A stretch of 64,000 bases of DNA, from contig JAVZJD010000001.1 in assembly GCA_038870975.1 (NCBI GenBank), positions 288,001 to 352,000 of the forward strand, written 5' to 3'. The DNA is from Candidatus Bathyarchaeia archaeon (GTDB lineage Archaea > Thermoproteota > CALKCG01 > B24). The notes under the pieces were generated by a model. The model made no database searches. It was given only the letters and a program-made list of their open reading frames with translations, and was not told the origin of the DNA. Positions 1 to 64,000 of the stretch are shown here, piece by piece. The position numbers and the translations under genes are program-made. Each line of letters begins with the position of its first letter. Positions within the stretch are counted from its first letter, which is position 1.

Positions 1-1310
1 GCGATCCTCTAGCGCTTTGGAAGAGAGTATGCGAAACTTTGAAGAAACTCAGGTTTAAGGATAAAGTTGAGGGGGTTTGCGTTGACGCTACAAGTGGTAC
101 CATTGTACCGTTGGATGAAAAAGGTGTGCCACTACATCCGCTTATAATGTACAACGATAGTAGAGCTACGGTAGAAGCAGAAGAACTTAGGAAAAACAGT
201 CCTAAGGCACGCGAATTCGAAAGTTTTCTTCCAATAACACCTCAGTTGGTTCTACCTAAAATAATGTGGATGAAGAAACACTATGAATTCTACAGGCGAG
301 TCCATAAGATACTTCATGAGAGTGATTATATAGTCTACAAATTGACGGGGATATTTGCCTCCTCTAGCAATACTGCTGGAAAATCCCACGCGCTTTTAGA
401 CAGTTTAAAGTATCTTGAAGAAGCATATGAAGATGTAGACGTCCCCGTCGATTTCATGCCTGAATTGAAGCCTATAGGTTCAATTGTAGGCCATGTGACG
501 GAGAACGCTGCCTTGGAAACTGGTTTACCGAGTGGAATACCTGTAGTAAATGGAGTTACAGATGCTAGTGCTGGAGACATAACCTCAGGTGCTATAAAAG
601 CTGGACAAGCAAATGCAACAATCGGTACGGCTTTAACTGTCCATGTGATTGTGGATAAACCTGTACCCGATGCACTTCAGAGGTTCTACTATAAGACTTA
701 TGTCAATAACTTGTTTCTGGCTGGAGGATTTACAAATGCTGGGACAACTGCTTTAGATACTACGAGTAAACTTCTGGGTAAAAACCTCGCAGAGCTCACG
801 GATATGGCTAGAAAAATCCCACCCGGCTGTGAAGGTTTAATTGCGTGCACGGAATGGTATGGTGTAAGAGTACCGAAAACCCATCCTAGTGTTAAAGGGT
901 TTTTCATCGGACTTTCAGAAATTACTGCAAACCCAGGTGCCATCTTTAGAAGTATGCTGGAGGGGTCTGCTTTCGCGCTTAAGCTTATGCTGGATGCAGT
1001 AGAAGACGTGACGAAGGTTAAAGTATATGACCTTAGAGTGAGTGGAGGCGCCTCTAGGAATGATTTATTCATGGAGATAATAGCCGATGTTTCAGGTAAA
1101 GATGTTTATATAATTGAAGAGCCTGATTCAGCCATCGGTTCAGCCATATTAGCTATGTGGGGCTGCATGGGTGGAAGAATCGAAGAGGTCGTGAATAAGG
1201 TTGTTAAGATAAAAAAGCTTTTCAAGCCTACTGAAGAAAACACCGTGAAATATTCGAGGCTTCTAGATAAATATGTTCAATTAGTTGATGCTTTATCCGA
1301 GATACTATAG
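1..1310 (+). CDS. FGGY-family carbohydrate kinase (xylulokinase-like), 5' truncated by the window edge
   Basis: Motifs DATSGT, MYNDSRA, PKIMW, VSGGASRN. The frame is open back to position 3 (DPLALWKRVCETL), so the true start lies upstream of the window. Confidence 0.85.
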   Translation, partial: DPLALWKRVCETLKKLRFKDKVEGVCVDATSGTIVPLDEKGVPLHPLIMYNDSRATVEAEELRKNSPKAREFESFLPITPQLVLPKIMWMKKHYEFYRRVHKILHESDYIVYKLTGIFASSSNTAGKSHALLDSLKYLEEAYEDVDVPVDFMPELKPIGSIVGHVTENAALETGLPSGIPVVNGVTDASAGDITSGAIKAGQANATIGTALTVHVIVDKPVPDALQRFYYKTYVNNLFLAGGFTNAGTTALDTTSKLLGKNLAELTDMARKIPPGCEGLIACTEWYGVRVPKTHPSVKGFFIGLSEITANPGAIFRSMLEGSAFALKLMLDAVEDVTKVKVYDLRVSGGASRNDLFMEIIADVSGKDVYIIEEPDSAIGSAILAMWGCMGGRIEEVVNKVVKIKKLFKPTEENTVKYSRLLDKYVQLVDALSEIL

Positions 1311-1563
1311 CTTCAATTAATAAAGGTTTCTTGGTAAAACAGTAGACTTTAAAACAGATGTGAAAGTAGTTTCACGAGTTGTTCAGAAAAAGCTTAGACG
1401 TTTGGACAATATCTACTCGAATCGCTGCGCTATCCTTTAAACAAATGATGTTGACGTAGGTTATTGAACTTGATGCATATGTAGGCAGTCGTATGGAGTT
1501 TTCTGCTTCAATCTGCGATATGGAAAAGGTTTAAATTTAAGACTCTAGAGAATTAAACGATTC

Positions 1564-2232
1564 ATGTCGGTAAATCGTTTTAAACTGGTCGTCTTTGACC
1601 TAGATGGAACGTTGATCAGTGTAGATAGTATATGGCGTTTTCTACACGAGAAGTTGAACACATGGAGTAAAGCAAAACTATACGCTGAAATGTTCTACAG
1701 TGGTAAAATAGACTACGTGACTTGGGCGCGTTTAGACGTATCGTTATGGAGAGGTATACCGCTTAAACGCATCGAAGCCCTCACCTCGGAAATAGAATAT
1801 GTCGAGAACTCCCATGAGACCGTGAGCTGGTTCAAGAGAATGGGTTTTAAAGTGGGTGTTATAAGTGCTGGTTTATCTGTCTTAGCTGAGAGAGCCATGT
1901 TGGACTTTAATCTGGACTTCGCGGAAGCTAATAGGCTTACAGTTAGAAATGGACTTCTGACGGGTGAAGTAGAGGTTACAGTTGCTCATGGTGAGAAGGA
2001 TAAAGTACTCGACAACATTATACGTAGATTTGGAATTGAAAGGGAAGAGTGCATAGCTATTGGAGACGACGAGTCGAATATAAGCCTCTTTAAAGCCGTG
2101 GGACTAGGCATAGCTTTTAACCCCACGTCGCGAGAAGTTGCAGAAAACGCAGACATAGTGGTATATGGGAGGCTTTTAAATGTAGTTTCTAAAGTAGCAG
2201 ACCTCATTTCTCAGCGAGATATTAGAATTTAG
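1564..2232 (+). CDS. serB: HAD-IB hydrolase, phosphoserine phosphatase-like
   Basis: FDLDGTL motif I, ISAG motif II, GDDESN motif IV, GIAFNP. Confidence 0.7.
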   Translation: MSVNRFKLVVFDLDGTLISVDSIWRFLHEKLNTWSKAKLYAEMFYSGKIDYVTWARLDVSLWRGIPLKRIEALTSEIEYVENSHETVSWFKRMGFKVGVISAGLSVLAERAMLDFNLDFAEANRLTVRNGLLTGEVEVTVAHGEKDKVLDNIIRRFGIEREECIAIGDDESNISLFKAVGLGIAFNPTSREVAENADIVVYGRLLNVVSKVADLISQRDIRI

Positions 2233-2290
2233 ATGTATCGAGTGAAGGCGTTTCATCGACCTCTATGCTTCTATGGGTTTCATCTCTCCT

Positions 2291-3550
2291 CTAAATCGTG
2301 TAGCAAACCCCTTTAACGGGTATAATTACGTTGAAGAAGCTCTTAAACATGCTTCTAAAGACCTCAGGATACTCTGTATGTACTGGGAATACCTTTAAAT
2401 CAGTCAATTCTTTAAGCGTTATTAAGCTTCTTCTCAGTTCCCAGGGGTATGCATGTCCTGAGGAGTGAATATGGTAGGCTTCAGCGCCCAAGAGGTTAAG
2501 CCAATTTTGAAGTCTTTTGAAGGCTATGAAAGTCTCTTCTTCGAACGGCTCGGAAGAACTTAATACGTATATGCTTCCAGGTGGAGGGGAGAGGTCTACG
2601 ACTTCTCTAAGATTGTAGAATGAAGTGCATAGAACGTACTCTGAAGGCTTCCTACGCAACTCTTCATCTGCATCTTCATAGTTTAAAACATCCCTACCTA
2701 TTTCAGGGACGTTTAAACCTTCAACCCCCTGTAAGGCTTCTAGAACAACCTTATGACGTTTAGTAATCACTATGTTCCTATTCAAAGTAGAAGCAACTTT
2801 ACATACGGTTCTTAGCCTATCTACATCTCCTGGGGACATGTCAATTATCGCTAAACTGTTGCATTCAGATAGAATTCTCACCATACTGTTTTCGACGTCC
2901 TTCTCCGACAGCGGCGAACTAAGTTGACCTATGTTCGTCCCTTCACAGATAACCGCTTTAACCTGTCGATCTAAAGCCAACTTGAAGACGTCGGTCTTAG
3001 GCTTGAAAACACCATGCGTTCTAAAATCTCCCACGTATAGTATTGAGCCGGAAGACGTTTCAACTATTAGAGAGTATGAGCCTGGAATACTATGGTCTAC
3101 CGCTTGAAATTCCACGGTTATAGAGTCTACGCTCACCCTATAACCTGAATGTACGGTTTTAAACTCTAAATGTTCAATCTTCTCAAACTTCCTCCTACGG
3201 CGTGTTTTAAGCTTAGAATCTATTATACGGTGTGAAACCTCGCCAGTATATACTTGAATATTTTCACTCGGTAGTGTTGTTATCATACCGTAGTGGTCGC
3301 CGTGGGGGTGCGTTAGGAAGCATGCATCTAAACCTTTCAAAACATCCATTTTGGGTATAAGCCCAACCATTTCAAGCTCTTTCACGTCTCTAGGCTCTGC
3401 AAACACGTACTCGAAGTAATCTCTCCAAAGTGAATAGTTTAACCCATAGTCGAGGAGTATTTTAGTAGATCCATCTTCAAGTAGGATTTGATTCCCACCT
3501 ATAACTCCTTCAACACCGCCGTAGAAGAACAGTTTAGCCAATTTAAACAC
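2291..3550 (-). CDS. MBL-fold beta-CASP ribonuclease (RNase J-like)
   Basis: IGGNQI, THPHGDH, VDHS, GDFR, HSSGH and PVHTE motifs. Confidence 0.8.
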   Translation of the reverse strand: MFKLAKLFFYGGVEGVIGGNQILLEDGSTKILLDYGLNYSLWRDYFEYVFAEPRDVKELEMVGLIPKMDVLKGLDACFLTHPHGDHYGMITTLPSENIQVYTGEVSHRIIDSKLKTRRRRKFEKIEHLEFKTVHSGYRVSVDSITVEFQAVDHSIPGSYSLIVETSSGSILYVGDFRTHGVFKPKTDVFKLALDRQVKAVICEGTNIGQLSSPLSEKDVENSMVRILSECNSLAIIDMSPGDVDRLRTVCKVASTLNRNIVITKRHKVVLEALQGVEGLNVPEIGRDVLNYEDADEELRRKPSEYVLCTSFYNLREVVDLSPPPGSIYVLSSSEPFEEETFIAFKRLQNWLNLLGAEAYHIHSSGHAYPWELRRSLITLKELTDLKVFPVHTEYPEVFRSMFKSFFNVIIPVKGVCYTI

Positions 3551-3602
3551 GACTTTATGTAATTAGAGACTTAAAGTTTTGCTAAAAAATAATGGAAGTA
3601 TT

Positions 3603-4838
3603 TTACCTGCCGAGTTTTCCCAGTAGCTGGTATAAGAGTGAAGCTATTCTAACAGCTCCAGTTGAATCTCTCTGGTCGAATCCTGCTCTCTTAAGGCTCC
3701 TCATCTCAGGTGAGAACAGTGAAGATGGCGACTCGCGTTTGACTATGTCTACGTTACCCTTGTATAGTTTAACCCATATAGTGCCGTTTACGTGTTGTTC
3801 GCATGCATCTATGAATGCGTCTAAATCTCTTCTGAGAGGATGATACCACATAGCGTGGTAAACCATGTCAGCCCAAAGTCTATCAACTTCACTTTTAAGT
3901 CTAAGCTCTTCTTTAGTTAAAGTTAAGTGTTCTAAGTCTGCATGTGCCTTGAGGAGTATTGTGGCGGCTGGAGCTTCGTAAAGTTCTCTAGACTTTAAAC
4001 CTATTATTCCGTCCTCAAGTATATCTATACGTCCAACACCGTTCTCCCCACCAACCCTGTTAAGGTATAGGATTATTTCAACGGGGTCTTTAACGTCATC
4101 TACGCTAACTGGTACTCCGTTTTTAAACTCTACAACGACCTCTCTAGGTTTATCGGGAGCCTCTTCAGGTGGAATAGTCCATATATAGTCTTCAGGATAC
4201 TGAGACTCTAAATCTTCAACCTGCCCACTTCCTATTGAGTGGCTCCACATGTTTATATCGCCACCTAACCTTCCCTTCCTAGGTTTAGGCGTTATTCCAT
4301 ACTTTTTAAGATACTCTTCCTCTACTGCTCTTGTTAGATTAAGCTCTCTAACAGGCGCTATTACCGTTATTCCTGGGTCTAAGTACTTGGCTGTTATCTC
4401 CATTCTAAACTGGTCATTGCCCTTACCTGTACATCCGTGAGCCATGTATTTAGCACCATATTTTTTCGCAACTTCTACACACTTCGAAGATATGAGGACT
4501 CTAGTCATGGAAGTACCTATTGGATATCCCTGGTAGTTCCCATTAGCCTTGATACACCTGAAAATATACTCTTTTACAAATTCTTCTTTAGCGTCGAAGA
4601 ATATCGGGCTAAGATTGAGCTTTTCAGCTCTTTCAAAGGCCACTTGAATTTCTTCTTCCCCTTGGCCGACGTCTACAAGCACAGGTATGACTTCTTTAAA
4701 ACCATATACTTCTTTCAAAAGTATTGTTACGAGGGTTGAATCAAGGCCTCCGCTGTACGCTGAAACTACGGTTTCTCCATCATATCTTGCAGGAGGTTTT
4801 AACTCCAAAAAGCCCTCTCTCTTCTTTGAGAAAGTCAA
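3603..4838 (-). CDS. argG: argininosuccinate synthase
   Basis: AYSGGLDS, HGCTGKGNDQFR, KSRELYEAPAA. Likely start is the TTG at 4808. Confidence 0.97.
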   Translation of the reverse strand: MTFSKKREGFLELKPPARYDGETVVSAYSGGLDSTLVTILLKEVYGFKEVIPVLVDVGQGEEEIQVAFERAEKLNLSPIFFDAKEEFVKEYIFRCIKANGNYQGYPIGTSMTRVLISSKCVEVAKKYGAKYMAHGCTGKGNDQFRMEITAKYLDPGITVIAPVRELNLTRAVEEEYLKKYGITPKPRKGRLGGDINMWSHSIGSGQVEDLESQYPEDYIWTIPPEEAPDKPREVVVEFKNGVPVSVDDVKDPVEIILYLNRVGGENGVGRIDILEDGIIGLKSRELYEAPAATILLKAHADLEHLTLTKEELRLKSEVDRLWADMVYHAMWYHPLRRDLDAFIDACEQHVNGTIWVKLYKGNVDIVKRESPSSLFSPEMRSLKRAGFDQRDSTGAVRIASLLYQLLGKLGR

Positions 4839-4955
4839 ATATAAAAATTTCGGTATGAAGTATGTGGAAAACTTATTGGTTGAAGCGATAGCATCTAACT
4901 TTTTCCAAATCTAAGCTATTATTTATAAACAGCAGAATAGGTTGAATAGATTCTG

Positions 4956-6464
4956 ATGAGTCAAGACATCTTAAGAAGAGGAAGACTGAAGGGGTTTAAA
5001 CCTCCTGAAGTAGACGCATATACGAGCTCTTTGGAAGCGGATAGGTGGCTCTTCAAGTCGGACATAATGGTTGACAAAGCTCACGTAATAATGCTCACAG
5101 AGCAAGGAGTGATTAAAGTAGAGGAGGGCTTGGCGATTCTTGAGACTCTTGAAGAGCTTGAACATTTGAGCTATGAAGAGCTTGTAAAAGGCCCGTTTGA
5201 AGACGTCCATGTAGCCATAGAGTCTAGAGTCATAGAGAGGCTTGGTGAAGATATTGGAGGTAAAATGCATACAGCTAGGTCTAGAAACGATGAAGTCGCG
5301 ACATGTTTAAGGTTGACGGTTAGGAGGCAGGTTATTGAAATACTTAGAGAACTTTTAAACCTGCTTAAAGTCATCTACGATAGAAGCCTAGGGGAATTGA
5401 ATACTATTATGCCAGGCTATACGCATACTCAACACGCTCAACCAGTCACTCTAGCACACCATCTTCTAGCCCATTTCGATGCGTTAGCTAGAGACTTTGA
5501 AAGACTGTTAGACGCCTATAAGAGGGTTAATAAGTCGCCGCTTGGCGCATGTGCTTTAGCAACTACTGGTTTTCCTATAAGTCGATTTAGAACTGCTGAA
5601 CTCTTAGGCTTTGATGGTCTTGTTGAAAACTCTATGGATGCTGTCTCTAGTAGAGACTTCATACTTGAAATACTGTCCGATATAGCCATACTGGCTACTG
5701 ATTTAAGCCGTATTGCTGAAGAGTTGGTCTTATGGAGTAGCTCAGAGTTTAAATTCGTAGAGCTCCCAGATGAGTATTCGTCAACTAGCAGCATTATGCC
5801 TCAGAAGAAGAACCCCGACACTATGGAGATAACTAGGGCTAAGGCTGGTAGAATATATGGAAATCTTATGAGTACTTTATCTATGCTTAAAGCCCTGCCT
5901 TTAACGTACAATAGGGATATGCAGGAGGTTACTCCTAGGCTTTGGGATTCCATTGAAACCGTTAAATACATGCTTAGAATAATGTCTGGAGCTTTAAAGG
6001 GGGCTGTTTTCAATAGGGAGGTGATGCGTAGAGCCGCTGATGAAGGCTTTTCAACGGCTACAGAGCTTGCAGATGTCCTTGTGAGGAAAAAAGGCTTGGC
6101 TTTTAGAACAGCACATATGATAGTTGGAGCATTAGTGCTTGAAGCTTTAAAAAGAGGGCTTAAACCCGGCGAAGTAGACAGTCGGCTTTTAAACGAGGTT
6201 TCAGAGAGGGTTTACGGTAAGCCCGCCGATTTAACAGATGAAGAGGTTAAGAATGCCTTAAACCCTGAAAAATTCATAAGTGCTAGGAGCATCATAGGTG
6301 GACCTAGCCCTAGTACGGTTGAAGAGGCGCTAAAACGTAGAGAGGAACTGCTGAGCATTTTAAAATGCAAAGTTGAATGTTTGGAAAATAGAGAAGTAGA
6401 GGTTGAAAGGAGTCTTAATAATGCTATAGCGTCTATTGGAAAGCAAGTAAGAGGCAAATCGTAG
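4956..6464 (+). CDS. argH: argininosuccinate lyase
   Basis: HTARSRNDEV, GYTHTQHAQP, SSIMPQKKNPD; divergent from argG. Confidence 0.97.
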   Translation: MSQDILRRGRLKGFKPPEVDAYTSSLEADRWLFKSDIMVDKAHVIMLTEQGVIKVEEGLAILETLEELEHLSYEELVKGPFEDVHVAIESRVIERLGEDIGGKMHTARSRNDEVATCLRLTVRRQVIEILRELLNLLKVIYDRSLGELNTIMPGYTHTQHAQPVTLAHHLLAHFDALARDFERLLDAYKRVNKSPLGACALATTGFPISRFRTAELLGFDGLVENSMDAVSSRDFILEILSDIAILATDLSRIAEELVLWSSSEFKFVELPDEYSSTSSIMPQKKNPDTMEITRAKAGRIYGNLMSTLSMLKALPLTYNRDMQEVTPRLWDSIETVKYMLRIMSGALKGAVFNREVMRRAADEGFSTATELADVLVRKKGLAFRTAHMIVGALVLEALKRGLKPGEVDSRLLNEVSERVYGKPADLTDEEVKNALNPEKFISARSIIGGPSPSTVEEALKRREELLSILKCKVECLENREVEVERSLNNAIASIGKQVRGKS

Positions 6465-6592
6465 AGAAATCGTTCTCTAAGCTGTGGTTATAGTTTAAAA
6501 CAAAATTTTCCTCATGTATACACGTTTAAAAGATACAGTGTCATAGTGATGTAATGTAGAGATGCTACGTATTATCAGAGGGTGGAAATGCG

Positions 6593-7111
6593 TTGATTTT
6601 TGAAGAAATCGGTGTTCATAACTTTCCAAAAGTCCCAGAACCTTGCAGGTTTTGCCTCTACTGGCAGACGAGTGGCGGATTAAAAAGTGAACAGTGTAGA
6701 AGTAAAATAGAAGCTGAGAGATTAAAATGGCTTAGCGTAGTGGAGAAGACTTTTGGATGCTGTATTGAAATCCTACATGTTAGCGGTGCTACGGTAGGTT
6801 TTATGCAGTATGCACCAGCGGAGTATTTTCCACGTGTAAAGGATTATCCTTCAGGTCCTCCGAGCGAAGACTCAGTTTTCATCGCATGCCTCTACGTAGT
6901 AGACAGCAGTCAACGTAGGAGAGGATATGGAACAGCTATGCTTAGAAAGCTGTTGAAAGAGCTCACTTGTAGAGGCTTTAAAACTGTGGAAACTTTTGCG
7001 AGGATGGATAGTGAAAATAATCCATCTGGACCTTTAGACTTCTACTTGAAAAATGGGTTTGAAGTAGTACGTCAAAGAGACGACTTCCCCCTTATGCGTT
7101 TAAACCTCTAG
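6593..7111 (+). CDS. GNAT-family N-acetyltransferase
   Basis: QRRRGYGTAML acetyl-CoA motif, FYLKNGF, N-terminal CxxCxYW. Confidence 0.8.
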   Translation: MIFEEIGVHNFPKVPEPCRFCLYWQTSGGLKSEQCRSKIEAERLKWLSVVEKTFGCCIEILHVSGATVGFMQYAPAEYFPRVKDYPSGPPSEDSVFIACLYVVDSSQRRRGYGTAMLRKLLKELTCRGFKTVETFARMDSENNPSGPLDFYLKNGFEVVRQRDDFPLMRLNL

Positions 7112-7190
7112 TTTTGTTGCTCCAACTGAGAAGGTTTTCAAAATTAAAATTAATAAACCCCTCTAGTACTTTTGAGTTTTTAGAGGCTGT

Positions 7191-7265
7191 GCGGCTGTGG
7201 TCTAGTCTGGTTAGGATTGGGGCCCTCCAAGCCTCAGATCGCGGGTTCAAATCCCGCCAGCCGCA
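7191..7265 (+). tRNA. tRNA-Gly(TCC), CCA not encoded, atypical C33
   Basis: Acceptor stem GCGGCTG/CAGCCGC, T arm GCGGG-TTCAAAT-CCCGC, anticodon stem GGGGC/GCCTC with loop CCTCCAA. Confidence 0.9.
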
Positions 7266-7280
7266 TTAAGCTTTATGTTT

Positions 7281-9464
7281 TTACTTCCATGGAAACTCTA
7301 CCAGTTCTTTAACTGTGAATGCCCCCGTAAGCCTTATGTCTTCTGACGAAGAGCCTACCATGACTTTGAATAGACCAGGCTCTACGACGCGTCTCATCTC
7401 TTGGTTTAGAAACGACAGCATTTCCAGAGTCAGTGTGAATTCTACTGTCTTCTCCTCACCAGGCTTTAACGTGATACGTTTAAACCCCTTCAGCTCTTTA
7501 ACCGGTCTAGTCACGCTTGCAACAGCATCGTTTATGTACAGTTGTACAACCTCATCGCCTTCACGACTACCAATATTCTTCACCTTAAGCTTGATTTTGA
7601 CTATGTCTTTAGGCTCTACTTCTCTAGGTGAAATTTCTAAATCACTATATTCAAACTTCGTATAGCTTAAGCCGTGTCCGAATGGGAATAGAGGTGAATA
7701 TGGTATATCTAGATACTTCGATGTCCATCTATCTGGAGACGGGGGTCTTCCCGTGTTCTTATGGTTGTAGTATATGGGTACCTGTCCAACAGTGCGTGGA
7801 AAAGTCGCCGGGAGTTTGCCTCCGGGATTGTAGTCTCCAAAGATTACATCTGCTATGGCGTAGCCTGCTTGAATTCCAGGGAACCAAGCTTCTATTATAG
7901 CTGGTATATGTTCTGCAGACCAGGATATTGACAGAGGTCTACCGTTCATTAAGACCTCTACTACTGGAACCCCAGTCTCATATACGGCTTTTACAAGCTC
8001 CTCTTGGACTCCCGGAAGGTCGAGAAACGCTCTAGAGGCGGCTTCACCGCTCATATCTCTACTCTCACCGACGACTAAAATCGCCACCTTACACTTTCTA
8101 GCTACTTCAACAGCCTCTTTGAAGCCTTCGGTAGACTTTCCATTTATATCGCAACCTTTAGCGTATAAGACTCTAGTTTCGGGTGAAACTTTACTTTTAA
8201 CCCCCTCTAGGACTGTAACTACGTCTTTAGGATTGCCTAGGCAGGACCATGGGCCTAACGGGGCTTCTTTATCATCTGCTAGAGGACCTATGACTGCGAT
8301 GGACTCTACGTTTTTACTTAACGGTAGGAGGCCTCCATCGTTTTTCAACAGGACGATAGATTTTCTAGCTATTTCAACTGTAGCTTCAACATGCTCTCTA
8401 CACTTTACTATATATTTTGCGCGTTCAGGGTCGACATATGGACAGTCAAATAAGCCCAGTCTAAACTTGATTCTAAGTATACGTCTAACAGCTTCATTTA
8501 TCCGGTCCTCAGATATCCTTCCGTCTTTGACAAGTTGAAGGAGTGTTCTACGGTAAACATCACCTTGCATATCCATATCCACGCCGGCGTTTAAGGCTTT
8601 CTCTGCGGCTTCGAATACGTCTCCTGCTATTCCATGGTTGATAAGCTCTCCGACGGCGTTCCAATCACTCACGACAAACCCTTCAAAACCCCATTCTTCA
8701 CGTAGAATCTTCCTAAGTGTAAATGGGTTTGCTGAAGCAGGTATGCCGTTTAAATCGTTGAAAGCGCTCATTATTGTTCCAGCTCCGGCTTCAACTGTCG
8801 CTTTAAAAGGAGGAAGATACACTTCTCTAAGCGTCCGCTCAGATATGTCTACAGTGTTGTAGTCTCTCCCCCCTTCTGCACCTCCGTAGGCTACGTAGTG
8901 TTTTGGACATGCGACTAAGGTATTTAAATCCGAAAGGTCTCTCCCCTGAAATCCCTCTACTAGGGCTCTAGCCATGACCGAGCCCAAGTATGGGTCTTCA
9001 CCAGCTCCTTCAGCTATCCGTCCCCACCTTGGGTCTCTCGCGATATCAACCATAGGTGCGAAAGTCCAATGTATACCTTCAGCACGGGCTTCAGAGGCCG
9101 CTATTGATGCGGCCCTTTTAACGGTATCGGGGTCCCATGTGCTCGCTAATCCTAGGGGTATTGGAAATATCGTCTTATAGCCGTGTATAACGTCTAATCC
9201 GAATATTAACGGTATGCCAAGTCTTGTCTTCTCAACGGCTATTTTCTGTATTCTGTTGGTTTCTTCGGCTCCGAAGACGTTTAAAAGAGACCCTATTCTC
9301 CCCTCTGCGATCCACTTCTCATATTCATCTGTAAAACCGCTATACTGACATAGCTGTCCAATCTTCTCTTCAAGAGTCATCCTACTGAGGAGGTCTTCAA
9401 CCCTCTTATCAACCGGTTGATTCGGGTCTAAATAGACTGGTTTTACGGCTTCAGAGTTTCCCAA
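7281..9464 (-). CDS. bglX: GH3 beta-glucosidase/xylosidase (BglX-like), no signal peptide
   Basis: DVIHG, RDPRWGRIAEGAGED, KHY, nucleophile VVSDW, C-terminal Fn3-like domain (RPVKELKGF). Confidence 0.92.
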   Translation of the reverse strand: MGNSEAVKPVYLDPNQPVDKRVEDLLSRMTLEEKIGQLCQYSGFTDEYEKWIAEGRIGSLLNVFGAEETNRIQKIAVEKTRLGIPLIFGLDVIHGYKTIFPIPLGLASTWDPDTVKRAASIAASEARAEGIHWTFAPMVDIARDPRWGRIAEGAGEDPYLGSVMARALVEGFQGRDLSDLNTLVACPKHYVAYGGAEGGRDYNTVDISERTLREVYLPPFKATVEAGAGTIMSAFNDLNGIPASANPFTLRKILREEWGFEGFVVSDWNAVGELINHGIAGDVFEAAEKALNAGVDMDMQGDVYRRTLLQLVKDGRISEDRINEAVRRILRIKFRLGLFDCPYVDPERAKYIVKCREHVEATVEIARKSIVLLKNDGGLLPLSKNVESIAVIGPLADDKEAPLGPWSCLGNPKDVVTVLEGVKSKVSPETRVLYAKGCDINGKSTEGFKEAVEVARKCKVAILVVGESRDMSGEAASRAFLDLPGVQEELVKAVYETGVPVVEVLMNGRPLSISWSAEHIPAIIEAWFPGIQAGYAIADVIFGDYNPGGKLPATFPRTVGQVPIYYNHKNTGRPPSPDRWTSKYLDIPYSPLFPFGHGLSYTKFEYSDLEISPREVEPKDIVKIKLKVKNIGSREGDEVVQLYINDAVASVTRPVKELKGFKRITLKPGEEKTVEFTLTLEMLSFLNQEMRRVVEPGLFKVMVGSSSEDIRLTGAFTVKELVEFPWK

Positions 9465-9477
9465 CTACACATCCCCT

Positions 9478-9495
9478 CAGTCTACAGTTAGACTG
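9478..9495. promoter_or_regulatory. perfect palindrome CAGTCTA-N4-TAGACTG between the GH3 TATA box and start (putative operator)
   Basis: Read directly; TTTAAA adjoins it at 9496-9501. Confidence 0.5.
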
Positions 9496-9628
9496 TTTAA
9501 ATCTATAAGACTAATCGTTCAAGCATCCACCGTAGGATCAGCATGGTGAGACTTTAAAACCATATAGCTTAGAGCAGTATTGAGAAATTTAAATGCAATT
9601 TTCAATAGGGATGATTGAATTCCAGACG

Positions 9629-10141
9629 TTATACGACTAGTAGAAGCGCATAGTAAGTCGGCGTCTCATCGCGGTTGCGGAGTACATGGATGTTAAAACC
9701 AGCCTTTCTAACGGTTGAGTATACGTCTATTCCACAAGCCTCCATAGACGGCCTAGCCAACTCCGGATGACGGCAATAGTCTAAACTACACTCGTCGCAT
9801 AATGTGCATGGTCCTGCAACCATGGCAAAGGCTGAGTAGTATCCAGATAGGAAGGCTTCTCTCTCAAGTTCAGCCATGGCTCTATGGATATCTGAATCGG
9901 GTGGGAAATACACTAGAATCGCATACTTATAGTATGAGAGTATTTTCCTCGTTTGATCTGGTGTTGGAGAATATGGTGGACAAGTGAGGCACTTACCATA
10001 ACCGTCGCAACCATACTGACATTTAAGCCGAACCCAGTCTGCTACAACAACATCCTCTGCTTTAATAATCTTAGCTTCTTTAGCCCCAAGCCTTAAAACA
10101 ATATTACATAATTCTTTTAAACCGTCTTGAATACTGGACAT
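9629..10141 (-). CDS. DUF2284-like Cys-rich metal-binding protein
   Basis: KCQYGC, TCPP, GPCTLCDEC and RPSMEACGIDV pattern. Confidence 0.75.
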   Translation of the reverse strand: MSSIQDGLKELCNIVLRLGAKEAKIIKAEDVVVADWVRLKCQYGCDGYGKCLTCPPYSPTPDQTRKILSYYKYAILVYFPPDSDIHRAMAELEREAFLSGYYSAFAMVAGPCTLCDECSLDYCRHPELARPSMEACGIDVYSTVRKAGFNIHVLRNRDETPTYYALLLVV

Positions 10142-10284
10142 TTCAACCGCTGTTAATTCAATCGGCCGTCAATTTAAGGCTTATTCCAATCTAGAACTGC
10201 CTCTAGAAACTTAAGTATCCAATCTATGATAATCTACTGCATAAAAATGGAAAGGAAGACATAGTAAATGATATAAGTCTTCGG

Positions 10285-12288
10285 GTGATAAATACCCATT
10301 TGGGTGGAAAAAAGTTGGCAAAGGAAGCTGTTGAGGAAAAGTTTCCATGGCTTCTTGTAATTTTAATACCAGCGGTTTTAGGCTTCATAGGCCCCATATG
10401 GCAGCTCCTCATAAGTAGCTTCCCCTACTGGATAGTGAACTCGCTTGGCGAATCGGTCTGCAATATAGGTCTGACGACTGCGCCATTTCTAATGTTGTTG
10501 CTGTCTGCTCCATTATACAGAGTGAAGTCTCTGAGGGACAGGTTTGGCGCTAGGACTCTGGCTTATATCTACGTAAGTTCTCTTGTAGTATCTTACTTCA
10601 TAAACTTTCCATGGGCTTTAGACCAGAGATACCTCTACTCTGTGAGGATTCAGGAACGAGAGCTTGCGGATAGAGTGGTGCCAACGTTCATGTGTCCTCC
10701 ATATGAAGTAGTCATACTCTTATCAAAGGGCGGTCCGATAGATTGGGGTGCTTGGGCAACGCCAATTACGTGGTTTTGGTTGCATAACATAACTATGGGA
10801 CTATTCATGTTATCTGTAGCGACTCTTTTCAGAAGACTTTGGATAGACATTGAGAAAGTGCCATTTCCACATGCTTTAGTAGCTTATGAGCTTGCTAGAA
10901 ATAACGTGGCCGAAAGAGGCTGGGGTAAACTATTCATTACAGGGGTAGTAATAGGCTTAGCTTTCGAAATTCCAGTAACCCTCAGAGGAATTTTTCCATG
11001 GTTCCCAGATATATATGGCGTTGGATATAGGACATGTCCTCATTTAACAAGATGGATTGGTGGAGATGAACCGCTTGGAACGATACCAGGTATAATGTCG
11101 ATGAACTACAACCCACCAGTAGTGGCTATGGCTTATATGGCTCCCTTAGCCGTTCAATTCAGCACTTGGTTCTTCGCCCTAGTGTACATAATAGCTGTTC
11201 AAATAGCCTACACAATGGGTTACTATACTGGTATAACAGGTATGGGTACGTGTGGCAGGTTCTGGTGTTCTCCATCGCCCACTACGGAACCGCCGTTAAA
11301 ATTCGGAGCTATCGCCGTAGGTGCTATTGTAGCCATGGGTATTATGCATTTAATACTCAATAGACGATATCTGGCTGAAGTCTTTAAAGCTGCATCTAAA
11401 GGCTCTGATGAGTTTAAAGAGGAAGCTATAAGCTATAGGACGTGTTTCACTATGATGGGGATAACACTCATCGCAACCATAGCATTCTGGATGTGGTCAA
11501 GCCTATCATTTATAGATGCACTTTTCATGCCCATAACAGCGTTCTGCATATGGTATCCGATGAATAGACTTTTCGGGCTTGCTGGAGCCTACTGGAGGAG
11601 CGCCGATAAAGGGCTTGTCTTCTTCAGAATCCTACATCCTACGTGCCACGACCCCATAACAACTCAAGAATACCTGATATATAGAACAGCGGTCCAATCA
11701 TGCTCAGACACGCCGACTTATCCTTGGGGTGGGGCAGCAGTTTCATCCTTTACAGCATACAAGTTTGCTAGCCTTGCAGGTTTAACCGCAAGAAATACAT
11801 TCAAAACGTTGCTAGTGGCTTTACTGGTGGCTCCACTGGCGTCACATATAGCATTCATATGGATACTACATACGATAGGTGGTGAACGCATAGGTATATG
11901 GTCAAGTTGGTTCCTAGGAATAGGTGAAAGGCTTGCACAAATGCCAGGTTGGTGGATTTCAACCCCTGCACGTGAGCCTTGGGTTGAATACGCAGTATTA
12001 GGGGCCTTCATCATGGTCATCTTAAGCTGGCTTCATGCGAGGTTTGTATGGTTTCCCCTCGAACCAATTGGCTACATACTAGGCACAACCGCGGCCTCAA
12101 CTCTCTTCGGACTATGGATACCGTTCTTCGTCGCATGGGTGCTTAAAATGCTGACCTTAAGGATTGGGGGCGCTAAGCTCTATGAAGGCTACGGCGTTCC
12201 AATTGCCTCAGGTGCAGTAACAGGATGTATGATAGGGATGATACTCGGTGGAATAATATGGATAATGAGGTTCTTCACACCCTTCTAA
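10285..12288 (+). CDS. multi-pass membrane protein, OPT-like/DUF6785-DUF6784 putative transporter
   Basis: Many hydrophobic segments; LFRRLWIDIEKVPFP and WFPLEPIGY motifs. Confidence 0.65.
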   Translation: MINTHLGGKKLAKEAVEEKFPWLLVILIPAVLGFIGPIWQLLISSFPYWIVNSLGESVCNIGLTTAPFLMLLLSAPLYRVKSLRDRFGARTLAYIYVSSLVVSYFINFPWALDQRYLYSVRIQERELADRVVPTFMCPPYEVVILLSKGGPIDWGAWATPITWFWLHNITMGLFMLSVATLFRRLWIDIEKVPFPHALVAYELARNNVAERGWGKLFITGVVIGLAFEIPVTLRGIFPWFPDIYGVGYRTCPHLTRWIGGDEPLGTIPGIMSMNYNPPVVAMAYMAPLAVQFSTWFFALVYIIAVQIAYTMGYYTGITGMGTCGRFWCSPSPTTEPPLKFGAIAVGAIVAMGIMHLILNRRYLAEVFKAASKGSDEFKEEAISYRTCFTMMGITLIATIAFWMWSSLSFIDALFMPITAFCIWYPMNRLFGLAGAYWRSADKGLVFFRILHPTCHDPITTQEYLIYRTAVQSCSDTPTYPWGGAAVSSFTAYKFASLAGLTARNTFKTLLVALLVAPLASHIAFIWILHTIGGERIGIWSSWFLGIGERLAQMPGWWISTPAREPWVEYAVLGAFIMVILSWLHARFVWFPLEPIGYILGTTAASTLFGLWIPFFVAWVLKMLTLRIGGAKLYEGYGVPIASGAVTGCMIGMILGGIIWIMRFFTPF

Positions 12289-12290
12289 AA

Positions 12291-12307
12291 GTCCCCTTTT
12301 TATTTCT
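12291..12307 (+). terminator. pyrimidine/T-rich archaeal terminator
   Basis: gtcccctttttatttct immediately after the stop codon. Confidence 0.45.
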
Positions 12308-12457
12308 AATCTTATAATCTATTTTAAAGAAAGTATCTACTTTGATTGATGTTCAGTCTAATAATAGACCATTGCATCGAAGATCACGATAGCGTCGAGG
12401 TAGAGATTGAACTTTCACCGCTAGTGAAGACTATTTATCTAGGTTATTACTCTCTAT

Positions 12458-12748
12458 TTGAATGATATGGTTTGCGTTAGAGTGAGGTTTTATGCTAGTT
12501 TGAGGGATGAAATTGGCGCTGAAGAAGTTGTTATGTATTTAAGCGACTCGTCGTTCTACTCTCTCCTAAGTCGTCTTAAGGCGTTGTTTGATGGGAGAGC
12601 GGATAGACTGTTTTCGGAGGACGGAAAGTTGAGGGACGGTTTAATAGTCTCGGTCAACAATAGTATTGTTCACTTGTCGAATGTTCGAGAGCTTAAGCTC
12701 TGTGAAAACGACATAGTTGACTTCATGCCTGTCCCCTCAGGTGGTTGA
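12458..12748 (+). CDS. moaD: MoaD/ThiS ubiquitin-like sulfur carrier
   Basis: VRFYASLRD beta-grasp start, C-terminal PVPSGG, overlaps moaE. Confidence 0.88.
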   Translation: MNDMVCVRVRFYASLRDEIGAEEVVMYLSDSSFYSLLSRLKALFDGRADRLFSEDGKLRDGLIVSVNNSIVHLSNVRELKLCENDIVDFMPVPSGG

Positions 12749-13157
12749 ATTGAAGGTTAAAGTAGGCCGGGAGTTGGATCCGCTTCCATCTCTTATAGAG
12801 CATTTAAAACGGTCTTCTGATGAAGTTGGAGCTATAGCCGTATTTATAGGAGTTGTACGCGGAGTGAGCAACGGCGAGAAGGTTTTGAAGCTTAGCTATG
12901 AGGCTCATGAGGTTTTAGCATCTAGAGTCTTGGAAAGTCTAGTGGAGGATGTTAAGAAGAAGTATGGATTGTTGGATGCCGTGGCGGAGCATAGGCTTGG
13001 CGACGTCCCAGTTGGAGAAGATATAATGTACGTCTTAGTCGCGTCGAAGCATAGGGATGACGCGTATAAAGCTTTGATGGAGTTGGTTGATAGAATAAAA
13101 CGCGAAGTGCCTATTTGGAAGAAAGAGCATACTGAAAAGGGCTCTAAGTGGGTGTGA
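12741..13157 (+). CDS. moaE: molybdopterin synthase catalytic subunit
   Basis: GAIAVFIGVVR, LSYEA, HRLG, SKHR and PIWKKE. Start is the GTG at 12741 or the TTG at 12750. Confidence 0.93.
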   Translation: MVELKVKVGRELDPLPSLIEHLKRSSDEVGAIAVFIGVVRGVSNGEKVLKLSYEAHEVLASRVLESLVEDVKKKYGLLDAVAEHRLGDVPVGEDIMYVLVASKHRDDAYKALMELVDRIKREVPIWKKEHTEKGSKWV

Positions 13158-13176
13158 GAATTCCCTTCGACGCGGT

Positions 13177-15294
13177 TTAAATGCTACTTCTCCATCTTCT
13201 GAGTAGAAGGGAATTGCCTACTACCGATAAGTCTGAAACTATCATGGTTAGTGCGCAGACTTCAGGTTTTAATAGGAAGCCAAGCCACTGGTAGAAGACG
13301 CCGGCAGCCATGGGGATTAACAGGATGTTATAGAGGAATGCTAGAAACAGGTTCTGCTTTATTTTGGAGAAAGTGGCTTTTGAAAGTTCAAAAGCCCTTA
13401 TCACATCTCTTAAATCGTCTTTAACTAGAATTATTCCACCGGCTTCTTTGGCTATGTCTGTTCCAGCGCCCATAGCTATCCCTACATCCGCCGCCGCTAA
13501 CATCGGAGCATCGTTAATACCATCTCCTACGGCTCCCACTATTCTACCAGTCTTCTGAAGTTTTCTGATGACTTCTTCCTTGTCTTGAGGTAGGACTTCA
13601 GCTATTGTTTTCTCAATCCCGAGTTTTCTAGCTATAGCTTCAGCCGTTTTCCAGCTGTCCCCTGTGACCATGTAGACGTCGATCCCCCAATCCTTTAGAG
13701 TCTTAACGACTTCTTTTGAATAATCTTTCAAAGTGTCAGCTACGGCTATAGCGCCTTTAACCTCACCGTCTACTGAAACAAGCATTACTGTTTTTCCTTC
13801 TCCTTCCAATTCAATTCCAAGATTGCTTTGGACTACCCTGCGATTTCCAAGTATAACGTTTTTCCCATCTACTCTTCCTTTAAGACCCCCTCCGGGCATC
13901 ACTTCAAAACCTTGAACCTCCAAAAGCCGTATTCTACGCTTCTCAGCTTCTCTGACGATTGCGACGTCTAATGGATGGGTTGTATTCTTCGCTAAACTAG
14001 CTGCCAATTGTAAAACATCTCCAAAAACGTCTGTCACTTCAGGCTCACCTTTGGTTAAGGTTCCGGTTTTATCGAAAACAATGGTATCAATTTCCCGAAC
14101 TTTCTCTAAATACTGTCCTCCCTTGATCAGAATCCCCATTTCCGCTCCTCTGCTTATCCCAATCATAACTGCGGTCGGTGTAGCGATCCCCAAAGCACAT
14201 GGACAGGCGACGACCAAAACTGAGATGAAAACTGTCAAAGCGAACGTAAGACTTTCCCTTAGAAGGAGATACCAAACGATAAAGCTCAGAATAGCTGTTA
14301 AAACCACCAGGGGGACGAACCAATTTAAAGCTTTATCGGCGATTCTCTGAATTGGTGCTTTGGACTTCTGTGCTTCACTGACGAGACTGATTATCTGGGC
14401 TAAAGCCGTCTCTTTTCCAACCTTAGTTGCTTGAAATTTGAATAGTCCTAGTTTATTTATAGTTCCACCGAAAACTTCATCCCCTTCTTTCCTATCCAAT
14501 GGCATAGATTCTCCTGTGACCATAGAGGCGTCGACTACTCCCTTCCCCTCTACGATGACTCCATCTGTTGGGATTTTCTCACCAGGTCTTACGATTACGA
14601 TGTCCCCCTTTTGGATTTGTTCAAGCGGTACTTCCATTTCTATGCCTTCTCTTAAAACTCTAGCAGTTTTAGCTTCAAGCTTCATCAGTTTTTTAATGGC
14701 TTCGCCGACTTTTCCTTGGGATGTCTTCTCCAATAGGACGCCTAATGTAATAGTCGTTAGTACTGTTGTTGAAGCATCATAGAATACGGGGCCTGAGGTG
14801 AAGAACGTAGTTACGATAGAGTAGAAATATGCGGCTGAAGTACTAAGTGATACTAGAACATTTAAGTCAGTTGTCTTCTGCTTTAAACTGAAGTAGGCTC
14901 CTCGGTAGAATGGTAGGCCGAGTATCACCTGTACTGGTGTAGATAAGCTGAAGAGTAGAAGGTTCAAGCTTGAATTGTAGAAGAAATTGATGATAGCCCA
15001 GGTGGGAACCGTTAAAACGACTCCAAGTAAAAACCTCCACCAGCCACTTTCAACTTCATCTTCAGTCTCTACTCTATCCGACGCCTCATAGCCAGCTTCT
15101 TCAATAAATTTTTTGATCTTTTCAACGTCGACTTCAGCTGGGTTGTATTCGACAACCGCCTCTTCAAGTGTGAAACTGACGTGAGCTGAAACAACGCCCC
15201 TTACTCTTAGGAGAGCCTTCTCAATGGTTTTAGCGCAACTTTCACAATGCATTCCTTTTATTCTGAGTTTGGTTTTTTCAACCATGTCTAACAC
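13177..15294 (-). CDS. copA: P1B copper-exporting ATPase
   Basis: GMHCESC metal-binding domain, TGES, CPC, DKTGT, HP, GDGINDAP, YN. Confidence 0.93.
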   Translation of the reverse strand: MLDMVEKTKLRIKGMHCESCAKTIEKALLRVRGVVSAHVSFTLEEAVVEYNPAEVDVEKIKKFIEEAGYEASDRVETEDEVESGWWRFLLGVVLTVPTWAIINFFYNSSLNLLLFSLSTPVQVILGLPFYRGAYFSLKQKTTDLNVLVSLSTSAAYFYSIVTTFFTSGPVFYDASTTVLTTITLGVLLEKTSQGKVGEAIKKLMKLEAKTARVLREGIEMEVPLEQIQKGDIVIVRPGEKIPTDGVIVEGKGVVDASMVTGESMPLDRKEGDEVFGGTINKLGLFKFQATKVGKETALAQIISLVSEAQKSKAPIQRIADKALNWFVPLVVLTAILSFIVWYLLLRESLTFALTVFISVLVVACPCALGIATPTAVMIGISRGAEMGILIKGGQYLEKVREIDTIVFDKTGTLTKGEPEVTDVFGDVLQLAASLAKNTTHPLDVAIVREAEKRRIRLLEVQGFEVMPGGGLKGRVDGKNVILGNRRVVQSNLGIELEGEGKTVMLVSVDGEVKGAIAVADTLKDYSKEVVKTLKDWGIDVYMVTGDSWKTAEAIARKLGIEKTIAEVLPQDKEEVIRKLQKTGRIVGAVGDGINDAPMLAAADVGIAMGAGTDIAKEAGGIILVKDDLRDVIRAFELSKATFSKIKQNLFLAFLYNILLIPMAAGVFYQWLGFLLKPEVCALTMIVSDLSVVGNSLLLRRWRSSI

Positions 15295-15322
15295 AAACCG
15301 GAGAATGACGGTATCAAACGAT

Positions 15323-15335
15323 ATAACGCTGTTAT
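15323..15335. promoter_or_regulatory. ATAAC-N3-GTTAT site overlapping the copA TATA box
   Basis: ATAACGCTGTTAT, perfect match; TTTAAATA overlaps on the minus strand. Confidence 0.65.
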
Positions 15336-15398
15336 TTAAAGCTTTTCAACCTAAAAATAGCCCAGTCAAAGCGAAAAACGGTGGAGTTTGGATGATTC

Positions 15399-16322
15399 TT
15401 ACTTTGAAAGCTTTAGCATTCTCTCTATTGCAGATCTAGATTTTTCAGCTATGCGGTTAGGCACTTTAACTATGGGTTTCTTCTTCTCTAAAGCCTGGTA
15501 GACTTTTTCAAGCGTGTGAAGCTTCATATTTTCACACACTGCGTTTTCAAGCGCTGGGATATACTCTCTACCTGGGATTTCTCTTCTCAAGCGGTCTACT
15601 AGACCGATTTCAGTTGCGATTATGAACCTTTTTGAAGACGTTTCAAGGCATCTTTTACACATCTGCTCTGTGCTTCCGATGAAATCTGCTATATTTTGAA
15701 CCTCTGGGTCGCACTCTGGATGTACTAGTACTTCAGCATCCGGATACTTCTTCTTAAGAGTGAGGATGTCTTCTGCCTTAAACATTTTATGTACGACACA
15801 GTAGCCGTTTTCAGGTATTGGAATTATCTCCTTGTTTGGGCAGTGTTTAGCCGTATACCAGGCTAGATTACGGTCTGGTCCGAATAATACCCTCGTAGAG
15901 TTTAGTCTATCTGCTATTTTCGACGCGTTTGAAGACGTGCATATGACGTCTGCCTCGGCTTTTGCCTCGGCTAGTGTATTGACGTACAGCATGACTTCAG
16001 CGTCTGGATACTTCTTTTTAGCTTCAACAACTATGTTTGCGGGTAGTTGTGCAGCCATAGGGCATTTAGCTTCAACATCTGGTATTACGACGATCTTATC
16101 TGGGTTTAAAATGGATGCGGTTTCAGCCATAAAATCGACACCGCAGAAGACAATATACTTGAAGTCTTCAACTTTAGTAGCCGTGAGACACAGCTGTAGA
16201 GAGTCTCCGACGAAGTCTGCAATCTCCTGAATCTCTGGACGCTGATAGTTGTGGGCTAGAATTAGAGCTTTCTCCCTCTCTTTTAGCTGAATTATCTTCT
16301 TTTGAATCTGTGTAAGTGCCAT
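15399..16322 (-). CDS. nadA: quinolinate synthase
   Basis: LAHNYQ, GDSL, FCGVDFMAE, CPMA, CVVH, HPEC, CENMK. Confidence 0.97.
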   Translation of the reverse strand: MALTQIQKKIIQLKEREKALILAHNYQRPEIQEIADFVGDSLQLCLTATKVEDFKYIVFCGVDFMAETASILNPDKIVVIPDVEAKCPMAAQLPANIVVEAKKKYPDAEVMLYVNTLAEAKAEADVICTSSNASKIADRLNSTRVLFGPDRNLAWYTAKHCPNKEIIPIPENGYCVVHKMFKAEDILTLKKKYPDAEVLVHPECDPEVQNIADFIGSTEQMCKRCLETSSKRFIIATEIGLVDRLRREIPGREYIPALENAVCENMKLHTLEKVYQALEKKKPIVKVPNRIAEKSRSAIERMLKLSK

Positions 16323-16339
16323 TGTCTACCTAACCTTCC

Positions 16340-16352
16340 ATAACACCGTTAT
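16340..16352. promoter_or_regulatory. ATAAC-N3-GTTAT site near the nadA transcription start
   Basis: ATAACACCGTTAT, perfect match, about 23 nt downstream of TTTATAA on the minus strand. Confidence 0.65.
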
Positions 16353-16450
16353 TAGTCTTCATTTCTAGAAAAAGCTTATAAATGTTTCTCCAAGGACGGC
16401 TGATAATCTGTTGAACAGGTGTGACAGGTTTACGGTTATAATCCGTTCAC

Positions 16451-17560
16451 CTAATCTTCAGAATACGGTATATAGAACTGGGGTTTAGGAGGTTTAGGTC
16501 TGAAAGCTTCGCTTTTAATCTTGAAAACTTCAATCTGACGTTTTAATGTCTCCTCTTCTACTACGCTATTTACCAGTTTATGCAGCTCCTCGGGGTCTAG
16601 TTTAACTCTAGCGTTCAGTAGGAGCATTCCATAGTCCGTATAGTTGACGTCTTCAGATCCAGTTATAGTTGCACCTTGCTCTATTGATGTGATGTTGGCT
16701 TTGAATACTCCGCTTTTCGTCCTGAGATAAGCTTTTACGTGCGCAATAAACCCATTGAGGTCTGTAATGCGTCTCCCGATCCGAGATAAAACATCTCTGA
16801 CGAAATCTCTAGGGTTGAAACCGTGTTTTGTCTTTAATTCGTAAAGCCCGTCGAACCATGCGAGTTCAAGCTCAGCCTGTGTATATTTGATCATGTCTAT
16901 ATCTGGATATGGTAGCCTTTTCGACACACCCTTGAGTACAATTTCAACTATTCTGTCGACTCCGACGTTGAATTTAGCAGATGTCAATACGTATTCTGCC
17001 TCAGGCCTCAGCTTTTTCAAGAGGTTGACTGTTTCCGCTACTGTTGGGCTGTCAACCAGATCTATCTTGTTGATACATAAGACTTCCCCCTCTTTTATCT
17101 GCGATGCTATGAGGAAGGATATGGGGTCTTCAGCATTTAAGAGGTTGACTTCTTGGTGAAGCGTGAGGATTCGTGAAGCATCTACAATGACGATTAGTGG
17201 AGCAAGCTCAAGCCTGTCTGAGTAGAACTTTTTTACAGGTGCGTATAGTGTTGGCATTAGTCCAGCGCAGCTTCCAACAGGCTCTGCGAGGATTATATCT
17301 GGCTTCAGTTTTTCTAAAATTTTCTGAGTTTGGCTGATGAAGTCTTGAAAATTGCAGCAGAAGCATCCTTTAAATACTTCTGCTACTTCGAAGCCGTAGT
17401 CTCTAACCGTAGCGCTATCAACTAAGACTTCTCCTTGATCGTTTGTTACAACTGCGACTTTTTTCCCATACTCGTTTACCAGCTGTTCGCCTAGTTTGAG
17501 TAGGAGGGTCGTTTTTCCGCTTCCTAAGAAGCCTCCTACAAGTACGAGTTTAGGCTTCAT
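16451..17560 (-). CDS. COG0523/CobW-like G3E metallochaperone GTPase
   Basis: GGFLGSGKTT, TNDQG, GCFCC, EPVGSC, NKID. Confidence 0.85.
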   Translation of the reverse strand: MKPKLVLVGGFLGSGKTTLLLKLGEQLVNEYGKKVAVVTNDQGEVLVDSATVRDYGFEVAEVFKGCFCCNFQDFISQTQKILEKLKPDIILAEPVGSCAGLMPTLYAPVKKFYSDRLELAPLIVIVDASRILTLHQEVNLLNAEDPISFLIASQIKEGEVLCINKIDLVDSPTVAETVNLLKKLRPEAEYVLTSAKFNVGVDRIVEIVLKGVSKRLPYPDIDMIKYTQAELELAWFDGLYELKTKHGFNPRDFVRDVLSRIGRRITDLNGFIAHVKAYLRTKSGVFKANITSIEQGATITGSEDVNYTDYGMLLLNARVKLDPEELHKLVNSVVEEETLKRQIEVFKIKSEAFRPKPPKPQFYIPYSED

Positions 17561-17671
17561 AATTTTAATCGCTACTGTTAACCTTGATTATTATTTTTAA
17601 ACTTTATGTTAATTTTTTCTTTACATAGGGCAACCATTATAAAAGGCTTTGTAGAAATTTAGACAGGAGTC

Positions 17672-18568
17672 ATGTCTGATGAATCGGTCTATGGGAATAG
17701 TGGGGGCTTAGAGACTTATTCGAAAGCCCAAAGTCTAATTCGGAGGCTTTTAGACTGGTTTAAAGATAAAAACAGTGTATTGGTTGCTTTTTCAGGAGGC
17801 GTAGATAGTACTCTTGTAGCTTATGCTGCCTATAGGGCTTTAGGTAGTAGAGTTTTAACCGTTACAGTAGCCTCACCTATGTTTCCCCGTGAGGAGGTTG
17901 AGGAGGCTGTTAAGTTAGCCCGCTTAATAGGGGTTAGGCATAGGGTTGTTGAAATCGATATGTTGAACGATTCTAAGATTGTTGAAAATCCTCCGGATAG
18001 ATGCTACTACTGTAAAAGGCTTATGTTGAAAGCTTTAACCGAAGTCGCTGAAGCGGAAGGTTTAGAGCTGCTGGTTGACGGCTCGAACGCCGAGGATTAT
18101 CGAGACTTCAGACCTGGTCTTAAGGCTTTAAGAGAATTCAAAGTAAGGAGTCCACTGGCGGAATTGGACTTCAGCAAAAACGACGTGAGGACTGTTTCGA
18201 GGTTTTTAGGGCTTCCCACGGCTGATAAACCTTCAATGGCTTGTTTAGCTTCGAGGATTCCATATGGTGTGGAATTAACCTATGATAGGCTTAAGAGGGT
18301 TTCAGAGGCTGAATCCTATATAAGGCAGCTAACAGGTGTTAAGCAGGTTCGAGTTAGAGACCATGGTGGAATAGCTAGGATTGAAGTCGGTAGAGATGAG
18401 AGGAGGGGCTTTTTCAAAGAAGAGCTTATGGACATAATATGGGCTAAGCTTAGAAGCCTAGGATATGTATACGTTACTCTAGACCTATACGGATATAGGT
18501 CTGGAAGCTTAAACGAGCCTTTAGATTCTCCACAACCCCCTCCATCTCCTGGAGAGAGGAGCGCTTAA
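17672..18568 (+). CDS. larE: LarE-family ATP-dependent sulfur transferase
   Basis: PP-loop AFSGGVDS, RCYYCK, RPG, ACLASRIPYG, RVRDHG, GYRSGSLN. Confidence 0.92.
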   Translation: MSDESVYGNSGGLETYSKAQSLIRRLLDWFKDKNSVLVAFSGGVDSTLVAYAAYRALGSRVLTVTVASPMFPREEVEEAVKLARLIGVRHRVVEIDMLNDSKIVENPPDRCYYCKRLMLKALTEVAEAEGLELLVDGSNAEDYRDFRPGLKALREFKVRSPLAELDFSKNDVRTVSRFLGLPTADKPSMACLASRIPYGVELTYDRLKRVSEAESYIRQLTGVKQVRVRDHGGIARIEVGRDERRGFFKEELMDIIWAKLRSLGYVYVTLDLYGYRSGSLNEPLDSPQPPPSPGERSA

Positions 18569-18599
18569 AGCCGCTCCGGCTCAACAGCCGTAATACGTT

Positions 18600-18803
18600 T
18601 TATGGTAGCTGTACATGTTTAAACTTCTCACTGGCTCGTTCTTCACCGACTCTCCAATTCTCTCTTGGAACCTCATGTATAAGTACTTCGACTGCGCTCG
18701 CGTGTATGCCTATTTCAGTGAAAAGCCTAGTTATGCCTGCTATCACCTTCTTCTTAGCTTCGTTTGAAAAACCACTCCAAGCATAAACGTGGACGATTGA
18801 CAT
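18600..18803 (-). CDS. 4-oxalocrotonate tautomerase-family protein
   Basis: 67 aa beta-alpha-beta pattern (AVEVLIHEVPRENWRVG); Ser in place of the catalytic Pro1. Confidence 0.75.
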   Translation of the reverse strand: MSIVHVYAWSGFSNEAKKKVIAGITRLFTEIGIHASAVEVLIHEVPRENWRVGEERASEKFKHVQLP

Positions 18804-18966
18804 GGTTGAAACGTTTCCTCCTATGATTTAAAGCTTTACTATGTTAAACTCTAGACTTAAAACCTCATGAAGCAGTGGGTTTTAATGGCTGTAGCTCCAT
18901 TGGATTCAGGCTGACGGGGGCCTGATCTTTAAATTATTTTTCTAAATTTTTAACACTTATTTTTTC

Positions 18967-19015
18967 TATAATTTTAGAATATTAATATTATAATTTTAGA
19001 ATATTAATATTATAA
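18967..19015. repeat. 22-bp tandem duplication TATAATTTTAGAATATTAATAT x2 in a very AT-rich tract
   Basis: Units at 18967-18988 and 18989-19010, then TATAA; the palindrome AATATTAATATT occurs twice. Confidence 0.85.
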
Positions 19016-19230
19016 AGTTTAAACGTCATTTTCAAATATTATAATTCATTTCTCTCTTTTTTATAATATTATAAGTTTCATATATGTATCTATCTGAGCC
19101 TCTTGTTTCAAATTGAAATTCCCGTTCAGGTGTATATATGGATTTTTGGGATTTTTCAAATGTTTACAAATGAAATATTGCAGAAAATCCTTAAAAAACT
19201 TATGTAAACGTTTGTTTAACATTAATACAT

Positions 19231-19698
19231 ATGTCTCAAACCACGGCTTCCACTAAAAAGTCTATAATAGCGTTCAGAGTTGCACCTTATGTGAAAGACC
19301 TTGTTACACAGGTTGCTTTAAGTGAGGGTTTAGCGCCTTCCGAGTGGTTGAGAAACCTACTCATAGGAGAGTTTAAAAGGCGTAATCTACTCCCTAAGAC
19401 TGTTACAACGCCAAAATCTAGTCTGGCTTTGGAGAAGTTTAAAGAGCATGGTAGGGTTAGTGTTGCACGTAGACGTGACAAGTTTGAGATATTCGCTGAC
19501 ATTTTACAAGCTGCTTTAGACGGAGCGAGGACTACTGAGATAATATACCGTGTGAATTTGAATTCTAAACGTTTCAGAGAATACTCTGAGTATTTGGTTA
19601 AGGCTGGGTTTCTAGAGGTTTTAGAGAAGCCTGGAGGGTTTAAAATCTACAAGACTACTGGTAGGGGTAGGATATTCCTAGAGGCTTTATCAAGGTAG
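19231..19698 (+). CDS. ribbon-helix-helix plus winged-HTH DNA-binding protein
   Basis: IIAFRV...SEWLRNLL RHH pattern followed by RRRDKFEIFADIL...YKTTGRG winged helix. Confidence 0.7.
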   Translation: MSQTTASTKKSIIAFRVAPYVKDLVTQVALSEGLAPSEWLRNLLIGEFKRRNLLPKTVTTPKSSLALEKFKEHGRVSVARRRDKFEIFADILQAALDGARTTEIIYRVNLNSKRFREYSEYLVKAGFLEVLEKPGGFKIYKTTGRGRIFLEALSR

Positions 19699-19890
19699 TC
19701 TTCTAAACTCCGGGTCTACTCTCACCCTGCCCTTTTCGTCGAATTCTACGAAGTTGAAGTAGGCCAGTTTACTGAGAAGTTCAGAAGTTTCCGTAATGTT
19801 CTGACCTACGGCTTCAGCTACTTCTTCAACAGTATGCCATTCTCCGTCTATGGCTAAATACTCTAATATACGGCTGAACTTGCTAAGCAT
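19690..19890 (-). CDS. small winged-HTH protein
   Basis: ILEYLAIDGEWHTVEEVAEAVG...LSKLAYFNFVEFD. Confidence 0.6.
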   Translation of the reverse strand: MLSKFSRILEYLAIDGEWHTVEEVAEAVGQNITETSELLSKLAYFNFVEFDEKGRVRVDPEFRRLP

Positions 19891-20003
19891 TTAAAGCATT
19901 TTTTTACGCGTTTCTATATTTAAGCTTATAGAACTACAGCGTATGTACCTCCAAGTATGTACCACATGGTTCACACGTCTTATATACCCATAGCTCCATA
20001 GAT

Positions 20004-20028
20004 TCTAAACGACCATCATGCGTTTAGA
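20004..20028. promoter_or_regulatory. inverted repeat TCTAAACG-N9-CGTTTAGA downstream of TATA (putative operator of the surface protein gene)
   Basis: TTATATA at 19980-19986; direct repeat GTATGTACC at 19941 and 19955. Confidence 0.5.
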
Positions 20029-20112
20029 TGCGTCTGGGGGACTAAAAGGGGATCAGCCCCCGTTAAAGCCGAGAGCGATGATAGCTCCCCAATTAGAGAG
20101 GAGAGTGAGTAA

Positions 20113-22353
20113 ATGAAGAAAATACTGGTCAACTTATTGATACTGCTCATGCTTGTAGCGGCTGCTCCTACAATATTACGTGTAACTGGTGACAATCAAA
20201 GTCAGGCTGGAACAACCCTTAGCGCAGAAGTAACGGCAACTGCCTACTGGGTAATCAGATATGGATGGATGATTGAGAAATCCGTAAACCCAGATACTTG
20301 GCATCTATTTAAAGGCGATTCCGGCACATCAAAGTACACGATCACTGTGACGAAGTACAGCGGTACTGAAGAAGCATGGGTAGAGGGCGTAGTAACCGTC
20401 ACTAACGGTGGTGAGAGACCTACTGAAAACCTGAAGATTGTAATCGAGCTCAGGGATGGCTATCCACCGCCAAAGGATTTAATCGCGACTACTACTGTTG
20501 ACGTCAGTAGTAATCCCGTCCTAGATCCTGGAGAGACGGGAGAATACCATTATAAAATAGCAATACCTAGTAATTGTATACATGCCGACGGCACATACAA
20601 GGTTACTGCTAATGTGACTATTACAAATCACAGTGGGTTTTTGGGCGAACCTTTTGGGCCTAGTCCTAGCGATACAACGAAGTTACCGAGTAGTCCAACA
20701 TTAGTCAACAACGTTATTCACATCGACGATACTAACGGTGGTTCGTGGGAATTCAGTGAAAGCGGCTCTGTATCTTATGAGAAGACTTTCACATGTGCTG
20801 ATGAAGGGGAGAATGTGAATACTGCGACGATTCGAGAGACTGGGCAGTCTGCTTCTGCTACTGTTATAGTCAACTGTTACGAGCTTGAGGTGAGGAAGAC
20901 TGCAGACACCTCCTTTACACGCACCTATAAGTGGACCATAGATAAAGAGGCTGATACGTCGGAGCTAACGCTTAAGGTTGGAGAAACTGCAAAAGTCGAA
21001 TATGAAATAACTGTGGATGCAACCTATACTGACAGCGATTGGAAGGTTTCGGGAACGATTACCGTGCATAATCCTGCTCCAATACCAGCAAACATAACCA
21101 GCATTACAGACGTAGTATCGCCAGACATTAATGCCGACGCAGACTTCGGAGTAACATTCCCATATTTGCTTCCAGCGGAGGGTACTTTAACTGGAACATA
21201 TAGTGCAAGCCTACCTGATGCTTCATCCCGTACAAACACGGCTACTGTAACTATTCAGAACTACGCCTACAATTGGGATGGAACTAAAACCGCTACGGAA
21301 ACTACAGACTTCTCCGGCACTGCAGAGGTCGATTTTACTGAAGCAACTATAGAGGAAGTTGATGAAAGCATAAGTGTTAGCGATACCTACGCTGGTGACC
21401 TTGGCACAGTCAAGTATGAAGAGGCTCCTAAGACCTTCACGTATACTCGTCCGATAGGACCATACTATGAACCCGGCAACTATGAAGTTAAGAATACGGC
21501 TTCATTCGTCACATGCGACACTGAAGTGACGGGTAGCGACGACTGGACAGTCGAAGTACATGTTCCATCGGTTAAAGCAACGATTAGCGGCTTCAAGTTC
21601 TACGATGCTAATTCGAATGGTGTGTGGGATGAAGATGAACCTGCCGTTGGAGGATTTAAAATAGAACTTTACGATATGGACTGGAAATTATTGGATACAG
21701 TATTTACCGGTGAAAATGGAAAATACTGTTTCGAGGGGCTTGATGCTGGAACGTATATTGTGAAGGAAGTTCTACCAAGCAATTGGATCAATACAACTTC
21801 CGCAGAACTGACTGTTACCTTAGAGTCTGGGGAAGTAAGCGAAGGCAATAACTTTGGAAACGTCTGTCTAAAGCCCGGCGAGGGAGGTAGAACGTTAGGC
21901 TTCTGGACTAATAAGAACGGACAAGCCTTGATAACCTTAGACGATGTAACGGCATTAAACGGATTAAATCTTTACAAGCCGAGCGGATGGACTTATCCAC
22001 CCTTCAGTGGTACTCTTGAGACGGCGAAAACCCAGATTAGAGACTATTTGCTTAAAGCTAATGCTAAGGATATGCGTTGGATGCTTTCAGCCCAGCTTAT
22101 CGCGACGAAGCTAAACGTTTTACACGGGTTCTTAAGCAACAGTACAATTGTATATGTTGGTCCATCGTCATACGTTCCAACAGGCTTCATAAAGATAGGC
22201 GAAATATTAGATAATGCAAACACGGCTCTGTCTGGAACTAATAGAGCTGAGCAGGCGTATTGGAAGGATCTGCTTGACGGGCTTAACAACAACAGGTTTC
22301 CGTTTGTATGCCCTCTATCATGCTCTGTAGAATATCCCTCAGGAGACCCATAG
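20113..22353 (+). CDS. secreted Thr-rich beta-sandwich surface protein with an SdrD-B/Cna-B-like domain
   Basis: Signal peptide MKKILVNLLILLMLVAAA, two internal repeats (W.I.K...Y.ITV...V.G.ITV.N), ISGFKFYDANSNGVWD domain, GRTLGFWTN. Confidence 0.75.
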   Translation: MKKILVNLLILLMLVAAAPTILRVTGDNQSQAGTTLSAEVTATAYWVIRYGWMIEKSVNPDTWHLFKGDSGTSKYTITVTKYSGTEEAWVEGVVTVTNGGERPTENLKIVIELRDGYPPPKDLIATTTVDVSSNPVLDPGETGEYHYKIAIPSNCIHADGTYKVTANVTITNHSGFLGEPFGPSPSDTTKLPSSPTLVNNVIHIDDTNGGSWEFSESGSVSYEKTFTCADEGENVNTATIRETGQSASATVIVNCYELEVRKTADTSFTRTYKWTIDKEADTSELTLKVGETAKVEYEITVDATYTDSDWKVSGTITVHNPAPIPANITSITDVVSPDINADADFGVTFPYLLPAEGTLTGTYSASLPDASSRTNTATVTIQNYAYNWDGTKTATETTDFSGTAEVDFTEATIEEVDESISVSDTYAGDLGTVKYEEAPKTFTYTRPIGPYYEPGNYEVKNTASFVTCDTEVTGSDDWTVEVHVPSVKATISGFKFYDANSNGVWDEDEPAVGGFKIELYDMDWKLLDTVFTGENGKYCFEGLDAGTYIVKEVLPSNWINTTSAELTVTLESGEVSEGNNFGNVCLKPGEGGRTLGFWTNKNGQALITLDDVTALNGLNLYKPSGWTYPPFSGTLETAKTQIRDYLLKANAKDMRWMLSAQLIATKLNVLHGFLSNSTIVYVGPSSYVPTGFIKIGEILDNANTALSGTNRAEQAYWKDLLDGLNNNRFPFVCPLSCSVEYPSGDP

Positions 22354-22696
22354 GAGAGTATTAACCTCTTAAATTTCCCCTCTTATTTTTTATGCTAAAT
22401 GGTTATGTTGGCTTCTCTCTAAATAGGGTTGTGTTTTATATCTAATTGAAAATTTTATGTTAGGTATAGGTGGGTAGGACATACCGAGTGTAGAACCATT
22501 CCATGCACTACTCCTTTGATGGAAATACGGCATACCGAGGTTCAAATACCTAGGCTAAGGTGGTTAGACGGCTATTCACAACATGCCTACTTTGACAGCG
22601 CGATAGGTAAATCCACATTCTTTTACTCTAGCCTTATAGTTGATGAATCTACAATTGGAGAAGCGATTAAGATTTTCCCCTATTTAACCCTCTATT

Positions 22697-23515
22697 TTAC
22701 CCCTGCCTTTTGAAGGCTCTTTTGAAGTAAACCGCGTAGAGGTCTGTGTTTCCAAGCAGTTCAAAGTATGTCTTCTTCTCCCAGTTTCTCCTCAATGCTT
22801 CGTCGCATTGGTATATGACAACTCCCTCCTTTAGAACCCTCGATATGAGCGTCGGATCAGCCTTGTTCAAAGATGAAACATCAACCTTATCCACGGGTAT
22901 TCCTAAGGAATCGGCTATTTCCAACGCTAGTTCAGCCTCATTTAAGATTGTTGCATCATATTTCTCAAATAGAACAGCTATATCGTAGTCGCTATCTTCT
23001 CTAAAATCTCCTCTAGCTCTACTTCCAAATAAATATGCTATCATAACCTTATGCTTTTTAAAAGTCTCAGCCATCCTATTCAGCATAGACTCCGCCGATT
23101 CAAACCCCCTCCCATCAGGGTCTAAACCCTTCTCCTCGATTATCCTACTTATAGAGCCTATCAGCTTCTCAACATCCGGCAGTAGCCTATTAACTATATC
23201 TAGCAAATCTTCGATTGAAATTCTCCGATAGGCGTGGGCTAAAGTATTCCTAACGGTTGCGATTCTTCTAACGATTTCAACAGCATCCACGTTTACAAGA
23301 CCACCTTCATAGAAGATGCGTCCCAACTCAGAGTATGAACTTGGCTTCCTTAAGCCAAGGTCGACTACAACCATAGACATAACGTCTAAGACATTCTGCA
23401 ACGTAGCGTAAACCTCCCATCTAAGCGCTGAAGCCTCAACATCAGAACTGGGCTTAATACTTCTAGCCCTCTTAATACAATTCAACGCCTCAGATAGAAT
23501 GGCCTTCAACTCCAC
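22697..23515 (-). CDS. fused HEPN (DUF86) RNase toxin and MNT nucleotidyltransferase antitoxin
   Basis: N-terminal RNTLAHAY (Rx4H-x-Y); C-terminal YLFGSRARGD..SDYDIAV. Confidence 0.85.
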   Translation of the reverse strand: MELKAILSEALNCIKRARSIKPSSDVEASALRWEVYATLQNVLDVMSMVVVDLGLRKPSSYSELGRIFYEGGLVNVDAVEIVRRIATVRNTLAHAYRRISIEDLLDIVNRLLPDVEKLIGSISRIIEEKGLDPDGRGFESAESMLNRMAETFKKHKVMIAYLFGSRARGDFREDSDYDIAVLFEKYDATILNEAELALEIADSLGIPVDKVDVSSLNKADPTLISRVLKEGVVIYQCDEALRRNWEKKTYFELLGNTDLYAVYFKRAFKRQG

Positions 23516-23849
23516 ATTATTCTCCCAACGAAAAAACGACTTAAACGCATATAAACGTTTACCGCTTGATAGGATATGAATTAGAGAAGTACACTCATAG
23601 TCTTAAAAATATGTGTAGAATTAACCTTCATCTTCCAGTCAAAATATATCTTCACATCCTTCCTTTAGAACTATGGATATTTTATCCATGCTGTTAAAGA
23701 AGCTTTTTCTGAAAACTTCAAACCAAGAAAACGGGCAGTTGAATTTCACCTTACGAGTGTTAACCTAGGTTTTCCCTACCATAAACTCTACACCCTCTCT
23801 TATCAACCACGAAAGAATCGTTTAAATAAATCCGATAAAATTGCCATAG

Positions 23850-24130
23850 CTACGACTGTACATCTTTAGATTCTACTCTCCACGTCTACTTTATCAAAGC
23901 TTTGTCGAAGGAGATTATTTTTAGCCCCGTCTTCTTAGCATAGTAGTACGGTAGTCCGCCGTCGAAGTCTAGATCCACATTCCCCGATAATTCGCATGCT
24001 ACGAGTTAATTCCCAACCGGAAGTTCAACTACTGTTAAACCATGCCAAGTTAAAACCTCTGAGAGGGGTTCCGTCACAAGCCTTGGCTCTCCCAAGATTG
24101 CCGAGGGGGTTTAGAATAGAAACATCTCAC
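23850..24130 (-). pseudogene. PIN/VapC toxin remnant
   Basis: Minus strand reads ...LSEVLTWHGLTVVELPVGN*LVACELSGNVDLDFDGGLPYYYAKKTGLKIISFDK/FDKVDVE, a PIN C-terminal pattern with a stop at 24006-24008 and frameshifts. Confidence 0.7.
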
Positions 24131-24235
24131 ACATTTTCCACCAGAAACAGCCATGTAACGGCTCAACAAGCAAAAGCCTTAACTTCAGTTCACACAAATC
24201 CACTCAGATAGAACAGCAGTTGAAAACGAATAGGG

Positions 24236-25006
24236 ATGTCTGAGACTATGGAAGTCTCCTTCAGAAAACTTCGAATAGTGAAATTCAAAGGCAGGTCCTT
24301 CGAGTATGTAGAGGATGAAGTGGCAGTAGAACATCCTATAACCATACACATCAATGGAAAACTTCTAGACGTTCTCTACGCAACCCCTCAAGAGCTTATA
24401 GAACTTACAGTAGGCTACTTGATGACAAAAGGACTCATCAAAAACCTCGGGGAAATAATCGAGATACGTACGAGAAACTCCTCAATTTACATCACAGTTC
24501 TAGAATCGGTTGAACAGAGAGTAAAGAAGCACAGCATTGAACACACTAAGACACTAAAAACGGCATTCGACCAAACCCACAATTGGAAAGTTGAATCCGA
24601 AGTTAAATGGCCTCACACTAAAATACTTGAAACCGTTGAAAAACTCAACACCAAAGCAACGATATTCCGAAGAACTGGTGGAACACACGCCGCTATGATC
24701 ACAAGCATCGAGGGAATTGAAATCCTATGTGAAGACGTGGGGAGGCATAACGCTGTAGATAAGGTCATTGGGGCATACGCTTTAAGAGGGTTTAAAGACT
24801 TCAGCCGTGTACTCTTAACTTTTAGTGGAAGAGTTTCATCTGAAATCGTCCTTAAAGCCGCCGAGGTGAAAATTCCAATCATCGCCTCAATATCGGCACC
24901 GACTTCCCTCGGAATAACACTCGCAGAGCAATCTGGAATAACGCTTATCGGTTTCGTCAGAGAGAGTGGATTCAACGTGTACACCCATCCTGAGAGAGTC
25001 ACCTAG
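24236..25006 (+). CDS. fdhD: formate dehydrogenase accessory sulfurtransferase
   Basis: VAVEHP, TGGTHAA, EDVGRHNAVDK, SGRVSSE, APTSLG. Confidence 0.92.
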   Translation: MSETMEVSFRKLRIVKFKGRSFEYVEDEVAVEHPITIHINGKLLDVLYATPQELIELTVGYLMTKGLIKNLGEIIEIRTRNSSIYITVLESVEQRVKKHSIEHTKTLKTAFDQTHNWKVESEVKWPHTKILETVEKLNTKATIFRRTGGTHAAMITSIEGIEILCEDVGRHNAVDKVIGAYALRGFKDFSRVLLTFSGRVSSEIVLKAAEVKIPIIASISAPTSLGITLAEQSGITLIGFVRESGFNVYTHPERVT

Positions 25007-25027
25007 AGCGTATAATTCATCTGCCGA

Positions 25028-25056
25028 TGAAAATATAACTATTAGTTATATTTTCA
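25028..25056. promoter_or_regulatory. perfect 14-1-14 palindrome upstream of homocysteine synthase
   Basis: TGAAAATATAACTA-T-TAGTTATATTTTCA. Confidence 0.7.
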
Positions 25057-25080
25057 ACGATAAAGTTTAATAATATGTAT

Positions 25081-25093
25081 ATAACAGCGTTTT
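25081..25093. promoter_or_regulatory. ATAAC-N3-GTTAT-like site (1 mismatch)
   Basis: ATAACAGCGTTTT between the TATA-like TTTAATAA and the start. Confidence 0.55.
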
Positions 25094-25096
25094 ACA

Positions 25097-26275
25097 GTGT
25101 CCTATTTGACAGATTGCGAGCTTGAAAAACCCATAAGAACCTATGAAGAAATAAATGAGAAGATCAGAAAAGGAGAAGTTGTAGTTTTGAGAGCAGATGA
25201 ATTTAAACGTCTAGCTGAAAATAGAGGTTTTGAAGCGGCAGCTAAGGAGGTCGATGTTATAACGACTGGCACATTTGGAGCCATGTGCTCCTCAGGAGCT
25301 GTAATCAACCTAGGACATTCAGACCCACCTATTAAGATAGATAAAGCCTGGATAAACGACGTCCCCGTATGCCATCCGGGGGCGGCAGTAGACCTATACA
25401 TAGGAGCTACTCAAATGTCTGAAACCAAGCCCTTTGAATACGGCGGCGGCCATGTCATTGAAGACTTAATACGTGGAAATGAAGTCGAATTGAGGGCTAC
25501 TGCCTATGGAACAGACTGCTACCCTAGAACTAGACTTGAAACCACGATAACGAAGTACGATTTAAACCAATTCTACATGTTGAACTTTAGAAATGCTTAT
25601 CAAAAATACGTCTGTGCAACCAATAGTAGGGATACTACAATGTATACTTACATGGGTAAATTGTTGCCACATTACGGAAATGCCACCTTTTCAGGGTCTG
25701 GTGAATTAAACCCTCTGATGAACGATCCAGATTACGAAACGATAGGCATTGGAACGAGGATATTCCTTGGAGGTGCGAAAGGCTACGTAATAGGTGAAGG
25801 TACTCAACATGACCCGAAGAATCAAATGGGCACATTAATGGTTAGAGGAAATTGTATGGAAATGGACGCTAAGTACGTCAGAGGAGCGGCTATAACCCGC
25901 TATGGAACATCGATATACGTTGGACTCGGCATACCAATACCAATATTAAGCTTGAAAATCGCTAAAAACATTGCGTCTACAAAAGATGAGAACATAAAGG
26001 TCAAAGTTGTAGACTACGGCATCCCTAAGAGGGAAAGACCCATATTGAGAGAAGTCTCCTACAAAGAGCTTAAAACTGGGAGAATAGAAATCCTAGGTAA
26101 AACTGTCAAAGTAAGCCCTCTATCAAGCATCAAAATCGCACTAGATATAGCTGAAACCCTGAAGAAGTGGATTGAAGAAGGAACATTCTACCTCTCTAAA
26201 CCCGTTGAAAACCTACCTAAAGACTCTATATTTAGACCAATGAGGGAGGGAGTCGTCGCAAAGAGAATACTGTAG
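25097..26275 (+). CDS. L-aspartate semialdehyde sulfurtransferase (MA1821/DUF39-type homocysteine synthesis), no CBS tail
   Basis: RTYEEINEKI, VDVITTGTFGAMCSSG, YGGGHVIEDL, TDCYPR, RNAYQ, YTYMG. Confidence 0.9.
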   Translation: MSYLTDCELEKPIRTYEEINEKIRKGEVVVLRADEFKRLAENRGFEAAAKEVDVITTGTFGAMCSSGAVINLGHSDPPIKIDKAWINDVPVCHPGAAVDLYIGATQMSETKPFEYGGGHVIEDLIRGNEVELRATAYGTDCYPRTRLETTITKYDLNQFYMLNFRNAYQKYVCATNSRDTTMYTYMGKLLPHYGNATFSGSGELNPLMNDPDYETIGIGTRIFLGGAKGYVIGEGTQHDPKNQMGTLMVRGNCMEMDAKYVRGAAITRYGTSIYVGLGIPIPILSLKIAKNIASTKDENIKVKVVDYGIPKRERPILREVSYKELKTGRIEILGKTVKVSPLSSIKIALDIAETLKKWIEEGTFYLSKPVENLPKDSIFRPMREGVVAKRIL

Positions 26276-26279
26276 GAGG

Positions 26280-26678
26280 TTGTTAAAAATGGTTAAAATA
26301 CTCTTGAGGTTCCATAGAGGGCTCATGAGGGAACCCATAACTTCAACAGTCATCCTAGAGAAAGGCGTTAAAATAAACATTCTAAAAGCCTTCGTACATG
26401 AGAGGGGCGGAGAGATGCTTATAGAAGTCTCAGATGAATACGCAGATGAAATAATCAGGGCTTTTGAAAGCAAAGGCGTTGAAGTCATACTTAGAAGGAC
26501 AATATCCGTAGACTCGGATAAATGTATACACTGTGGCGCCTGCCTCTCCCTCTGTCCAGCAGATGCCATAAAATTATCTCAAGAGTACACGGTATCTTTC
26601 GATGAAAGTAAATGTGTAGCATGCGGCATCTGCGTAGACGCATGTCCGATGAGAGCCATCTCTCTTATAACCTTCTGA
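26280..26678 (+). CDS. NIL domain plus 2x[4Fe-4S] ferredoxin subunit (MA1822-type)
   Basis: INILKA, CIHCGACLSLCP, CVACGICVDACP; directly follows the DUF39 gene. Confidence 0.9.
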   Translation: MLKMVKILLRFHRGLMREPITSTVILEKGVKINILKAFVHERGGEMLIEVSDEYADEIIRAFESKGVEVILRRTISVDSDKCIHCGACLSLCPADAIKLSQEYTVSFDESKCVACGICVDACPMRAISLITF

Positions 26679-26682
26679 ATCT

Positions 26683-27024
26683 TTAAACCCGTAGGCTTTC
26701 TAACTCATCTATATGCTTTTGGATGACTTTACAGATCTGACAAATGTCCAATACATTCGGCTCAGGGCTTTTAGACTTAGCGATATCTTCCGCGATCTTC
26801 TCCACAATATTCCTAACGCTGTCAACTCTCATCAATTTTTCGGAAAGCTTCCATCCACGCTTCGACCGCAAATAGTGACTTATGGCTGCCTGCGTAGTAC
26901 CTAAAGCTTTAGCGGCTGAAGTTTGAGTAAACCCATACTTCTCTACGAGCCTCTTAGCTATAAGAAGTCTTACAGCTGGTAGAATAAACTTGACAGACGA
27001 CTCGCACGGAGGTTTTAAACCCAT
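26683..27024 (-). CDS. Cys-bearing HTH transcriptional regulator (COG2522-like)
   Basis: PPCE...LPAVR, HTH TQTSAAKALGTTQAAISHYL, C-terminal ICQIC. Confidence 0.85.
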   Translation of the reverse strand: MGLKPPCESSVKFILPAVRLLIAKRLVEKYGFTQTSAAKALGTTQAAISHYLRSKRGWKLSEKLMRVDSVRNIVEKIAEDIAKSKSPEPNVLDICQICKVIQKHIDELESLRV

Positions 27025-27050
27025 AGATTTCTCCTAGAGTAGTAAGGATT

Positions 27051-27063
27051 ATTACTCTGTTAT
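27051..27063. promoter_or_regulatory. ATAAC-N3-GTTAT-like site (1 mismatch) overlapping the regulator's own TATA box
   Basis: ATTACTCTGTTAT; the minus strand reads TTTATAACAGAGTAAT. Confidence 0.6.
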
Positions 27064-27110
27064 AAATTTTGCCATAGATCCATCTAAAAATTTATACGAA
27101 TCTAAACTTC

Positions 27111-28436
27111 TCAAACTCCTCCCTTAACTTTAAAATATTCTTCAAACTGCTCTACGTACTTATAGCCAGTATCTGGAAAAACCAAAACGTAAACTCCACG
27201 CTCCTTCATCATTCTAGTGAATGCAGTGAAAACAGCCCCAGCACTTAAACCTATTAAAAGCCCCTCCCTTCTAGCGACTGTCAATACGCCCTCTAAAGCT
27301 TCTCTCCTACTAACGTCTACAACCTGGTCGAACACCGCCCAGTGAATCCACTTCATACCTGTTTCAACCCTACGTACGCCGGGTATTGTCTCATTAGGAG
27401 CAGATTGAACACCTATGATCTTCACAGAATCTCCATACTTGCTTTTGAAGTAGATAGATATAGCACTCATATGTCCTGAAGTCCCCAAACACCCTATAAT
27501 ATAGTCTGGAACTAGTCCTAGACTTCCAAGCTGTTCATCGATCTCCCTAGCCGTATATTTGAGATGGACTTTAAGATTCGCGTCGTTTTCAAACTGATTC
27601 AAATGCGTCGCTCCATCCTCTTTAGACTTCGCATCAACTTCTTCTAAGGCTTCTACAGTTAAATCTACAGGTACTCTTACAACATCAGCCCCTAAAACCC
27701 TGAGTAAAACATCGCTAGTCTTCTGAACAGTCCTCGGAAGGAATAGCTTCACCTTTCTCCCTAGGATACTTGCTATAGCCGCTATAGCAATTCCGGTGTT
27801 GGTGGAAGTAGCCTCATACAGAACGTCTCCCAAAACACCATCTTCAAGAGCCCTCATAACTAAAGCCCAGCCAGTCCTATCTTTAACGCTATTACTAAAC
27901 GGATTTAACCCTTCAAGCTTAGCCCAGACAGTTCTTTCACCATTTGAGAAAGACCTAAGCTTAACCAGAGGCGTCGGCCAATCTCCATAGAAAAGCTCTA
28001 AAGTGCTATTATAAACTCTAAGCCTCCTATCATCTTTTCTACGAACATTTAACAAATTCAAGTTTACATCTACTTTTGGGACTCCCCCCTTGATTTGAAC
28101 GTCAAAACTTCCATATGGAAGCCTCGGACCTTTAATACCAGCTCTAATAACATCCTCCAACGTAACAGGTCCAAATCGCGTATTTAGAGTCTTAACAACC
28201 ACTCTAGAAGAGTCGATTTGAAGCACGGGGATTTTCTCAGCTGAGAAAATCTTTAAAGCCTCAAATACTTCCCATCCCTTCAAAACAACCATAGTTGACT
28301 TTTCAACTACAATAGGTTCTCTAACGCATTTTTCACTGAGGATTCGACTGTACGTAGGGATTACAATCTTTAAATCTACGTTTACTGGCTGTTTCACTTC
28401 GTTTATCCCCACGTTTTTGATTCTACCCTTCGACAT
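27111..28436 (-). CDS. PLP cysteine synthase (O-phosphoserine sulfhydrylase type) with a degenerate N-terminal SerK/ParB-like domain
   Basis: WPTPLVKL, NPFSNSVKDR, EATSTNTG, NQFEN, GTSGH, FPDTGYKY. Probable ATG start at 28436. Confidence 0.85.
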   Translation of the reverse strand: MSKGRIKNVGINEVKQPVNVDLKIVIPTYSRILSEKCVREPIVVEKSTMVVLKGWEVFEALKIFSAEKIPVLQIDSSRVVVKTLNTRFGPVTLEDVIRAGIKGPRLPYGSFDVQIKGGVPKVDVNLNLLNVRRKDDRRLRVYNSTLELFYGDWPTPLVKLRSFSNGERTVWAKLEGLNPFSNSVKDRTGWALVMRALEDGVLGDVLYEATSTNTGIAIAAIASILGRKVKLFLPRTVQKTSDVLLRVLGADVVRVPVDLTVEALEEVDAKSKEDGATHLNQFENDANLKVHLKYTAREIDEQLGSLGLVPDYIIGCLGTSGHMSAISIYFKSKYGDSVKIIGVQSAPNETIPGVRRVETGMKWIHWAVFDQVVDVSRREALEGVLTVARREGLLIGLSAGAVFTAFTRMMKERGVYVLVFPDTGYKYVEQFEEYFKVKGGV

Positions 28437-28447
28437 AACGGCGTTAT
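28435..28447. promoter_or_regulatory. ATAAC-N3-GTTAT site overlapping the cysteine synthase start
   Basis: ATAACGGCGTTAT, perfect match, downstream of TTTTTAAG on the minus strand. Confidence 0.65.
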
Positions 28448-28637
28448 ATTTAACCCTCAAACTTAAAAACTTTTAGAAGACCAGTAACTGTCGATTAACT
28501 CTAAATATGAGGCGCTACGTTTAAAATCGTAAACTCTCTACATAGAAATCAAAAGTTTTTCTTCACAACACTCGTAAATTACTCTAGAAGAGCCTCTATC
28601 TTAAGGAGAAGTGTAAATCTAAGCTGGAGGGGAGGAA

Positions 28638-29618
28638 TTGGAGGCTTTTAAGAAAGTCAAGTGTAAGAGATGCGGCGTAGTTAAAGAAGGCGTTTATTTA
28701 CCGAGTTACAATTTAAAGCTTTGCCTAGACTGCTTCCAACTCTTCTTCGAGAATAAAACTCAAAAGACCATTGAAAAGTTTAAAATGTTTTCAAAAAACG
28801 ATAAAATCGCAGTCGCTATCTCAGGAGGGAAGGATAGCACAGCTTTAGCTAAATCCTTAAAAAACCTAGGGTACAACATCCATCTCGTTCACATCAACTG
28901 TCAAATAGAAGAAGAAAACTACTCAAAGAACTGCCAAGAAACAGTTGAAAAATTCGCTGAAGAGGAAAACCTCCCCCTTACGATTCTAGATTTCAAGAAA
29001 GAGGTTGAAGTAGACGTAAAACTAGCGGCAAAAATAGCAAGTAAAGAAATATGCGCCCTCTGTGGAATGGTGAAAAGGTATCTTCTAAATAGAGAAGCCG
29101 CAGAGTTTGACGTCCTCGTCACCGGACATACTTTAGACGATGAAGCAGCAAACCTCCTATCCTCCCTAATATTCTGGAGAGAATTCTTAGAGAGACAGTG
29201 GCCAGTATTGAGAGAAGAAGGACCTCTTAAAAAGAGGGCTAAGCCCTTCTGTCTAACTTTCGAACGTGAAACAAAACTTTACTGCGATATTTTAAAGCTT
29301 CCATATGTAAAAAACCCATGCCCTCTTAGAGGTGGAACCTACGTCTTCTTCAAAAAGATAATTCAAGAAGTAGAAAGAGAAATGCCTTCCTCGATAATTG
29401 GCTTCTACAAGGGCTTTCTAAAGAGGAAAGAGAAGCTTGGACTTACACCTAGGAAGGAAAACCTAATGCCCTGTAGAAACTGCGGATATTTAACCGTAGC
29501 TGAAGTCTGTAGCTTCTGTAGATTGAAAGAAAAAGTTAAAGACTATCTAGCTTCAAAAGCAGTATGGTCTAACCACCGACTATCGCAGGCATTATCGTCA
29601 CTTCATCCCCCTCGTTAA
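28638..29618 (+). CDS. ttuA: TtuA/Ncs6-family tRNA 2-thiolase
   Basis: N- and C-terminal Zn fingers, SGGKDS PP-loop, CALC, TGHTLDD, PCP. Confidence 0.88.
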   Translation: MEAFKKVKCKRCGVVKEGVYLPSYNLKLCLDCFQLFFENKTQKTIEKFKMFSKNDKIAVAISGGKDSTALAKSLKNLGYNIHLVHINCQIEEENYSKNCQETVEKFAEEENLPLTILDFKKEVEVDVKLAAKIASKEICALCGMVKRYLLNREAAEFDVLVTGHTLDDEAANLLSSLIFWREFLERQWPVLREEGPLKKRAKPFCLTFERETKLYCDILKLPYVKNPCPLRGGTYVFFKKIIQEVEREMPSSIIGFYKGFLKRKEKLGLTPRKENLMPCRNCGYLTVAEVCSFCRLKEKVKDYLASKAVWSNHRLSQALSSLHPPR

Positions 29619-29805
29619 GAAGATGGTCAGATTTCACAGCTCTGCCGTTCACGAGAATAATCTCCTGCGTTAAATCAAAGCCTTTAATACGTTCAGAAAG
29701 TTTACCCATGAGGTCTTTTACGGTAGATTTATCTTCGATTTCCACTTCTAACCTGCTGCCGAGTTTTTGAGCTATAAACCCGTACGTATTAACTTTGACC
29801 TTCAA
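29569..29805 (-). CDS. MoaD/ThiS ubiquitin-like protein (TtuB/SAMP-like)
   Basis: ILVNGR, LNEGDEVTIMPAIVGG. TTG start at 29805; convergent overlap with ttuA. Confidence 0.85.
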   Translation of the reverse strand: MKVKVNTYGFIAQKLGSRLEVEIEDKSTVKDLMGKLSERIKGFDLTQEIILVNGRAVKSDHLLNEGDEVTIMPAIVGG

Positions 29806-29887
29806 CCTTAAACTACCTACGCTTCGGTCTATTATAAGCATTTTCCAACTGAAGGTGAAGATTTATACTTAAATAGTAGAAGTTTAA

Positions 29888-30637
29888 TTGATGACGCTAT
29901 CAGCCTATGAGCTTGAACGCTATGATAGACAAATCCGTATACCAGACTTCGGATTGGAAGGTCAGATTAGACTTAGAAACTCTAAAGTTGCCGTCGTTGG
30001 GATTGGAGGATTGGGCTGTTTAGCATCAATATACTTAGCAGCTGCAGGAGTTGGCAAACTAATACTCATAGATAAAGAAAGATTTGAACTAAACAATTTA
30101 AACAGACAGATACTGGGATACCCGTCAGACTTAGGGAAGCTAAAGGTAGAGGTTGCAAAAATTAAACTTGAAGAGTTTAACCCCAATGTTGAAGTTGAAG
30201 CTCTTCCAGTTGAATTGTCTGAGAAAAACATAGCAGACACTATAGGCCATGTTGATGTTGTCGTAGATTGTCTAGACAACTGGAGAACCAGATTTCTCAT
30301 AAACGACTACTGTGTATCGGAAAACATCTGCTTTGTCCACGCAGCTGTTTCAGAACTATATGGACAGATTACGACGATAATGCCTAGAAAAGGTCCATGT
30401 CTTAGATGTGTCCTCTACAGAATTCCAACAGTGGAAACCGAAGTCATCCCAATACTAGGAGCAGTTCCAGCGACATTAGCTTCCCTTGAAGTTTTAGAGA
30501 CGATAAAACTACTGACGGGAATAGGAGAGCCTCTAGTTGGAAGAATGCTTTTCATAGATTTAAGGAGGATGAGCTTCGACACGATTCAACTATCTAGAAG
30601 AAACGACTGCCCCACATGTAGTGGAACGACAGCTTAA
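29888..30637 (+). CDS. ThiF/MoeB/UbaA E1-like adenylyltransferase
   Basis: RYDRQ, GIGGLG, NLNRQ, DCLDN, CLRC and CPTC Zn motifs. Confidence 0.92.
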   Translation: MMTLSAYELERYDRQIRIPDFGLEGQIRLRNSKVAVVGIGGLGCLASIYLAAAGVGKLILIDKERFELNNLNRQILGYPSDLGKLKVEVAKIKLEEFNPNVEVEALPVELSEKNIADTIGHVDVVVDCLDNWRTRFLINDYCVSENICFVHAAVSELYGQITTIMPRKGPCLRCVLYRIPTVETEVIPILGAVPATLASLEVLETIKLLTGIGEPLVGRMLFIDLRRMSFDTIQLSRRNDCPTCSGTTA

Positions 30638-30668
30638 AATAAAACCTCTCTCCTCTTAAAAGTAGAAG

Positions 30669-30953
30669 ATGAAGGTTAAAATCAAATACTTCGCATATTT
30701 AAGGGAAATCACGGGAAAGCGTGAGGATTTAGTCGAATTAGAAGAAGACACATCTGTCGGAAAACTCTTAGAAGCACTTTCAAACAAATACGGAGAAAAG
30801 TTTAGAGAATATATTTATGGACTCGGCGAATTTGAAGGAGTATCTCTAAACTTTCTACTAAACGGAAGAAACATATCACTCGATAAAATGTTTGAAACAA
30901 AACTTCAAGATGGAGATGTCTTATCTATCCTTCCACCCGTAGCAGGAGGATAG
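30669..30953 (+). CDS. MoaD/ThiS ubiquitin-like protein (SAMP1-like)
   Basis: MKVKIKYFAYLRE...LQDGDVLSILPPVAGG. Confidence 0.9.
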   Translation: MKVKIKYFAYLREITGKREDLVELEEDTSVGKLLEALSNKYGEKFREYIYGLGEFEGVSLNFLLNGRNISLDKMFETKLQDGDVLSILPPVAGG

Positions 30954-31058
30954 ACGTACTTCAACATCTACGTAAACATCTCAGACCTTCAGCATACCAA
31001 CAGCCTTCGCAAACTTATTATAAAATTATTATTGTAGTTATATGTAGTTACTCGGCTG

Positions 31059-32282
31059 ATGTTCATGTTAAACGTTGAACACATACGTAGAGACTTCCCA
31101 ATGCTCTCACTAAGCAGGGAAGACGGCAAGCCCATAATCTACTTAGACAACGCCGCCACAACCTTTAAACCACGTCAGGTTATAAATGCCATAGTCCGCT
31201 ACTATGAACGTTATACAGCCAACGTACATAGAGGCCTATACAAGCTATCCCAAGAAGCGACCACACTATATGAAAACTCTAGAGAGACCATCGCAAAATT
31301 CATAAACGCCGATCCGAGTGAAATAGTCTTCACGAAAAACGCTACTGAAGGCATTAATATAGTTGCCTATGGCTTAAATTGGACACCTGAAGATGAAGTA
31401 ATCACAACTGTTATGGAACATCACTCTAACCTTATCCCATGGCAGATGATACGAGACAGATTTAAAGTCAAACTGAAATTCCTAGATATAACTAATGATG
31501 GACATCTCGACGTTGAAAAACTCCCAAATTTAATATCTAAACGGACTAAACTTGTAACTTTAAACCACGTATCGAATGTATTAGGAACGATAAATCCGGT
31601 TGAAGAAGTGGTCAAAATAGCTCATGAACACGAAATACTGGTCCTCGTTGATGCCGCACAATCTGTTCCTCATATTCCCATAGATGTGAAAAGACTTGAA
31701 TGCGATTTTCTAGTTTTCAGCGGTCATAAAATGCTTGGACCTACGGGAATAGGTATTCTATACGTAAACAGCGACACTTCAAACATCCTTCAACCTGCTT
31801 TTGGAGGTGGAGAGATGATACGTAAAGTCGAACTGGAAAAAGCAGAATGGAACGACGTACCATGGAGATTTGAACCTGGAACTCCAAACGTCGCTGGAGC
31901 AGTTGGACTCGCAGCTGCAGTCGAATACCTCGCAAAAATTGGGATGGATAATGTGCGAAAACATGAAATCCAGCTAAACCATCTAGTCCTTAGAAAGCTT
32001 AACGATTTAGAGGCAGTAACAGTCTACGGGCCTAAGAAAGCTGAAGATAGAGGTGGACTCGTAGCATTCAACATTAAAAACATGGATAGCCATGATGTAG
32101 CCCTTCTACTGGACGAACTAGAGAATATAGCCGTTAGATCAGGCTTACACTGCGCGGCTCCCCTACATAAGAGGCTTGGACTGAAAAGCACGGTTAGAGC
32201 GTCTTTCTACATATATAATACAGTGGAAGAGATTGATATATTCTGCAACACTATGGAGAAGATATCCAAGCTAAAACCATGA
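31059..32282 (+). CDS. sufS: group II cysteine desulfurase
   Basis: YLDNAAT, NVHRG, EHHSN, DAAQS, SGHKM, RSGLHCA. Confidence 0.95.
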   Translation: MFMLNVEHIRRDFPMLSLSREDGKPIIYLDNAATTFKPRQVINAIVRYYERYTANVHRGLYKLSQEATTLYENSRETIAKFINADPSEIVFTKNATEGINIVAYGLNWTPEDEVITTVMEHHSNLIPWQMIRDRFKVKLKFLDITNDGHLDVEKLPNLISKRTKLVTLNHVSNVLGTINPVEEVVKIAHEHEILVLVDAAQSVPHIPIDVKRLECDFLVFSGHKMLGPTGIGILYVNSDTSNILQPAFGGGEMIRKVELEKAEWNDVPWRFEPGTPNVAGAVGLAAAVEYLAKIGMDNVRKHEIQLNHLVLRKLNDLEAVTVYGPKKAEDRGGLVAFNIKNMDSHDVALLLDELENIAVRSGLHCAAPLHKRLGLKSTVRASFYIYNTVEEIDIFCNTMEKISKLKP

Positions 32283-33074
32283 TTACACATGCCACTTACC
32301 TAAAATATCTCTACTCACAATCTCAGCAACACGTCTACCCGATAGAAGCATGCCGCCGAATATAGGGCCCATTCTAGGTAGTCTGTAAAGCGCTGCAACA
32401 GCCATCCCTGCAACGTAAAGCCCATCGCAAACTTTTCCAGTCTTCTCTACTACAAGCTTCTCACCCTCAGCAGCCCACATGGATGCTTCCCCAGGTAGAG
32501 ACTTATTCAAACCCGGAACCTTCTTAAAAACTATTGATAATACTTCAGCCTCATGCCCAGTGCAGTCTACAACAGCTTTAGCTTTAAATGAAATCGGGTC
32601 TACGTGTAGATTTGCTAGAACTATGGAGCTCCATTGTACAACAACTCCAACTATCTTAGGAGTATTGTCTTCAATCCTAAAAATAACATCGTCAACTGAT
32701 ACTCCTAAAAGTATTTCTGCACCAGCATCTACGGCCGCCGCGGCAAGTTTAGCCGCCATCTCCGCTGGGTCGACCAAATACAGCTCTTCATTAAACTGTT
32801 TAAGTCTACATTTGACCTCTCTAAGTATATCGTCAGCTGGCTTTTCTACTACTGCAGCTGGGAGCTGCATCCCCCCTCCACCTATGCCCCCTCCAAAGGA
32901 GAGCCTCCTCTCAACTAAAAGTGTGTTTAATCTATTTTTAGCCAGGTAGGTTGCAGCCGTAAGACCAGCGGGTCCTGCACCTACAACGATGACATCTACA
33001 TCAGCCAACTTGTAGAGTTTATCTGTAGCAGCTTTAACTATGGCTTTGGTTATAACAGATTCATCAATACCCAT
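32283..33074 (-). CDS. thi4: sulfide-dependent thiazole synthase
   Basis: GAGPAG, GGGIGGGG, LHVDP (His at the suicide-Cys position), DCTGH, PRMGPIFGGMLLSG. Confidence 0.93.
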   Translation of the reverse strand: MGIDESVITKAIVKAATDKLYKLADVDVIVVGAGPAGLTAATYLAKNRLNTLLVERRLSFGGGIGGGGMQLPAAVVEKPADDILREVKCRLKQFNEELYLVDPAEMAAKLAAAAVDAGAEILLGVSVDDVIFRIEDNTPKIVGVVVQWSSIVLANLHVDPISFKAKAVVDCTGHEAEVLSIVFKKVPGLNKSLPGEASMWAAEGEKLVVEKTGKVCDGLYVAGMAVAALYRLPRMGPIFGGMLLSGRRVAEIVSRDILGKWHV

Positions 33075-33075
33075 G

Positions 33076-33102
33076 CAGACCCGGTTACTATTACCGGGTT
33101 AA
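33076..33102. promoter_or_regulatory. tandem degenerate ATAAC-N3-GTTAT-like sites between the thi4 TATA box and start
   Basis: ATTACCGGGTTAA at 33090-33102 and CAGACCCGGTTAC at 33076-33088. Confidence 0.5.
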
Positions 33103-33316
33103 GCTCATATTTATATCTATCTAATTTGAAGCCTTAGCTCTAAATTTCATCGAAAGTAATTCTACGAATCGAATAAATGACGGCGCTGTCAGTATCAAAA
33201 GTAAATACGATAGATAGAGCTTAAGCTTTCCAATACCATACAGATAGCTCAAGCCGATGTAAAATATGTTAAACTACATCTTGAAATTGGCTGGGTACAA
33301 AATCCACATTTTAACC

Positions 33317-34852
33317 TTAGACTTTAAGACTTGCTAGCTCATGATAAAGCGGTATAAGTGTCAAGTAGAGTTTTTTAAAGTATTCATATAGCAGGGAATA
33401 CTTTTCATACAGTGCTAAGTTCGGATTATGTACGTCTGTAATTCTAACCAATTTTTCTGCAACACTAAAATCCCTATATATCCCCACACCTACACCAGCC
33501 GCTATGGCAGCTCCAAAAGACGTCGCCTCCATCAAGTACTCTGGCACTAGTATAGTTTTACCATAGATGCTTGCCATAATATCCCTCCAAAGCCTCCCCT
33601 TGGCTCCACCGCCTATCACTCTGATATTCTCTATTCTTACCCCTTGCTCTTCAAATGCTTCTAGAATTATTCTTAAATTGAAGCATACACCCTCTAAAAC
33701 AGCCCTTATCAAATGCCTCCTCCTATGTCCAAGCGCCAACCCGAAAAACACACCTCTAGCATTCGGATTCCACCATGGAGACCTCTCACCCATCAAATAC
33801 GGGAGAAATATCACTTTCTCAGAGCCAGGCTCCACTTTCTCGGCTTCTGAATCCATAATCACATAAGGGTCAACTCCAAGCCTCCACGCTTCATTCACTT
33901 CGGCTTGGCAAATCTCATCCCTAAGCCACCTATAGGAACTACCAGCAGTCTGCATCGTGCCAGTAGGAGAAACCTTATTGGGGTCTAAATGCCACTGATT
34001 GAAAATCCTCATCTTTGAATCTATAAGTGGCTTATCAGTACAGATACTGACCCAAGAAGACGCCCCAACATAGTTATAAGCATGTCCATACCTTACCACT
34101 CCAGCACCCACCGCGGCACATGCTCCATCTCCTCCACCTACGACTACTGGCGTTCCAGGCTTTAGACCAATCTTTTCGGCGATTGACTGCTCAATTCCTC
34201 CTACCACTTCAGTTGAAGCACAAAGCCTCGGCAACTTATCGACTGGGATTTGAAGCTCTTCAAGAATTCCATATGCCCATTGCCTCCTATTCACATCGAG
34301 CAGACCAGCCAAGGAGGCGTCGGAGAAGTCTGTAACGTATTCCCCAGTCAGCTTTAGAATTATATAGTCTTTAGATTGAATAAACTTGTACGTCTTCTTG
34401 TAAATCTCAGGCTCATTCTCCCTCAACCAGAGGATTTTAGAAATAGTATACGATGGGTTTACCCTATTTCCAGTTATCCGGTAGAAGTCTTCTTCACCTA
34501 TCTGCTCAGCTATGAAATTAGCCTGTTCTATGCTCCTCTGATCCATCCAGATAATACTAGACCTCAAGGGATTTCCATATTTATCTATGGGGAGACAACC
34601 CATCATCTGACCACTAAAACCAACAGCCTCAATATCATCCGGATGTACTTTGGATGTTTTCAGAATCTCACGTGTAGAAGCGATAAAAGCATTCCACCAG
34701 TCTTCTGGATTTTGTTCAGCCCACGTCGGTTTAGGCTGATGGAGAACATACTCTTTCAAAGTACTCGTAATCAAACGACCATCTAAATCAAATAGCGTCG
34801 CCTTATCTCCCGTGGTACCTATATCATGAGCTAGAATATACCCACCGCCCAT
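33317..34852 (-). CDS. xylB: xylulokinase-type FGGY kinase
   Basis: DIGTT, EQNPEDWW, SGQM, WMDQRS, GGGD, PYLMGERSP, IGGGAK. Confidence 0.85.
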   Translation of the reverse strand: MGGGYILAHDIGTTGDKATLFDLDGRLITSTLKEYVLHQPKPTWAEQNPEDWWNAFIASTREILKTSKVHPDDIEAVGFSGQMMGCLPIDKYGNPLRSSIIWMDQRSIEQANFIAEQIGEEDFYRITGNRVNPSYTISKILWLRENEPEIYKKTYKFIQSKDYIILKLTGEYVTDFSDASLAGLLDVNRRQWAYGILEELQIPVDKLPRLCASTEVVGGIEQSIAEKIGLKPGTPVVVGGGDGACAAVGAGVVRYGHAYNYVGASSWVSICTDKPLIDSKMRIFNQWHLDPNKVSPTGTMQTAGSSYRWLRDEICQAEVNEAWRLGVDPYVIMDSEAEKVEPGSEKVIFLPYLMGERSPWWNPNARGVFFGLALGHRRRHLIRAVLEGVCFNLRIILEAFEEQGVRIENIRVIGGGAKGRLWRDIMASIYGKTILVPEYLMEATSFGAAIAAGVGVGIYRDFSVAEKLVRITDVHNPNLALYEKYSLLYEYFKKLYLTLIPLYHELASLKV

Positions 34853-35181
34853 TTAAAGCCTCCTCCAACAGCCTATCACTAAAAGTAATGGATAATAATG
34901 TGAATATAAATCGCAAGGTTTTCAGCTTGATTTCAAGATAATTCAAGCCAGTGGGCTATGTAGGATATAACCTACTAGGTCACCCTTCTTCTACTACCAG
35001 TATAACCTCGGTTTTGCCCTGTCTTATCCTATGGATATTGGAAGTTGAAACATTAGTAAGTAGCTTTACAGCCTATTTCATCTATGAGAAAACTTAATGA
35101 TTGGTAAAATTTGTTACTTCTCTAGCGGTTTTAACGAATAAAAATTGCGGATAAAGCAAGCAGTAAAAGAGGTGAAAGAAG

Positions 35182-36096
35182 TTGAACTTTGAGAATAGGC
35201 TTCGAGTTTATAGTAAGAAGGCTAAGGTACTGACTAAGTTTAATCCCTTCCAATCGAGGGCATGTCCTCCTAGGCTTGAAGTCAACGTTTACACGGGATG
35301 CGCCTTTCAATGCAAGTACTGCTACGCTAGAGCATATATACGCGATTTTAATAGGCCTAGGTGTAAGCCCGATTTCAAGGAGAACCTCGAGGAGGATGTT
35401 GAGAGAGCTCTTCAGCTTGGACTTAACAAGCTACCCGTAGGCATTTCAAATTCATGTGAGCCTTTTCAACCTCTAGAAGACAAGTATAAACATGCACTAT
35501 TTGCCATCAAGCTCTTAACGGATAACGATTTCCATCTCATAATAATCACTAAGAATCCTTCAAAGCTTACTGAACCCGAGTACCTCGATGCTATGGATCC
35601 AAAGAGGACGTTCATAGAGGTTACCATACCCTTCTTAGATTCACGGTTCTTCGAGCCTTACGCTCCACCGACGATGGAGAGGATAAAATCGATCACCGCG
35701 CTCAACGAATTAGACTATACCGTGGCTGTAAGAGTAGATCCGATTGTACCGAGTTATGGGAGCATACCTGGGCAATCTCCATCTGAGGTTGAAACCCTTA
35801 TCGACCAACTGCATAAAGCTGGGGTGAGATTTATCATCGCAAAGTGCCTAAGGCTTGTAGGAGCAACGACAAAAGCATACCCAGAATTCTACCATGCTTT
35901 AAGGCCGTACTACCAGCTCAACGGTAAATGGACGAAAAACTGCTACGAACTAAAGAACGAGGTAAAACAGGAACTCCATAAACCGATCTACCAGGCTTGT
36001 GTTAAACGCGGTATACTTTACTCCACATGCATGGATGAAGTACGTCTTCCAGGCTCAGCCATGTGCGACCAAAGCAACCTATTCTTTTACCGCTAA
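35182..36096 (+). CDS. radical SAM protein, spore-photoproduct-lyase-like
   Basis: GCAFQCKYCYA (CX3CX2C), SCEPF, ITKNP, RVDPIVP. Confidence 0.85.
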   Translation: MNFENRLRVYSKKAKVLTKFNPFQSRACPPRLEVNVYTGCAFQCKYCYARAYIRDFNRPRCKPDFKENLEEDVERALQLGLNKLPVGISNSCEPFQPLEDKYKHALFAIKLLTDNDFHLIIITKNPSKLTEPEYLDAMDPKRTFIEVTIPFLDSRFFEPYAPPTMERIKSITALNELDYTVAVRVDPIVPSYGSIPGQSPSEVETLIDQLHKAGVRFIIAKCLRLVGATTKAYPEFYHALRPYYQLNGKWTKNCYELKNEVKQELHKPIYQACVKRGILYSTCMDEVRLPGSAMCDQSNLFFYR

Positions 36097-36159
36097 CCTC
36101 AGCCCGCTGAAAGCCATCAAGACTTTCAACCCACCCTTCTCAACTTGAAAAAGACCGAT

Positions 36160-36455
36160 TAAATCGTCCAGTGGTAAATGGGAAAACCCAGGGATAAGCT
36201 GGAAAAACTAAGCTAAATAAAATCCTAGGTTGAAATAGAAAAGGCAAAACTACTTTAATGGAAGAAGTGAAAACACCCCCCTCCACCCTTTAAAGAGATT
36301 TAACTAGGGAGGGGGTCTAAATATCCATAAAATCTCTCCATAAAAACGTCCATAAAAAACCCATTATAATGGAAGACTCTTCTTAAAAGCAGTTTTGAAA
36401 AGAAGGCGGAGAGATCTACTGGAAAACGTAAAATTCATGCATTCCAGCGAATTCC
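36160..36455. repeat. array of TCCA/TGGA motifs, TCCATAAAA x3 and an inverted G-string pair
   Basis: TCCATAAAA at 36324, 36337 and 36349; CCCCCTCC/GGAGGGGG inverted pair; palindrome CCATTATAATGG at 36361-36372. Confidence 0.6.
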
Positions 36456-36486
36456 GACCCAACTCCTCAACATTCTTCCGTAGAAG

Positions 36487-36560
36487 TGGGCCGGGCAGGA
36501 CTTGAACCTGCGACCATCCGCGCGTCAGGCGGATATCCTAGCCAACTAGACGACCGGCCC
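36487..36560 (-). tRNA. tRNA-Val(GAC)
   Basis: Minus strand GGGCCGG...TCCGC-CTGACGC-GCGGA...GCAGG-TTCAAGT-CCTGC-CCGGCCC-A. Confidence 0.95.
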
Positions 36561-36936
36561 TTAGATGAGGCTAATCTATTCAGTTTTTGAACGAAGTTAT
36601 AAGATTTGCGATAGTGTTGTTCAGCCAGAAGCGTATGTTAAGAGCTTAGTCGTAGGTTTAATGGCGTTGGAGGTTTTCAAAATATAATGATTCCTCCTCC
36701 ATCTTTACTCCTTTTAATCATTTATTTCGTAAAGCAGCCTGTTTTTTCACTGCCGCCTTTAACATTCATTGAGGACCCCATTATTTTTCCATCCTCAGAC
36801 TATGCGGTTAAGCTTTAGATGAGAGAGCCCCTCTCAACTGTGGGATCTACAATCTTCTAAAACATATGTCTGAAATGCTTTAAAAATGGTAGTATTTACC
36901 AGTGTAGGAGGATACGATACGTATTTAAAAGAATAT

Positions 36937-37818
36937 TTACATCGATTTAAGTTTTCTAGCTATGATAGGTGCTGTCGTTATCTTTGATACGGGTCCAGGT
37001 ATTGAATCCGTTCCTACGACTTCTTCAATTCCAGCTTCTCTCAAGCGTTCTAATGCATTTTCAGCCAGTAAAGCATGTGTTACGCCTACGTATACTCTTC
37101 TGGCACCCTGCTTCTTAAGTATTCTAGCAGCATTAGCAGCCGTTCCACCTGTGCTTATAATATCATCTATTATCACCGCGTCTCTTCCAGAGACGTTTAA
37201 AGTTTTTTCAGCCGTCACTATTTCACCCGTATACCTATCCCTCTGCTTCTCAAGCCAATCATAATCCGTTCCAGCGGCTTTAGCGGCAACTTCAGCCCTC
37301 TTGAGAGCAGCTTCTTCATCATCCGGCGCTACGACTAAAGGCCTCTCAACCCCCTTAGCTAGGAAATACCTGATTATTTCATCCGCAGCCGTCAGATTGT
37401 ATGCAGGTATGTGGTAGTAGTCTAAAACTCCTAAATTGTGAATATCAACCGTGTAAAGTTCTGAAGCCCCAGCCCTCTCAAGACTCTGTGCGAGTATCTT
37501 AGAGCTTACTGCTTCACCAGAGAGATAACGTCGATCTTGACGACTGTAGGCTAAATACGGCGCATAGACTATGAGCCTTCTAGCCCCAAGCTCTCTACAA
37601 GTTTCAAGCATGTAGATAAGCTCAAGTATATGCTGGTCTTGAGGTGGAGGAAGACTTTGAACAATTAACAAGACCTCGCCTTCAATACTCTCTAAAAGCC
37701 TAAAGTAGAATTCTCCATCTGGAAACCGTTTAAATTGAACTTTAACAAGGGGTATCTTAAGTTCTGCAGATATATTCTCCGCGAGTTTTACAGAGCTCGG
37801 TCCGCTAAGTATACGCAT
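36937..37818 (-). CDS. prs: ribose-phosphate pyrophosphokinase
   Basis: FPDGE, PYLAYSRQDR, VDIH, IIDDIISTGGT. Confidence 0.95.
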   Translation of the reverse strand: MRILSGPSSVKLAENISAELKIPLVKVQFKRFPDGEFYFRLLESIEGEVLLIVQSLPPPQDQHILELIYMLETCRELGARRLIVYAPYLAYSRQDRRYLSGEAVSSKILAQSLERAGASELYTVDIHNLGVLDYYHIPAYNLTAADEIIRYFLAKGVERPLVVAPDDEEAALKRAEVAAKAAGTDYDWLEKQRDRYTGEIVTAEKTLNVSGRDAVIIDDIISTGGTAANAARILKKQGARRVYVGVTHALLAENALERLREAGIEEVVGTDSIPGPVSKITTAPIIARKLKSM

Positions 37819-37982
37819 AGATACACCAGTCTAAATTGAGGTGGAACATAAGATAAACTTGACTATATTAGCTATTCAGCTGTCATGCCTCAGCTCTACT
37901 TCAGCCGTCACCTTGGAAGTCTTATAAGATATGTTTATATTTATGGTGTAACTTTCCTTGTTTAAAGTTATAAGGTGGATCT

Positions 37983-38159
37983 ATGGCTGAAGCAGACTTT
38001 CCCAGATGCTTCTGGTGCAATAAGCCTATAAAGCCTGGAGACCTAGCCGTAAAATTCCCATGTCCAAGTTGCGGAAGAATAGTAATATGGCGTTGTGAAA
38101 AATGTAGAGCGTTAGCTAAACCTTATAAGTGTCCACTGTGTGGTTTCACAGGTCCTTAG
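37983..38159 (+). CDS. small double Zn-ribbon protein (DUF1610 type), missing from the ORF track
   Basis: MAEADFPRCFWCNKPIKPGDLAVKFPCPSCGRIVIWRCEKCRALAKPYKCPLCGFTGP; usual position upstream of aEF-1beta. Confidence 0.9.
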   Translation: MAEADFPRCFWCNKPIKPGDLAVKFPCPSCGRIVIWRCEKCRALAKPYKCPLCGFTGP

Positions 38160-38171
38160 TAAGGTGATGTT

Positions 38172-38441
38172 ATGGCTAGAGTTTTAGTCAAATTGAGAAT
38201 CTTCCCTGAAAGCGTAGACCTAGATTTAAAAGAACTTGTAAAACGTATATCTGAACGCCTCCCCGAAAACTCTAAAATCGAAGGGGTCGGTGAAGAGCCC
38301 ATAGCCTTCGGTTTAAACGCTCTCCTATTATTAGTCTCAATACCGGATGAGGAGGGCTTCATGGGCAGAGTTGAAGAAGCCATTAGCACCACTCAAGGCG
38401 TCAACCAAATCCAGATAATATCCGTCGGCAGAACTAGGTGA
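38172..38441 (+). CDS. ef1b: translation elongation factor aEF-1beta
   Basis: IFPESVDLDL, EEPIAFGLNAL. Confidence 0.93.
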   Translation: MARVLVKLRIFPESVDLDLKELVKRISERLPENSKIEGVGEEPIAFGLNALLLLVSIPDEEGFMGRVEEAISTTQGVNQIQIISVGRTR

Positions 38442-38445
38442 GCTT

Positions 38446-38871
38446 TTGCATCTAAAGGTTAATTCCATCCTCATAGACGAGTACAGGTTAAATTGGTCTC
38501 TAAGATACCTTAGAGAGGCTAAAGTAGACTACGAATGTCTAAAGCTTCTCACAGATAGAGAAACCTATACAAGCCTAGGCTCAACGGCCGTTAGAAAAGC
38601 CCAGACGGCAGTACTCTACGCCCTAGCAGAGCCAACGTCAATCTATAACGTAATCGTATCGGTTGTCGATGGGGGCGCTAAAGCAGACGACAGTTTGATC
38701 AACACTTTAGCATCCATGGAGAAGTACATCAGAAACATCGTAGACAACGCATATACATACCCTAGAGAAATATATATCCGACTAGTCGGAGAACAGATAT
38801 CTATAGCTGAGAAGCTTTTAGAGAAAATACTCGAAGTCTACACTGGTGAACGTTTAAATCTAGCTTCATAA
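38446..38871 (+). CDS. hypothetical helical protein, HEPN-like N-terminus without Rx4H
   Basis: WSLRYLREAKVDY...AVRKAQTAVLYAL. Confidence 0.5.
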   Translation: MHLKVNSILIDEYRLNWSLRYLREAKVDYECLKLLTDRETYTSLGSTAVRKAQTAVLYALAEPTSIYNVIVSVVDGGAKADDSLINTLASMEKYIRNIVDNAYTYPREIYIRLVGEQISIAEKLLEKILEVYTGERLNLAS

Positions 38872-38882
38872 AAACTATAATC

Positions 38883-38947
38883 TGGGGATGAAGAGACTGA
38901 CCTGCACAGACAGATTTGAATGACGAGCTGTATCTCCACAGACCCCA
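38883..38947 (+). ncRNA. C/D box methylation-guide sRNA
   Basis: Terminal stem TGGGG/CCCCA; C ATGAAGA, 12-nt guide, D' CAGA, C' ATGACGA, 12-nt guide, D CAGA. Confidence 0.75.
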
Positions 38948-38981
38948 CTATACCAATCTAAGGTTTTAATGGTGTTGACTT

Positions 38982-39260
38982 ATGAAGGTTAAAGTCAGGT
39001 TTCTAGGTTTTCTCGCAAAACTTTACGGGTATGAAGAGACAACAATAGAAGTCTCTGAAAGCTCTACGTTGAGAGAGCTCTTGAAAAAAATAGTTAAACG
39101 GAAGACCAAGTTTAAAAATGCAGTTTTAAAAGGTGAAGACGTAAGAGAGACGATACTAACACTAATCAATCAAAAAGACATAGGAGTTTTAAACGGCTTA
39201 GACACCACGCTTAAAGATGGAGATGAAATAGTTTTCGTACCAATTTCACATGGAGGTTAA
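38982..39260 (+). CDS. MoaD/ThiS ubiquitin-like protein
   Basis: MKVKVRFLG...LKDGDEIVFVPISHGG. Confidence 0.88.
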   Translation: MKVKVRFLGFLAKLYGYEETTIEVSESSTLRELLKKIVKRKTKFKNAVLKGEDVRETILTLINQKDIGVLNGLDTTLKDGDEIVFVPISHGG

Positions 39261-39941
39261 ACGCTCTTCTTCACCCATAGCCCAAGCTATTCCGCCGAGT
39301 ATATGTCTCTGGAAGCATTCACTTCTCCAGAGAGGTGTGAAATGTCCAAAAGCCGTGTAGAATACTCGTCCTTGACCGTATTCATGACACCAGGCTAAAG
39401 CATAGTCGTTATCTGGACGTGTACCCTTGCTCAAATCTACAGAGCTATTGTCAAGCCTTATGAGTACATGAGTTTTATCTCTACTCCAATCTCTAAACGT
39501 GTAGACTTCCTCAAGCACTTTAAACCTCTTAGGGAGATGCTTAGTTGAGGGATGGCTATCATCTTCAACTATTGCGTAAACCTCCTGCGTCCACGGATGC
39601 CCGTTAAAGTATCCACCTATCATCCTACCATACTCAGGGAACTTGTAAAAAGTGTCCGTAGCATTATGTACACCTATAAATCCCCCACCGCTTTCAACGA
39701 AACGTATTAGAGCACTCTTCTGTTCTTCACTCATAGGAAGTTCACCAGTCGTCATAAATAGAACCGCAGCACACGTACTTAGTATTCTATCGTTAAATTC
39801 GAAGCACTCCTCCGTTGCGTATGTCTCGAAAACACCAGTTTTCTCACCAAGTCTTGTTAAAACCTCAACTGCAGTAGTTAAGTAGCTGTGTCTAAATCCT
39901 GCTGAATGCGTTAATACAAACAACCTGTTTTTACGGCTCAT
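39246..39941 (-). CDS. ThuA-like (class I GATase-fold) protein
   Basis: GFRH, GGGFIGVHNA, GGYFNGHP, GRVFYTAFGH. ATG at 39941. Confidence 0.8.
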   Translation of the reverse strand: MSRKNRLFVLTHSAGFRHSYLTTAVEVLTRLGEKTGVFETYATEECFEFNDRILSTCAAVLFMTTGELPMSEEQKSALIRFVESGGGFIGVHNATDTFYKFPEYGRMIGGYFNGHPWTQEVYAIVEDDSHPSTKHLPKRFKVLEEVYTFRDWSRDKTHVLIRLDNSSVDLSKGTRPDNDYALAWCHEYGQGRVFYTAFGHFTPLWRSECFQRHILGGIAWAMGEEERLTSM

Positions 39942-40205
39942 ACAAGTCAGAATTCTAAGTAATATAATAAAAATATTTGCCACACAAGCACCTCTATCCC
40001 TAAAAATGGATAGAACTTGAAATACAATCCATGGTTAAAGCCCATTGGAAAAAAGACGTTTACTATGGAGATTGGTCGACCCTATGAAAGGTCGACGTAT
40101 CGTATGCTATTCAAAACCGGGAATACATTCAGGTGTATCTACTTGATATGGTCACTGGCAATTGAATTTTACAGAATATTAACCTAGTAGCTGATGCGTA
40201 TAAAT

Positions 40206-41387
40206 TTAGTGTTTTTGCTTGGTGATTTCTACAAACTCTTCTACAGATTTCAACATCTTAGGTTTGACTCTTCCAGTAATCGAATATATCTTCTCTACGA
40301 ACTTGCCAATTTCTTCCAAACCAGCTAATACGTTAAATTCTATGGTGAATTTCCTCTCTTCACCCGGTTGAATAAATTGTAGAGTACCCCACTTTCTCTC
40401 TTTATCCCTACCTAAGACTAAGCAATTAGCTGGTTCCAATCCGACTACGTAAGTACCTTCGCCCATCATCTTCCACTCTACGAAGCGGTTTAGCTCCCCC
40501 TTCCTATACTTAATGTAAACCCCTAAACCATCTAGAAGCTTTTCATTAATTATACCAGCATAGGCGTATCCATCGCTGTCCACTTCCATATCATGAAAGT
40601 AAACCTTCTCCCTAAAACCTCTAGTTGGATGTTGAAATCTATCGTATCTCTCAGCTTCTTCCTCGGCATACACATCTCTTGGAACGTAAAGTTTCGACGT
40701 TGAAATCAAGTATGCATTTTCATCTATGAGGGGAAAGCCAAAGTTGAAGTGATATAAAATCATTAAGGGTTGGGCTTCCCAACCCTCGTTCACTACAAGA
40801 TCTTCAATAACCACAGTTTTAGATCCAAGTTTAGACTCAATCCTACGCTTTAAAACAAGGTTTGAGCCAAAAACCTTAGACTCCCTACAGGATCCTTCAA
40901 CGACCATAACGTAGTCTTCCCCATCCCAATAACCTTCAACCCTTGTAAGCCTAGCAGGAATGTAAGATATACGACCATGCAGACCAAGGCTTTCATCCAT
41001 ATCGACTGTGGGCGCTCCAAGATAGGTTAAACCACAAGTCGTAAGAAGCCCTCCGAAGAAGCCCCGAAGCCAGCCGAAACCTTCAGGCTCAAAGAAAGAT
41101 GGAGCGACAAATCCAGTCGGGCTTATCCAAGCTAAAGGTATCCCTTTATACTCCGCATTAGCTATATCTAACCCCCTATCCACAATTATCAATAAATCGA
41201 CTTCTCCAGTCTTCATAGAGGCGATTCTAACGTCACGCTCCATACCATCCTGAGCCTTTAGAAGCCTAACCCCACCTACTTGATCTATGCTTCCCACTCG
41301 TTTAAGCAATTCACCTCGTTTAAAGGATTTACCGTATAGGTAAACCAAACTATAACACCTCCAGTTAAAATAACGTCGAAAAAGCAT
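40206..41387 (-). CDS. aldose 1-epimerase family protein (DUF4432)
   Basis: DRGLDI, GGLLTTCG, LHGRIS, LYHFNFG, YVVGLEP. Likely TTG start at 41348. Confidence 0.85.
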   Translation of the reverse strand: MLFRRYFNWRCYSLVYLYGKSFKRGELLKRVGSIDQVGGVRLLKAQDGMERDVRIASMKTGEVDLLIIVDRGLDIANAEYKGIPLAWISPTGFVAPSFFEPEGFGWLRGFFGGLLTTCGLTYLGAPTVDMDESLGLHGRISYIPARLTRVEGYWDGEDYVMVVEGSCRESKVFGSNLVLKRRIESKLGSKTVVIEDLVVNEGWEAQPLMILYHFNFGFPLIDENAYLISTSKLYVPRDVYAEEEAERYDRFQHPTRGFREKVYFHDMEVDSDGYAYAGIINEKLLDGLGVYIKYRKGELNRFVEWKMMGEGTYVVGLEPANCLVLGRDKERKWGTLQFIQPGEERKFTIEFNVLAGLEEIGKFVEKIYSITGRVKPKMLKSVEEFVEITKQKH

Positions 41388-41504
41388 AAAACTAACTTGT
41401 CTTTAAGCGTATGTAGTCGAGCAAGTCTACTCCAGTCTTCTTAAGTAGTTCATAAAGCGCTTTGAGAGGCAAACCAACTACATTGAAAACACCCAAAATG
41501 TCAT

Positions 41505-42097
41505 ATGTTCATATCCGTGCCAATAGCCAGCGCAAGAGATCAGATGATACTAAAAACAGTCGACATAAGTTTAGGCCCTTACAACCCAGACGAGGTTATA
41601 CGCAGAAGTCTAGAATTATATGGAAGAAATGTTAAATCCGAGGGATTCTATGGCGACGAAAAAGATTACACGTACTCAGACACGCTGGAAAAGCTGACAA
41701 AACCTGTTACACAAATTGAAAATGCCGCAGAAAAATATCCAGCGAAAAAGGCGCCAAAGCAAGAGATACTGGCATAAACGTGCATCTGCAACGAAATTAG
41801 AAAAGATTGGGAGGGCAAAGGCTACAGTGTTGTATGCTCCATAGAACGAGGGCATCCAGACATAGTGGTATCTGATCAAGACGACAAGGTTGTCGAAGTA
41901 ACGGCTGTTAAAACATACAGCCTCGAGATCACAACAGGCAAAGGCTGCCGAAACGTTAAGGGTAAAAAGTATGCCGCAAGCTTTTCCCAAAAAAAAAGGA
42001 CGCAAAAGCAGAATACCAATATGCCTTAAAAAATGGACTAAATAAAATAAAGCTTATAGCAGTAAACCTTAAAACAGAAATAAAATTTAATTTGTAA
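41505..42097 (+). pseudogene. disrupted PD-(D/E)xK nuclease-like gene
   Basis: The frame continues past the TAA at 41775 (WEGKGYSV...GHPDIVVSD...VEVTAVKT), with a frameshift at the A9 run (41989-41997). Confidence 0.55.
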
Positions 42098-42289
42098 TTC
42101 CTCTAACTTATCTTCTTTCCCATGATATTTCTTGTTTTTAGATACGTCTTAGCGCTCTCTTACCTTCACTGGCTATCAGTTGGCAGAACCTTAACATCGT
42201 GATCAGTTCCAAGATAATGTCATATCCTCCTTACATTTCCATCATTGAGAGTGTGGATGGCATAAGCATTATACTTGCCCTTGACTTTC

Positions 42290-42510
42290 CAAGTTAAACA
42301 GCCCTTATCGCGTCCGCTGGCTTCAAAGACCCTTATGTCTAGGCGTTCTGCGCGTATACTGCTTGTTACGAGGAGTGCTTCATCATATCCGTGCGCCAGA
42401 GCCTCTAGTAGTTGCCCTAATCCGCGCAGGATATCGTCGTTATCGCTCTTCAATTTAACCGCAATTCTAATGCCGCGCTCATAAACCTCACCATCAATCA
42501 TACCATTACC
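42290..42510 (-). pseudogene. restriction-endonuclease-like fragment
   Basis: IDGEV...IAVKLKS...RGLGQLLEAL..GYDEALLV (the ExK Glu appears as Lys). Confidence 0.5.
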
Positions 42511-42827
42511 AACGTGAATTCCGCCCTTAGGAAAGAGGACTATAAAGTGATCAGCGAACCGAAGCCAAAACACGTGGAGTTTAGTGAAGTAACATTGATT
42601 AGCGCCCCTCCAAGAAGAAAATATGTTCATTTCTATGGGCTGAAGCATGACGATGATAGGGTGCTCGGTATGGAGATTGTTCGCTCTATCTTAAGGGATA
42701 TTTATGGCGATGCAGGCGTATTTGCTGCGGATTTAGCGTTGGCTAGATCTAGAACTATCAAGATGGATGCTTAAAAAATATATAATAATGTTGGTCAGGG
42801 AGCAATGAATAGTTTAAGTGAAGTAAA

Positions 42828-42983
42828 ATGGAAGTAGAGGGATATAGAGAGAAACTTTCGGTTGTGGAAAAGTATATCCTTATGTTACTTTTATGTTGCA
42901 AACGGAAAGATTAAGGGGAAATTATGGCTCCAAAAGAGATATTTGAACCATCTAAGTCTTTTACAGAATTAGCAGAAGAATAA
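42828..42983 (+). pseudogene. frameshifted winged-helix (SocA/YwgA-like) fragment
   Basis: MEVEGYREKLSVVEKYILMLL/YVANGKIKGKLWLQK/EIFE...LAEE*. Confidence 0.45.
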
Positions 42984-43021
42984 ATGCGGACGTAGAACAT
43001 AAATTTTTAACACTAAATTGA

Positions 43022-43130
43022 TGCGGGGGGTGGGATTTGAACCCACGTAGGGCCTACGCCCACGAGGTTTCTTATTAAAGTCCCTTAGATCTTGAGCCTC
43101 GCGCATTTAACCTGGCTCTGCTACCCCCGC
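43022..43130 (-). tRNA. tRNA-Leu(CAA) with a 22-nt intron at 37/38 (43069-43090)
   Basis: Anticodon arm CGAGG-CTCAAG[intron]A-CCTCG, long variable arm, GTGGG-TTCAAAT-CCCAC. Confidence 0.93.
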
Positions 43131-43292
43131 ATTAAAATCTTACGGTATTGTTCCTCATAAACTTTAATTCTCATACCGTAATGAGTTAAAACAGCTAATA
43201 AAGAATGAAAGTCTCCTCAAAAACAGGAATATTCATCCTCTAACACCTAAAACCTTAAAGAGTCCTATTTCGCATATTTACTGTGTAAATGA

Positions 43293-43787
43293 ATGTCTAA
43301 ACGAGAGAATCTACTCTACAGACTCGCTGAAGTCATAGCCGGTGGAGATGGCGTCAAAATAATTAAGTGTCTCATAGATAATGGAAGCATGAGAGATGAC
43401 GAGCTAGCGTTAACTTTAGGCTTAAAGCCCAATATAGTGAGACGGATCCTATACCAGTTCGCTGAAAACTCTATCGTAACAGTTCAAAGGTTTAGAGATG
43501 AAAAAACAGGCTGGTACTACTTCAAGTGGATAGTCCAATTAGACCAAGTTGAACTCTACCTTGAAGACCAGAGGAGAAAACTCATTAAACGGCTTAAAGA
43601 AAGACTTCAATACGAAAAAAGCCACGAATTCTACTCTTGCCCAAAAGGCTGCACAAGGTTAACGTTTGAAGAAGCCGTCGAGAATAATTTTACCTGTAGT
43701 ACATGCGGCACCTCACTTCAGTATGAAGACAATAAGAAGATCATAAACCGACTGGAAGCCAAAATAAGGGAATTAAGTGAAGATTAG
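43293..43787 (+). CDS. tfe: transcription factor E
   Basis: Winged helix with VRRILY and GWYYFKW; Zn ribbon CPKGC...FTCSTCG. Confidence 0.93.
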   Translation: MSKRENLLYRLAEVIAGGDGVKIIKCLIDNGSMRDDELALTLGLKPNIVRRILYQFAENSIVTVQRFRDEKTGWYYFKWIVQLDQVELYLEDQRRKLIKRLKERLQYEKSHEFYSCPKGCTRLTFEEAVENNFTCSTCGTSLQYEDNKKIINRLEAKIRELSED

Positions 43788-43860
43788 CATTAATACATCA
43801 TACTTAAAACGATGAGCCATTCAAGCAACATACCTGTTAGAATGTAAGGAGTTTATACAT

Positions 43861-44679
43861 ATGTCTGTAGGCAGTAGATACACTGTCAAACTAAACCAGA
43901 GAATATACGGTTCATATGGCTCTAAAGGTTTGAAGGCTTTAGAGAAACTGTTGAACCCCCTGATGAAAGCTCTCAGAATACACATTTCAGATTACCACAT
44001 CGCGTCCAATGGATGGGTGGAAGTCTCACTCGAAGGTGAAAATTTAGAAGCTGGTGTGAATTTAATATCTACGGTAATTGGAATACTTCCAAAAACACAC
44101 CTAGATATATCGAAGGGCTGTATACTGAAATGTAGAATTTTAACGCTAAAACAGGACGGATTATATGTAGACGCGGGATTAAAAAACCTAGCTATAACTG
44201 TTCCAATGAATATTCTAAAGTCTCAACTGTTCAACGGACATAATAAGACTATTGAAGACCTTGAAAGCCTATACATGCTATACATGGATTTTCCAGTTGA
44301 ACTATACGTCAGAGAAATATACGATAATTTGATCACTTGCGCTTTATCTTGGAGATGGCTGAAATGGATCGAGGAAATAGTAACATCTGGCTTCAACCGT
44401 ATATACGTTGCAGGCGTCGACTTGAATACGATCGAAAGTACTCTCAATAGAAAACCATATAGAGACTATGTACTAGATTTTATACGTCTCGGAGTTCTAG
44501 AAACAATACTTCTAATAGACCCTTTGATAAAACCCTACAAACTCTACAACTATATTGGAAAAAATTTAAAGCCGAGTATACTAAAGCTTTCAAAGTTTTC
44601 TAAGCACCTTAGGGAGCTCTCTTACACTTTCCAAGACGAGGCTTGGTTTAATCCCTCTCCACCTTTCCAAATCCCTTAA
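43861..44679 (+). CDS. DUF2110-like protein
   Basis: GWVEVSLEGE, GLYVDAG, RLGVLE; follows tfe. Confidence 0.6.
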   Translation: MSVGSRYTVKLNQRIYGSYGSKGLKALEKLLNPLMKALRIHISDYHIASNGWVEVSLEGENLEAGVNLISTVIGILPKTHLDISKGCILKCRILTLKQDGLYVDAGLKNLAITVPMNILKSQLFNGHNKTIEDLESLYMLYMDFPVELYVREIYDNLITCALSWRWLKWIEEIVTSGFNRIYVAGVDLNTIESTLNRKPYRDYVLDFIRLGVLETILLIDPLIKPYKLYNYIGKNLKPSILKLSKFSKHLRELSYTFQDEAWFNPSPPFQIP

Positions 44680-45381
44680 ACTCGTGGCCCCAGTTAAAAC
44701 AAGCACTGTTAAAGCGTTGATTCTCCAACCTGCCTTCACGTCTGTATCCAATCGATCTCCAACGACGACCGTTTCAAATCCATTGACCCCCAGCTTCCTA
44801 AGGGCAATTCTCATGATTATCGGTGATGGCTTCCCCACGACTAAAGGTCTTCTACCAGTAGCTTTAGATATAGCTGCAACTATTGCTCCAGCACCTGGAA
44901 TTAGCCTGTCTTCGACAGGAACTGTCGGGTCTGTGTTGGTAGCTACGAATCTAGCTCCGCCGTAGATGGCTTGGCATGCATATTTAAGTTTTTCATAGTT
45001 GAAGTCAAAGTCTAAGCATGCCACTACAAATTCCACTTCGGGTTTTTCTCTCAAGTTTAAGACAGTATGTCCCATTCTTCTAAGCTCTTCTTCAAGAGCT
45101 CTTCCTCCAACAGGTAAAACTCTAACCCGACCATACCTTTCGGCAAGATATATTGAAGTGGCTAAGCCCGATGTAAGTACCTCTTCCATCTGACACTTTA
45201 TGCCGAGTTTATTTAGACGGCTCGTATATTCCTCTACGGTCTTCGTAGCGTTGTTGGTCAAAAACATGACCTTAAACCCGATTTCCCTTAATTCTTCCAA
45301 AGCTTCTGAAGCCCCTTCTATGGGAATGTCTCCTCTATACAGACACCCATCTAAGTCAAAGATTACTGCTTTAATCCCCAT
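44590..45381 (-). CDS. HAD-IIA (NagD-like) phosphatase
   Basis: FDLDGC, LTNNA, ATNTD, GKPS, GDRLDTD, VLTG. Confidence 0.92.
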   Translation of the reverse strand: MGIKAVIFDLDGCLYRGDIPIEGASEALEELREIGFKVMFLTNNATKTVEEYTSRLNKLGIKCQMEEVLTSGLATSIYLAERYGRVRVLPVGGRALEEELRRMGHTVLNLREKPEVEFVVACLDFDFNYEKLKYACQAIYGGARFVATNTDPTVPVEDRLIPGAGAIVAAISKATGRRPLVVGKPSPIIMRIALRKLGVNGFETVVVGDRLDTDVKAGWRINALTVLVLTGATSLRDLERWRGIKPSLVLESVRELPKVLRKL

Positions 45382-45450
45382 GTTTTCACCCCTTAAACCT
45401 CGTGGAGTTAAATTTAACAGTATGTTTTTAAAAAATAATAACGTAGGAAT

Positions 45451-46893
45451 TTGTACCCTTGGAAAAGCCTCGACAATGCAATGGTGTTTACGGTATATAC
45501 TAGTGTCAACGATGCTTATGTTCCGCTCATACTAGACTTCATATACGATACTTACGTACTCCCACTTGGAAAACGCATAATACACGTTGAGAAAGCCAGA
45601 GACTTCATTGGGGAATTTTTAAGATTCACTATAGCCTTGGAAAACGGATTTATTAATGTCGAAGTTAGAGCCTTTAAAATATTGGAGTTTACAATATCTT
45701 GGGATGGATTGGTCGATAAGTCCATAGTAAATAGAATTCGAGAAGACCTTATAATCGCTGTTAGAATGTTTGAAGATAACTTCCGAAGGTCTTCAATATT
45801 CCTAACATTCGTAGAGAACAGCAGTCCCATTCCTGAGAGATTTAAAGCTAGAAGCAGAGTTATTGAACGCATATTCACAGACAGTATGATACTCTTCTTC
45901 GCATTCTTCCTAGTAATAAACATGATAATTTTTGCTATAAGTCCATTCTACGCCCCCATAATAATAGTACTTTTCCAGTTCTGCATTCTTCTCTGCTCCC
46001 ACAAGATAATAATGAAGCTCGGAGATTGGAAGATAACGGCTGAGAGCCAAAACGTAACTGTAGTTCAATACCACCTTTTTCCAGACGAGTATAGAATGGT
46101 TTTAGATATGATTAGAGTTAAAGGTAGAGACTGGCTTTACCAAGTTAAGCATGAGATCTACGAGAAGACTTTAGCGCAGAATAGAAGCTTAGACTTGAAT
46201 GTAATAGCTGACGTTTTACATAAGAATGGTATATTCTTCAGACCTGAGGACCTTCAGATCAAAACTATAAACATCTATAGACTCGTCAAAGAAGCCAGTG
46301 AAGAATTCAATTTACCTATGCCACGTGTAGTAATTTCTAATACAATCATACCGAACGCTGCGGCCTCAGGTGTCGGTCCAAAGTTTGGAGTAGTTATGAT
46401 AACAACCGGTCTATTGACAACTCTAGAAGAAGGTGAAATCTACGCCGTGATAAACCACGAACTTAGCCATCTTAAGGGTAGAGACCCAGTTATACTATTC
46501 GCTTTATCTGCTTTCGAATACTTATTCAGGCTCTATGTTCTGCTTCCCATAGCACCTATACTATTCTTCATACCATTCCTATACTTCTTCTTCATAATGA
46601 GCGCCATCTTCTTCGTAGGGAAGTTCCTAGAAGCTAAATCAGACTTAGAAGCAGCTATTAAAACCAGACAGCCCCAGCTGTTAGCAGAGTCTCTTAGAAA
46701 GATAGGTTATAATAGGCTTAGACTTGAAAGATCATCGGAGTTTAGGTTTGAATCTTGGCTTGGATGGGACCCACATCCACCCATTTCATTTAGGATAAAT
46801 AGACTTGAAAACCTTGAAGACTTAGATAGTATAAAGCATCCTCTTTTAAGATCAATCTCCGATGTTATTAAAGGGTTTATAAAGTCCTTTTAA
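45451..46893 (+). CDS. M48 (HtpX-like) membrane metalloprotease with an N-terminal extension
   Basis: PNAAASG, TTGLL, HELSH, EAKSD, HPPISFRI. Confidence 0.85.
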   Translation: MYPWKSLDNAMVFTVYTSVNDAYVPLILDFIYDTYVLPLGKRIIHVEKARDFIGEFLRFTIALENGFINVEVRAFKILEFTISWDGLVDKSIVNRIREDLIIAVRMFEDNFRRSSIFLTFVENSSPIPERFKARSRVIERIFTDSMILFFAFFLVINMIIFAISPFYAPIIIVLFQFCILLCSHKIIMKLGDWKITAESQNVTVVQYHLFPDEYRMVLDMIRVKGRDWLYQVKHEIYEKTLAQNRSLDLNVIADVLHKNGIFFRPEDLQIKTINIYRLVKEASEEFNLPMPRVVISNTIIPNAAASGVGPKFGVVMITTGLLTTLEEGEIYAVINHELSHLKGRDPVILFALSAFEYLFRLYVLLPIAPILFFIPFLYFFFIMSAIFFVGKFLEAKSDLEAAIKTRQPQLLAESLRKIGYNRLRLERSSEFRFESWLGWDPHPPISFRINRLENLEDLDSIKHPLLRSISDVIKGFIKSF

Positions 46894-46950
46894 CCGAATT
46901 CTTAAATATCACGATTGAATGGTTTATGTTGTATTAAAAGGTGGTCTGTG

Positions 46951-49392
46951 ATGTCTGAAGACAGAGCGAAAAAACTAGTCCTCTGGTTTGAAGAGCTTAG
47001 GAAGGAGGATGTTCCACTGGTTGGAGGTAAATGTGCAAACTTAGGTGAAATGATAAATGCTGGAATACCAGTACCGCCTGGATTTGCAGTATCCGCCTAT
47101 GCGTATAAACTCTTCCTCGAAAAAACAGGTATAGCTGAGAAAGTCTATTCAATAATAAGAGAAACTGTTAAAGATCCAAACGACCCTAAGCAGTATGAAG
47201 AGGCTTCTGCGAAAATTAGAGAATTAATAGAATCCACACCGATACCGAGTGAAATAGAAAAAGCCATAAGAGAAAACTATGAGATGCTTAACGACCGAGT
47301 AGGAGCCATTGAAGCATTCGTAGCCGTAAGGTCTTCCGCTACTGCTGAAGATTTGCCGGATGCATCTTTTGCAGGTCAGCAAGAGACTTTCTTAAACGTT
47401 AAGGGAGGGGATGACCTCGTTTACTATGTTCGTAAATGCTGGTCTAGCTTATTCACCCCTAGAGCAATATTCTACAGGACTCAAAAGGGCTTCCCACACG
47501 AAAGGGTTTTGATAAGCGTAGCAGTTCAGAAAATGGTAAACAGCAAAGCTGCTGGAGTAATTTTTACACTCCATCCGGTTACAGGCGATAGGAGTAAAAT
47601 AGTAATTGAAGGCGCTTGGGGCTTGGGAGAAGCCGTAGTCTCTGGAGCAGTAACACCCGATAGGTTCGTAGTCGATAAAGCTACGCTTAAAATCCTAGCT
47701 AAAGAAGTCGCCGATAAGACCGTTGAATACGTGAGAGAACCTAAGACTGGCAAAACAATACATGCTGAAGTCCCTCCAGAACGTAGAAACATACCATGTT
47801 TAACGGATGAGGAAATAATGGAGCTCGCCAAACTCGCTAGACGTATAGAGCAACACTACGGAAAACCTCAGGACATAGAGTTTGCGATAGACAGGGATTT
47901 ACCGTTCCCTCAGAACGTATACATAGTCCAATCAAGACCTGAAACAGTTTGGAGTTTTAAAGCTGAAGAGAAGCCAACTGTTGAAGCCCCAACACCCGTC
48001 GAGAAGCTAGTGCCAATCCTTAAAGGGCTACCCGCAAGTCCAGGAATATACGCAGGTAGAGTCAAAGTCGCTCTAGATCACAAGGAGGCAGCCAAAGTCA
48101 TGGAAAAGGGGGACATACTGGTCACGAAAATGACAAACCCAGACTGGGTTCCATACATGAGGATGGCTGGTGCTATAGTGACCGATGATGGAGGTATGAC
48201 CTGCCACGCAGCTATAGTTTCAAGAGAATTAGGAATACCATGCATAGTTGGATCTAAAGAGGCTACTAAAGTACTTAGAAGTGGCTCCTACTATACAATC
48301 GATGCAACTTCGGGCATCGTCTATGAAGGTATAGTTGAATCTCTAATTAAACCCGCACCTAAAGCTACTCCAACAGCCGTAACGGCGGAAGCCGTCATGA
48401 CATTGCCACAGTGGGCTATCTATCCTCCCGTAACAGCTACTAAGATCTACGTGAACCTTTCAATACCTGATGTAGCAGAAAAAGTCTTCAATGAGAGCCG
48501 CCCAGACGGGGTCGGCCTACTTAGGGCTGAACACTTAATGCTCAGCGTGGGTAAACATCCGAGGCTCTTAATAGAAGAAGGTGGAGCTGAAAAAATGGTT
48601 GATGCCTTTGCCGAAGGCATTAGAAAAGTTGCACAGGTGTTCTTCCCAAGACCTGTGGTTTACAGATTCTTAGATTTTAAACCTGATGAGTTCCTAGCAT
48701 TACCTGGCGGTGAAAAATATGAAAAAGAAGCTGGACACGTAGGCCCTAATCCGCTTATAGGTTATAGAGGGGCCTTTAGGTATATTAAGGAGCCAGATAT
48801 CTTCAGGCTTGAATGCCAAGCTATCAAGAAAGTCAGAGAAGAGTATGGTCTTAAAAACGTGTGGGTTATGGTACCCTTCGTAAGGACAGTGGAGGAGTTT
48901 AAGAACTGTCTTAAAATCATGGAAGAAGAAGGGTTAAAGAAGGGGCCAGACTTCAAAGTCTGGATAATGGTTGAAGTACCGAGTACAGTGCTTCTCATAG
49001 ACAAGTTTATTGAAGCAGGCATCGACGGTGTAAGCTTTGGAACAAACGACCTTACAATGCTCATACTCGGCATAGACAGAGACGATGCATCTGTCCAAGA
49101 AATCTACGATGAGAGGAACCTGGCGGTTTTGAGAGCTTTAAGCCATGTAATAAGACTATGCCGTGAACACAACGTAACCACAAGCATCTGCGGACAAGCT
49201 CCTTCAAACTACCCAGAGATAGTCGAATTCCTAGTTAAAGAAGGCGCCACCAGTCTATCTGTAAACCCTGACAAGGTCATAGAGACAAGAGTGCTTGTGG
49301 CGTCTATAGAAAGGAAAATCCTACTAGAGAGACTAGCAGAATCTAAAAAAGACAAGCCGTTTTTTAAATTCAGCTGGTCTGAAGAACTCTAG
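46951..49392 (+). CDS. ppsA: phosphoenolpyruvate synthase
   Basis: VGGKCANLGE, VRSSATAED, SFAGQ, TCHAAIVSRE, SFGTNDL, ICGQ. Confidence 0.96.
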   Translation: MSEDRAKKLVLWFEELRKEDVPLVGGKCANLGEMINAGIPVPPGFAVSAYAYKLFLEKTGIAEKVYSIIRETVKDPNDPKQYEEASAKIRELIESTPIPSEIEKAIRENYEMLNDRVGAIEAFVAVRSSATAEDLPDASFAGQQETFLNVKGGDDLVYYVRKCWSSLFTPRAIFYRTQKGFPHERVLISVAVQKMVNSKAAGVIFTLHPVTGDRSKIVIEGAWGLGEAVVSGAVTPDRFVVDKATLKILAKEVADKTVEYVREPKTGKTIHAEVPPERRNIPCLTDEEIMELAKLARRIEQHYGKPQDIEFAIDRDLPFPQNVYIVQSRPETVWSFKAEEKPTVEAPTPVEKLVPILKGLPASPGIYAGRVKVALDHKEAAKVMEKGDILVTKMTNPDWVPYMRMAGAIVTDDGGMTCHAAIVSRELGIPCIVGSKEATKVLRSGSYYTIDATSGIVYEGIVESLIKPAPKATPTAVTAEAVMTLPQWAIYPPVTATKIYVNLSIPDVAEKVFNESRPDGVGLLRAEHLMLSVGKHPRLLIEEGGAEKMVDAFAEGIRKVAQVFFPRPVVYRFLDFKPDEFLALPGGEKYEKEAGHVGPNPLIGYRGAFRYIKEPDIFRLECQAIKKVREEYGLKNVWVMVPFVRTVEEFKNCLKIMEEEGLKKGPDFKVWIMVEVPSTVLLIDKFIEAGIDGVSFGTNDLTMLILGIDRDDASVQEIYDERNLAVLRALSHVIRLCREHNVTTSICGQAPSNYPEIVEFLVKEGATSLSVNPDKVIETRVLVASIERKILLERLAESKKDKPFFKFSWSEEL

Positions 49393-49442
49393 TAGTCTCC
49401 AAAGTTTTTAAGCTTCAGCACCTTCCTTTTTATTGAATAATC

Positions 49443-49862
49443 TTGCCCAATAGAAGAGGGTTTAAAGAAGAGAGAGAACTCGTCAATAGACTTGAAAAGC
49501 TGGGCTTCGCTGTTTTAAGAGCCCCGGCATCAGGATCTGGGACTAAATCTGACAGGCCAGACATATTAGCCGGTCGTAGAGGGCTATGCATAGCTCTAGA
49601 GGTTAAAACAACTAACCGTAAAGTTCTTTATGTTAGTTTAGAAAGCTTAGACCAATTGGTCAGATTTTCAGATAAGTTTGGTGCAAATCCGTATCTTGCA
49701 GTCAAATTTAAAAGATCTGGTTATAGTTGGCTTCTCTTAAAACCTGAAGACTTGAAGAAAAGCTGTAAATACTACAAGATAACTTTAGAAGAGGCGTATA
49801 GAAAGGGTTTCCCTCCCGAGGCTATTTTATCGGCTAAACTCGAAGAATTTGGAGGAAATTAA
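49443..49862 (+). CDS. hjc: Holliday junction resolvase
   Basis: ERELV..L...GFAVLRAPASG, PDILAG, EVK. Confidence 0.92.
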   Translation: MPNRRGFKEERELVNRLEKLGFAVLRAPASGSGTKSDRPDILAGRRGLCIALEVKTTNRKVLYVSLESLDQLVRFSDKFGANPYLAVKFKRSGYSWLLLKPEDLKKSCKYYKITLEEAYRKGFPPEAILSAKLEEFGGN

Positions 49863-49864
49863 CC

Positions 49865-50296
49865 ATGCCTTTACCAGATGTCGAAGACATAGTTGAATTC
49901 ATAGCCTTAAAATACGGCTATTCTTCTAAAATAGTTGAAATAGGTGTTGGCTTTCAATTCGACGTGGCTATTGCACTGAAAAAGAGGCTTCCCAACACGT
50001 TAATAGTGGTCGTAGACGTAAATCCAAATGCTGTGGAAGAGGCTAGAAGGCTGAGTTTGACAGCCTACGTAGATGATGTTCAAAAACCAAATATGAAAAT
50101 ATACGAGGGTACGTCATTGTTATACGCGATTAGACCACCTCCTGAGTTAATACCATGCATTCGTAGAATTGCTGAAAAGATCAAATGTCCGCTTATAATA
50201 CGTCTCCTATCGGGAGAACCAGTAATACTCGATCGACAACAGGGATGGCGTACAATAATCCATGGGAAGGCCAGATTACAACTATTGGACTTATGA
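49865..50296 (+). CDS. UPF0146-family protein
   Basis: KIVEIGVG, YVDDV, YAIRPPPEL. Confidence 0.8.
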   Translation: MPLPDVEDIVEFIALKYGYSSKIVEIGVGFQFDVAIALKKRLPNTLIVVVDVNPNAVEEARRLSLTAYVDDVQKPNMKIYEGTSLLYAIRPPPELIPCIRRIAEKIKCPLIIRLLSGEPVILDRQQGWRTIIHGKARLQLLDL

Positions 50297-50381
50297 AGCT
50301 TCAAATGAAACAACCGCTTCTCCATACTTTCAGACGAGAAGATTTTTCAGAAGGCTAAGAGTGAATTTTTACAGATGTCAT

Positions 50382-51278
50382 ATGGTCAGGGTAAGTTGCT
50401 GTTGGCTTTACGCTATTAGCAAATACGGCTATCCTCCAAATTTAAACAACATGTTTAAGGCTTTAGAAGAGATTTCAGAAATGGGTTTTAGGTATTCAGA
50501 AATCGAAGCATTAGGCTATGAAAACCTCAGAGAGATTTTGGAAAGTAAGCGTAGCCTTAAGGAGCATATAGAATCTTTAAATCTAAAGATCATAAACGTC
50601 TGCCCAATTTTCCACGACATCATTTCCCCAGATGAGGCATCTAGAAAAAGAGCTTTGAAAGCGTTTAGTGAGACTTGTGAACTTGCCGTCTATTTGAATT
50701 CTCAAATGGTTCAGACAGATACGTTCATCCCCCCTTTAAGGTTTATAAGTGATGTCCCCTACAAGGATGCGATAAACTTCGGTAAAATCTTCAAGGTAGA
50801 TGTCGACTTAGCCTTTGATTGGAGGAGTTTCTGGAGACTCCTAGTAAATAGTATGCGAAAATGTAACTGGATAGCTGAAGAACATGGTTTGAGATTCTGC
50901 TTAGAGCCTAGAGTTGGCGAATCCGTCTCAAACACAGATGCCATGCTTAGGCTCGCTGAAGCCATCGATAGTGAAAATTTTGGAGTAGTACTGGACACTG
51001 GGCATCTACATGCTCAAAAGGAAATACTTCCACTTTCCGTGGAGAAGCTTGGAAGACTCATAGTTTACGTCCATGCTTCAGATAATGACGGTAGAGACAA
51101 CTACCACTTAGGCATAGGTAAAGGGACAATAGATTGGCTTGGTGTTTTAAAAGCTCTTAAAAAACACGGATTTAATGGATACATAGGTTTAGACATAGGT
51201 CATGTGCCAAATATAGAGAAAGAATACGTGGAAAGTAAGTCTAAACTAGAACAGCTCATAGAAGAAGTGGGTCTATAA
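50382..51278 (+). CDS. sugar phosphate isomerase/epimerase (AP-endonuclease 2 TIM barrel)
   Basis: LEPR, LDTGH, VHASDNDG, GKGTIDW. ATG at 50382. Confidence 0.82.
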   Translation: MVRVSCCWLYAISKYGYPPNLNNMFKALEEISEMGFRYSEIEALGYENLREILESKRSLKEHIESLNLKIINVCPIFHDIISPDEASRKRALKAFSETCELAVYLNSQMVQTDTFIPPLRFISDVPYKDAINFGKIFKVDVDLAFDWRSFWRLLVNSMRKCNWIAEEHGLRFCLEPRVGESVSNTDAMLRLAEAIDSENFGVVLDTGHLHAQKEILPLSVEKLGRLIVYVHASDNDGRDNYHLGIGKGTIDWLGVLKALKKHGFNGYIGLDIGHVPNIEKEYVESKSKLEQLIEEVGL

Positions 51279-51283
51279 ATCCA

Positions 51284-51685
51284 TTAACCTACGATAGTAA
51301 GTTGTAGCTTACTTCCATCTTTAGAGTAGACGGCTACATCTTCCAATCCTTTATATGGATGCGCAACAACCATTAGAATCCAGCCATATATATTATTTAA
51401 GTCTTCAACTGATGGGTTTAAAACCCCAGATGGATGGCTATGGACGGTTCCAACAATTGAAAAATCTATGGGGAGGAGGGCCAACGGTATAATAGAAAAC
51501 CCTCTTCCATGCGTCGCCAAGGGTGGTATAAGCACTTCTTTAACCGTTATATGCCCCCTTCCAACACTTCCTCTTAAGAGGAGTATGGCTTCTCTTGGAT
51601 GGATGTTAAAAGCATAGAACAATATGCTATCAAAAGCCTTCTTGGAAATTCCAACCTTCAATTGTTTTCCCCTAAAGCTTTTCAA
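51284..51685 (-). CDS. JAMM/MPN+ metalloprotease
   Basis: E...VGTVHSHPSG...PSVED motif. Confidence 0.85.
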   Translation of the reverse strand: MKSFRGKQLKVGISKKAFDSILFYAFNIHPREAILLLRGSVGRGHITVKEVLIPPLATHGRGFSIIPLALLPIDFSIVGTVHSHPSGVLNPSVEDLNNIYGWILMVVAHPYKGLEDVAVYSKDGSKLQLTIVG

Positions 51686-52844
51686 CGGCTTCTTTAATCC
51701 TCTTCAATCCCTCTTTTATCTTCTCCATAGAAGTAGCATATGAAAACCTCAAATAGCCTTCTCCACCGTAGCCAAATGCAGACCCATGAAGTGTTGCAAC
51801 TTTAGCCTCTTTAAGTAGGTACTCGGCAAGCTCGATATCCGTTAATCCCACATTTTTGACATTTACAAAAGCATAGAAAGCTCCCAAGGGTTTCTTACAA
51901 ACGAACCCTTTAATCTTGTTTAGACCGTCTACTATTATATCTCTTCTACGCGTATATTCCTCAACCATCTTCTTTACGAAATCCTGCGGTCCTCTCAGCG
52001 CCGCTATTGAAGCCTTCTGTATAAACGACGGTACACAAGACACTACGTTATTTTGCAAAATCGTCATATGGTTTATCAGCTCTCTATTAGCTGCAACATA
52101 GCCAACTCTCCAACCAGTCATAGCGTACGTCTTCGAAAGACTGTTTATCAGAATAGTTCTATCTTTAACATCCGGTATTGATACTACAGACTCATGTCTA
52201 AACCCATCGTAGATGAGTTTATGATAGACGTCATCCGTTATAAGCATTAAATCATGCTTTAGAGCGAGATCGGCTAAACCCTCTACATCGCTTCTAGTCA
52301 ATATGGAACCGCATGGATTATGAGGACTGTTTATTACAATCGCTCTAGTTTTAGGAGTTACCTTAGACTCAACCAGTTCGGGTTTTAGCCTGAAATCCTC
52401 CTCCTCTTCCAATTCTACGAAAACTGGTTTAGCATTTAGAAATCTGACAACAGACTCATACGCGGGGAAACTCGGCGTAGGCATAATGACTTCATCGCCC
52501 TCTCCAACGACGCTGACGAGAGCATAGAATATCGCCGTCTTACCACTTGGTGTAACCATAACCTCATCAGGGGTATATTCCACGCCGAACTCCTCTTCAA
52601 TGCTGTCTGCAATCGCCTCTCTAAGCTCAGGTATACCTGGTGAAGGCGTATAATGTGTAAAGCCTTCTCTCAATGCCTTTATAGCAGCTTCCTTAATGTG
52701 TTCTGGCGTGTCGAAGTCCGGCTCACCTATCTCGAAGTGTATAATGTCGAAGCCCTGACTTTCAAGCGCTTTGGCCTTTTGTAGAACGAAAAAAGCAGAC
52801 TCTGCTTTTAACTTCAACATTCTTTCTGCTATGTTATTCTTCAT
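51672..52844 (-). CDS. class I PLP aminotransferase (aspartate aminotransferase-like)
   Basis: GEPDFDTP, NSPHNPCG, DDVY, SLSKTYAMTGWRVG. Confidence 0.93.
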   Translation of the reverse strand: MKNNIAERMLKLKAESAFFVLQKAKALESQGFDIIHFEIGEPDFDTPEHIKEAAIKALREGFTHYTPSPGIPELREAIADSIEEEFGVEYTPDEVMVTPSGKTAIFYALVSVVGEGDEVIMPTPSFPAYESVVRFLNAKPVFVELEEEEDFRLKPELVESKVTPKTRAIVINSPHNPCGSILTRSDVEGLADLALKHDLMLITDDVYHKLIYDGFRHESVVSIPDVKDRTILINSLSKTYAMTGWRVGYVAANRELINHMTILQNNVVSCVPSFIQKASIAALRGPQDFVKKMVEEYTRRRDIIVDGLNKIKGFVCKKPLGAFYAFVNVKNVGLTDIELAEYLLKEAKVATLHGSAFGYGGEGYLRFSYATSMEKIKEGLKRIKEAVEKL

Positions 52845-52964
52845 AAAGAAGCACCGACCCTATTTATGGATAAAAAAGAAGCTTATAAAATTTTGTTTAA
52901 ATATCTTCGGAAAAGGGGAAAAGTTAAATTACTCTTCACCTTTCTCTCTAATGGTGTTTCACCA

Positions 52965-53324
52965 ATGTCCGGAGAAATAGTCCTCCAAGAGCTTAAAAAA
53001 CAGGAGAGCGAACTCCTAGATCAGCTTAAAAAGCTTGAAGAGAGGAAAGCCCAACTCACGAATGAACTATCAGAGCTCAAAAAGAAACTTGATGATGTTA
53101 GAGACCAGTTTAAGCGTACTAGAGATATTTACGAGTCGTATAGACTTGAGAAAGACATGACAGACCTCTCTAGAAGAATGGCGCCGCTTGAAAGCGAACT
53201 TTCTGAAGTAGAAATGAAAATAAGAGGTATACAGAGATCTCTAAGTGAAACTAGGAAGAAGATAGAGCATTTAGAGTTTCAACAGAGGTCTAAGTGGGTT
53301 AGGGAGGATTGTGGGGGGAAATAG
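52965..53324 (+). CDS. coiled-coil hypothetical protein
   Basis: Heptad-rich sequence; likely ATG at 52965; overlaps the next gene. Confidence 0.6.
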   Translation: MSGEIVLQELKKQESELLDQLKKLEERKAQLTNELSELKKKLDDVRDQFKRTRDIYESYRLEKDMTDLSRRMAPLESELSEVEMKIRGIQRSLSETRKKIEHLEFQQRSKWVREDCGGK

Positions 53325-54180
53325 TAAGTATAGAGTCTTTAAATTCAAATCTCCATATTGGAGGCCGGGCTTCGACTATGAGCGCTTTATAATTTCAAGG
53401 CTAAGACGTATAGTTAGAGACGGAGACATAGTGGTTTTATCTGAAAAGGCGATTTCAACAGCTCTCGGAAACATAATAGACGAATCTAAGGTTAAGCCTA
53501 GTCTAACGTCGAAGCTTCTAGCTGGTTTTTGGATGAGGAAGATATGGGGATACATGCTAGGTCCCCTCTGTAGGCTCAAACCCGATACCATAGATAAGCT
53601 TAGAAAATATCCTATGGAAGAGGGCTCTAAACATAAGGAGGTTGTCCTCAGAACTTCAGGCTTAATACAGGCCTTGAAGCCGTTCTCTGAAGGCTCTATA
53701 GATGTAGTAAACCTACCATACTCCTATGCGGCTCTACCTCTTAAAAATCCGGATGAATTGGTCAAGCGCATAAGACGGATTTTGCTAAAAAAATACGGTA
53801 TAAAAGTTTCAGTTGTAATATCAGATAGCGATAAAACCTTCTCCCTTGGGCCAATACACCTCTGCTCCAGGCCACATTGTATAAAGGGGTTGATCTGTCT
53901 TGGTCCGTTAGCCTATATATTAGGGGCTTCACTAGGTTTAAAAGCACGTGCGACACCAGTTGCCGTCGCTGGATGGCCTTATTCTATGGAAGCGTTGCTT
54001 GACGTTTGCGAAATTGCTGATAAAGCTAGAGGATATGGAGCTGGTCAGAATATTTGGGAGGCTGCAGCTAGATTTGGAACTAAGGTAACATCTATAACTT
54101 GGAGTATGCTTGAGAGAATCCCACACTATCCAATTGTAGTCTTACGCAAGTTTGAAGATGCAAACCAACATATTTTTTAA
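53311..54180 (+). CDS. CofE-like coenzyme F420:gamma-glutamyl ligase family protein
   Basis: DGDIVVLSEKAIS, IDVVN, VVISDSD, TPVA. Confidence 0.7.
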   Translation: MGGNSKYRVFKFKSPYWRPGFDYERFIISRLRRIVRDGDIVVLSEKAISTALGNIIDESKVKPSLTSKLLAGFWMRKIWGYMLGPLCRLKPDTIDKLRKYPMEEGSKHKEVVLRTSGLIQALKPFSEGSIDVVNLPYSYAALPLKNPDELVKRIRRILLKKYGIKVSVVISDSDKTFSLGPIHLCSRPHCIKGLICLGPLAYILGASLGLKARATPVAVAGWPYSMEALLDVCEIADKARGYGAGQNIWEAAARFGTKVTSITWSMLERIPHYPIVVLRKFEDANQHIF

Positions 54181-54215
54181 GCACTCTGTAGTTTTCAATA
54201 ATTGGTCTAACAGAC

Positions 54216-55433
54216 ATGTCAATTAGAATAGGAATTATTGGGAAAACGAACACAGGTAAAACCACATTCTTCAACGCGGCTACTATGCTAAGTGGACGTA
54301 TAGATAAGTTTCCCTTTACCACTAAAACACCTCAACGCGGTATTGGCTATGCTAAAACCCTATGCGTATGCAGAGAACTTGGGGTTAAAGACAACCCTAG
54401 AAATTCCATATGTATAAATGGCTGGAGATTCATACCGATTGAAATAGTAGATTTACCTGGTTTAGTGAAAGACGCGTGGAAGGGTAGAGGTCTCGGAAAC
54501 GAATTTCTATCTGTAGCTGCTCAAACTGATGCTTTAATCCACATGGTTGATGCCTCAGGTAGCGTAGATGCAGATGGAAATATAGCAGAGCCTGGAACAG
54601 GTGACCCCCTTCAAGACTTCTACGATATTGAAAAAGAACTTGTAATGTGGATAGCTAAAATAATCGAAAGTAAGAGAAAATACATTGAGAAGACTATTGA
54701 AACACGTAGGGATACGCTTAAAGGCGCCTTAACCTCTGTTTTAACCGGTTTAAAAGTTAAAGAAGAACATGTGGCTCAAGCCTTAGAAGTATCCAACATT
54801 AAGTCTAAGGCTTTCCACGATTGGGTGGAAGAAGACCTTTTAAAGTTCTCGGAGGCATTGAGAAGAATATCTAAACCTTCTATAGTAGTAGCTAATAAGA
54901 TGGATATTCCAATTGCTGAGGACAACTACAAAAGAATGATTGAAGCACTTTCACCAATACCAGTAATACCAGCTTCAGCCGAAGCCGAGCTTATTCTAAG
55001 AAAAGCTGAGAAGAGCGGTTTGATAAGCTACATACCAGGTGAAGAAGTTTTCCAAGTAGCAGACGAATCGAAGCTCAACGAGAAGCAGAAATGGGCTTTA
55101 AACTACATTCAAGAGAGAGTTTTAAACAAATGGTGGCGGACGGGTGTCCAATTTGCTATAAACGTCTTGGTTTTTAAAGTCCTCAGAATGAACGTCGTAT
55201 ACCCAGTTGAAGATGAAAAACGGCTTTCAGATAAACATGGAAATATTCTACCAGACGCTTTTCTCATGCACTACGACGCCACGGCATTAGATTTAGCCAA
55301 TGAAATACATACTGAGCTCGGTAAGACTATGATATGCGCTATAGATGCCCGTACAGGCTTAAGACTACCGAAGGATTATAAGCTTAGAGATAGAGATATT
55401 ATTAAAATAGTTGCAACCTTACAGAGAGGCTAA
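54216..55433 (+). CDS. YchF/Obg-family GTPase with a TGS domain
   Basis: GKTNTGKTT, FPFTT, DLPGL, GRGLGNEFL, NKMD, IHTELG. Confidence 0.9.
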   Translation: MSIRIGIIGKTNTGKTTFFNAATMLSGRIDKFPFTTKTPQRGIGYAKTLCVCRELGVKDNPRNSICINGWRFIPIEIVDLPGLVKDAWKGRGLGNEFLSVAAQTDALIHMVDASGSVDADGNIAEPGTGDPLQDFYDIEKELVMWIAKIIESKRKYIEKTIETRRDTLKGALTSVLTGLKVKEEHVAQALEVSNIKSKAFHDWVEEDLLKFSEALRRISKPSIVVANKMDIPIAEDNYKRMIEALSPIPVIPASAEAELILRKAEKSGLISYIPGEEVFQVADESKLNEKQKWALNYIQERVLNKWWRTGVQFAINVLVFKVLRMNVVYPVEDEKRLSDKHGNILPDAFLMHYDATALDLANEIHTELGKTMICAIDARTGLRLPKDYKLRDRDIIKIVATLQRG

Positions 55434-55582
55434 CCCCCCTTATAGGTTATCAAAATCAACTAATTTTTGATAAATCTAAATTCTAAAAACTTAAACATTT
55501 ACTATTTCTCCACATTAATATTTGTTAATCGATATCTTTGAAAATCCTTACGTAGGATTTCTACCGATCTGGAGGTAAATTT

Positions 55583-57105
<1,523 letters not shown>

Positions 57106-57433
57106 TATGACTCCGTTAAAGATGACCACACAGTTAGAACTCATCTCAATTAGCATAGATGCCTTACATAGCTAATTGAGAAATAAGAATTACGCATATC
57201 TCTCGGAGAATATGAGAAGTCATCCTGTTGTAGAAATGAGGAGAACAATGAAAAATCTTTAAGGCTGGAATAGAACGGATAATAGTAAAATGTCAACATT
57301 TTATCTAGATGTAGATTTATAGGAGATACCGTTATCCACTAGTAGGTGGAAAAGTTTAGTGAATATATCTTTCTTAAGATTAAGACTACCGCTTAGTTTT
57401 TAAGCCTTTTAATCTCTAAAAATTCTTGTAATC

Positions 57434-57928
57434 GTGTACATGTTTGTTAAAAGCCTAGTTAAAGCATTACATAGTCTCATTATAGAGACGATCATCTTTA
57501 CATCTGGGGTTAGATCCGCGGAAGTCAACAGTAATGCTGCCGTTTATCTAGCTGGAGAATGCGTGAAGCTCGTCTGTGAAGCTATGGTACATCTTGCAAA
57601 AGTGGAAGAAAAGGATGAATATGTTGAAAAGGCACTTAGAGAGTTGGAAAATGCGAAGAATCTATTTAAATCTGTAGTTACAGGCGAACGGTCTACAGAT
57701 ACCATTAGAATATGCATCTCTTATGGAGTGGAGAATAGAAACGTCTTCATCTTAGATTTAGCCCACAACCACATCCACAAGGCAATAGATCTTTTGAAGA
57801 AATCGAGAAATTTCGAAATGTATCGCGAAATATTAGAACTTTTAGCAATAGCTCGGAGAGAATCGGCTCCTATAACGTTATATAGGCTGGCATACGATAT
57901 ATCTAGAAAAATAACCTTTGAAAAATAG
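57434..57928 (+). CDS. hypothetical helical protein
   Basis: 164 aa ORF with an upstream TATA-like TTTTTAAG; no motif recognised. Confidence 0.55.
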   Translation: MYMFVKSLVKALHSLIIETIIFTSGVRSAEVNSNAAVYLAGECVKLVCEAMVHLAKVEEKDEYVEKALRELENAKNLFKSVVTGERSTDTIRICISYGVENRNVFILDLAHNHIHKAIDLLKKSRNFEMYREILELLAIARRESAPITLYRLAYDISRKITFEK

Positions 57929-57936
57929 ATCTTCGT

Positions 57937-58938
57937 CTAAACTTCTTTAAGCTTAATCTTTCTTCTTAAATCGTCTAGTTGAACCTTCAGAAGAGACTCT
58001 ACTTCCCCACGTTTAACACTCGTAGTTGTACCTTTGGCTGTACAACATACAGCCCCCGAAGCTGAGCCGAAGATAAGCCCATCGATGATTTTTTCAACCG
58101 TATAGTTTTCCACTCGATTCGGCTCTTCAACAAGTTTAAAGATTAAACCAGCACAGAAAGCATCTCCAGCGCCTGTGGGGTCGACAACATTTACCTTGAA
58201 AGCTGGCATCTCTATAAGTATATTTTTGAAGAGCGCTATCAACCCTTTATCTCCCATTGTTATTATTGGAAACTTACAACCGAGCCCCTTTAAAGACTTT
58301 AAAGCGTTAAGAGCATTTTCTTCACTTGTGATTTTAGACGCCTCTAAGAGATTGCAATGGAAAATATCACAGTGGGGTATTGCTTCTCTGAAGAAGTCCC
58401 AACCTTTGCTATATGGAGCCACTATATCTAGAAACGTTAACGCTCCAATACTTCTAGCTTTATCTAAAACCTCCGGTAGGCCGTAGTCGAACTCTCCAAG
58501 CATACCTGCCCCCCCAATGTAAAATACTCTAGGTTTAAGTTCTTCAACAGTGTCTTCAATGAACTTTCTGTCTAGGAAAAGATTTGAGCCAGCGTCGACA
58601 TGGAAGCGTCTATCTTCTCCTTTGACGACAAGAATGAGGTTTTTCGATGTAGGCGCATCCACTCTATTAAGTCTAACCCTAACCCCCCTTTCCGTTAAAA
58701 ACCTCTCTACAAAATCTCCAAAAACATCTCTACCAACTACGGATGCTAAGTAGACGTCTCCAGCCTTAAGTCCAAGTTGGAGAAGGTCTATCGATACATT
58801 ACCAGCATGACCTCCAAGAGTCACAGCTATTCCACTTGGGACGTATAAGAGTTCACCTTGATCTGCAATACGTGGAAGCTCTGCAGCTATTATATCAACG
58901 ACAAGTATGCCAGTTGTTAAAACTAGCAATACAATCAC
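57937..58938 (-). CDS. PfkB/ribokinase-family sugar kinase
   Basis: GGHAGN, GRDVFG, DPTGAGDAF. Confidence 0.9.
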   Translation of the reverse strand: MIVLLVLTTGILVVDIIAAELPRIADQGELLYVPSGIAVTLGGHAGNVSIDLLQLGLKAGDVYLASVVGRDVFGDFVERFLTERGVRVRLNRVDAPTSKNLILVVKGEDRRFHVDAGSNLFLDRKFIEDTVEELKPRVFYIGGAGMLGEFDYGLPEVLDKARSIGALTFLDIVAPYSKGWDFFREAIPHCDIFHCNLLEASKITSEENALNALKSLKGLGCKFPIITMGDKGLIALFKNILIEMPAFKVNVVDPTGAGDAFCAGLIFKLVEEPNRVENYTVEKIIDGLIFGSASGAVCCTAKGTTTSVKRGEVESLLKVQLDDLRRKIKLKEV

Positions 58939-59030
58939 CCACTATTACAATATCACCATTAAAGTCGATTTAACTATAAATTACTTATGGATAGGCTTTA
59001 AATATTTAGGCAACCATCATAATAGCGCTA

Positions 59031-59999
59031 TCAGTGCATGACCTCCCAAACTACATTTAACGGCTTTTGACCTTTAAATACCCTCATGATATTTTCAACG
59101 CAGAATTCTGCGGCTTCTGTGAAGAAATTTACAGACCAGCTTGCCTGATGGAGACTTAATTGGACTCTTCTCAATTTAAGCATAGGATTACTTTTTGGGA
59201 CTGGCTCTATGCTCCACACGTCTATATGTGCCGATTTCAATCTACCACTCTTAATCACTCTGTATAGCGCCTCTTCATCTACAACAGCGCCTCTAGAAGT
59301 ATTTACGAGTATGGCATTCCGCTTCATAATGTTTAGTTCACGCCATCCTATCATATGTCTAGTCTCCTCGGTTAAAGGGGTGTGAATTGTAACTACGTCT
59401 GAGACTTTAAGCAGTTGTTCAAGTCGCTCAGACCTTTCAACGCCAGCATTTCTAATAGTCTCATCAGAAACATAGGGATCATATACGAGAATTTTTACTT
59501 TGAAAGGTTTGAGTAACATAGCTACCTGTCGCCCTATCCTACCAAAGCCAATTATGCCTACGATTTTCCCTGTTAGTCTTTCAGACAGTACCTTTGGTCT
59601 AGCGCTCCACTCGGCTTTTCTAGCCATATGGTCCCTCTCCCTAATCCTATGAAGTATCGAGAGAATGGCTGCCAATGTAAATTCTGCCACATCTAAACTG
59701 TTTATCCCAGGTATATTGCAGACGTATATCTGCCTATTCTTACATAGTTCTACAGGTATGTTGTCAACACCAACTCCAAACTTTTGAATAATCTTAAGCT
59801 TTTCAGTTTTCTCAATAGGTCTGCTCGGTATTTTTGAATCTGCGACAATAATTCCATCAAAGTCTAACAATTTATCTTCGGGAACATATTCGTGAAAGAC
59901 TTTCGAGGCTTCGGCTTCTACGCCGAACCTCCTAAGAAGATTAATCATCTTCTCATACATGGGAATTGGCTCCGTTATATACACTCTAAACCTCTCCAA
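59031..59999 (-). CDS. D-2-hydroxyacid dehydrogenase
   Basis: GVGVDNI, GIIGFGRIG, HTPLT, NTSRG, DVWSIEP. Confidence 0.9.
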   Translation of the reverse strand: MERFRVYITEPIPMYEKMINLLRRFGVEAEASKVFHEYVPEDKLLDFDGIIVADSKIPSRPIEKTEKLKIIQKFGVGVDNIPVELCKNRQIYVCNIPGINSLDVAEFTLAAILSILHRIRERDHMARKAEWSARPKVLSERLTGKIVGIIGFGRIGRQVAMLLKPFKVKILVYDPYVSDETIRNAGVERSERLEQLLKVSDVVTIHTPLTEETRHMIGWRELNIMKRNAILVNTSRGAVVDEEALYRVIKSGRLKSAHIDVWSIEPVPKSNPMLKLRRVQLSLHQASWSVNFFTEAAEFCVENIMRVFKGQKPLNVVWEVMH

Positions 60000-60093
60000 G
60001 CTTCGGCACCTATTGGAAAATGTCTTGAGCTTAAGTTTAAGGTTTAATGTTAAATATTCGTTCTTGTATTTAATACGAATTGGAGGGGTTTAA

Positions 60094-60618
60094 ATCCCTA
60101 CCTGTGAAGTTTGCGGTAAAAATGTACCAGTACTCACTAGAGTTGTAATAGAGGGCGTTGATGTTTCCGTATGTCAAAATTGCAGTAGGCTGGGAAAACC
60201 TGTCAAAGCCACTGCCGCTAATAAGTTAAAATTTGCAAGTCAACCTACACTTAGGACTACGGCTAAGACGACTAAAAACATAAAGCCGTTAAAAGCTCCA
60301 AGTAGAGATATTGAGAAGTCAATCGAATCTTACACTCTAGTTGAGAACTTTGGCCTCTTGGTTAAAAATGCTAGAGAACATATGGGTCTATCGCACGAAG
60401 AACTCGGTACTAAACTTGGCGAAAAAGCTTCAGTAATACGTAAAATAGAGCAGGGTAAGCTTAAACCAGATAACGTACTGGCAAGAAAACTTGAACATTT
60501 CCTTAAAATTAAGCTTTTAACACCGTTGACTGAGTTAAAGGCTGTAAGCGTCTCTAAGGTTGAAGAAGAGGGTTTAACTATAGGGGATCTTCTCAAAAAG
60601 AAGATTGACGAAACCTGA
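60094..60618 (+). CDS. mbf1: archaeal multiprotein bridging factor aMBF1 (Zn ribbon plus HTH), apparent ATC start
   Basis: (I)PTCEVCG...IEG...VCQNC is in frame with the HTH ORF at 60358-60618. Confidence 0.88.
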   Translation: MPTCEVCGKNVPVLTRVVIEGVDVSVCQNCSRLGKPVKATAANKLKFASQPTLRTTAKTTKNIKPLKAPSRDIEKSIESYTLVENFGLLVKNAREHMGLSHEELGTKLGEKASVIRKIEQGKLKPDNVLARKLEHFLKIKLLTPLTELKAVSVSKVEEEGLTIGDLLKKKIDET

Positions 60619-60707
60619 AGGTTGGTTTTTAAACATGTGTTTTGTATAGTTTTAAATGAGACGAGGAGTAGATTCCGGCGTATAAAGCGTTCTTAAGGTG
60701 GTTTTCC

Positions 60708-61241
60708 GTGAAAATCTACGTACTTCGGCTTGGACATAGATTTGCTAGAGACAAGCGTATAACTACTCACGTGGGCTTAATAGCTAGAGCACTTGGAGCA
60801 GACGGTATAATAATATCTGGCGACAGAGACGATAAGCTTGTCAAAAGCCTGGAAAAGGTAGTTGAATTATGGGGAGGCCCTTTTGAAATCCAGTATGTTG
60901 AAGACTGGTATAATCTACTTAAGTCTTTTAAAAAAGACGGATGGGAGTTAATACACTTAACTGTCTATGGACTTCCAATACAAAACGCGATAGACTCTAT
61001 AAGAAGCTCGGATAGGAATAAGCTCATAATAGTTGGTGCAAGTAAGGTTCCAAGAGTGGTTTATGAACTCGCGGATTGGAATGTAGCGGTTTCTTCTCAA
61101 CCCCACTCAGAATGCGGTAGTCTAGCTGTTTTTTTAGACAGGTTTTTCCAAGGTAGAGAACTATCGAAGGAATTCGAAGGGTGGAAACTTAAAGTCATCC
61201 CCCAGGCTAAAGGGAAAAAGGTCATTAGACGTTTGTCATAA
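60708..61241 (+). CDS. trm56: tRNA (cytidine56-2'-O)-methyltransferase
   Basis: LRLGHR..RDKRITTHV, WGG, HLTVYG, QPHSE. Confidence 0.95.
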   Translation: MKIYVLRLGHRFARDKRITTHVGLIARALGADGIIISGDRDDKLVKSLEKVVELWGGPFEIQYVEDWYNLLKSFKKDGWELIHLTVYGLPIQNAIDSIRSSDRNKLIIVGASKVPRVVYELADWNVAVSSQPHSECGSLAVFLDRFFQGRELSKEFEGWKLKVIPQAKGKKVIRRLS

Positions 61242-61257
61242 CGTAGAGGTTTAAAGG

Positions 61258-61845
61258 TTGAGAACTGGTATAATCTTGGCGGGCGGGTATAGTAGGAGAT
61301 TTGGAACTGTTAAAGCTCTGATACCTTTAAACGGGAAACCCATGATAGTTCATGTAGTTGAACGATTAAAACCTCTTGTAGATGAGCTTATAGTCGTGGT
61401 TAAAAAGCGTATTAGAAGCATAGAAGAAGTCTTAGAAGACAGTTGTGTGCAGATATGTGAAGACATTCTTCCAATACAAGCCCCCCTAGTAGGTCTTTTA
61501 ACTGGATTTGAAAATTCAAACTATGAGTATGCGATAGTATCGCCGTGCGATTCGCCAGAGACCGATCCGATGGCTATACATAAGCTTTTCGAAGAAGCTT
61601 TAGGTTTAGACGCTGCTATACCGATGTGGAATAATGGGTTTATCGAACCGTTACATGCGGTCTACAGGGTTAAACCGTGTATAGAAGCCTCTTGGAGGGT
61701 CTTAGAAGAGGGTTCTTTAAGCGTCAGAGCGATGATAGCGAGGTTAAATATAGTAAAGTATGTGAAGGCCGAAGAGCTTGGAAATCCTAAACACTTTTTA
61801 AACTTAAATACAGTCGAGGATTTTAAAGCATCGACTCTATTATAG
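61258..61845 (+). CDS. mobA: molybdenum cofactor guanylyltransferase
   Basis: ILAGGYSRRFG, KAL, PCDSP, EPLHAVY, NLNT. Confidence 0.9.
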   Translation: MRTGIILAGGYSRRFGTVKALIPLNGKPMIVHVVERLKPLVDELIVVVKKRIRSIEEVLEDSCVQICEDILPIQAPLVGLLTGFENSNYEYAIVSPCDSPETDPMAIHKLFEEALGLDAAIPMWNNGFIEPLHAVYRVKPCIEASWRVLEEGSLSVRAMIARLNIVKYVKAEELGNPKHFLNLNTVEDFKASTLL

Positions 61846-61939
61846 TGAAAGTTGTCTAATTCAAGTCCTTCATATGTTTGATTGAAAGTCTTATTTAATG
61901 AGTTTTAGAGCCTCTAGCTTAAAATATCTTGTAGTATTT

Positions 61940-62566
61940 TCACTCCACTTTTTGACAATACTTCATCAATGGGCATTTCGCACACAGCCTCTTCTTACAG
62001 TACTCTAAGTTTAATCTTACTAGAGCTGACTCGTAAAGCTCTACATTTTTTAAACCTATGCGCTGAGCTGTTTCTACAGCCATTTTAGACGGTTTTGGTC
62101 TTGCTTTATCCCATATACCTCTAAGCTCCCTTAGGAATATATTTACTGCAACTGGACCAACGCCCTTAAACGTTTGTAGTATCCTCTCAAGATCTTCTGG
62201 GCTACTTGCTTTTGCATATAGTTCTTCTAGACTTCCATATTCTGTTTTAAGCTTTTCCATTATTCTCATTAAGTTTATGGCTGTTGAAAAGTCATACCTG
62301 ACGTAGCCTCCTGAATCAAGCACTTCAACTAAACGCTCCCATCCAGCTTCAAGTATTTTCTCTGGCGTTGTAAGTCCCTCTTCGATAAAACGCCGGTAGG
62401 TTCTCTTAGCTATATCAGCTGAGACCCTCTTTGCAAAGAGTATGGATGCTAAAAACCATTTAAATCTATCTTCAGGTTTTGTTAGGTCTAAACCCAGTTC
62501 TTCAGAGTAGCTTCTTAACCTTGAAATAACCTCTTCAACGCTCATTGAAACCCCTATATAATGCAT
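61940..62566 (-). CDS. HhH-GPD DNA glycosylase-like protein
   Basis: FKGVGPVAVNIFLREL HhH motif; C-terminal CKKRLCAKCPLMKYC. Confidence 0.75.
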   Translation of the reverse strand: MHYIGVSMSVEEVISRLRSYSEELGLDLTKPEDRFKWFLASILFAKRVSADIAKRTYRRFIEEGLTTPEKILEAGWERLVEVLDSGGYVRYDFSTAINLMRIMEKLKTEYGSLEELYAKASSPEDLERILQTFKGVGPVAVNIFLRELRGIWDKARPKPSKMAVETAQRIGLKNVELYESALVRLNLEYCKKRLCAKCPLMKYCQKVE

Positions 62567-62702
62567 TATACTAGTATACTAAAACCATTGCATCTCCCTT
62601 AAAGTTTAAGATAGCAGTGTTATCATAGTTTGGATTTGAAAGTACGTGAATTGACAAGTAAAGCAACGTTTTTAACCTTGTCTTAAAATGTTTGGTTAGA
62701 AT

Positions 62703-64000
62703 ATGGTCTTTGATAATCCCTGGGGTGTATTTTTAACAGAAGCCCATAGTGTTTTAGAAAAAGCATTCAAACTGGCTTATCCGGAAATTGAAGTGAATAT
62801 TCAGCTTGATAAGCCACCATCTCGAGAATATGGAGATTTAAGCTGTTCAGCCTGTTTAAGTCTCGCTAAGAAAATCTCTACCGATCCTATGGAGGTTGCG
62901 GAGACTGTTCTTAAACAAATATCTTTGGAAGGTTCAATTTTCATAGAGAAAATTCTCGTCAGTAAACCTGGCTATTTAAACATATACTTGAAGCGTCCTA
63001 TAATGATAGGAGAGGCTTTGAATTCAGCTTTAACACTTAAAGACGAATGGGGATATGTTAAAACAGATAAGTCTCTCAGGATAGTTGTAGAGCATACTAG
63101 TGTTAATCCAATACACCCTATAACAATTGGACATGCTAGAAATACGTTTCTGGGGGATTCTCTAGCGAGGATTCTCAGCGCCCGCGGTCACCGTGTTTTA
63201 AGACACTTCTACGTCGATGATGTTGGCGGTCAAGTGGCGCTCTTAGCTTATGCATATAAACTGGTTGGTGATACAATATTCAAGCTTGACGTGAAACCAG
63301 ACCACGCTATAGGTAGAGTTTATACGATGATATCTGCTTTAGTTGAAATTAGAAAGCTCAGGAATAAAGCTGAAGCTCTTAAAAAATTGGGTAAATATGA
63401 AGAAGCTAGACGGGTAGAAGAGGAGCTTTCAGAATGGATGGTAATACTATCCGAAGTTGAAAGGAAGAACTCAGACATTCTCCAAATACTCTTAAACGGT
63501 ATGAAGTCTCTAGATCCAGAGGAAGAAGTCAGAGAGATCTTAAGAGCCTATGAGCTTGGATCTGAAGAAGCAAAAAAATTAATCAGACCGATAGTGGAGA
63601 AGTGTCTCACAGGGTTTAAAGAAACCCTTGAAAGAGTAGGTGTTTCGTTCGATTTTTGGGATTGGGAGAGCGAAGTCGTCTGGTCCAACCTTGTTAAAAA
63701 AGTTTTATATGGGCTTATGAAGAGTGGCTATGTTAAATTTGAAAACAATGTGCCTGAATTTGAAGCTGGAAAAATAGTTGAGGACCCGATTGTAAGGAGA
63801 AGACTAAGAATACCAGATGGGTTTGAAATACCTAGCTTAACTCTCCTAAGAGCCGATGGATTAACGCTTTATCCAACTAGAGACATAGCATATAGCATAC
63901 TTAAGTTCCAAAACGCCGATAGAGTGATAAACGTTGTAGGATTCGACCAGACTCTTCCCCAAATACATGTCCGTATAGCATTATACGTCTTAGGCTACAA
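62703..64000 (+). CDS. argS: arginyl-tRNA synthetase, 3' truncated by the window edge
   Basis: EYGDLS, PGYLN, VEHTSVNP..PITIGHARN..LGD, WES, RADG..LYPTRDIAY. Confidence 0.95.
   Translation, partial: MVFDNPWGVFLTEAHSVLEKAFKLAYPEIEVNIQLDKPPSREYGDLSCSACLSLAKKISTDPMEVAETVLKQISLEGSIFIEKILVSKPGYLNIYLKRPIMIGEALNSALTLKDEWGYVKTDKSLRIVVEHTSVNPIHPITIGHARNTFLGDSLARILSARGHRVLRHFYVDDVGGQVALLAYAYKLVGDTIFKLDVKPDHAIGRVYTMISALVEIRKLRNKAEALKKLGKYEEARRVEEELSEWMVILSEVERKNSDILQILLNGMKSLDPEEEVREILRAYELGSEEAKKLIRPIVEKCLTGFKETLERVGVSFDFWDWESEVVWSNLVKKVLYGLMKSGYVKFENNVPEFEAGKIVEDPIVRRRLRIPDGFEIPSLTLLRADGLTLYPTRDIAYSILKFQNADRVINVVGFDQTLPQIHVRIALYVLGY

Follow-up and report, generated by a model that had tools for sequence, protein, structure and literature searches.

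A palindromic operator at cysteine and sulfur genes of a hot-spring Bathyarchaeia archaeon and a small HTH protein as its candidate repressor

The CymR/CysK system of Bacillus and Staphylococcus and CysB of Enterobacteria are master regulators of cysteine metabolism, and the CymR-CysK pair of Bacillus is also a precedent for a regulator that is partnered by a cysteine synthase. IscR, NsrR and RsrR are bacterial Fe-S-cluster regulators of the Rrf2 family, that is, small dimeric autoregulated repressors with three cysteines and an acidic or histidine ligand; an Asp or Glu at position 8 serves as a cluster ligand in NsrR and RsrR. In CopY-type repressors, Cu(I) displaces the resident metal. In Archaea, SurR of the Thermococcales is a winged-helix protein with a CxxC redox switch, which recognizes the motif GTT-N3-AAC and controls hydrogenase and sulfur-reduction genes, and ThiR is built from an HTH and a ThiN domain. 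To our knowledge, no transcription factor for cysteine biosynthesis, sulfur mobilization or Fe-S supply is known in archaea. A role of ThiR as an archaeal thiamine regulator was reportedly described by Rodionov et al. in 2017.

We analyzed a stretch of 64,000 nt (the window; GCA_038870975.1, contig JAVZJD010000001.1, positions 288,001 to 352,000) from the hot-spring archaeon Candidatus Bathyarchaeia archaeon, in which a first-pass annotation had proposed a sulfur/Fe-S regulon with the operator ATAAC-N3-GTTAT and a cysteine-bearing HTH repressor. The perfect copies that it placed at the copA, nadA and cysteine synthase genes (15323, 16340 and 28435) are indeed the three found in the window, against 0.04 expected, and none of 100 dinucleotide shuffles of the window reached three. 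Nine sites with at most one mismatch were counted where 2.89 were expected, a number that was again reached in 0 of 100 shuffles; they include the one-mismatch copies claimed at the homocysteine synthase gene (25081) and at the promoter of the HTH gene itself (27051). The gene identities also held in Pfam searches, which recovered the P-type ATPase with its HMA domain, NadA, the PALP-fold enzyme, HcyBio, Thi4 and ThiS/MoaE (Table 1). The window also contains an Sso10a-family gene (19231-19698).

Table 1. Operators and adjoining genes in the window (positions are those of the window)
Feature	Position	Strand	Description
CopA-like P-type ATPase, N-terminal heavy-metal-associated domain	13177..15294	-	Pfam E1-E2_ATPase, Hydrolase, HMA
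Operator of the copper-type P-type ATPase gene	15321..15337	.	Perfect core ATAACGCTGTTAT; 20.9 bits, 2nd best in genome
Quinolinate synthase NadA	15399..16322	-	Pfam NadA 1e-113
Operator of nadA	16338..16354	.	Perfect core ATAACACCGTTAT; 16.1 bits
Operator of the hcyBio operon	25079..25095	.	Core ATAACAGCGTTTT, one mismatch; 18.2 bits
HcyBio (homocysteine sulfur-incorporation enzyme)	25097-26275	+	Pfam HcyBio 3.5e-139
NIL-domain 2x[4Fe-4S] ferredoxin, after hcyBio (unit 25097..26678)	26280-26678	+	NIL plus Fer4
113-aa XRE/Cro-type HTH protein (P0001), candidate repressor	26683..27024	-	Pfam HTH_3
Operator at the HTH gene's own promoter	27049..27065	.	Core ATTACTCTGTTAT, one mismatch; 16.2 bits, 7th best in genome
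Cysteine-synthase-like PLP enzyme (PALP fold)	27111..28436	-	Pfam PALP 3e-52
Operator of the PALP gene	28433..28449	.	Perfect core ATAACGGCGTTAT, overlaps ATG; 20.5 bits, 3rd best in genome

As had been noted from the letters alone, the placement of the sites fits repression: all five operators of the window abut or overlap a TATA-like element, and their ends range from a gap of -2 (inside the start codon) to 28 nt before the start. At the ATPase gene, GCTTTAAATAAC overlaps the left half of the operator and the ATG follows 28 nt further on; at the HTH gene, AAAATTTATAAC overlaps the core, which ends 26 nt before the ATG. The nadA core ends 17 nt before its ATG, with the element TTTATAAG 22 nt upstream, and the hcyBio core ends 3 nt before a GTG start. 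The PALP gene is the immediate upstream neighbor of the HTH gene and shares its strand; its most likely start codon is the ATG at 28436, overlapping the operator end, rather than the TTG at 28460; the same GTTATG overlap of operator and ATG occurs in the relatives' loci L005, L006 and L011, and the element AAAAGTTTTTAAG upstream of this operator is present in L005 and L006 too. The PALP enzyme carries an N-terminal extension of about 150 aa, and CysM/CysK models score it at 165 bits, below their cut-offs.

The sites are kept at orthologous promoters in relatives. PALP orthologues bear operators in L005, L006, L007, L011, G017 and G025, NadA orthologues bear sites in L005, L008 and L011, and P-type ATPase genes have perfect sites in L079 and G025 (L114). 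A one-mismatch form, ATAAC-N3-GTTTT, is common to the HcyBio orthologues of L002, L005 and L006, the orthologue of L003 having a weaker two-mismatch site (12.0 bits), and the imperfect ATAAC-N3-GTAAT recurs upstream of the HTH orthologue in L001-L006, L008, L009 and L011. Two further sites of the first-pass annotation, two-mismatch look-alikes at thi4 (33090..33102) and moaD-moaE (12435..12447), do exist but are not credible operators here, because the best promoter sites of these genes score 4.3 and 2.1 bits, respectively, against 16.1-20.9 bits for the five real sites, and the whole genome contains 1084 two-mismatch sites. Of the pathways that had been linked together, cysteine, homocysteine/methionine, NAD and copper export therefore remain, whereas thiamine (thi4) and molybdenum cofactor (moaD-moaE) drop out in this genome.

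Genome-wide (1.85 Mb), we found six perfect copies, four of them on promoters, against three for the reversed control, which is a modest rise. A position-weight matrix, trained on the same loci that were scored with it, gave eight matches of at least 16 bits, and six Markov-1 simulations gave 0-5 (mean 2.3). Seven of these eight lie in promoter or intergenic sequence, although only 12% of the genome is intergenic; the one-mismatch class shows no intergenic enrichment, with 9 of 73 sites intergenic. The best-scoring site belongs to a hemerythrin-domain gene (DUF438-hemerythrin) on the other contig. Judged from these sites, the regulon of this genome appears to be small and would comprise the PALP gene, the HTH gene, hcyBio with its ferredoxin, nadA, the copper-type ATPase gene, the DUF438-hemerythrin gene and one orphan intergenic site.

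Might such matches have arisen by chance, or represent a general promoter element of AT-rich intergenic sequence? The left half-site is TATA-like, and copies with one or two mismatches are common and not intergenically enriched. This explanation is contradicted by a comparative set of 80 loci (759,427 bp) around homologues of the 113-aa HTH protein, in which, with the reservation that many loci come from close relatives and the counts are therefore not independent events, 77 perfect copies were found (Markov mean 0.4), compared with three for the reversed pattern, two for the half-swapped pattern, and none and one for direct repeats. The spacing is strictly 3, as patterns with N1, N2, N4 and N5 gave 1, 1, 4 and 0 copies. 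Sixty-three of the 77 fall within -75..+120 nt of a called start, and in these the motif proves to be the central part of an extended palindrome of 15-17 bp, T-ATAAC-R-N-Y-GTTAT-A: the first central base is A or G in 54 and the third C or T in 61, and the flanks are T in 44 and A in 39. Given this conserved center and the matrix scan, in which only about 7 promoters per genome bear the operator, we regard chance or a general element as having a negligible probability. The rise is likewise modest in the 17 genomes of the same order, where 95 perfect copies stand against 23 of the reversed control, and many AT-rich genomes of the phylum have more copies of the control than of the motif. In genome-wide scans of four relatives, 18 of 40 perfect sites were intragenic, and no sulfur genes were found at the motif sites of the more distant two (G003 and G038).

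The HTH protein is linked to the motif because the two are co-located and because sites occur at the protein's own gene. First, perfect sites are about 30 times denser around the HTH gene (77 in 759 kb) than in the genome under study (6 in 1.85 Mb). Second, in agreement with the autoregulation originally proposed, a copy with at most one mismatch is located within 100 nt upstream of the HTH gene in 61 of the 80 loci (18 perfect, 43 with one mismatch), against 14 of 774 control windows; 19 loci have no such site. Enriched at promoters, kept at orthologous genes and present at the HTH gene, the palindrome has the features of the operator of an autoregulated regulon. If another factor bound it and the HTH gene were one more target, that factor might be sought among the other regulator genes near sites, which are of the HTH_3+CBS (L052, L065) and DtxR (L010) types, or in the Sso10a-family gene of the window. 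However, none of the regulator genes near sites recurs across the 80 loci, the site upstream of the HTH gene persists in very different neighborhoods, and perfect sites are far denser around that gene than in this genome at large. Furthermore, the HTH+ThiN architecture of a canonical ThiR is absent from this 92.9%-complete genome, in which the only ThiN domain belongs to a ThiD-ThiN enzyme. We therefore consider binding by another factor very improbable.

Which genes does the operator accompany in relatives? Domains were scanned in 67 genes adjoining perfect sites and in 27 genes at mismatch-bearing matrix sites. The former include PALP (10), ThiI+NFACT-R_2 (6), Aminotran_5 (4), Cys_Met_Meta_PP (3), PAPS_reduct, NadA, FdhD, DsrE_2 and 2-Hacid_dh (twice each), and Thi4, NifU_N, ThiS, a P-type ATPase and a hexapeptide transferase (once each); the latter include HcyBio, LarE-like and CobW proteins (4 each), PALP (2), and Thi4, ThiF, NadA, SepRS and ThiI (once each). 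Recurrent targets are cysteine-synthase-like PLP enzymes, cysteine desulfurase, HcyBio, O-acetylhomoserine sulfhydrylase-type enzymes, PAPS reductase, ThiI-like enzymes, NadA, DsrE, P-type ATPase and tRNA-Cys genes. The 80 loci contain 21 tRNA genes, nine of them for tRNA-Cys, and three of these nine have a perfect operator 4-10 nt upstream. Across the G025 genome, perfect sites precede PALP, a DsrE_2/Aminotran_5 pair, ThiF and a P-type ATPase. Both Thi4 (L068, perfect; L011, one mismatch) and ThiF/ThiS (L005, L026, G025) form a minority of targets. This gene content suggests that Fe-S consumers as such are less central to the relatives' regulon than cysteine is (cysteine synthase, cysteine desulfurase, tRNA-Cys, SepRS), and that the same operator may control the synthesis of cysteine and its precursors, desulfurase and scaffold, homocysteine synthesis, sulfate reduction, enzymes for the thiolation of tRNA and cofactors, and tRNA-Cys.

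That CopA-like ATPase genes of three genomes (those of the window, L079 and G025) bear perfect operators, that a hemerythrin-domain gene has the best site of this genome and that a DtxR-type gene has a site in L010 could also indicate that the cysteines of the HTH protein sense copper or thiol-reactive metal stress directly, Cu(I) displacing a resident metal as in CopY, so that the cysteine and Fe-S genes would be induced in a metal-damage response. Nevertheless, the commonest targets are not metal genes but cysteine synthase, desulfurase, ThiI-like enzymes, HcyBio and tRNA-Cys, and most loci have no metal transporter at a site; we find direct metal sensing improbable.

Of 122 site-gene pairs, 69 have a site whose end falls between 10 nt inside the gene and 20 nt before the start codon, next to TATA-like elements, where a bound protein would hinder TBP/TFB or the polymerase. 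A number of sites are more distant, with 45-120 nt to the nearest start (divergent gene pairs and NifU in L021 are examples), as could be expected if the HTH protein were an activator or a dual regulator rather than a pure repressor, but such distant sites mostly represent the second gene of a divergent pair, and we consider this reading improbable. We favor repression. The 113-aa protein, most likely as a dimer, would bind T-ATAAC-R-N-Y-GTTAT-A at or directly behind the TATA box, where it would cover the expected start of transcription and block use of the promoter, and would repress its own gene as well. This core of regulon and repressor we hold to be very likely.

The HTH protein matches HTH_3 (PF01381) over residues 24-56 with 27.0 bits (cut-off 23), and a PDB profile search returned only weak matches to HipB and Cro (E 0.03-0.7). 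Its profile finds a single family copy in this genome; the family comprises 918 cluster representatives at E<=1e-10, occurs in 182 of the 201 genomes sampled from the phylum and has members in MAGs labelled Brockarchaeota, Hadarchaeota and Promethearchaeota. The suggested resemblance to the DNA-binding domain of ThiR, with the ThiN domain missing, was borne out. In whole-genome searches, open frames of 320-338 aa were homologous over profile positions 3-112, nearly the whole length (E about 1e-26 to 1e-30), and the proteins of 320-324 aa taken from among them, consisting of the HTH plus ThiN, share PPCE, CxxC and the helix core TQAA.S.Y; the recognition helix reads LGTTQAAISHY in the HTH protein and LGVTQAAVSGY in the HTH+ThiN proteins. 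The perfect operator is absent from five loci with HTH+ThiN genes, two of which have a one-mismatch copy (at L085:400, 24 nt before the start of the HTH+ThiN gene, and at L086:422). ThiR and the HTH protein would have in common that each represses cofactor or sulfur-related biosynthesis in archaea, but the latter is without ThiN and has a cysteine- and sulfur-centered regulon, in which thi4 of this genome has no credible site.

How might the repressor sense its signal? The residues C7, C95, C98 and H104, to which attention had been drawn, are all present, but H104 is not conserved, and neither is H50; the conserved set consists of C7, E8, C95 and C98, each kept in at least 90% of 134 diverse representatives. 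We speculate that the site Cys7-Glu8...Cys95-x2-Cys98, around whose CxxC the monomer model is of middling confidence (block pLDDT 63), holds an Fe-S cluster or a metal-thiolate center, the loss of which would release the DNA when the supply of cysteine, sulfide or Fe-S is low or copper is high; this sensor step is put forward tentatively. The HTH+ThiN proteins retain the same four residues and already possess a separate ligand domain, so the site may be structural, binding zinc, for example, and the view of a dedicated sensor is weakened. With the regulon and repressor otherwise as described, the signal might then come from a small co-repressor that binds at the dimer, such as cysteine or one of its precursors, or else from a partner protein, perhaps the neighboring cysteine-synthase-like enzyme by analogy with CymR-CysK. 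In line with this, a second Cys/His group of the zinc-ribbon kind is found in the longer stand-alone forms and the HTH+ThiN proteins, and PALP is the gene immediately ahead of the HTH gene in this genome as well as in L005, L006, L007 and L011. However, the short form of 113 aa has no pocket domain, its Pfam matches being HTH families alone; the C-terminus is not conserved, which makes a conserved enzyme-docking tail unlikely; and in most loci the gene adjoining the HTH gene is not PALP. No fused form was found among longer proteins, a negative that weighs little. A structural metal with a separate signal is a possible but rather unlikely account, and we consider the explanation as a whole, a dimeric autorepressor at the palindrome with the Cys-Glu cluster or metal-thiolate site as its tentative sensor, to be probable.

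The proposed logic is similar to that of IscR, NsrR and RsrR in its control of desulfurase, scaffold and Fe-S genes, and the near-invariant Cys7 and Glu8 may be analogous to their ligands. The likeness is functional only: the HTH protein is of the XRE-type HTH_3 family and is not related to them in sequence (no Rrf2 domain was matched in Pfam and NCBIfam at E<=0.001-0.01), its cluster is a prediction, and its regulon extends further, to cysteine and homocysteine synthesis and tRNA-Cys. With CymR/CysK and CysB it would share the physiological role of regulating, in a coordinated way, the genes for cysteine synthase, sulfate reduction and sulfur amino acids, but these belong to other protein families in another domain of life. 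SurR resembles it in being archaeal, sulfur-related and equipped with a CxxC, and in its short palindrome with a 3-nt spacer; it is of another family, homology being judged from the Pfam result, and its half-sites are in the opposite order (GTT-N3-AAC versus AAC-N3-GTT here).

A literature search found no description of this regulator, and a regulator of cysteine and sulfur genes of this kind does not seem to have been described previously in archaea. It is conceivable, though doubtful, that the HTH protein is the founding example of an archaeal master regulator of cysteine and sulfur trafficking, a minimal 113-aa Fe-S repressor that would be the counterpart of IscR/NsrR in an unrelated fold and through which the Fe-S and sulfur status would be tied to the synthesis of cysteine and homocysteine, desulfurase, thiolation, NadA, copper export and tRNA-Cys, the HTH+ThiN proteins being the same module with a vitamin-sensing domain added. 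A regulon that includes tRNA-Cys and SepRS agrees with the tRNA-dependent route to cysteine. An operator this simple and sharply defined allows the regulon to be recognized from sequence in uncultured lineages such as the Bathyarchaeia, and it flags unannotated genes and regions as sulfur-related, among them the N-terminal extension of the PLP enzyme, DUF2284, DUF438-hemerythrin and the ThiI-NFACT-R enzymes. The HTH protein, a member of a large and widespread family, is a testable candidate for the sensing of sulfur or Fe-S sufficiency in anaerobic archaea.

How far does the occurrence of the ATAAC-N3-GTTAT palindrome exceed chance? In the window, the three perfect copies reported by the first-pass annotation, at copA, nadA and the gene for a cysteine-synthase-like PLP enzyme (PALP), are all present where 0.04 would be expected, and none of 100 dinucleotide-preserving shuffles of the window contained three or more. 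Sites with at most one mismatch number nine against 2.89 expected, and include the copies assigned to hcyBio (encoding a homocysteine sulfur-incorporation enzyme) and to the HTH gene. The gene identities on which that annotation relied were borne out by Pfam, which also identified Thi4, ThiS-like and MoaE genes. The source genome (two contigs, C1 and C2; 1.85 Mb, 41% G+C, 92.9% complete; the window is C1:288001-352000) has only six perfect sites: three in the window, one on C2 and two within genes. Looser matches are uninformative in this genome, which contains 73 one-mismatch sites, 9 of them intergenic (the intergenic share of the genome is 12%), and 1084 two-mismatch sites.

We scored sites with a symmetric position-weight matrix trained on promoter sites from related loci. 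Eight matches in the genome reached at least 16 bits (Table), compared with 0-5 (mean 2.3) in six Markov-1 genome simulations. Because the simulations already yield such hits, the total is raised only modestly; the feature that stands out is placement, seven of the eight lying in promoters or intergenic DNA. The two-mismatch copies at thi4 and moaD, also proposed as members of the regulon, did not hold, since these promoters score 4.3 and 2.1 bits, and they were excluded in this genome. Among the four one-mismatch sites that we did not count as operators, only 56528 reached the 10.5-bit listing (12.1 bits). The gene downstream of site 62611 encodes a Cys-rich product of 208 aa, in which a C-x6-C-x2-C-x5-C stretch at the C-terminal end suggests a possible 4Fe-4S motif.

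Table. Genes, operators and other features, in window coordinates unless prefixed (C, contigs of the source genome; L, loci around homologues of the HTH protein)
Feature	Position	Strand	Operator or site
P-type ATPase with HMA domain (copA)	13177-15294	-	15323, perfect, 20.9 bits
NadA	15399-16322	-	16340, perfect, 16.1 bits
HcyBio + NIL/2x[4Fe-4S] ferredoxin	25097-26678	+	25081, one mismatch, 18.2 bits
HTH_3 protein, 113 aa	26683-27024	-	27051, one mismatch, 16.2 bits
PALP enzyme	27111-28460 as listed; 27111-28436 with revised start	-	28435, perfect, 20.5 bits
DUF438 + hemerythrin (HHE) protein	C2:49695-50496		C2:49695, perfect, 21.9 bits (top score of genome)
Orphan intergenic operator	C1:45518-45534		ATATAAGGCTGTTATAT, 20.4 bits
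Intragenic site in source genome			17.1 bits
CobW-GTPase/LarE-like sulfur-transferase pair	16451-18568	divergent	no operator; best score -6.1 bits
Sulfur-carrier cluster	28638-32282		no operator; iscS promoter best site 4.9 bits
One-mismatch sites, intragenic	11533, 42431, 56528		not counted
One-mismatch site 45 nt upstream of called gene 61940-62566 (-)	62611-62623		<10.5 bits, not counted
Sso10a-family winged-helix protein	19231-19698	+	
HepT-like/MNT ORF, 272 aa	22697-23515	-	
Tandem DUF2284 genes	L029:10053-11912		perfect, 58-79 nt upstream of each
tRNA-Cys with operator	L013:1801-1893, L019:3525-3615, L028:4183-4279		perfect, 4-10 nt before mature 5' end
HTH+ThiN loci	L085, L086		one mismatch, L085:400 (24 nt upstream of HTH+ThiN start) and L086:422

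Each site was read in the orientation of its gene. The operators of copA and the HTH gene overlap TATA-like runs (GCTTTAAATAAC and AAAATTTATAAC, respectively), with 28 and 26 nt left between operator and ATG. At nadA the operator lies 22 nt downstream of TTTATAAG, and its end is 17 nt short of the ATG. At hcyBio and the hemerythrin gene it comes after TTTAATAATA and TTTAATTATAT, 3 and 6 nt from the start codon. At PALP it shares bases with an ATG at 28436 (GTTATG). Because this overlap recurs in the related loci L005, L006 and L011, and because the element AAAAGTTTTTAAG upstream of the operator is common to the window, L005 and L006, this ATG is taken as the probable start of the gene. A protein bound at such operators would occupy the DNA from the TATA box to the transcription start, where archaeal repressors usually bind.

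A large protein collection contains, besides the HTH protein itself, 33 homologues of about its length (E<=0.001), the close ones being Bathyarchaeia by source name. A scan at one genome per species gave 80 loci (759,427 bases), mostly from Bathyarchaeia; the remainder carry the labels Nitrososphaeria, Brockarchaeota, Hadarchaeota, Promethearchaeota, Sulfolobales (L067) and Desulfurococcaceae (L048). Conservation of the palindrome in relatives is evident here: the loci hold 77 perfect copies, against 0-4 for each control pattern in the same DNA (3 for the reversed pattern, 2 with the half-sites exchanged, 0 and 1 for direct repeats, and 1, 1, 4 and 0 with spacers of 1, 2, 4 and 5 nt) and a mean of 0.4 (maximum 2) under a Markov-1 model. 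Most of the perfect sites (63/77) lie at -75 to +120 nt relative to a called gene start, and their gene-oriented alignment extends the palindrome to T-ATAAC-R-N-Y-GTTAT-A, with A/G at the first central base in 54 of the 63, C/T at the third in 61, and flanking T and A in 44 and 39. Phylum-wide motif counts failed to separate genomes with the protein from those without it, since chance matches abound in AT-rich genomes; the only same-order genome lacking the protein (G121, 80% complete) has no motif, an anecdotal observation from one genome.

Which genes carry the operator? Among 67 scanned genes adjoining perfect sites, PALP enzymes recur in 10 loci, ThiI+NFACT-R_2 enzymes in six, class-V aminotransferases of the cysteine desulfurase type in four and Cys_Met_Meta_PP enzymes in three. 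PAPS reductase, NadA, FdhD, DsrE_2 and D-2-hydroxyacid (SerA-like) dehydrogenase occur twice each, and Thi4, NifU_N, ThiS, a P-type ATPase, a DtxR-type regulator and, in a Promethearchaeota locus, a hexapeptide transferase once each. Two tandem DUF2284 (predicted metal-binding) genes of one locus each have a perfect operator. The few unrelated genes (histone deacetylase, glycosyltransferase, tRNA-Thr editing domain, YdjM) are mostly the other partner of a divergent pair. At mismatched matrix sites, 27 adjoining genes were scanned: HcyBio, LarE-like PP-loop enzymes and CobW GTPases appear four times each, PALP twice, and ThiF, Thi4, NadA, ThiI, O-phosphoseryl-tRNA synthetase (SepRS) and an FtsX permease once each. 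The hcyBio site in L002, L005 and L006 is ATAAC-N3-GTTTT, as in the window, and that in L003 is a weaker, two-mismatch site.

The operator also precedes tRNA genes. ARAGORN called 21 in the 80 loci, including nine tRNA-Cys (eight with anticodon GCA, one with ACA), and a perfect operator lies just before three of the nine. L010, L014, L017, L028 and L039 have a tRNA-Cys gene on the strand of the HTH gene and no more than ~180 nt beyond it; the tRNA-Cys of the window's own genome has no operator. The tRNA-Cys sites, together with SepRS in L041, point to cysteine, and with it tRNA-dependent cysteine synthesis, as the core of the regulon.

Genome-wide, four relatives have 40 distinct perfect sites, 18 of them within genes. 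In G025, of the same order, promoter sites precede PALP, a DsrE_2/cysteine-desulfurase pair, ThiF, a P-type ATPase and a 151-aa gene of unknown identity; in G017, one site lies ahead of PALP; and the perfect sites of the more distant G003 and G038 have no sulfur theme. On this basis, the regulon is well supported in Bathyarchaeia and not established for the whole phylum.

Membership varies among relatives. The CobW/LarE-like pair carries the operator in L003, L005 and L006, at the LarE-like gene in L002 and, more weakly, at CobW in L004; the pair in the window has lost it. The sulfur-carrier cluster of the window (TtuA-like, ThiF, ThiS-like and cysteine desulfurase) adjoins the regulon without an operator, and the cysteine desulfurase gene of L002 has a perfect site. 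The orphan operator on C1 sits in a 370-nt intergenic gap, and the sole reading frame directly after it encodes a short hydrophobic peptide of ~33 aa; the target may be either a small membrane protein or an RNA. The DUF438-hemerythrin protein, with a C-terminal CC...H.H motif, may act in iron-centre repair or sensing. PALP proteins of 439-460 aa, with the domain beginning at residue ~150-170, are found in L005, L006, L007, L011, G017 and G025; the N-terminal extension of the window's enzyme (~150 aa; 153 aa scanned) has no Pfam match even at E<=10. It may be related to a ParB-like serine kinase, an idea prompted by PMC5120207.

Elsewhere in the window, a single ORF joins a HepT-like RNase domain to a Polbeta/MNT nucleotidyltransferase domain, domains that a toxin-antitoxin pair normally has in two separate genes, and the Sso10a-family protein has an N-terminal extension of ~80 aa.

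The operator is tied to the HTH gene itself, of whose family the genome has one copy. In 61 of the 80 loci, the 100 nt ahead of the HTH gene contain a perfect (18 loci) or one-mismatch (43 loci) copy, compared with 14 of 774 control windows from the same loci; with the matrix, which was trained on these same loci, the figures are 61/80 and 1/384. This site is often imperfect and its form differs by lineage: it is ATAAC-N3-GTAAT in the window and its closest relatives, and ATAAG-N3-GTTAT in a second, large group of loci in which the sites at other targets are perfect. We read this as fitting a weaker autoregulatory site. The palindrome is sharply defined, placed at core promoters, and conserved at orthologous sulfur and cysteine genes and at the HTH gene.

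The HTH protein contains C7, C95, C98 and H104, as first reported. In similar-length homologues, C95 and C98 are invariant, KPPCE is conserved, and the alignment displays the helix LGTTQAAISHY. At E<=0.001 the family has 1935 cluster representatives, and at E<=1e-10 it has 918; the best 150 are nearly all 100-140 aa long. Across an alignment of 134 representatives, P16 never varies, C7, E8, R19, L26, Q34, A38, Y51, R56, C95 and C98 reach 90% conservation or more, and H104 and H50 are not conserved. An AlphaFold2 model is all-helical (mean pLDDT 74, pTM 0.69; CxxC blocks pLDDT 63) and has no convincing structural relative: Foldseek found no PDB match at E<=0.001, and the best VIA-align hits (Z 6.5) were unrelated helical proteins within the noise for helical models. 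A PDB sequence-profile search gave nothing better than weak HipB and Cro HTH matches, and the ESM Atlas only unnamed archaeal 'transcriptional regulator' clusters.

A family profile has a match in 182 of the 201 genomes sampled from the phylum, and some have a second match within an open frame of 320-338 aa. The three such frames examined are HTH+ThiN proteins, longer homologues that the protein search had missed and the whole-genome profile search found. We take this to be the architecture of ThiR, as Rodionov et al. reportedly described it in 2017, and these matches support the proposed likeness to the ThiR DNA-binding domain. The HTH+ThiN proteins have PPCE and CxxC in common with the stand-alone form, and a further Cys/His group in common with longer stand-alone forms, whereas their recognition helix reads LGVTQAAVSGY rather than LGTTQAAISHY. 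Five HTH+ThiN loci have no perfect operator, and two have one-mismatch copies. The window's own genome encodes no HTH+ThiN protein, its sole ThiN domain belonging to a ThiD-ThiN enzyme.

The regulon logic is of the ordinary operator-repressor kind: the HTH protein would bind the palindrome as a dimer and repress, reading its signal through the Cys7-Glu8...Cys95-x2-Cys98 site. We favour an Fe-S cluster or a metal-thiolate centre at this site, because nothing else in the short form is a candidate for sensing, because three Cys and an acidic residue near position 8 recall NsrR and RsrR, which share that arrangement, and because NadA, copper export, hemerythrin, NifU and the DtxR-type regulator fit Fe-S homeostasis. 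A serious rival is that the site holds structural zinc and that the signal arrives otherwise, since the HTH+ThiN proteins keep the same residues beside a separate ligand domain.

A literature search returned nothing that describes this regulator or this operator, an earlier mention in the ThiR paper or RegPrecise being possible; by term search, the words transcriptional regulator, regulon, repressor, IscR and SufR are absent from PMC8351635. The regulator is a minimal relative of the ThiR DNA-binding module that stands alone, and it probably controls a cysteine-centred sulfur regulon for which a regulator in archaea appears not to have been described before.
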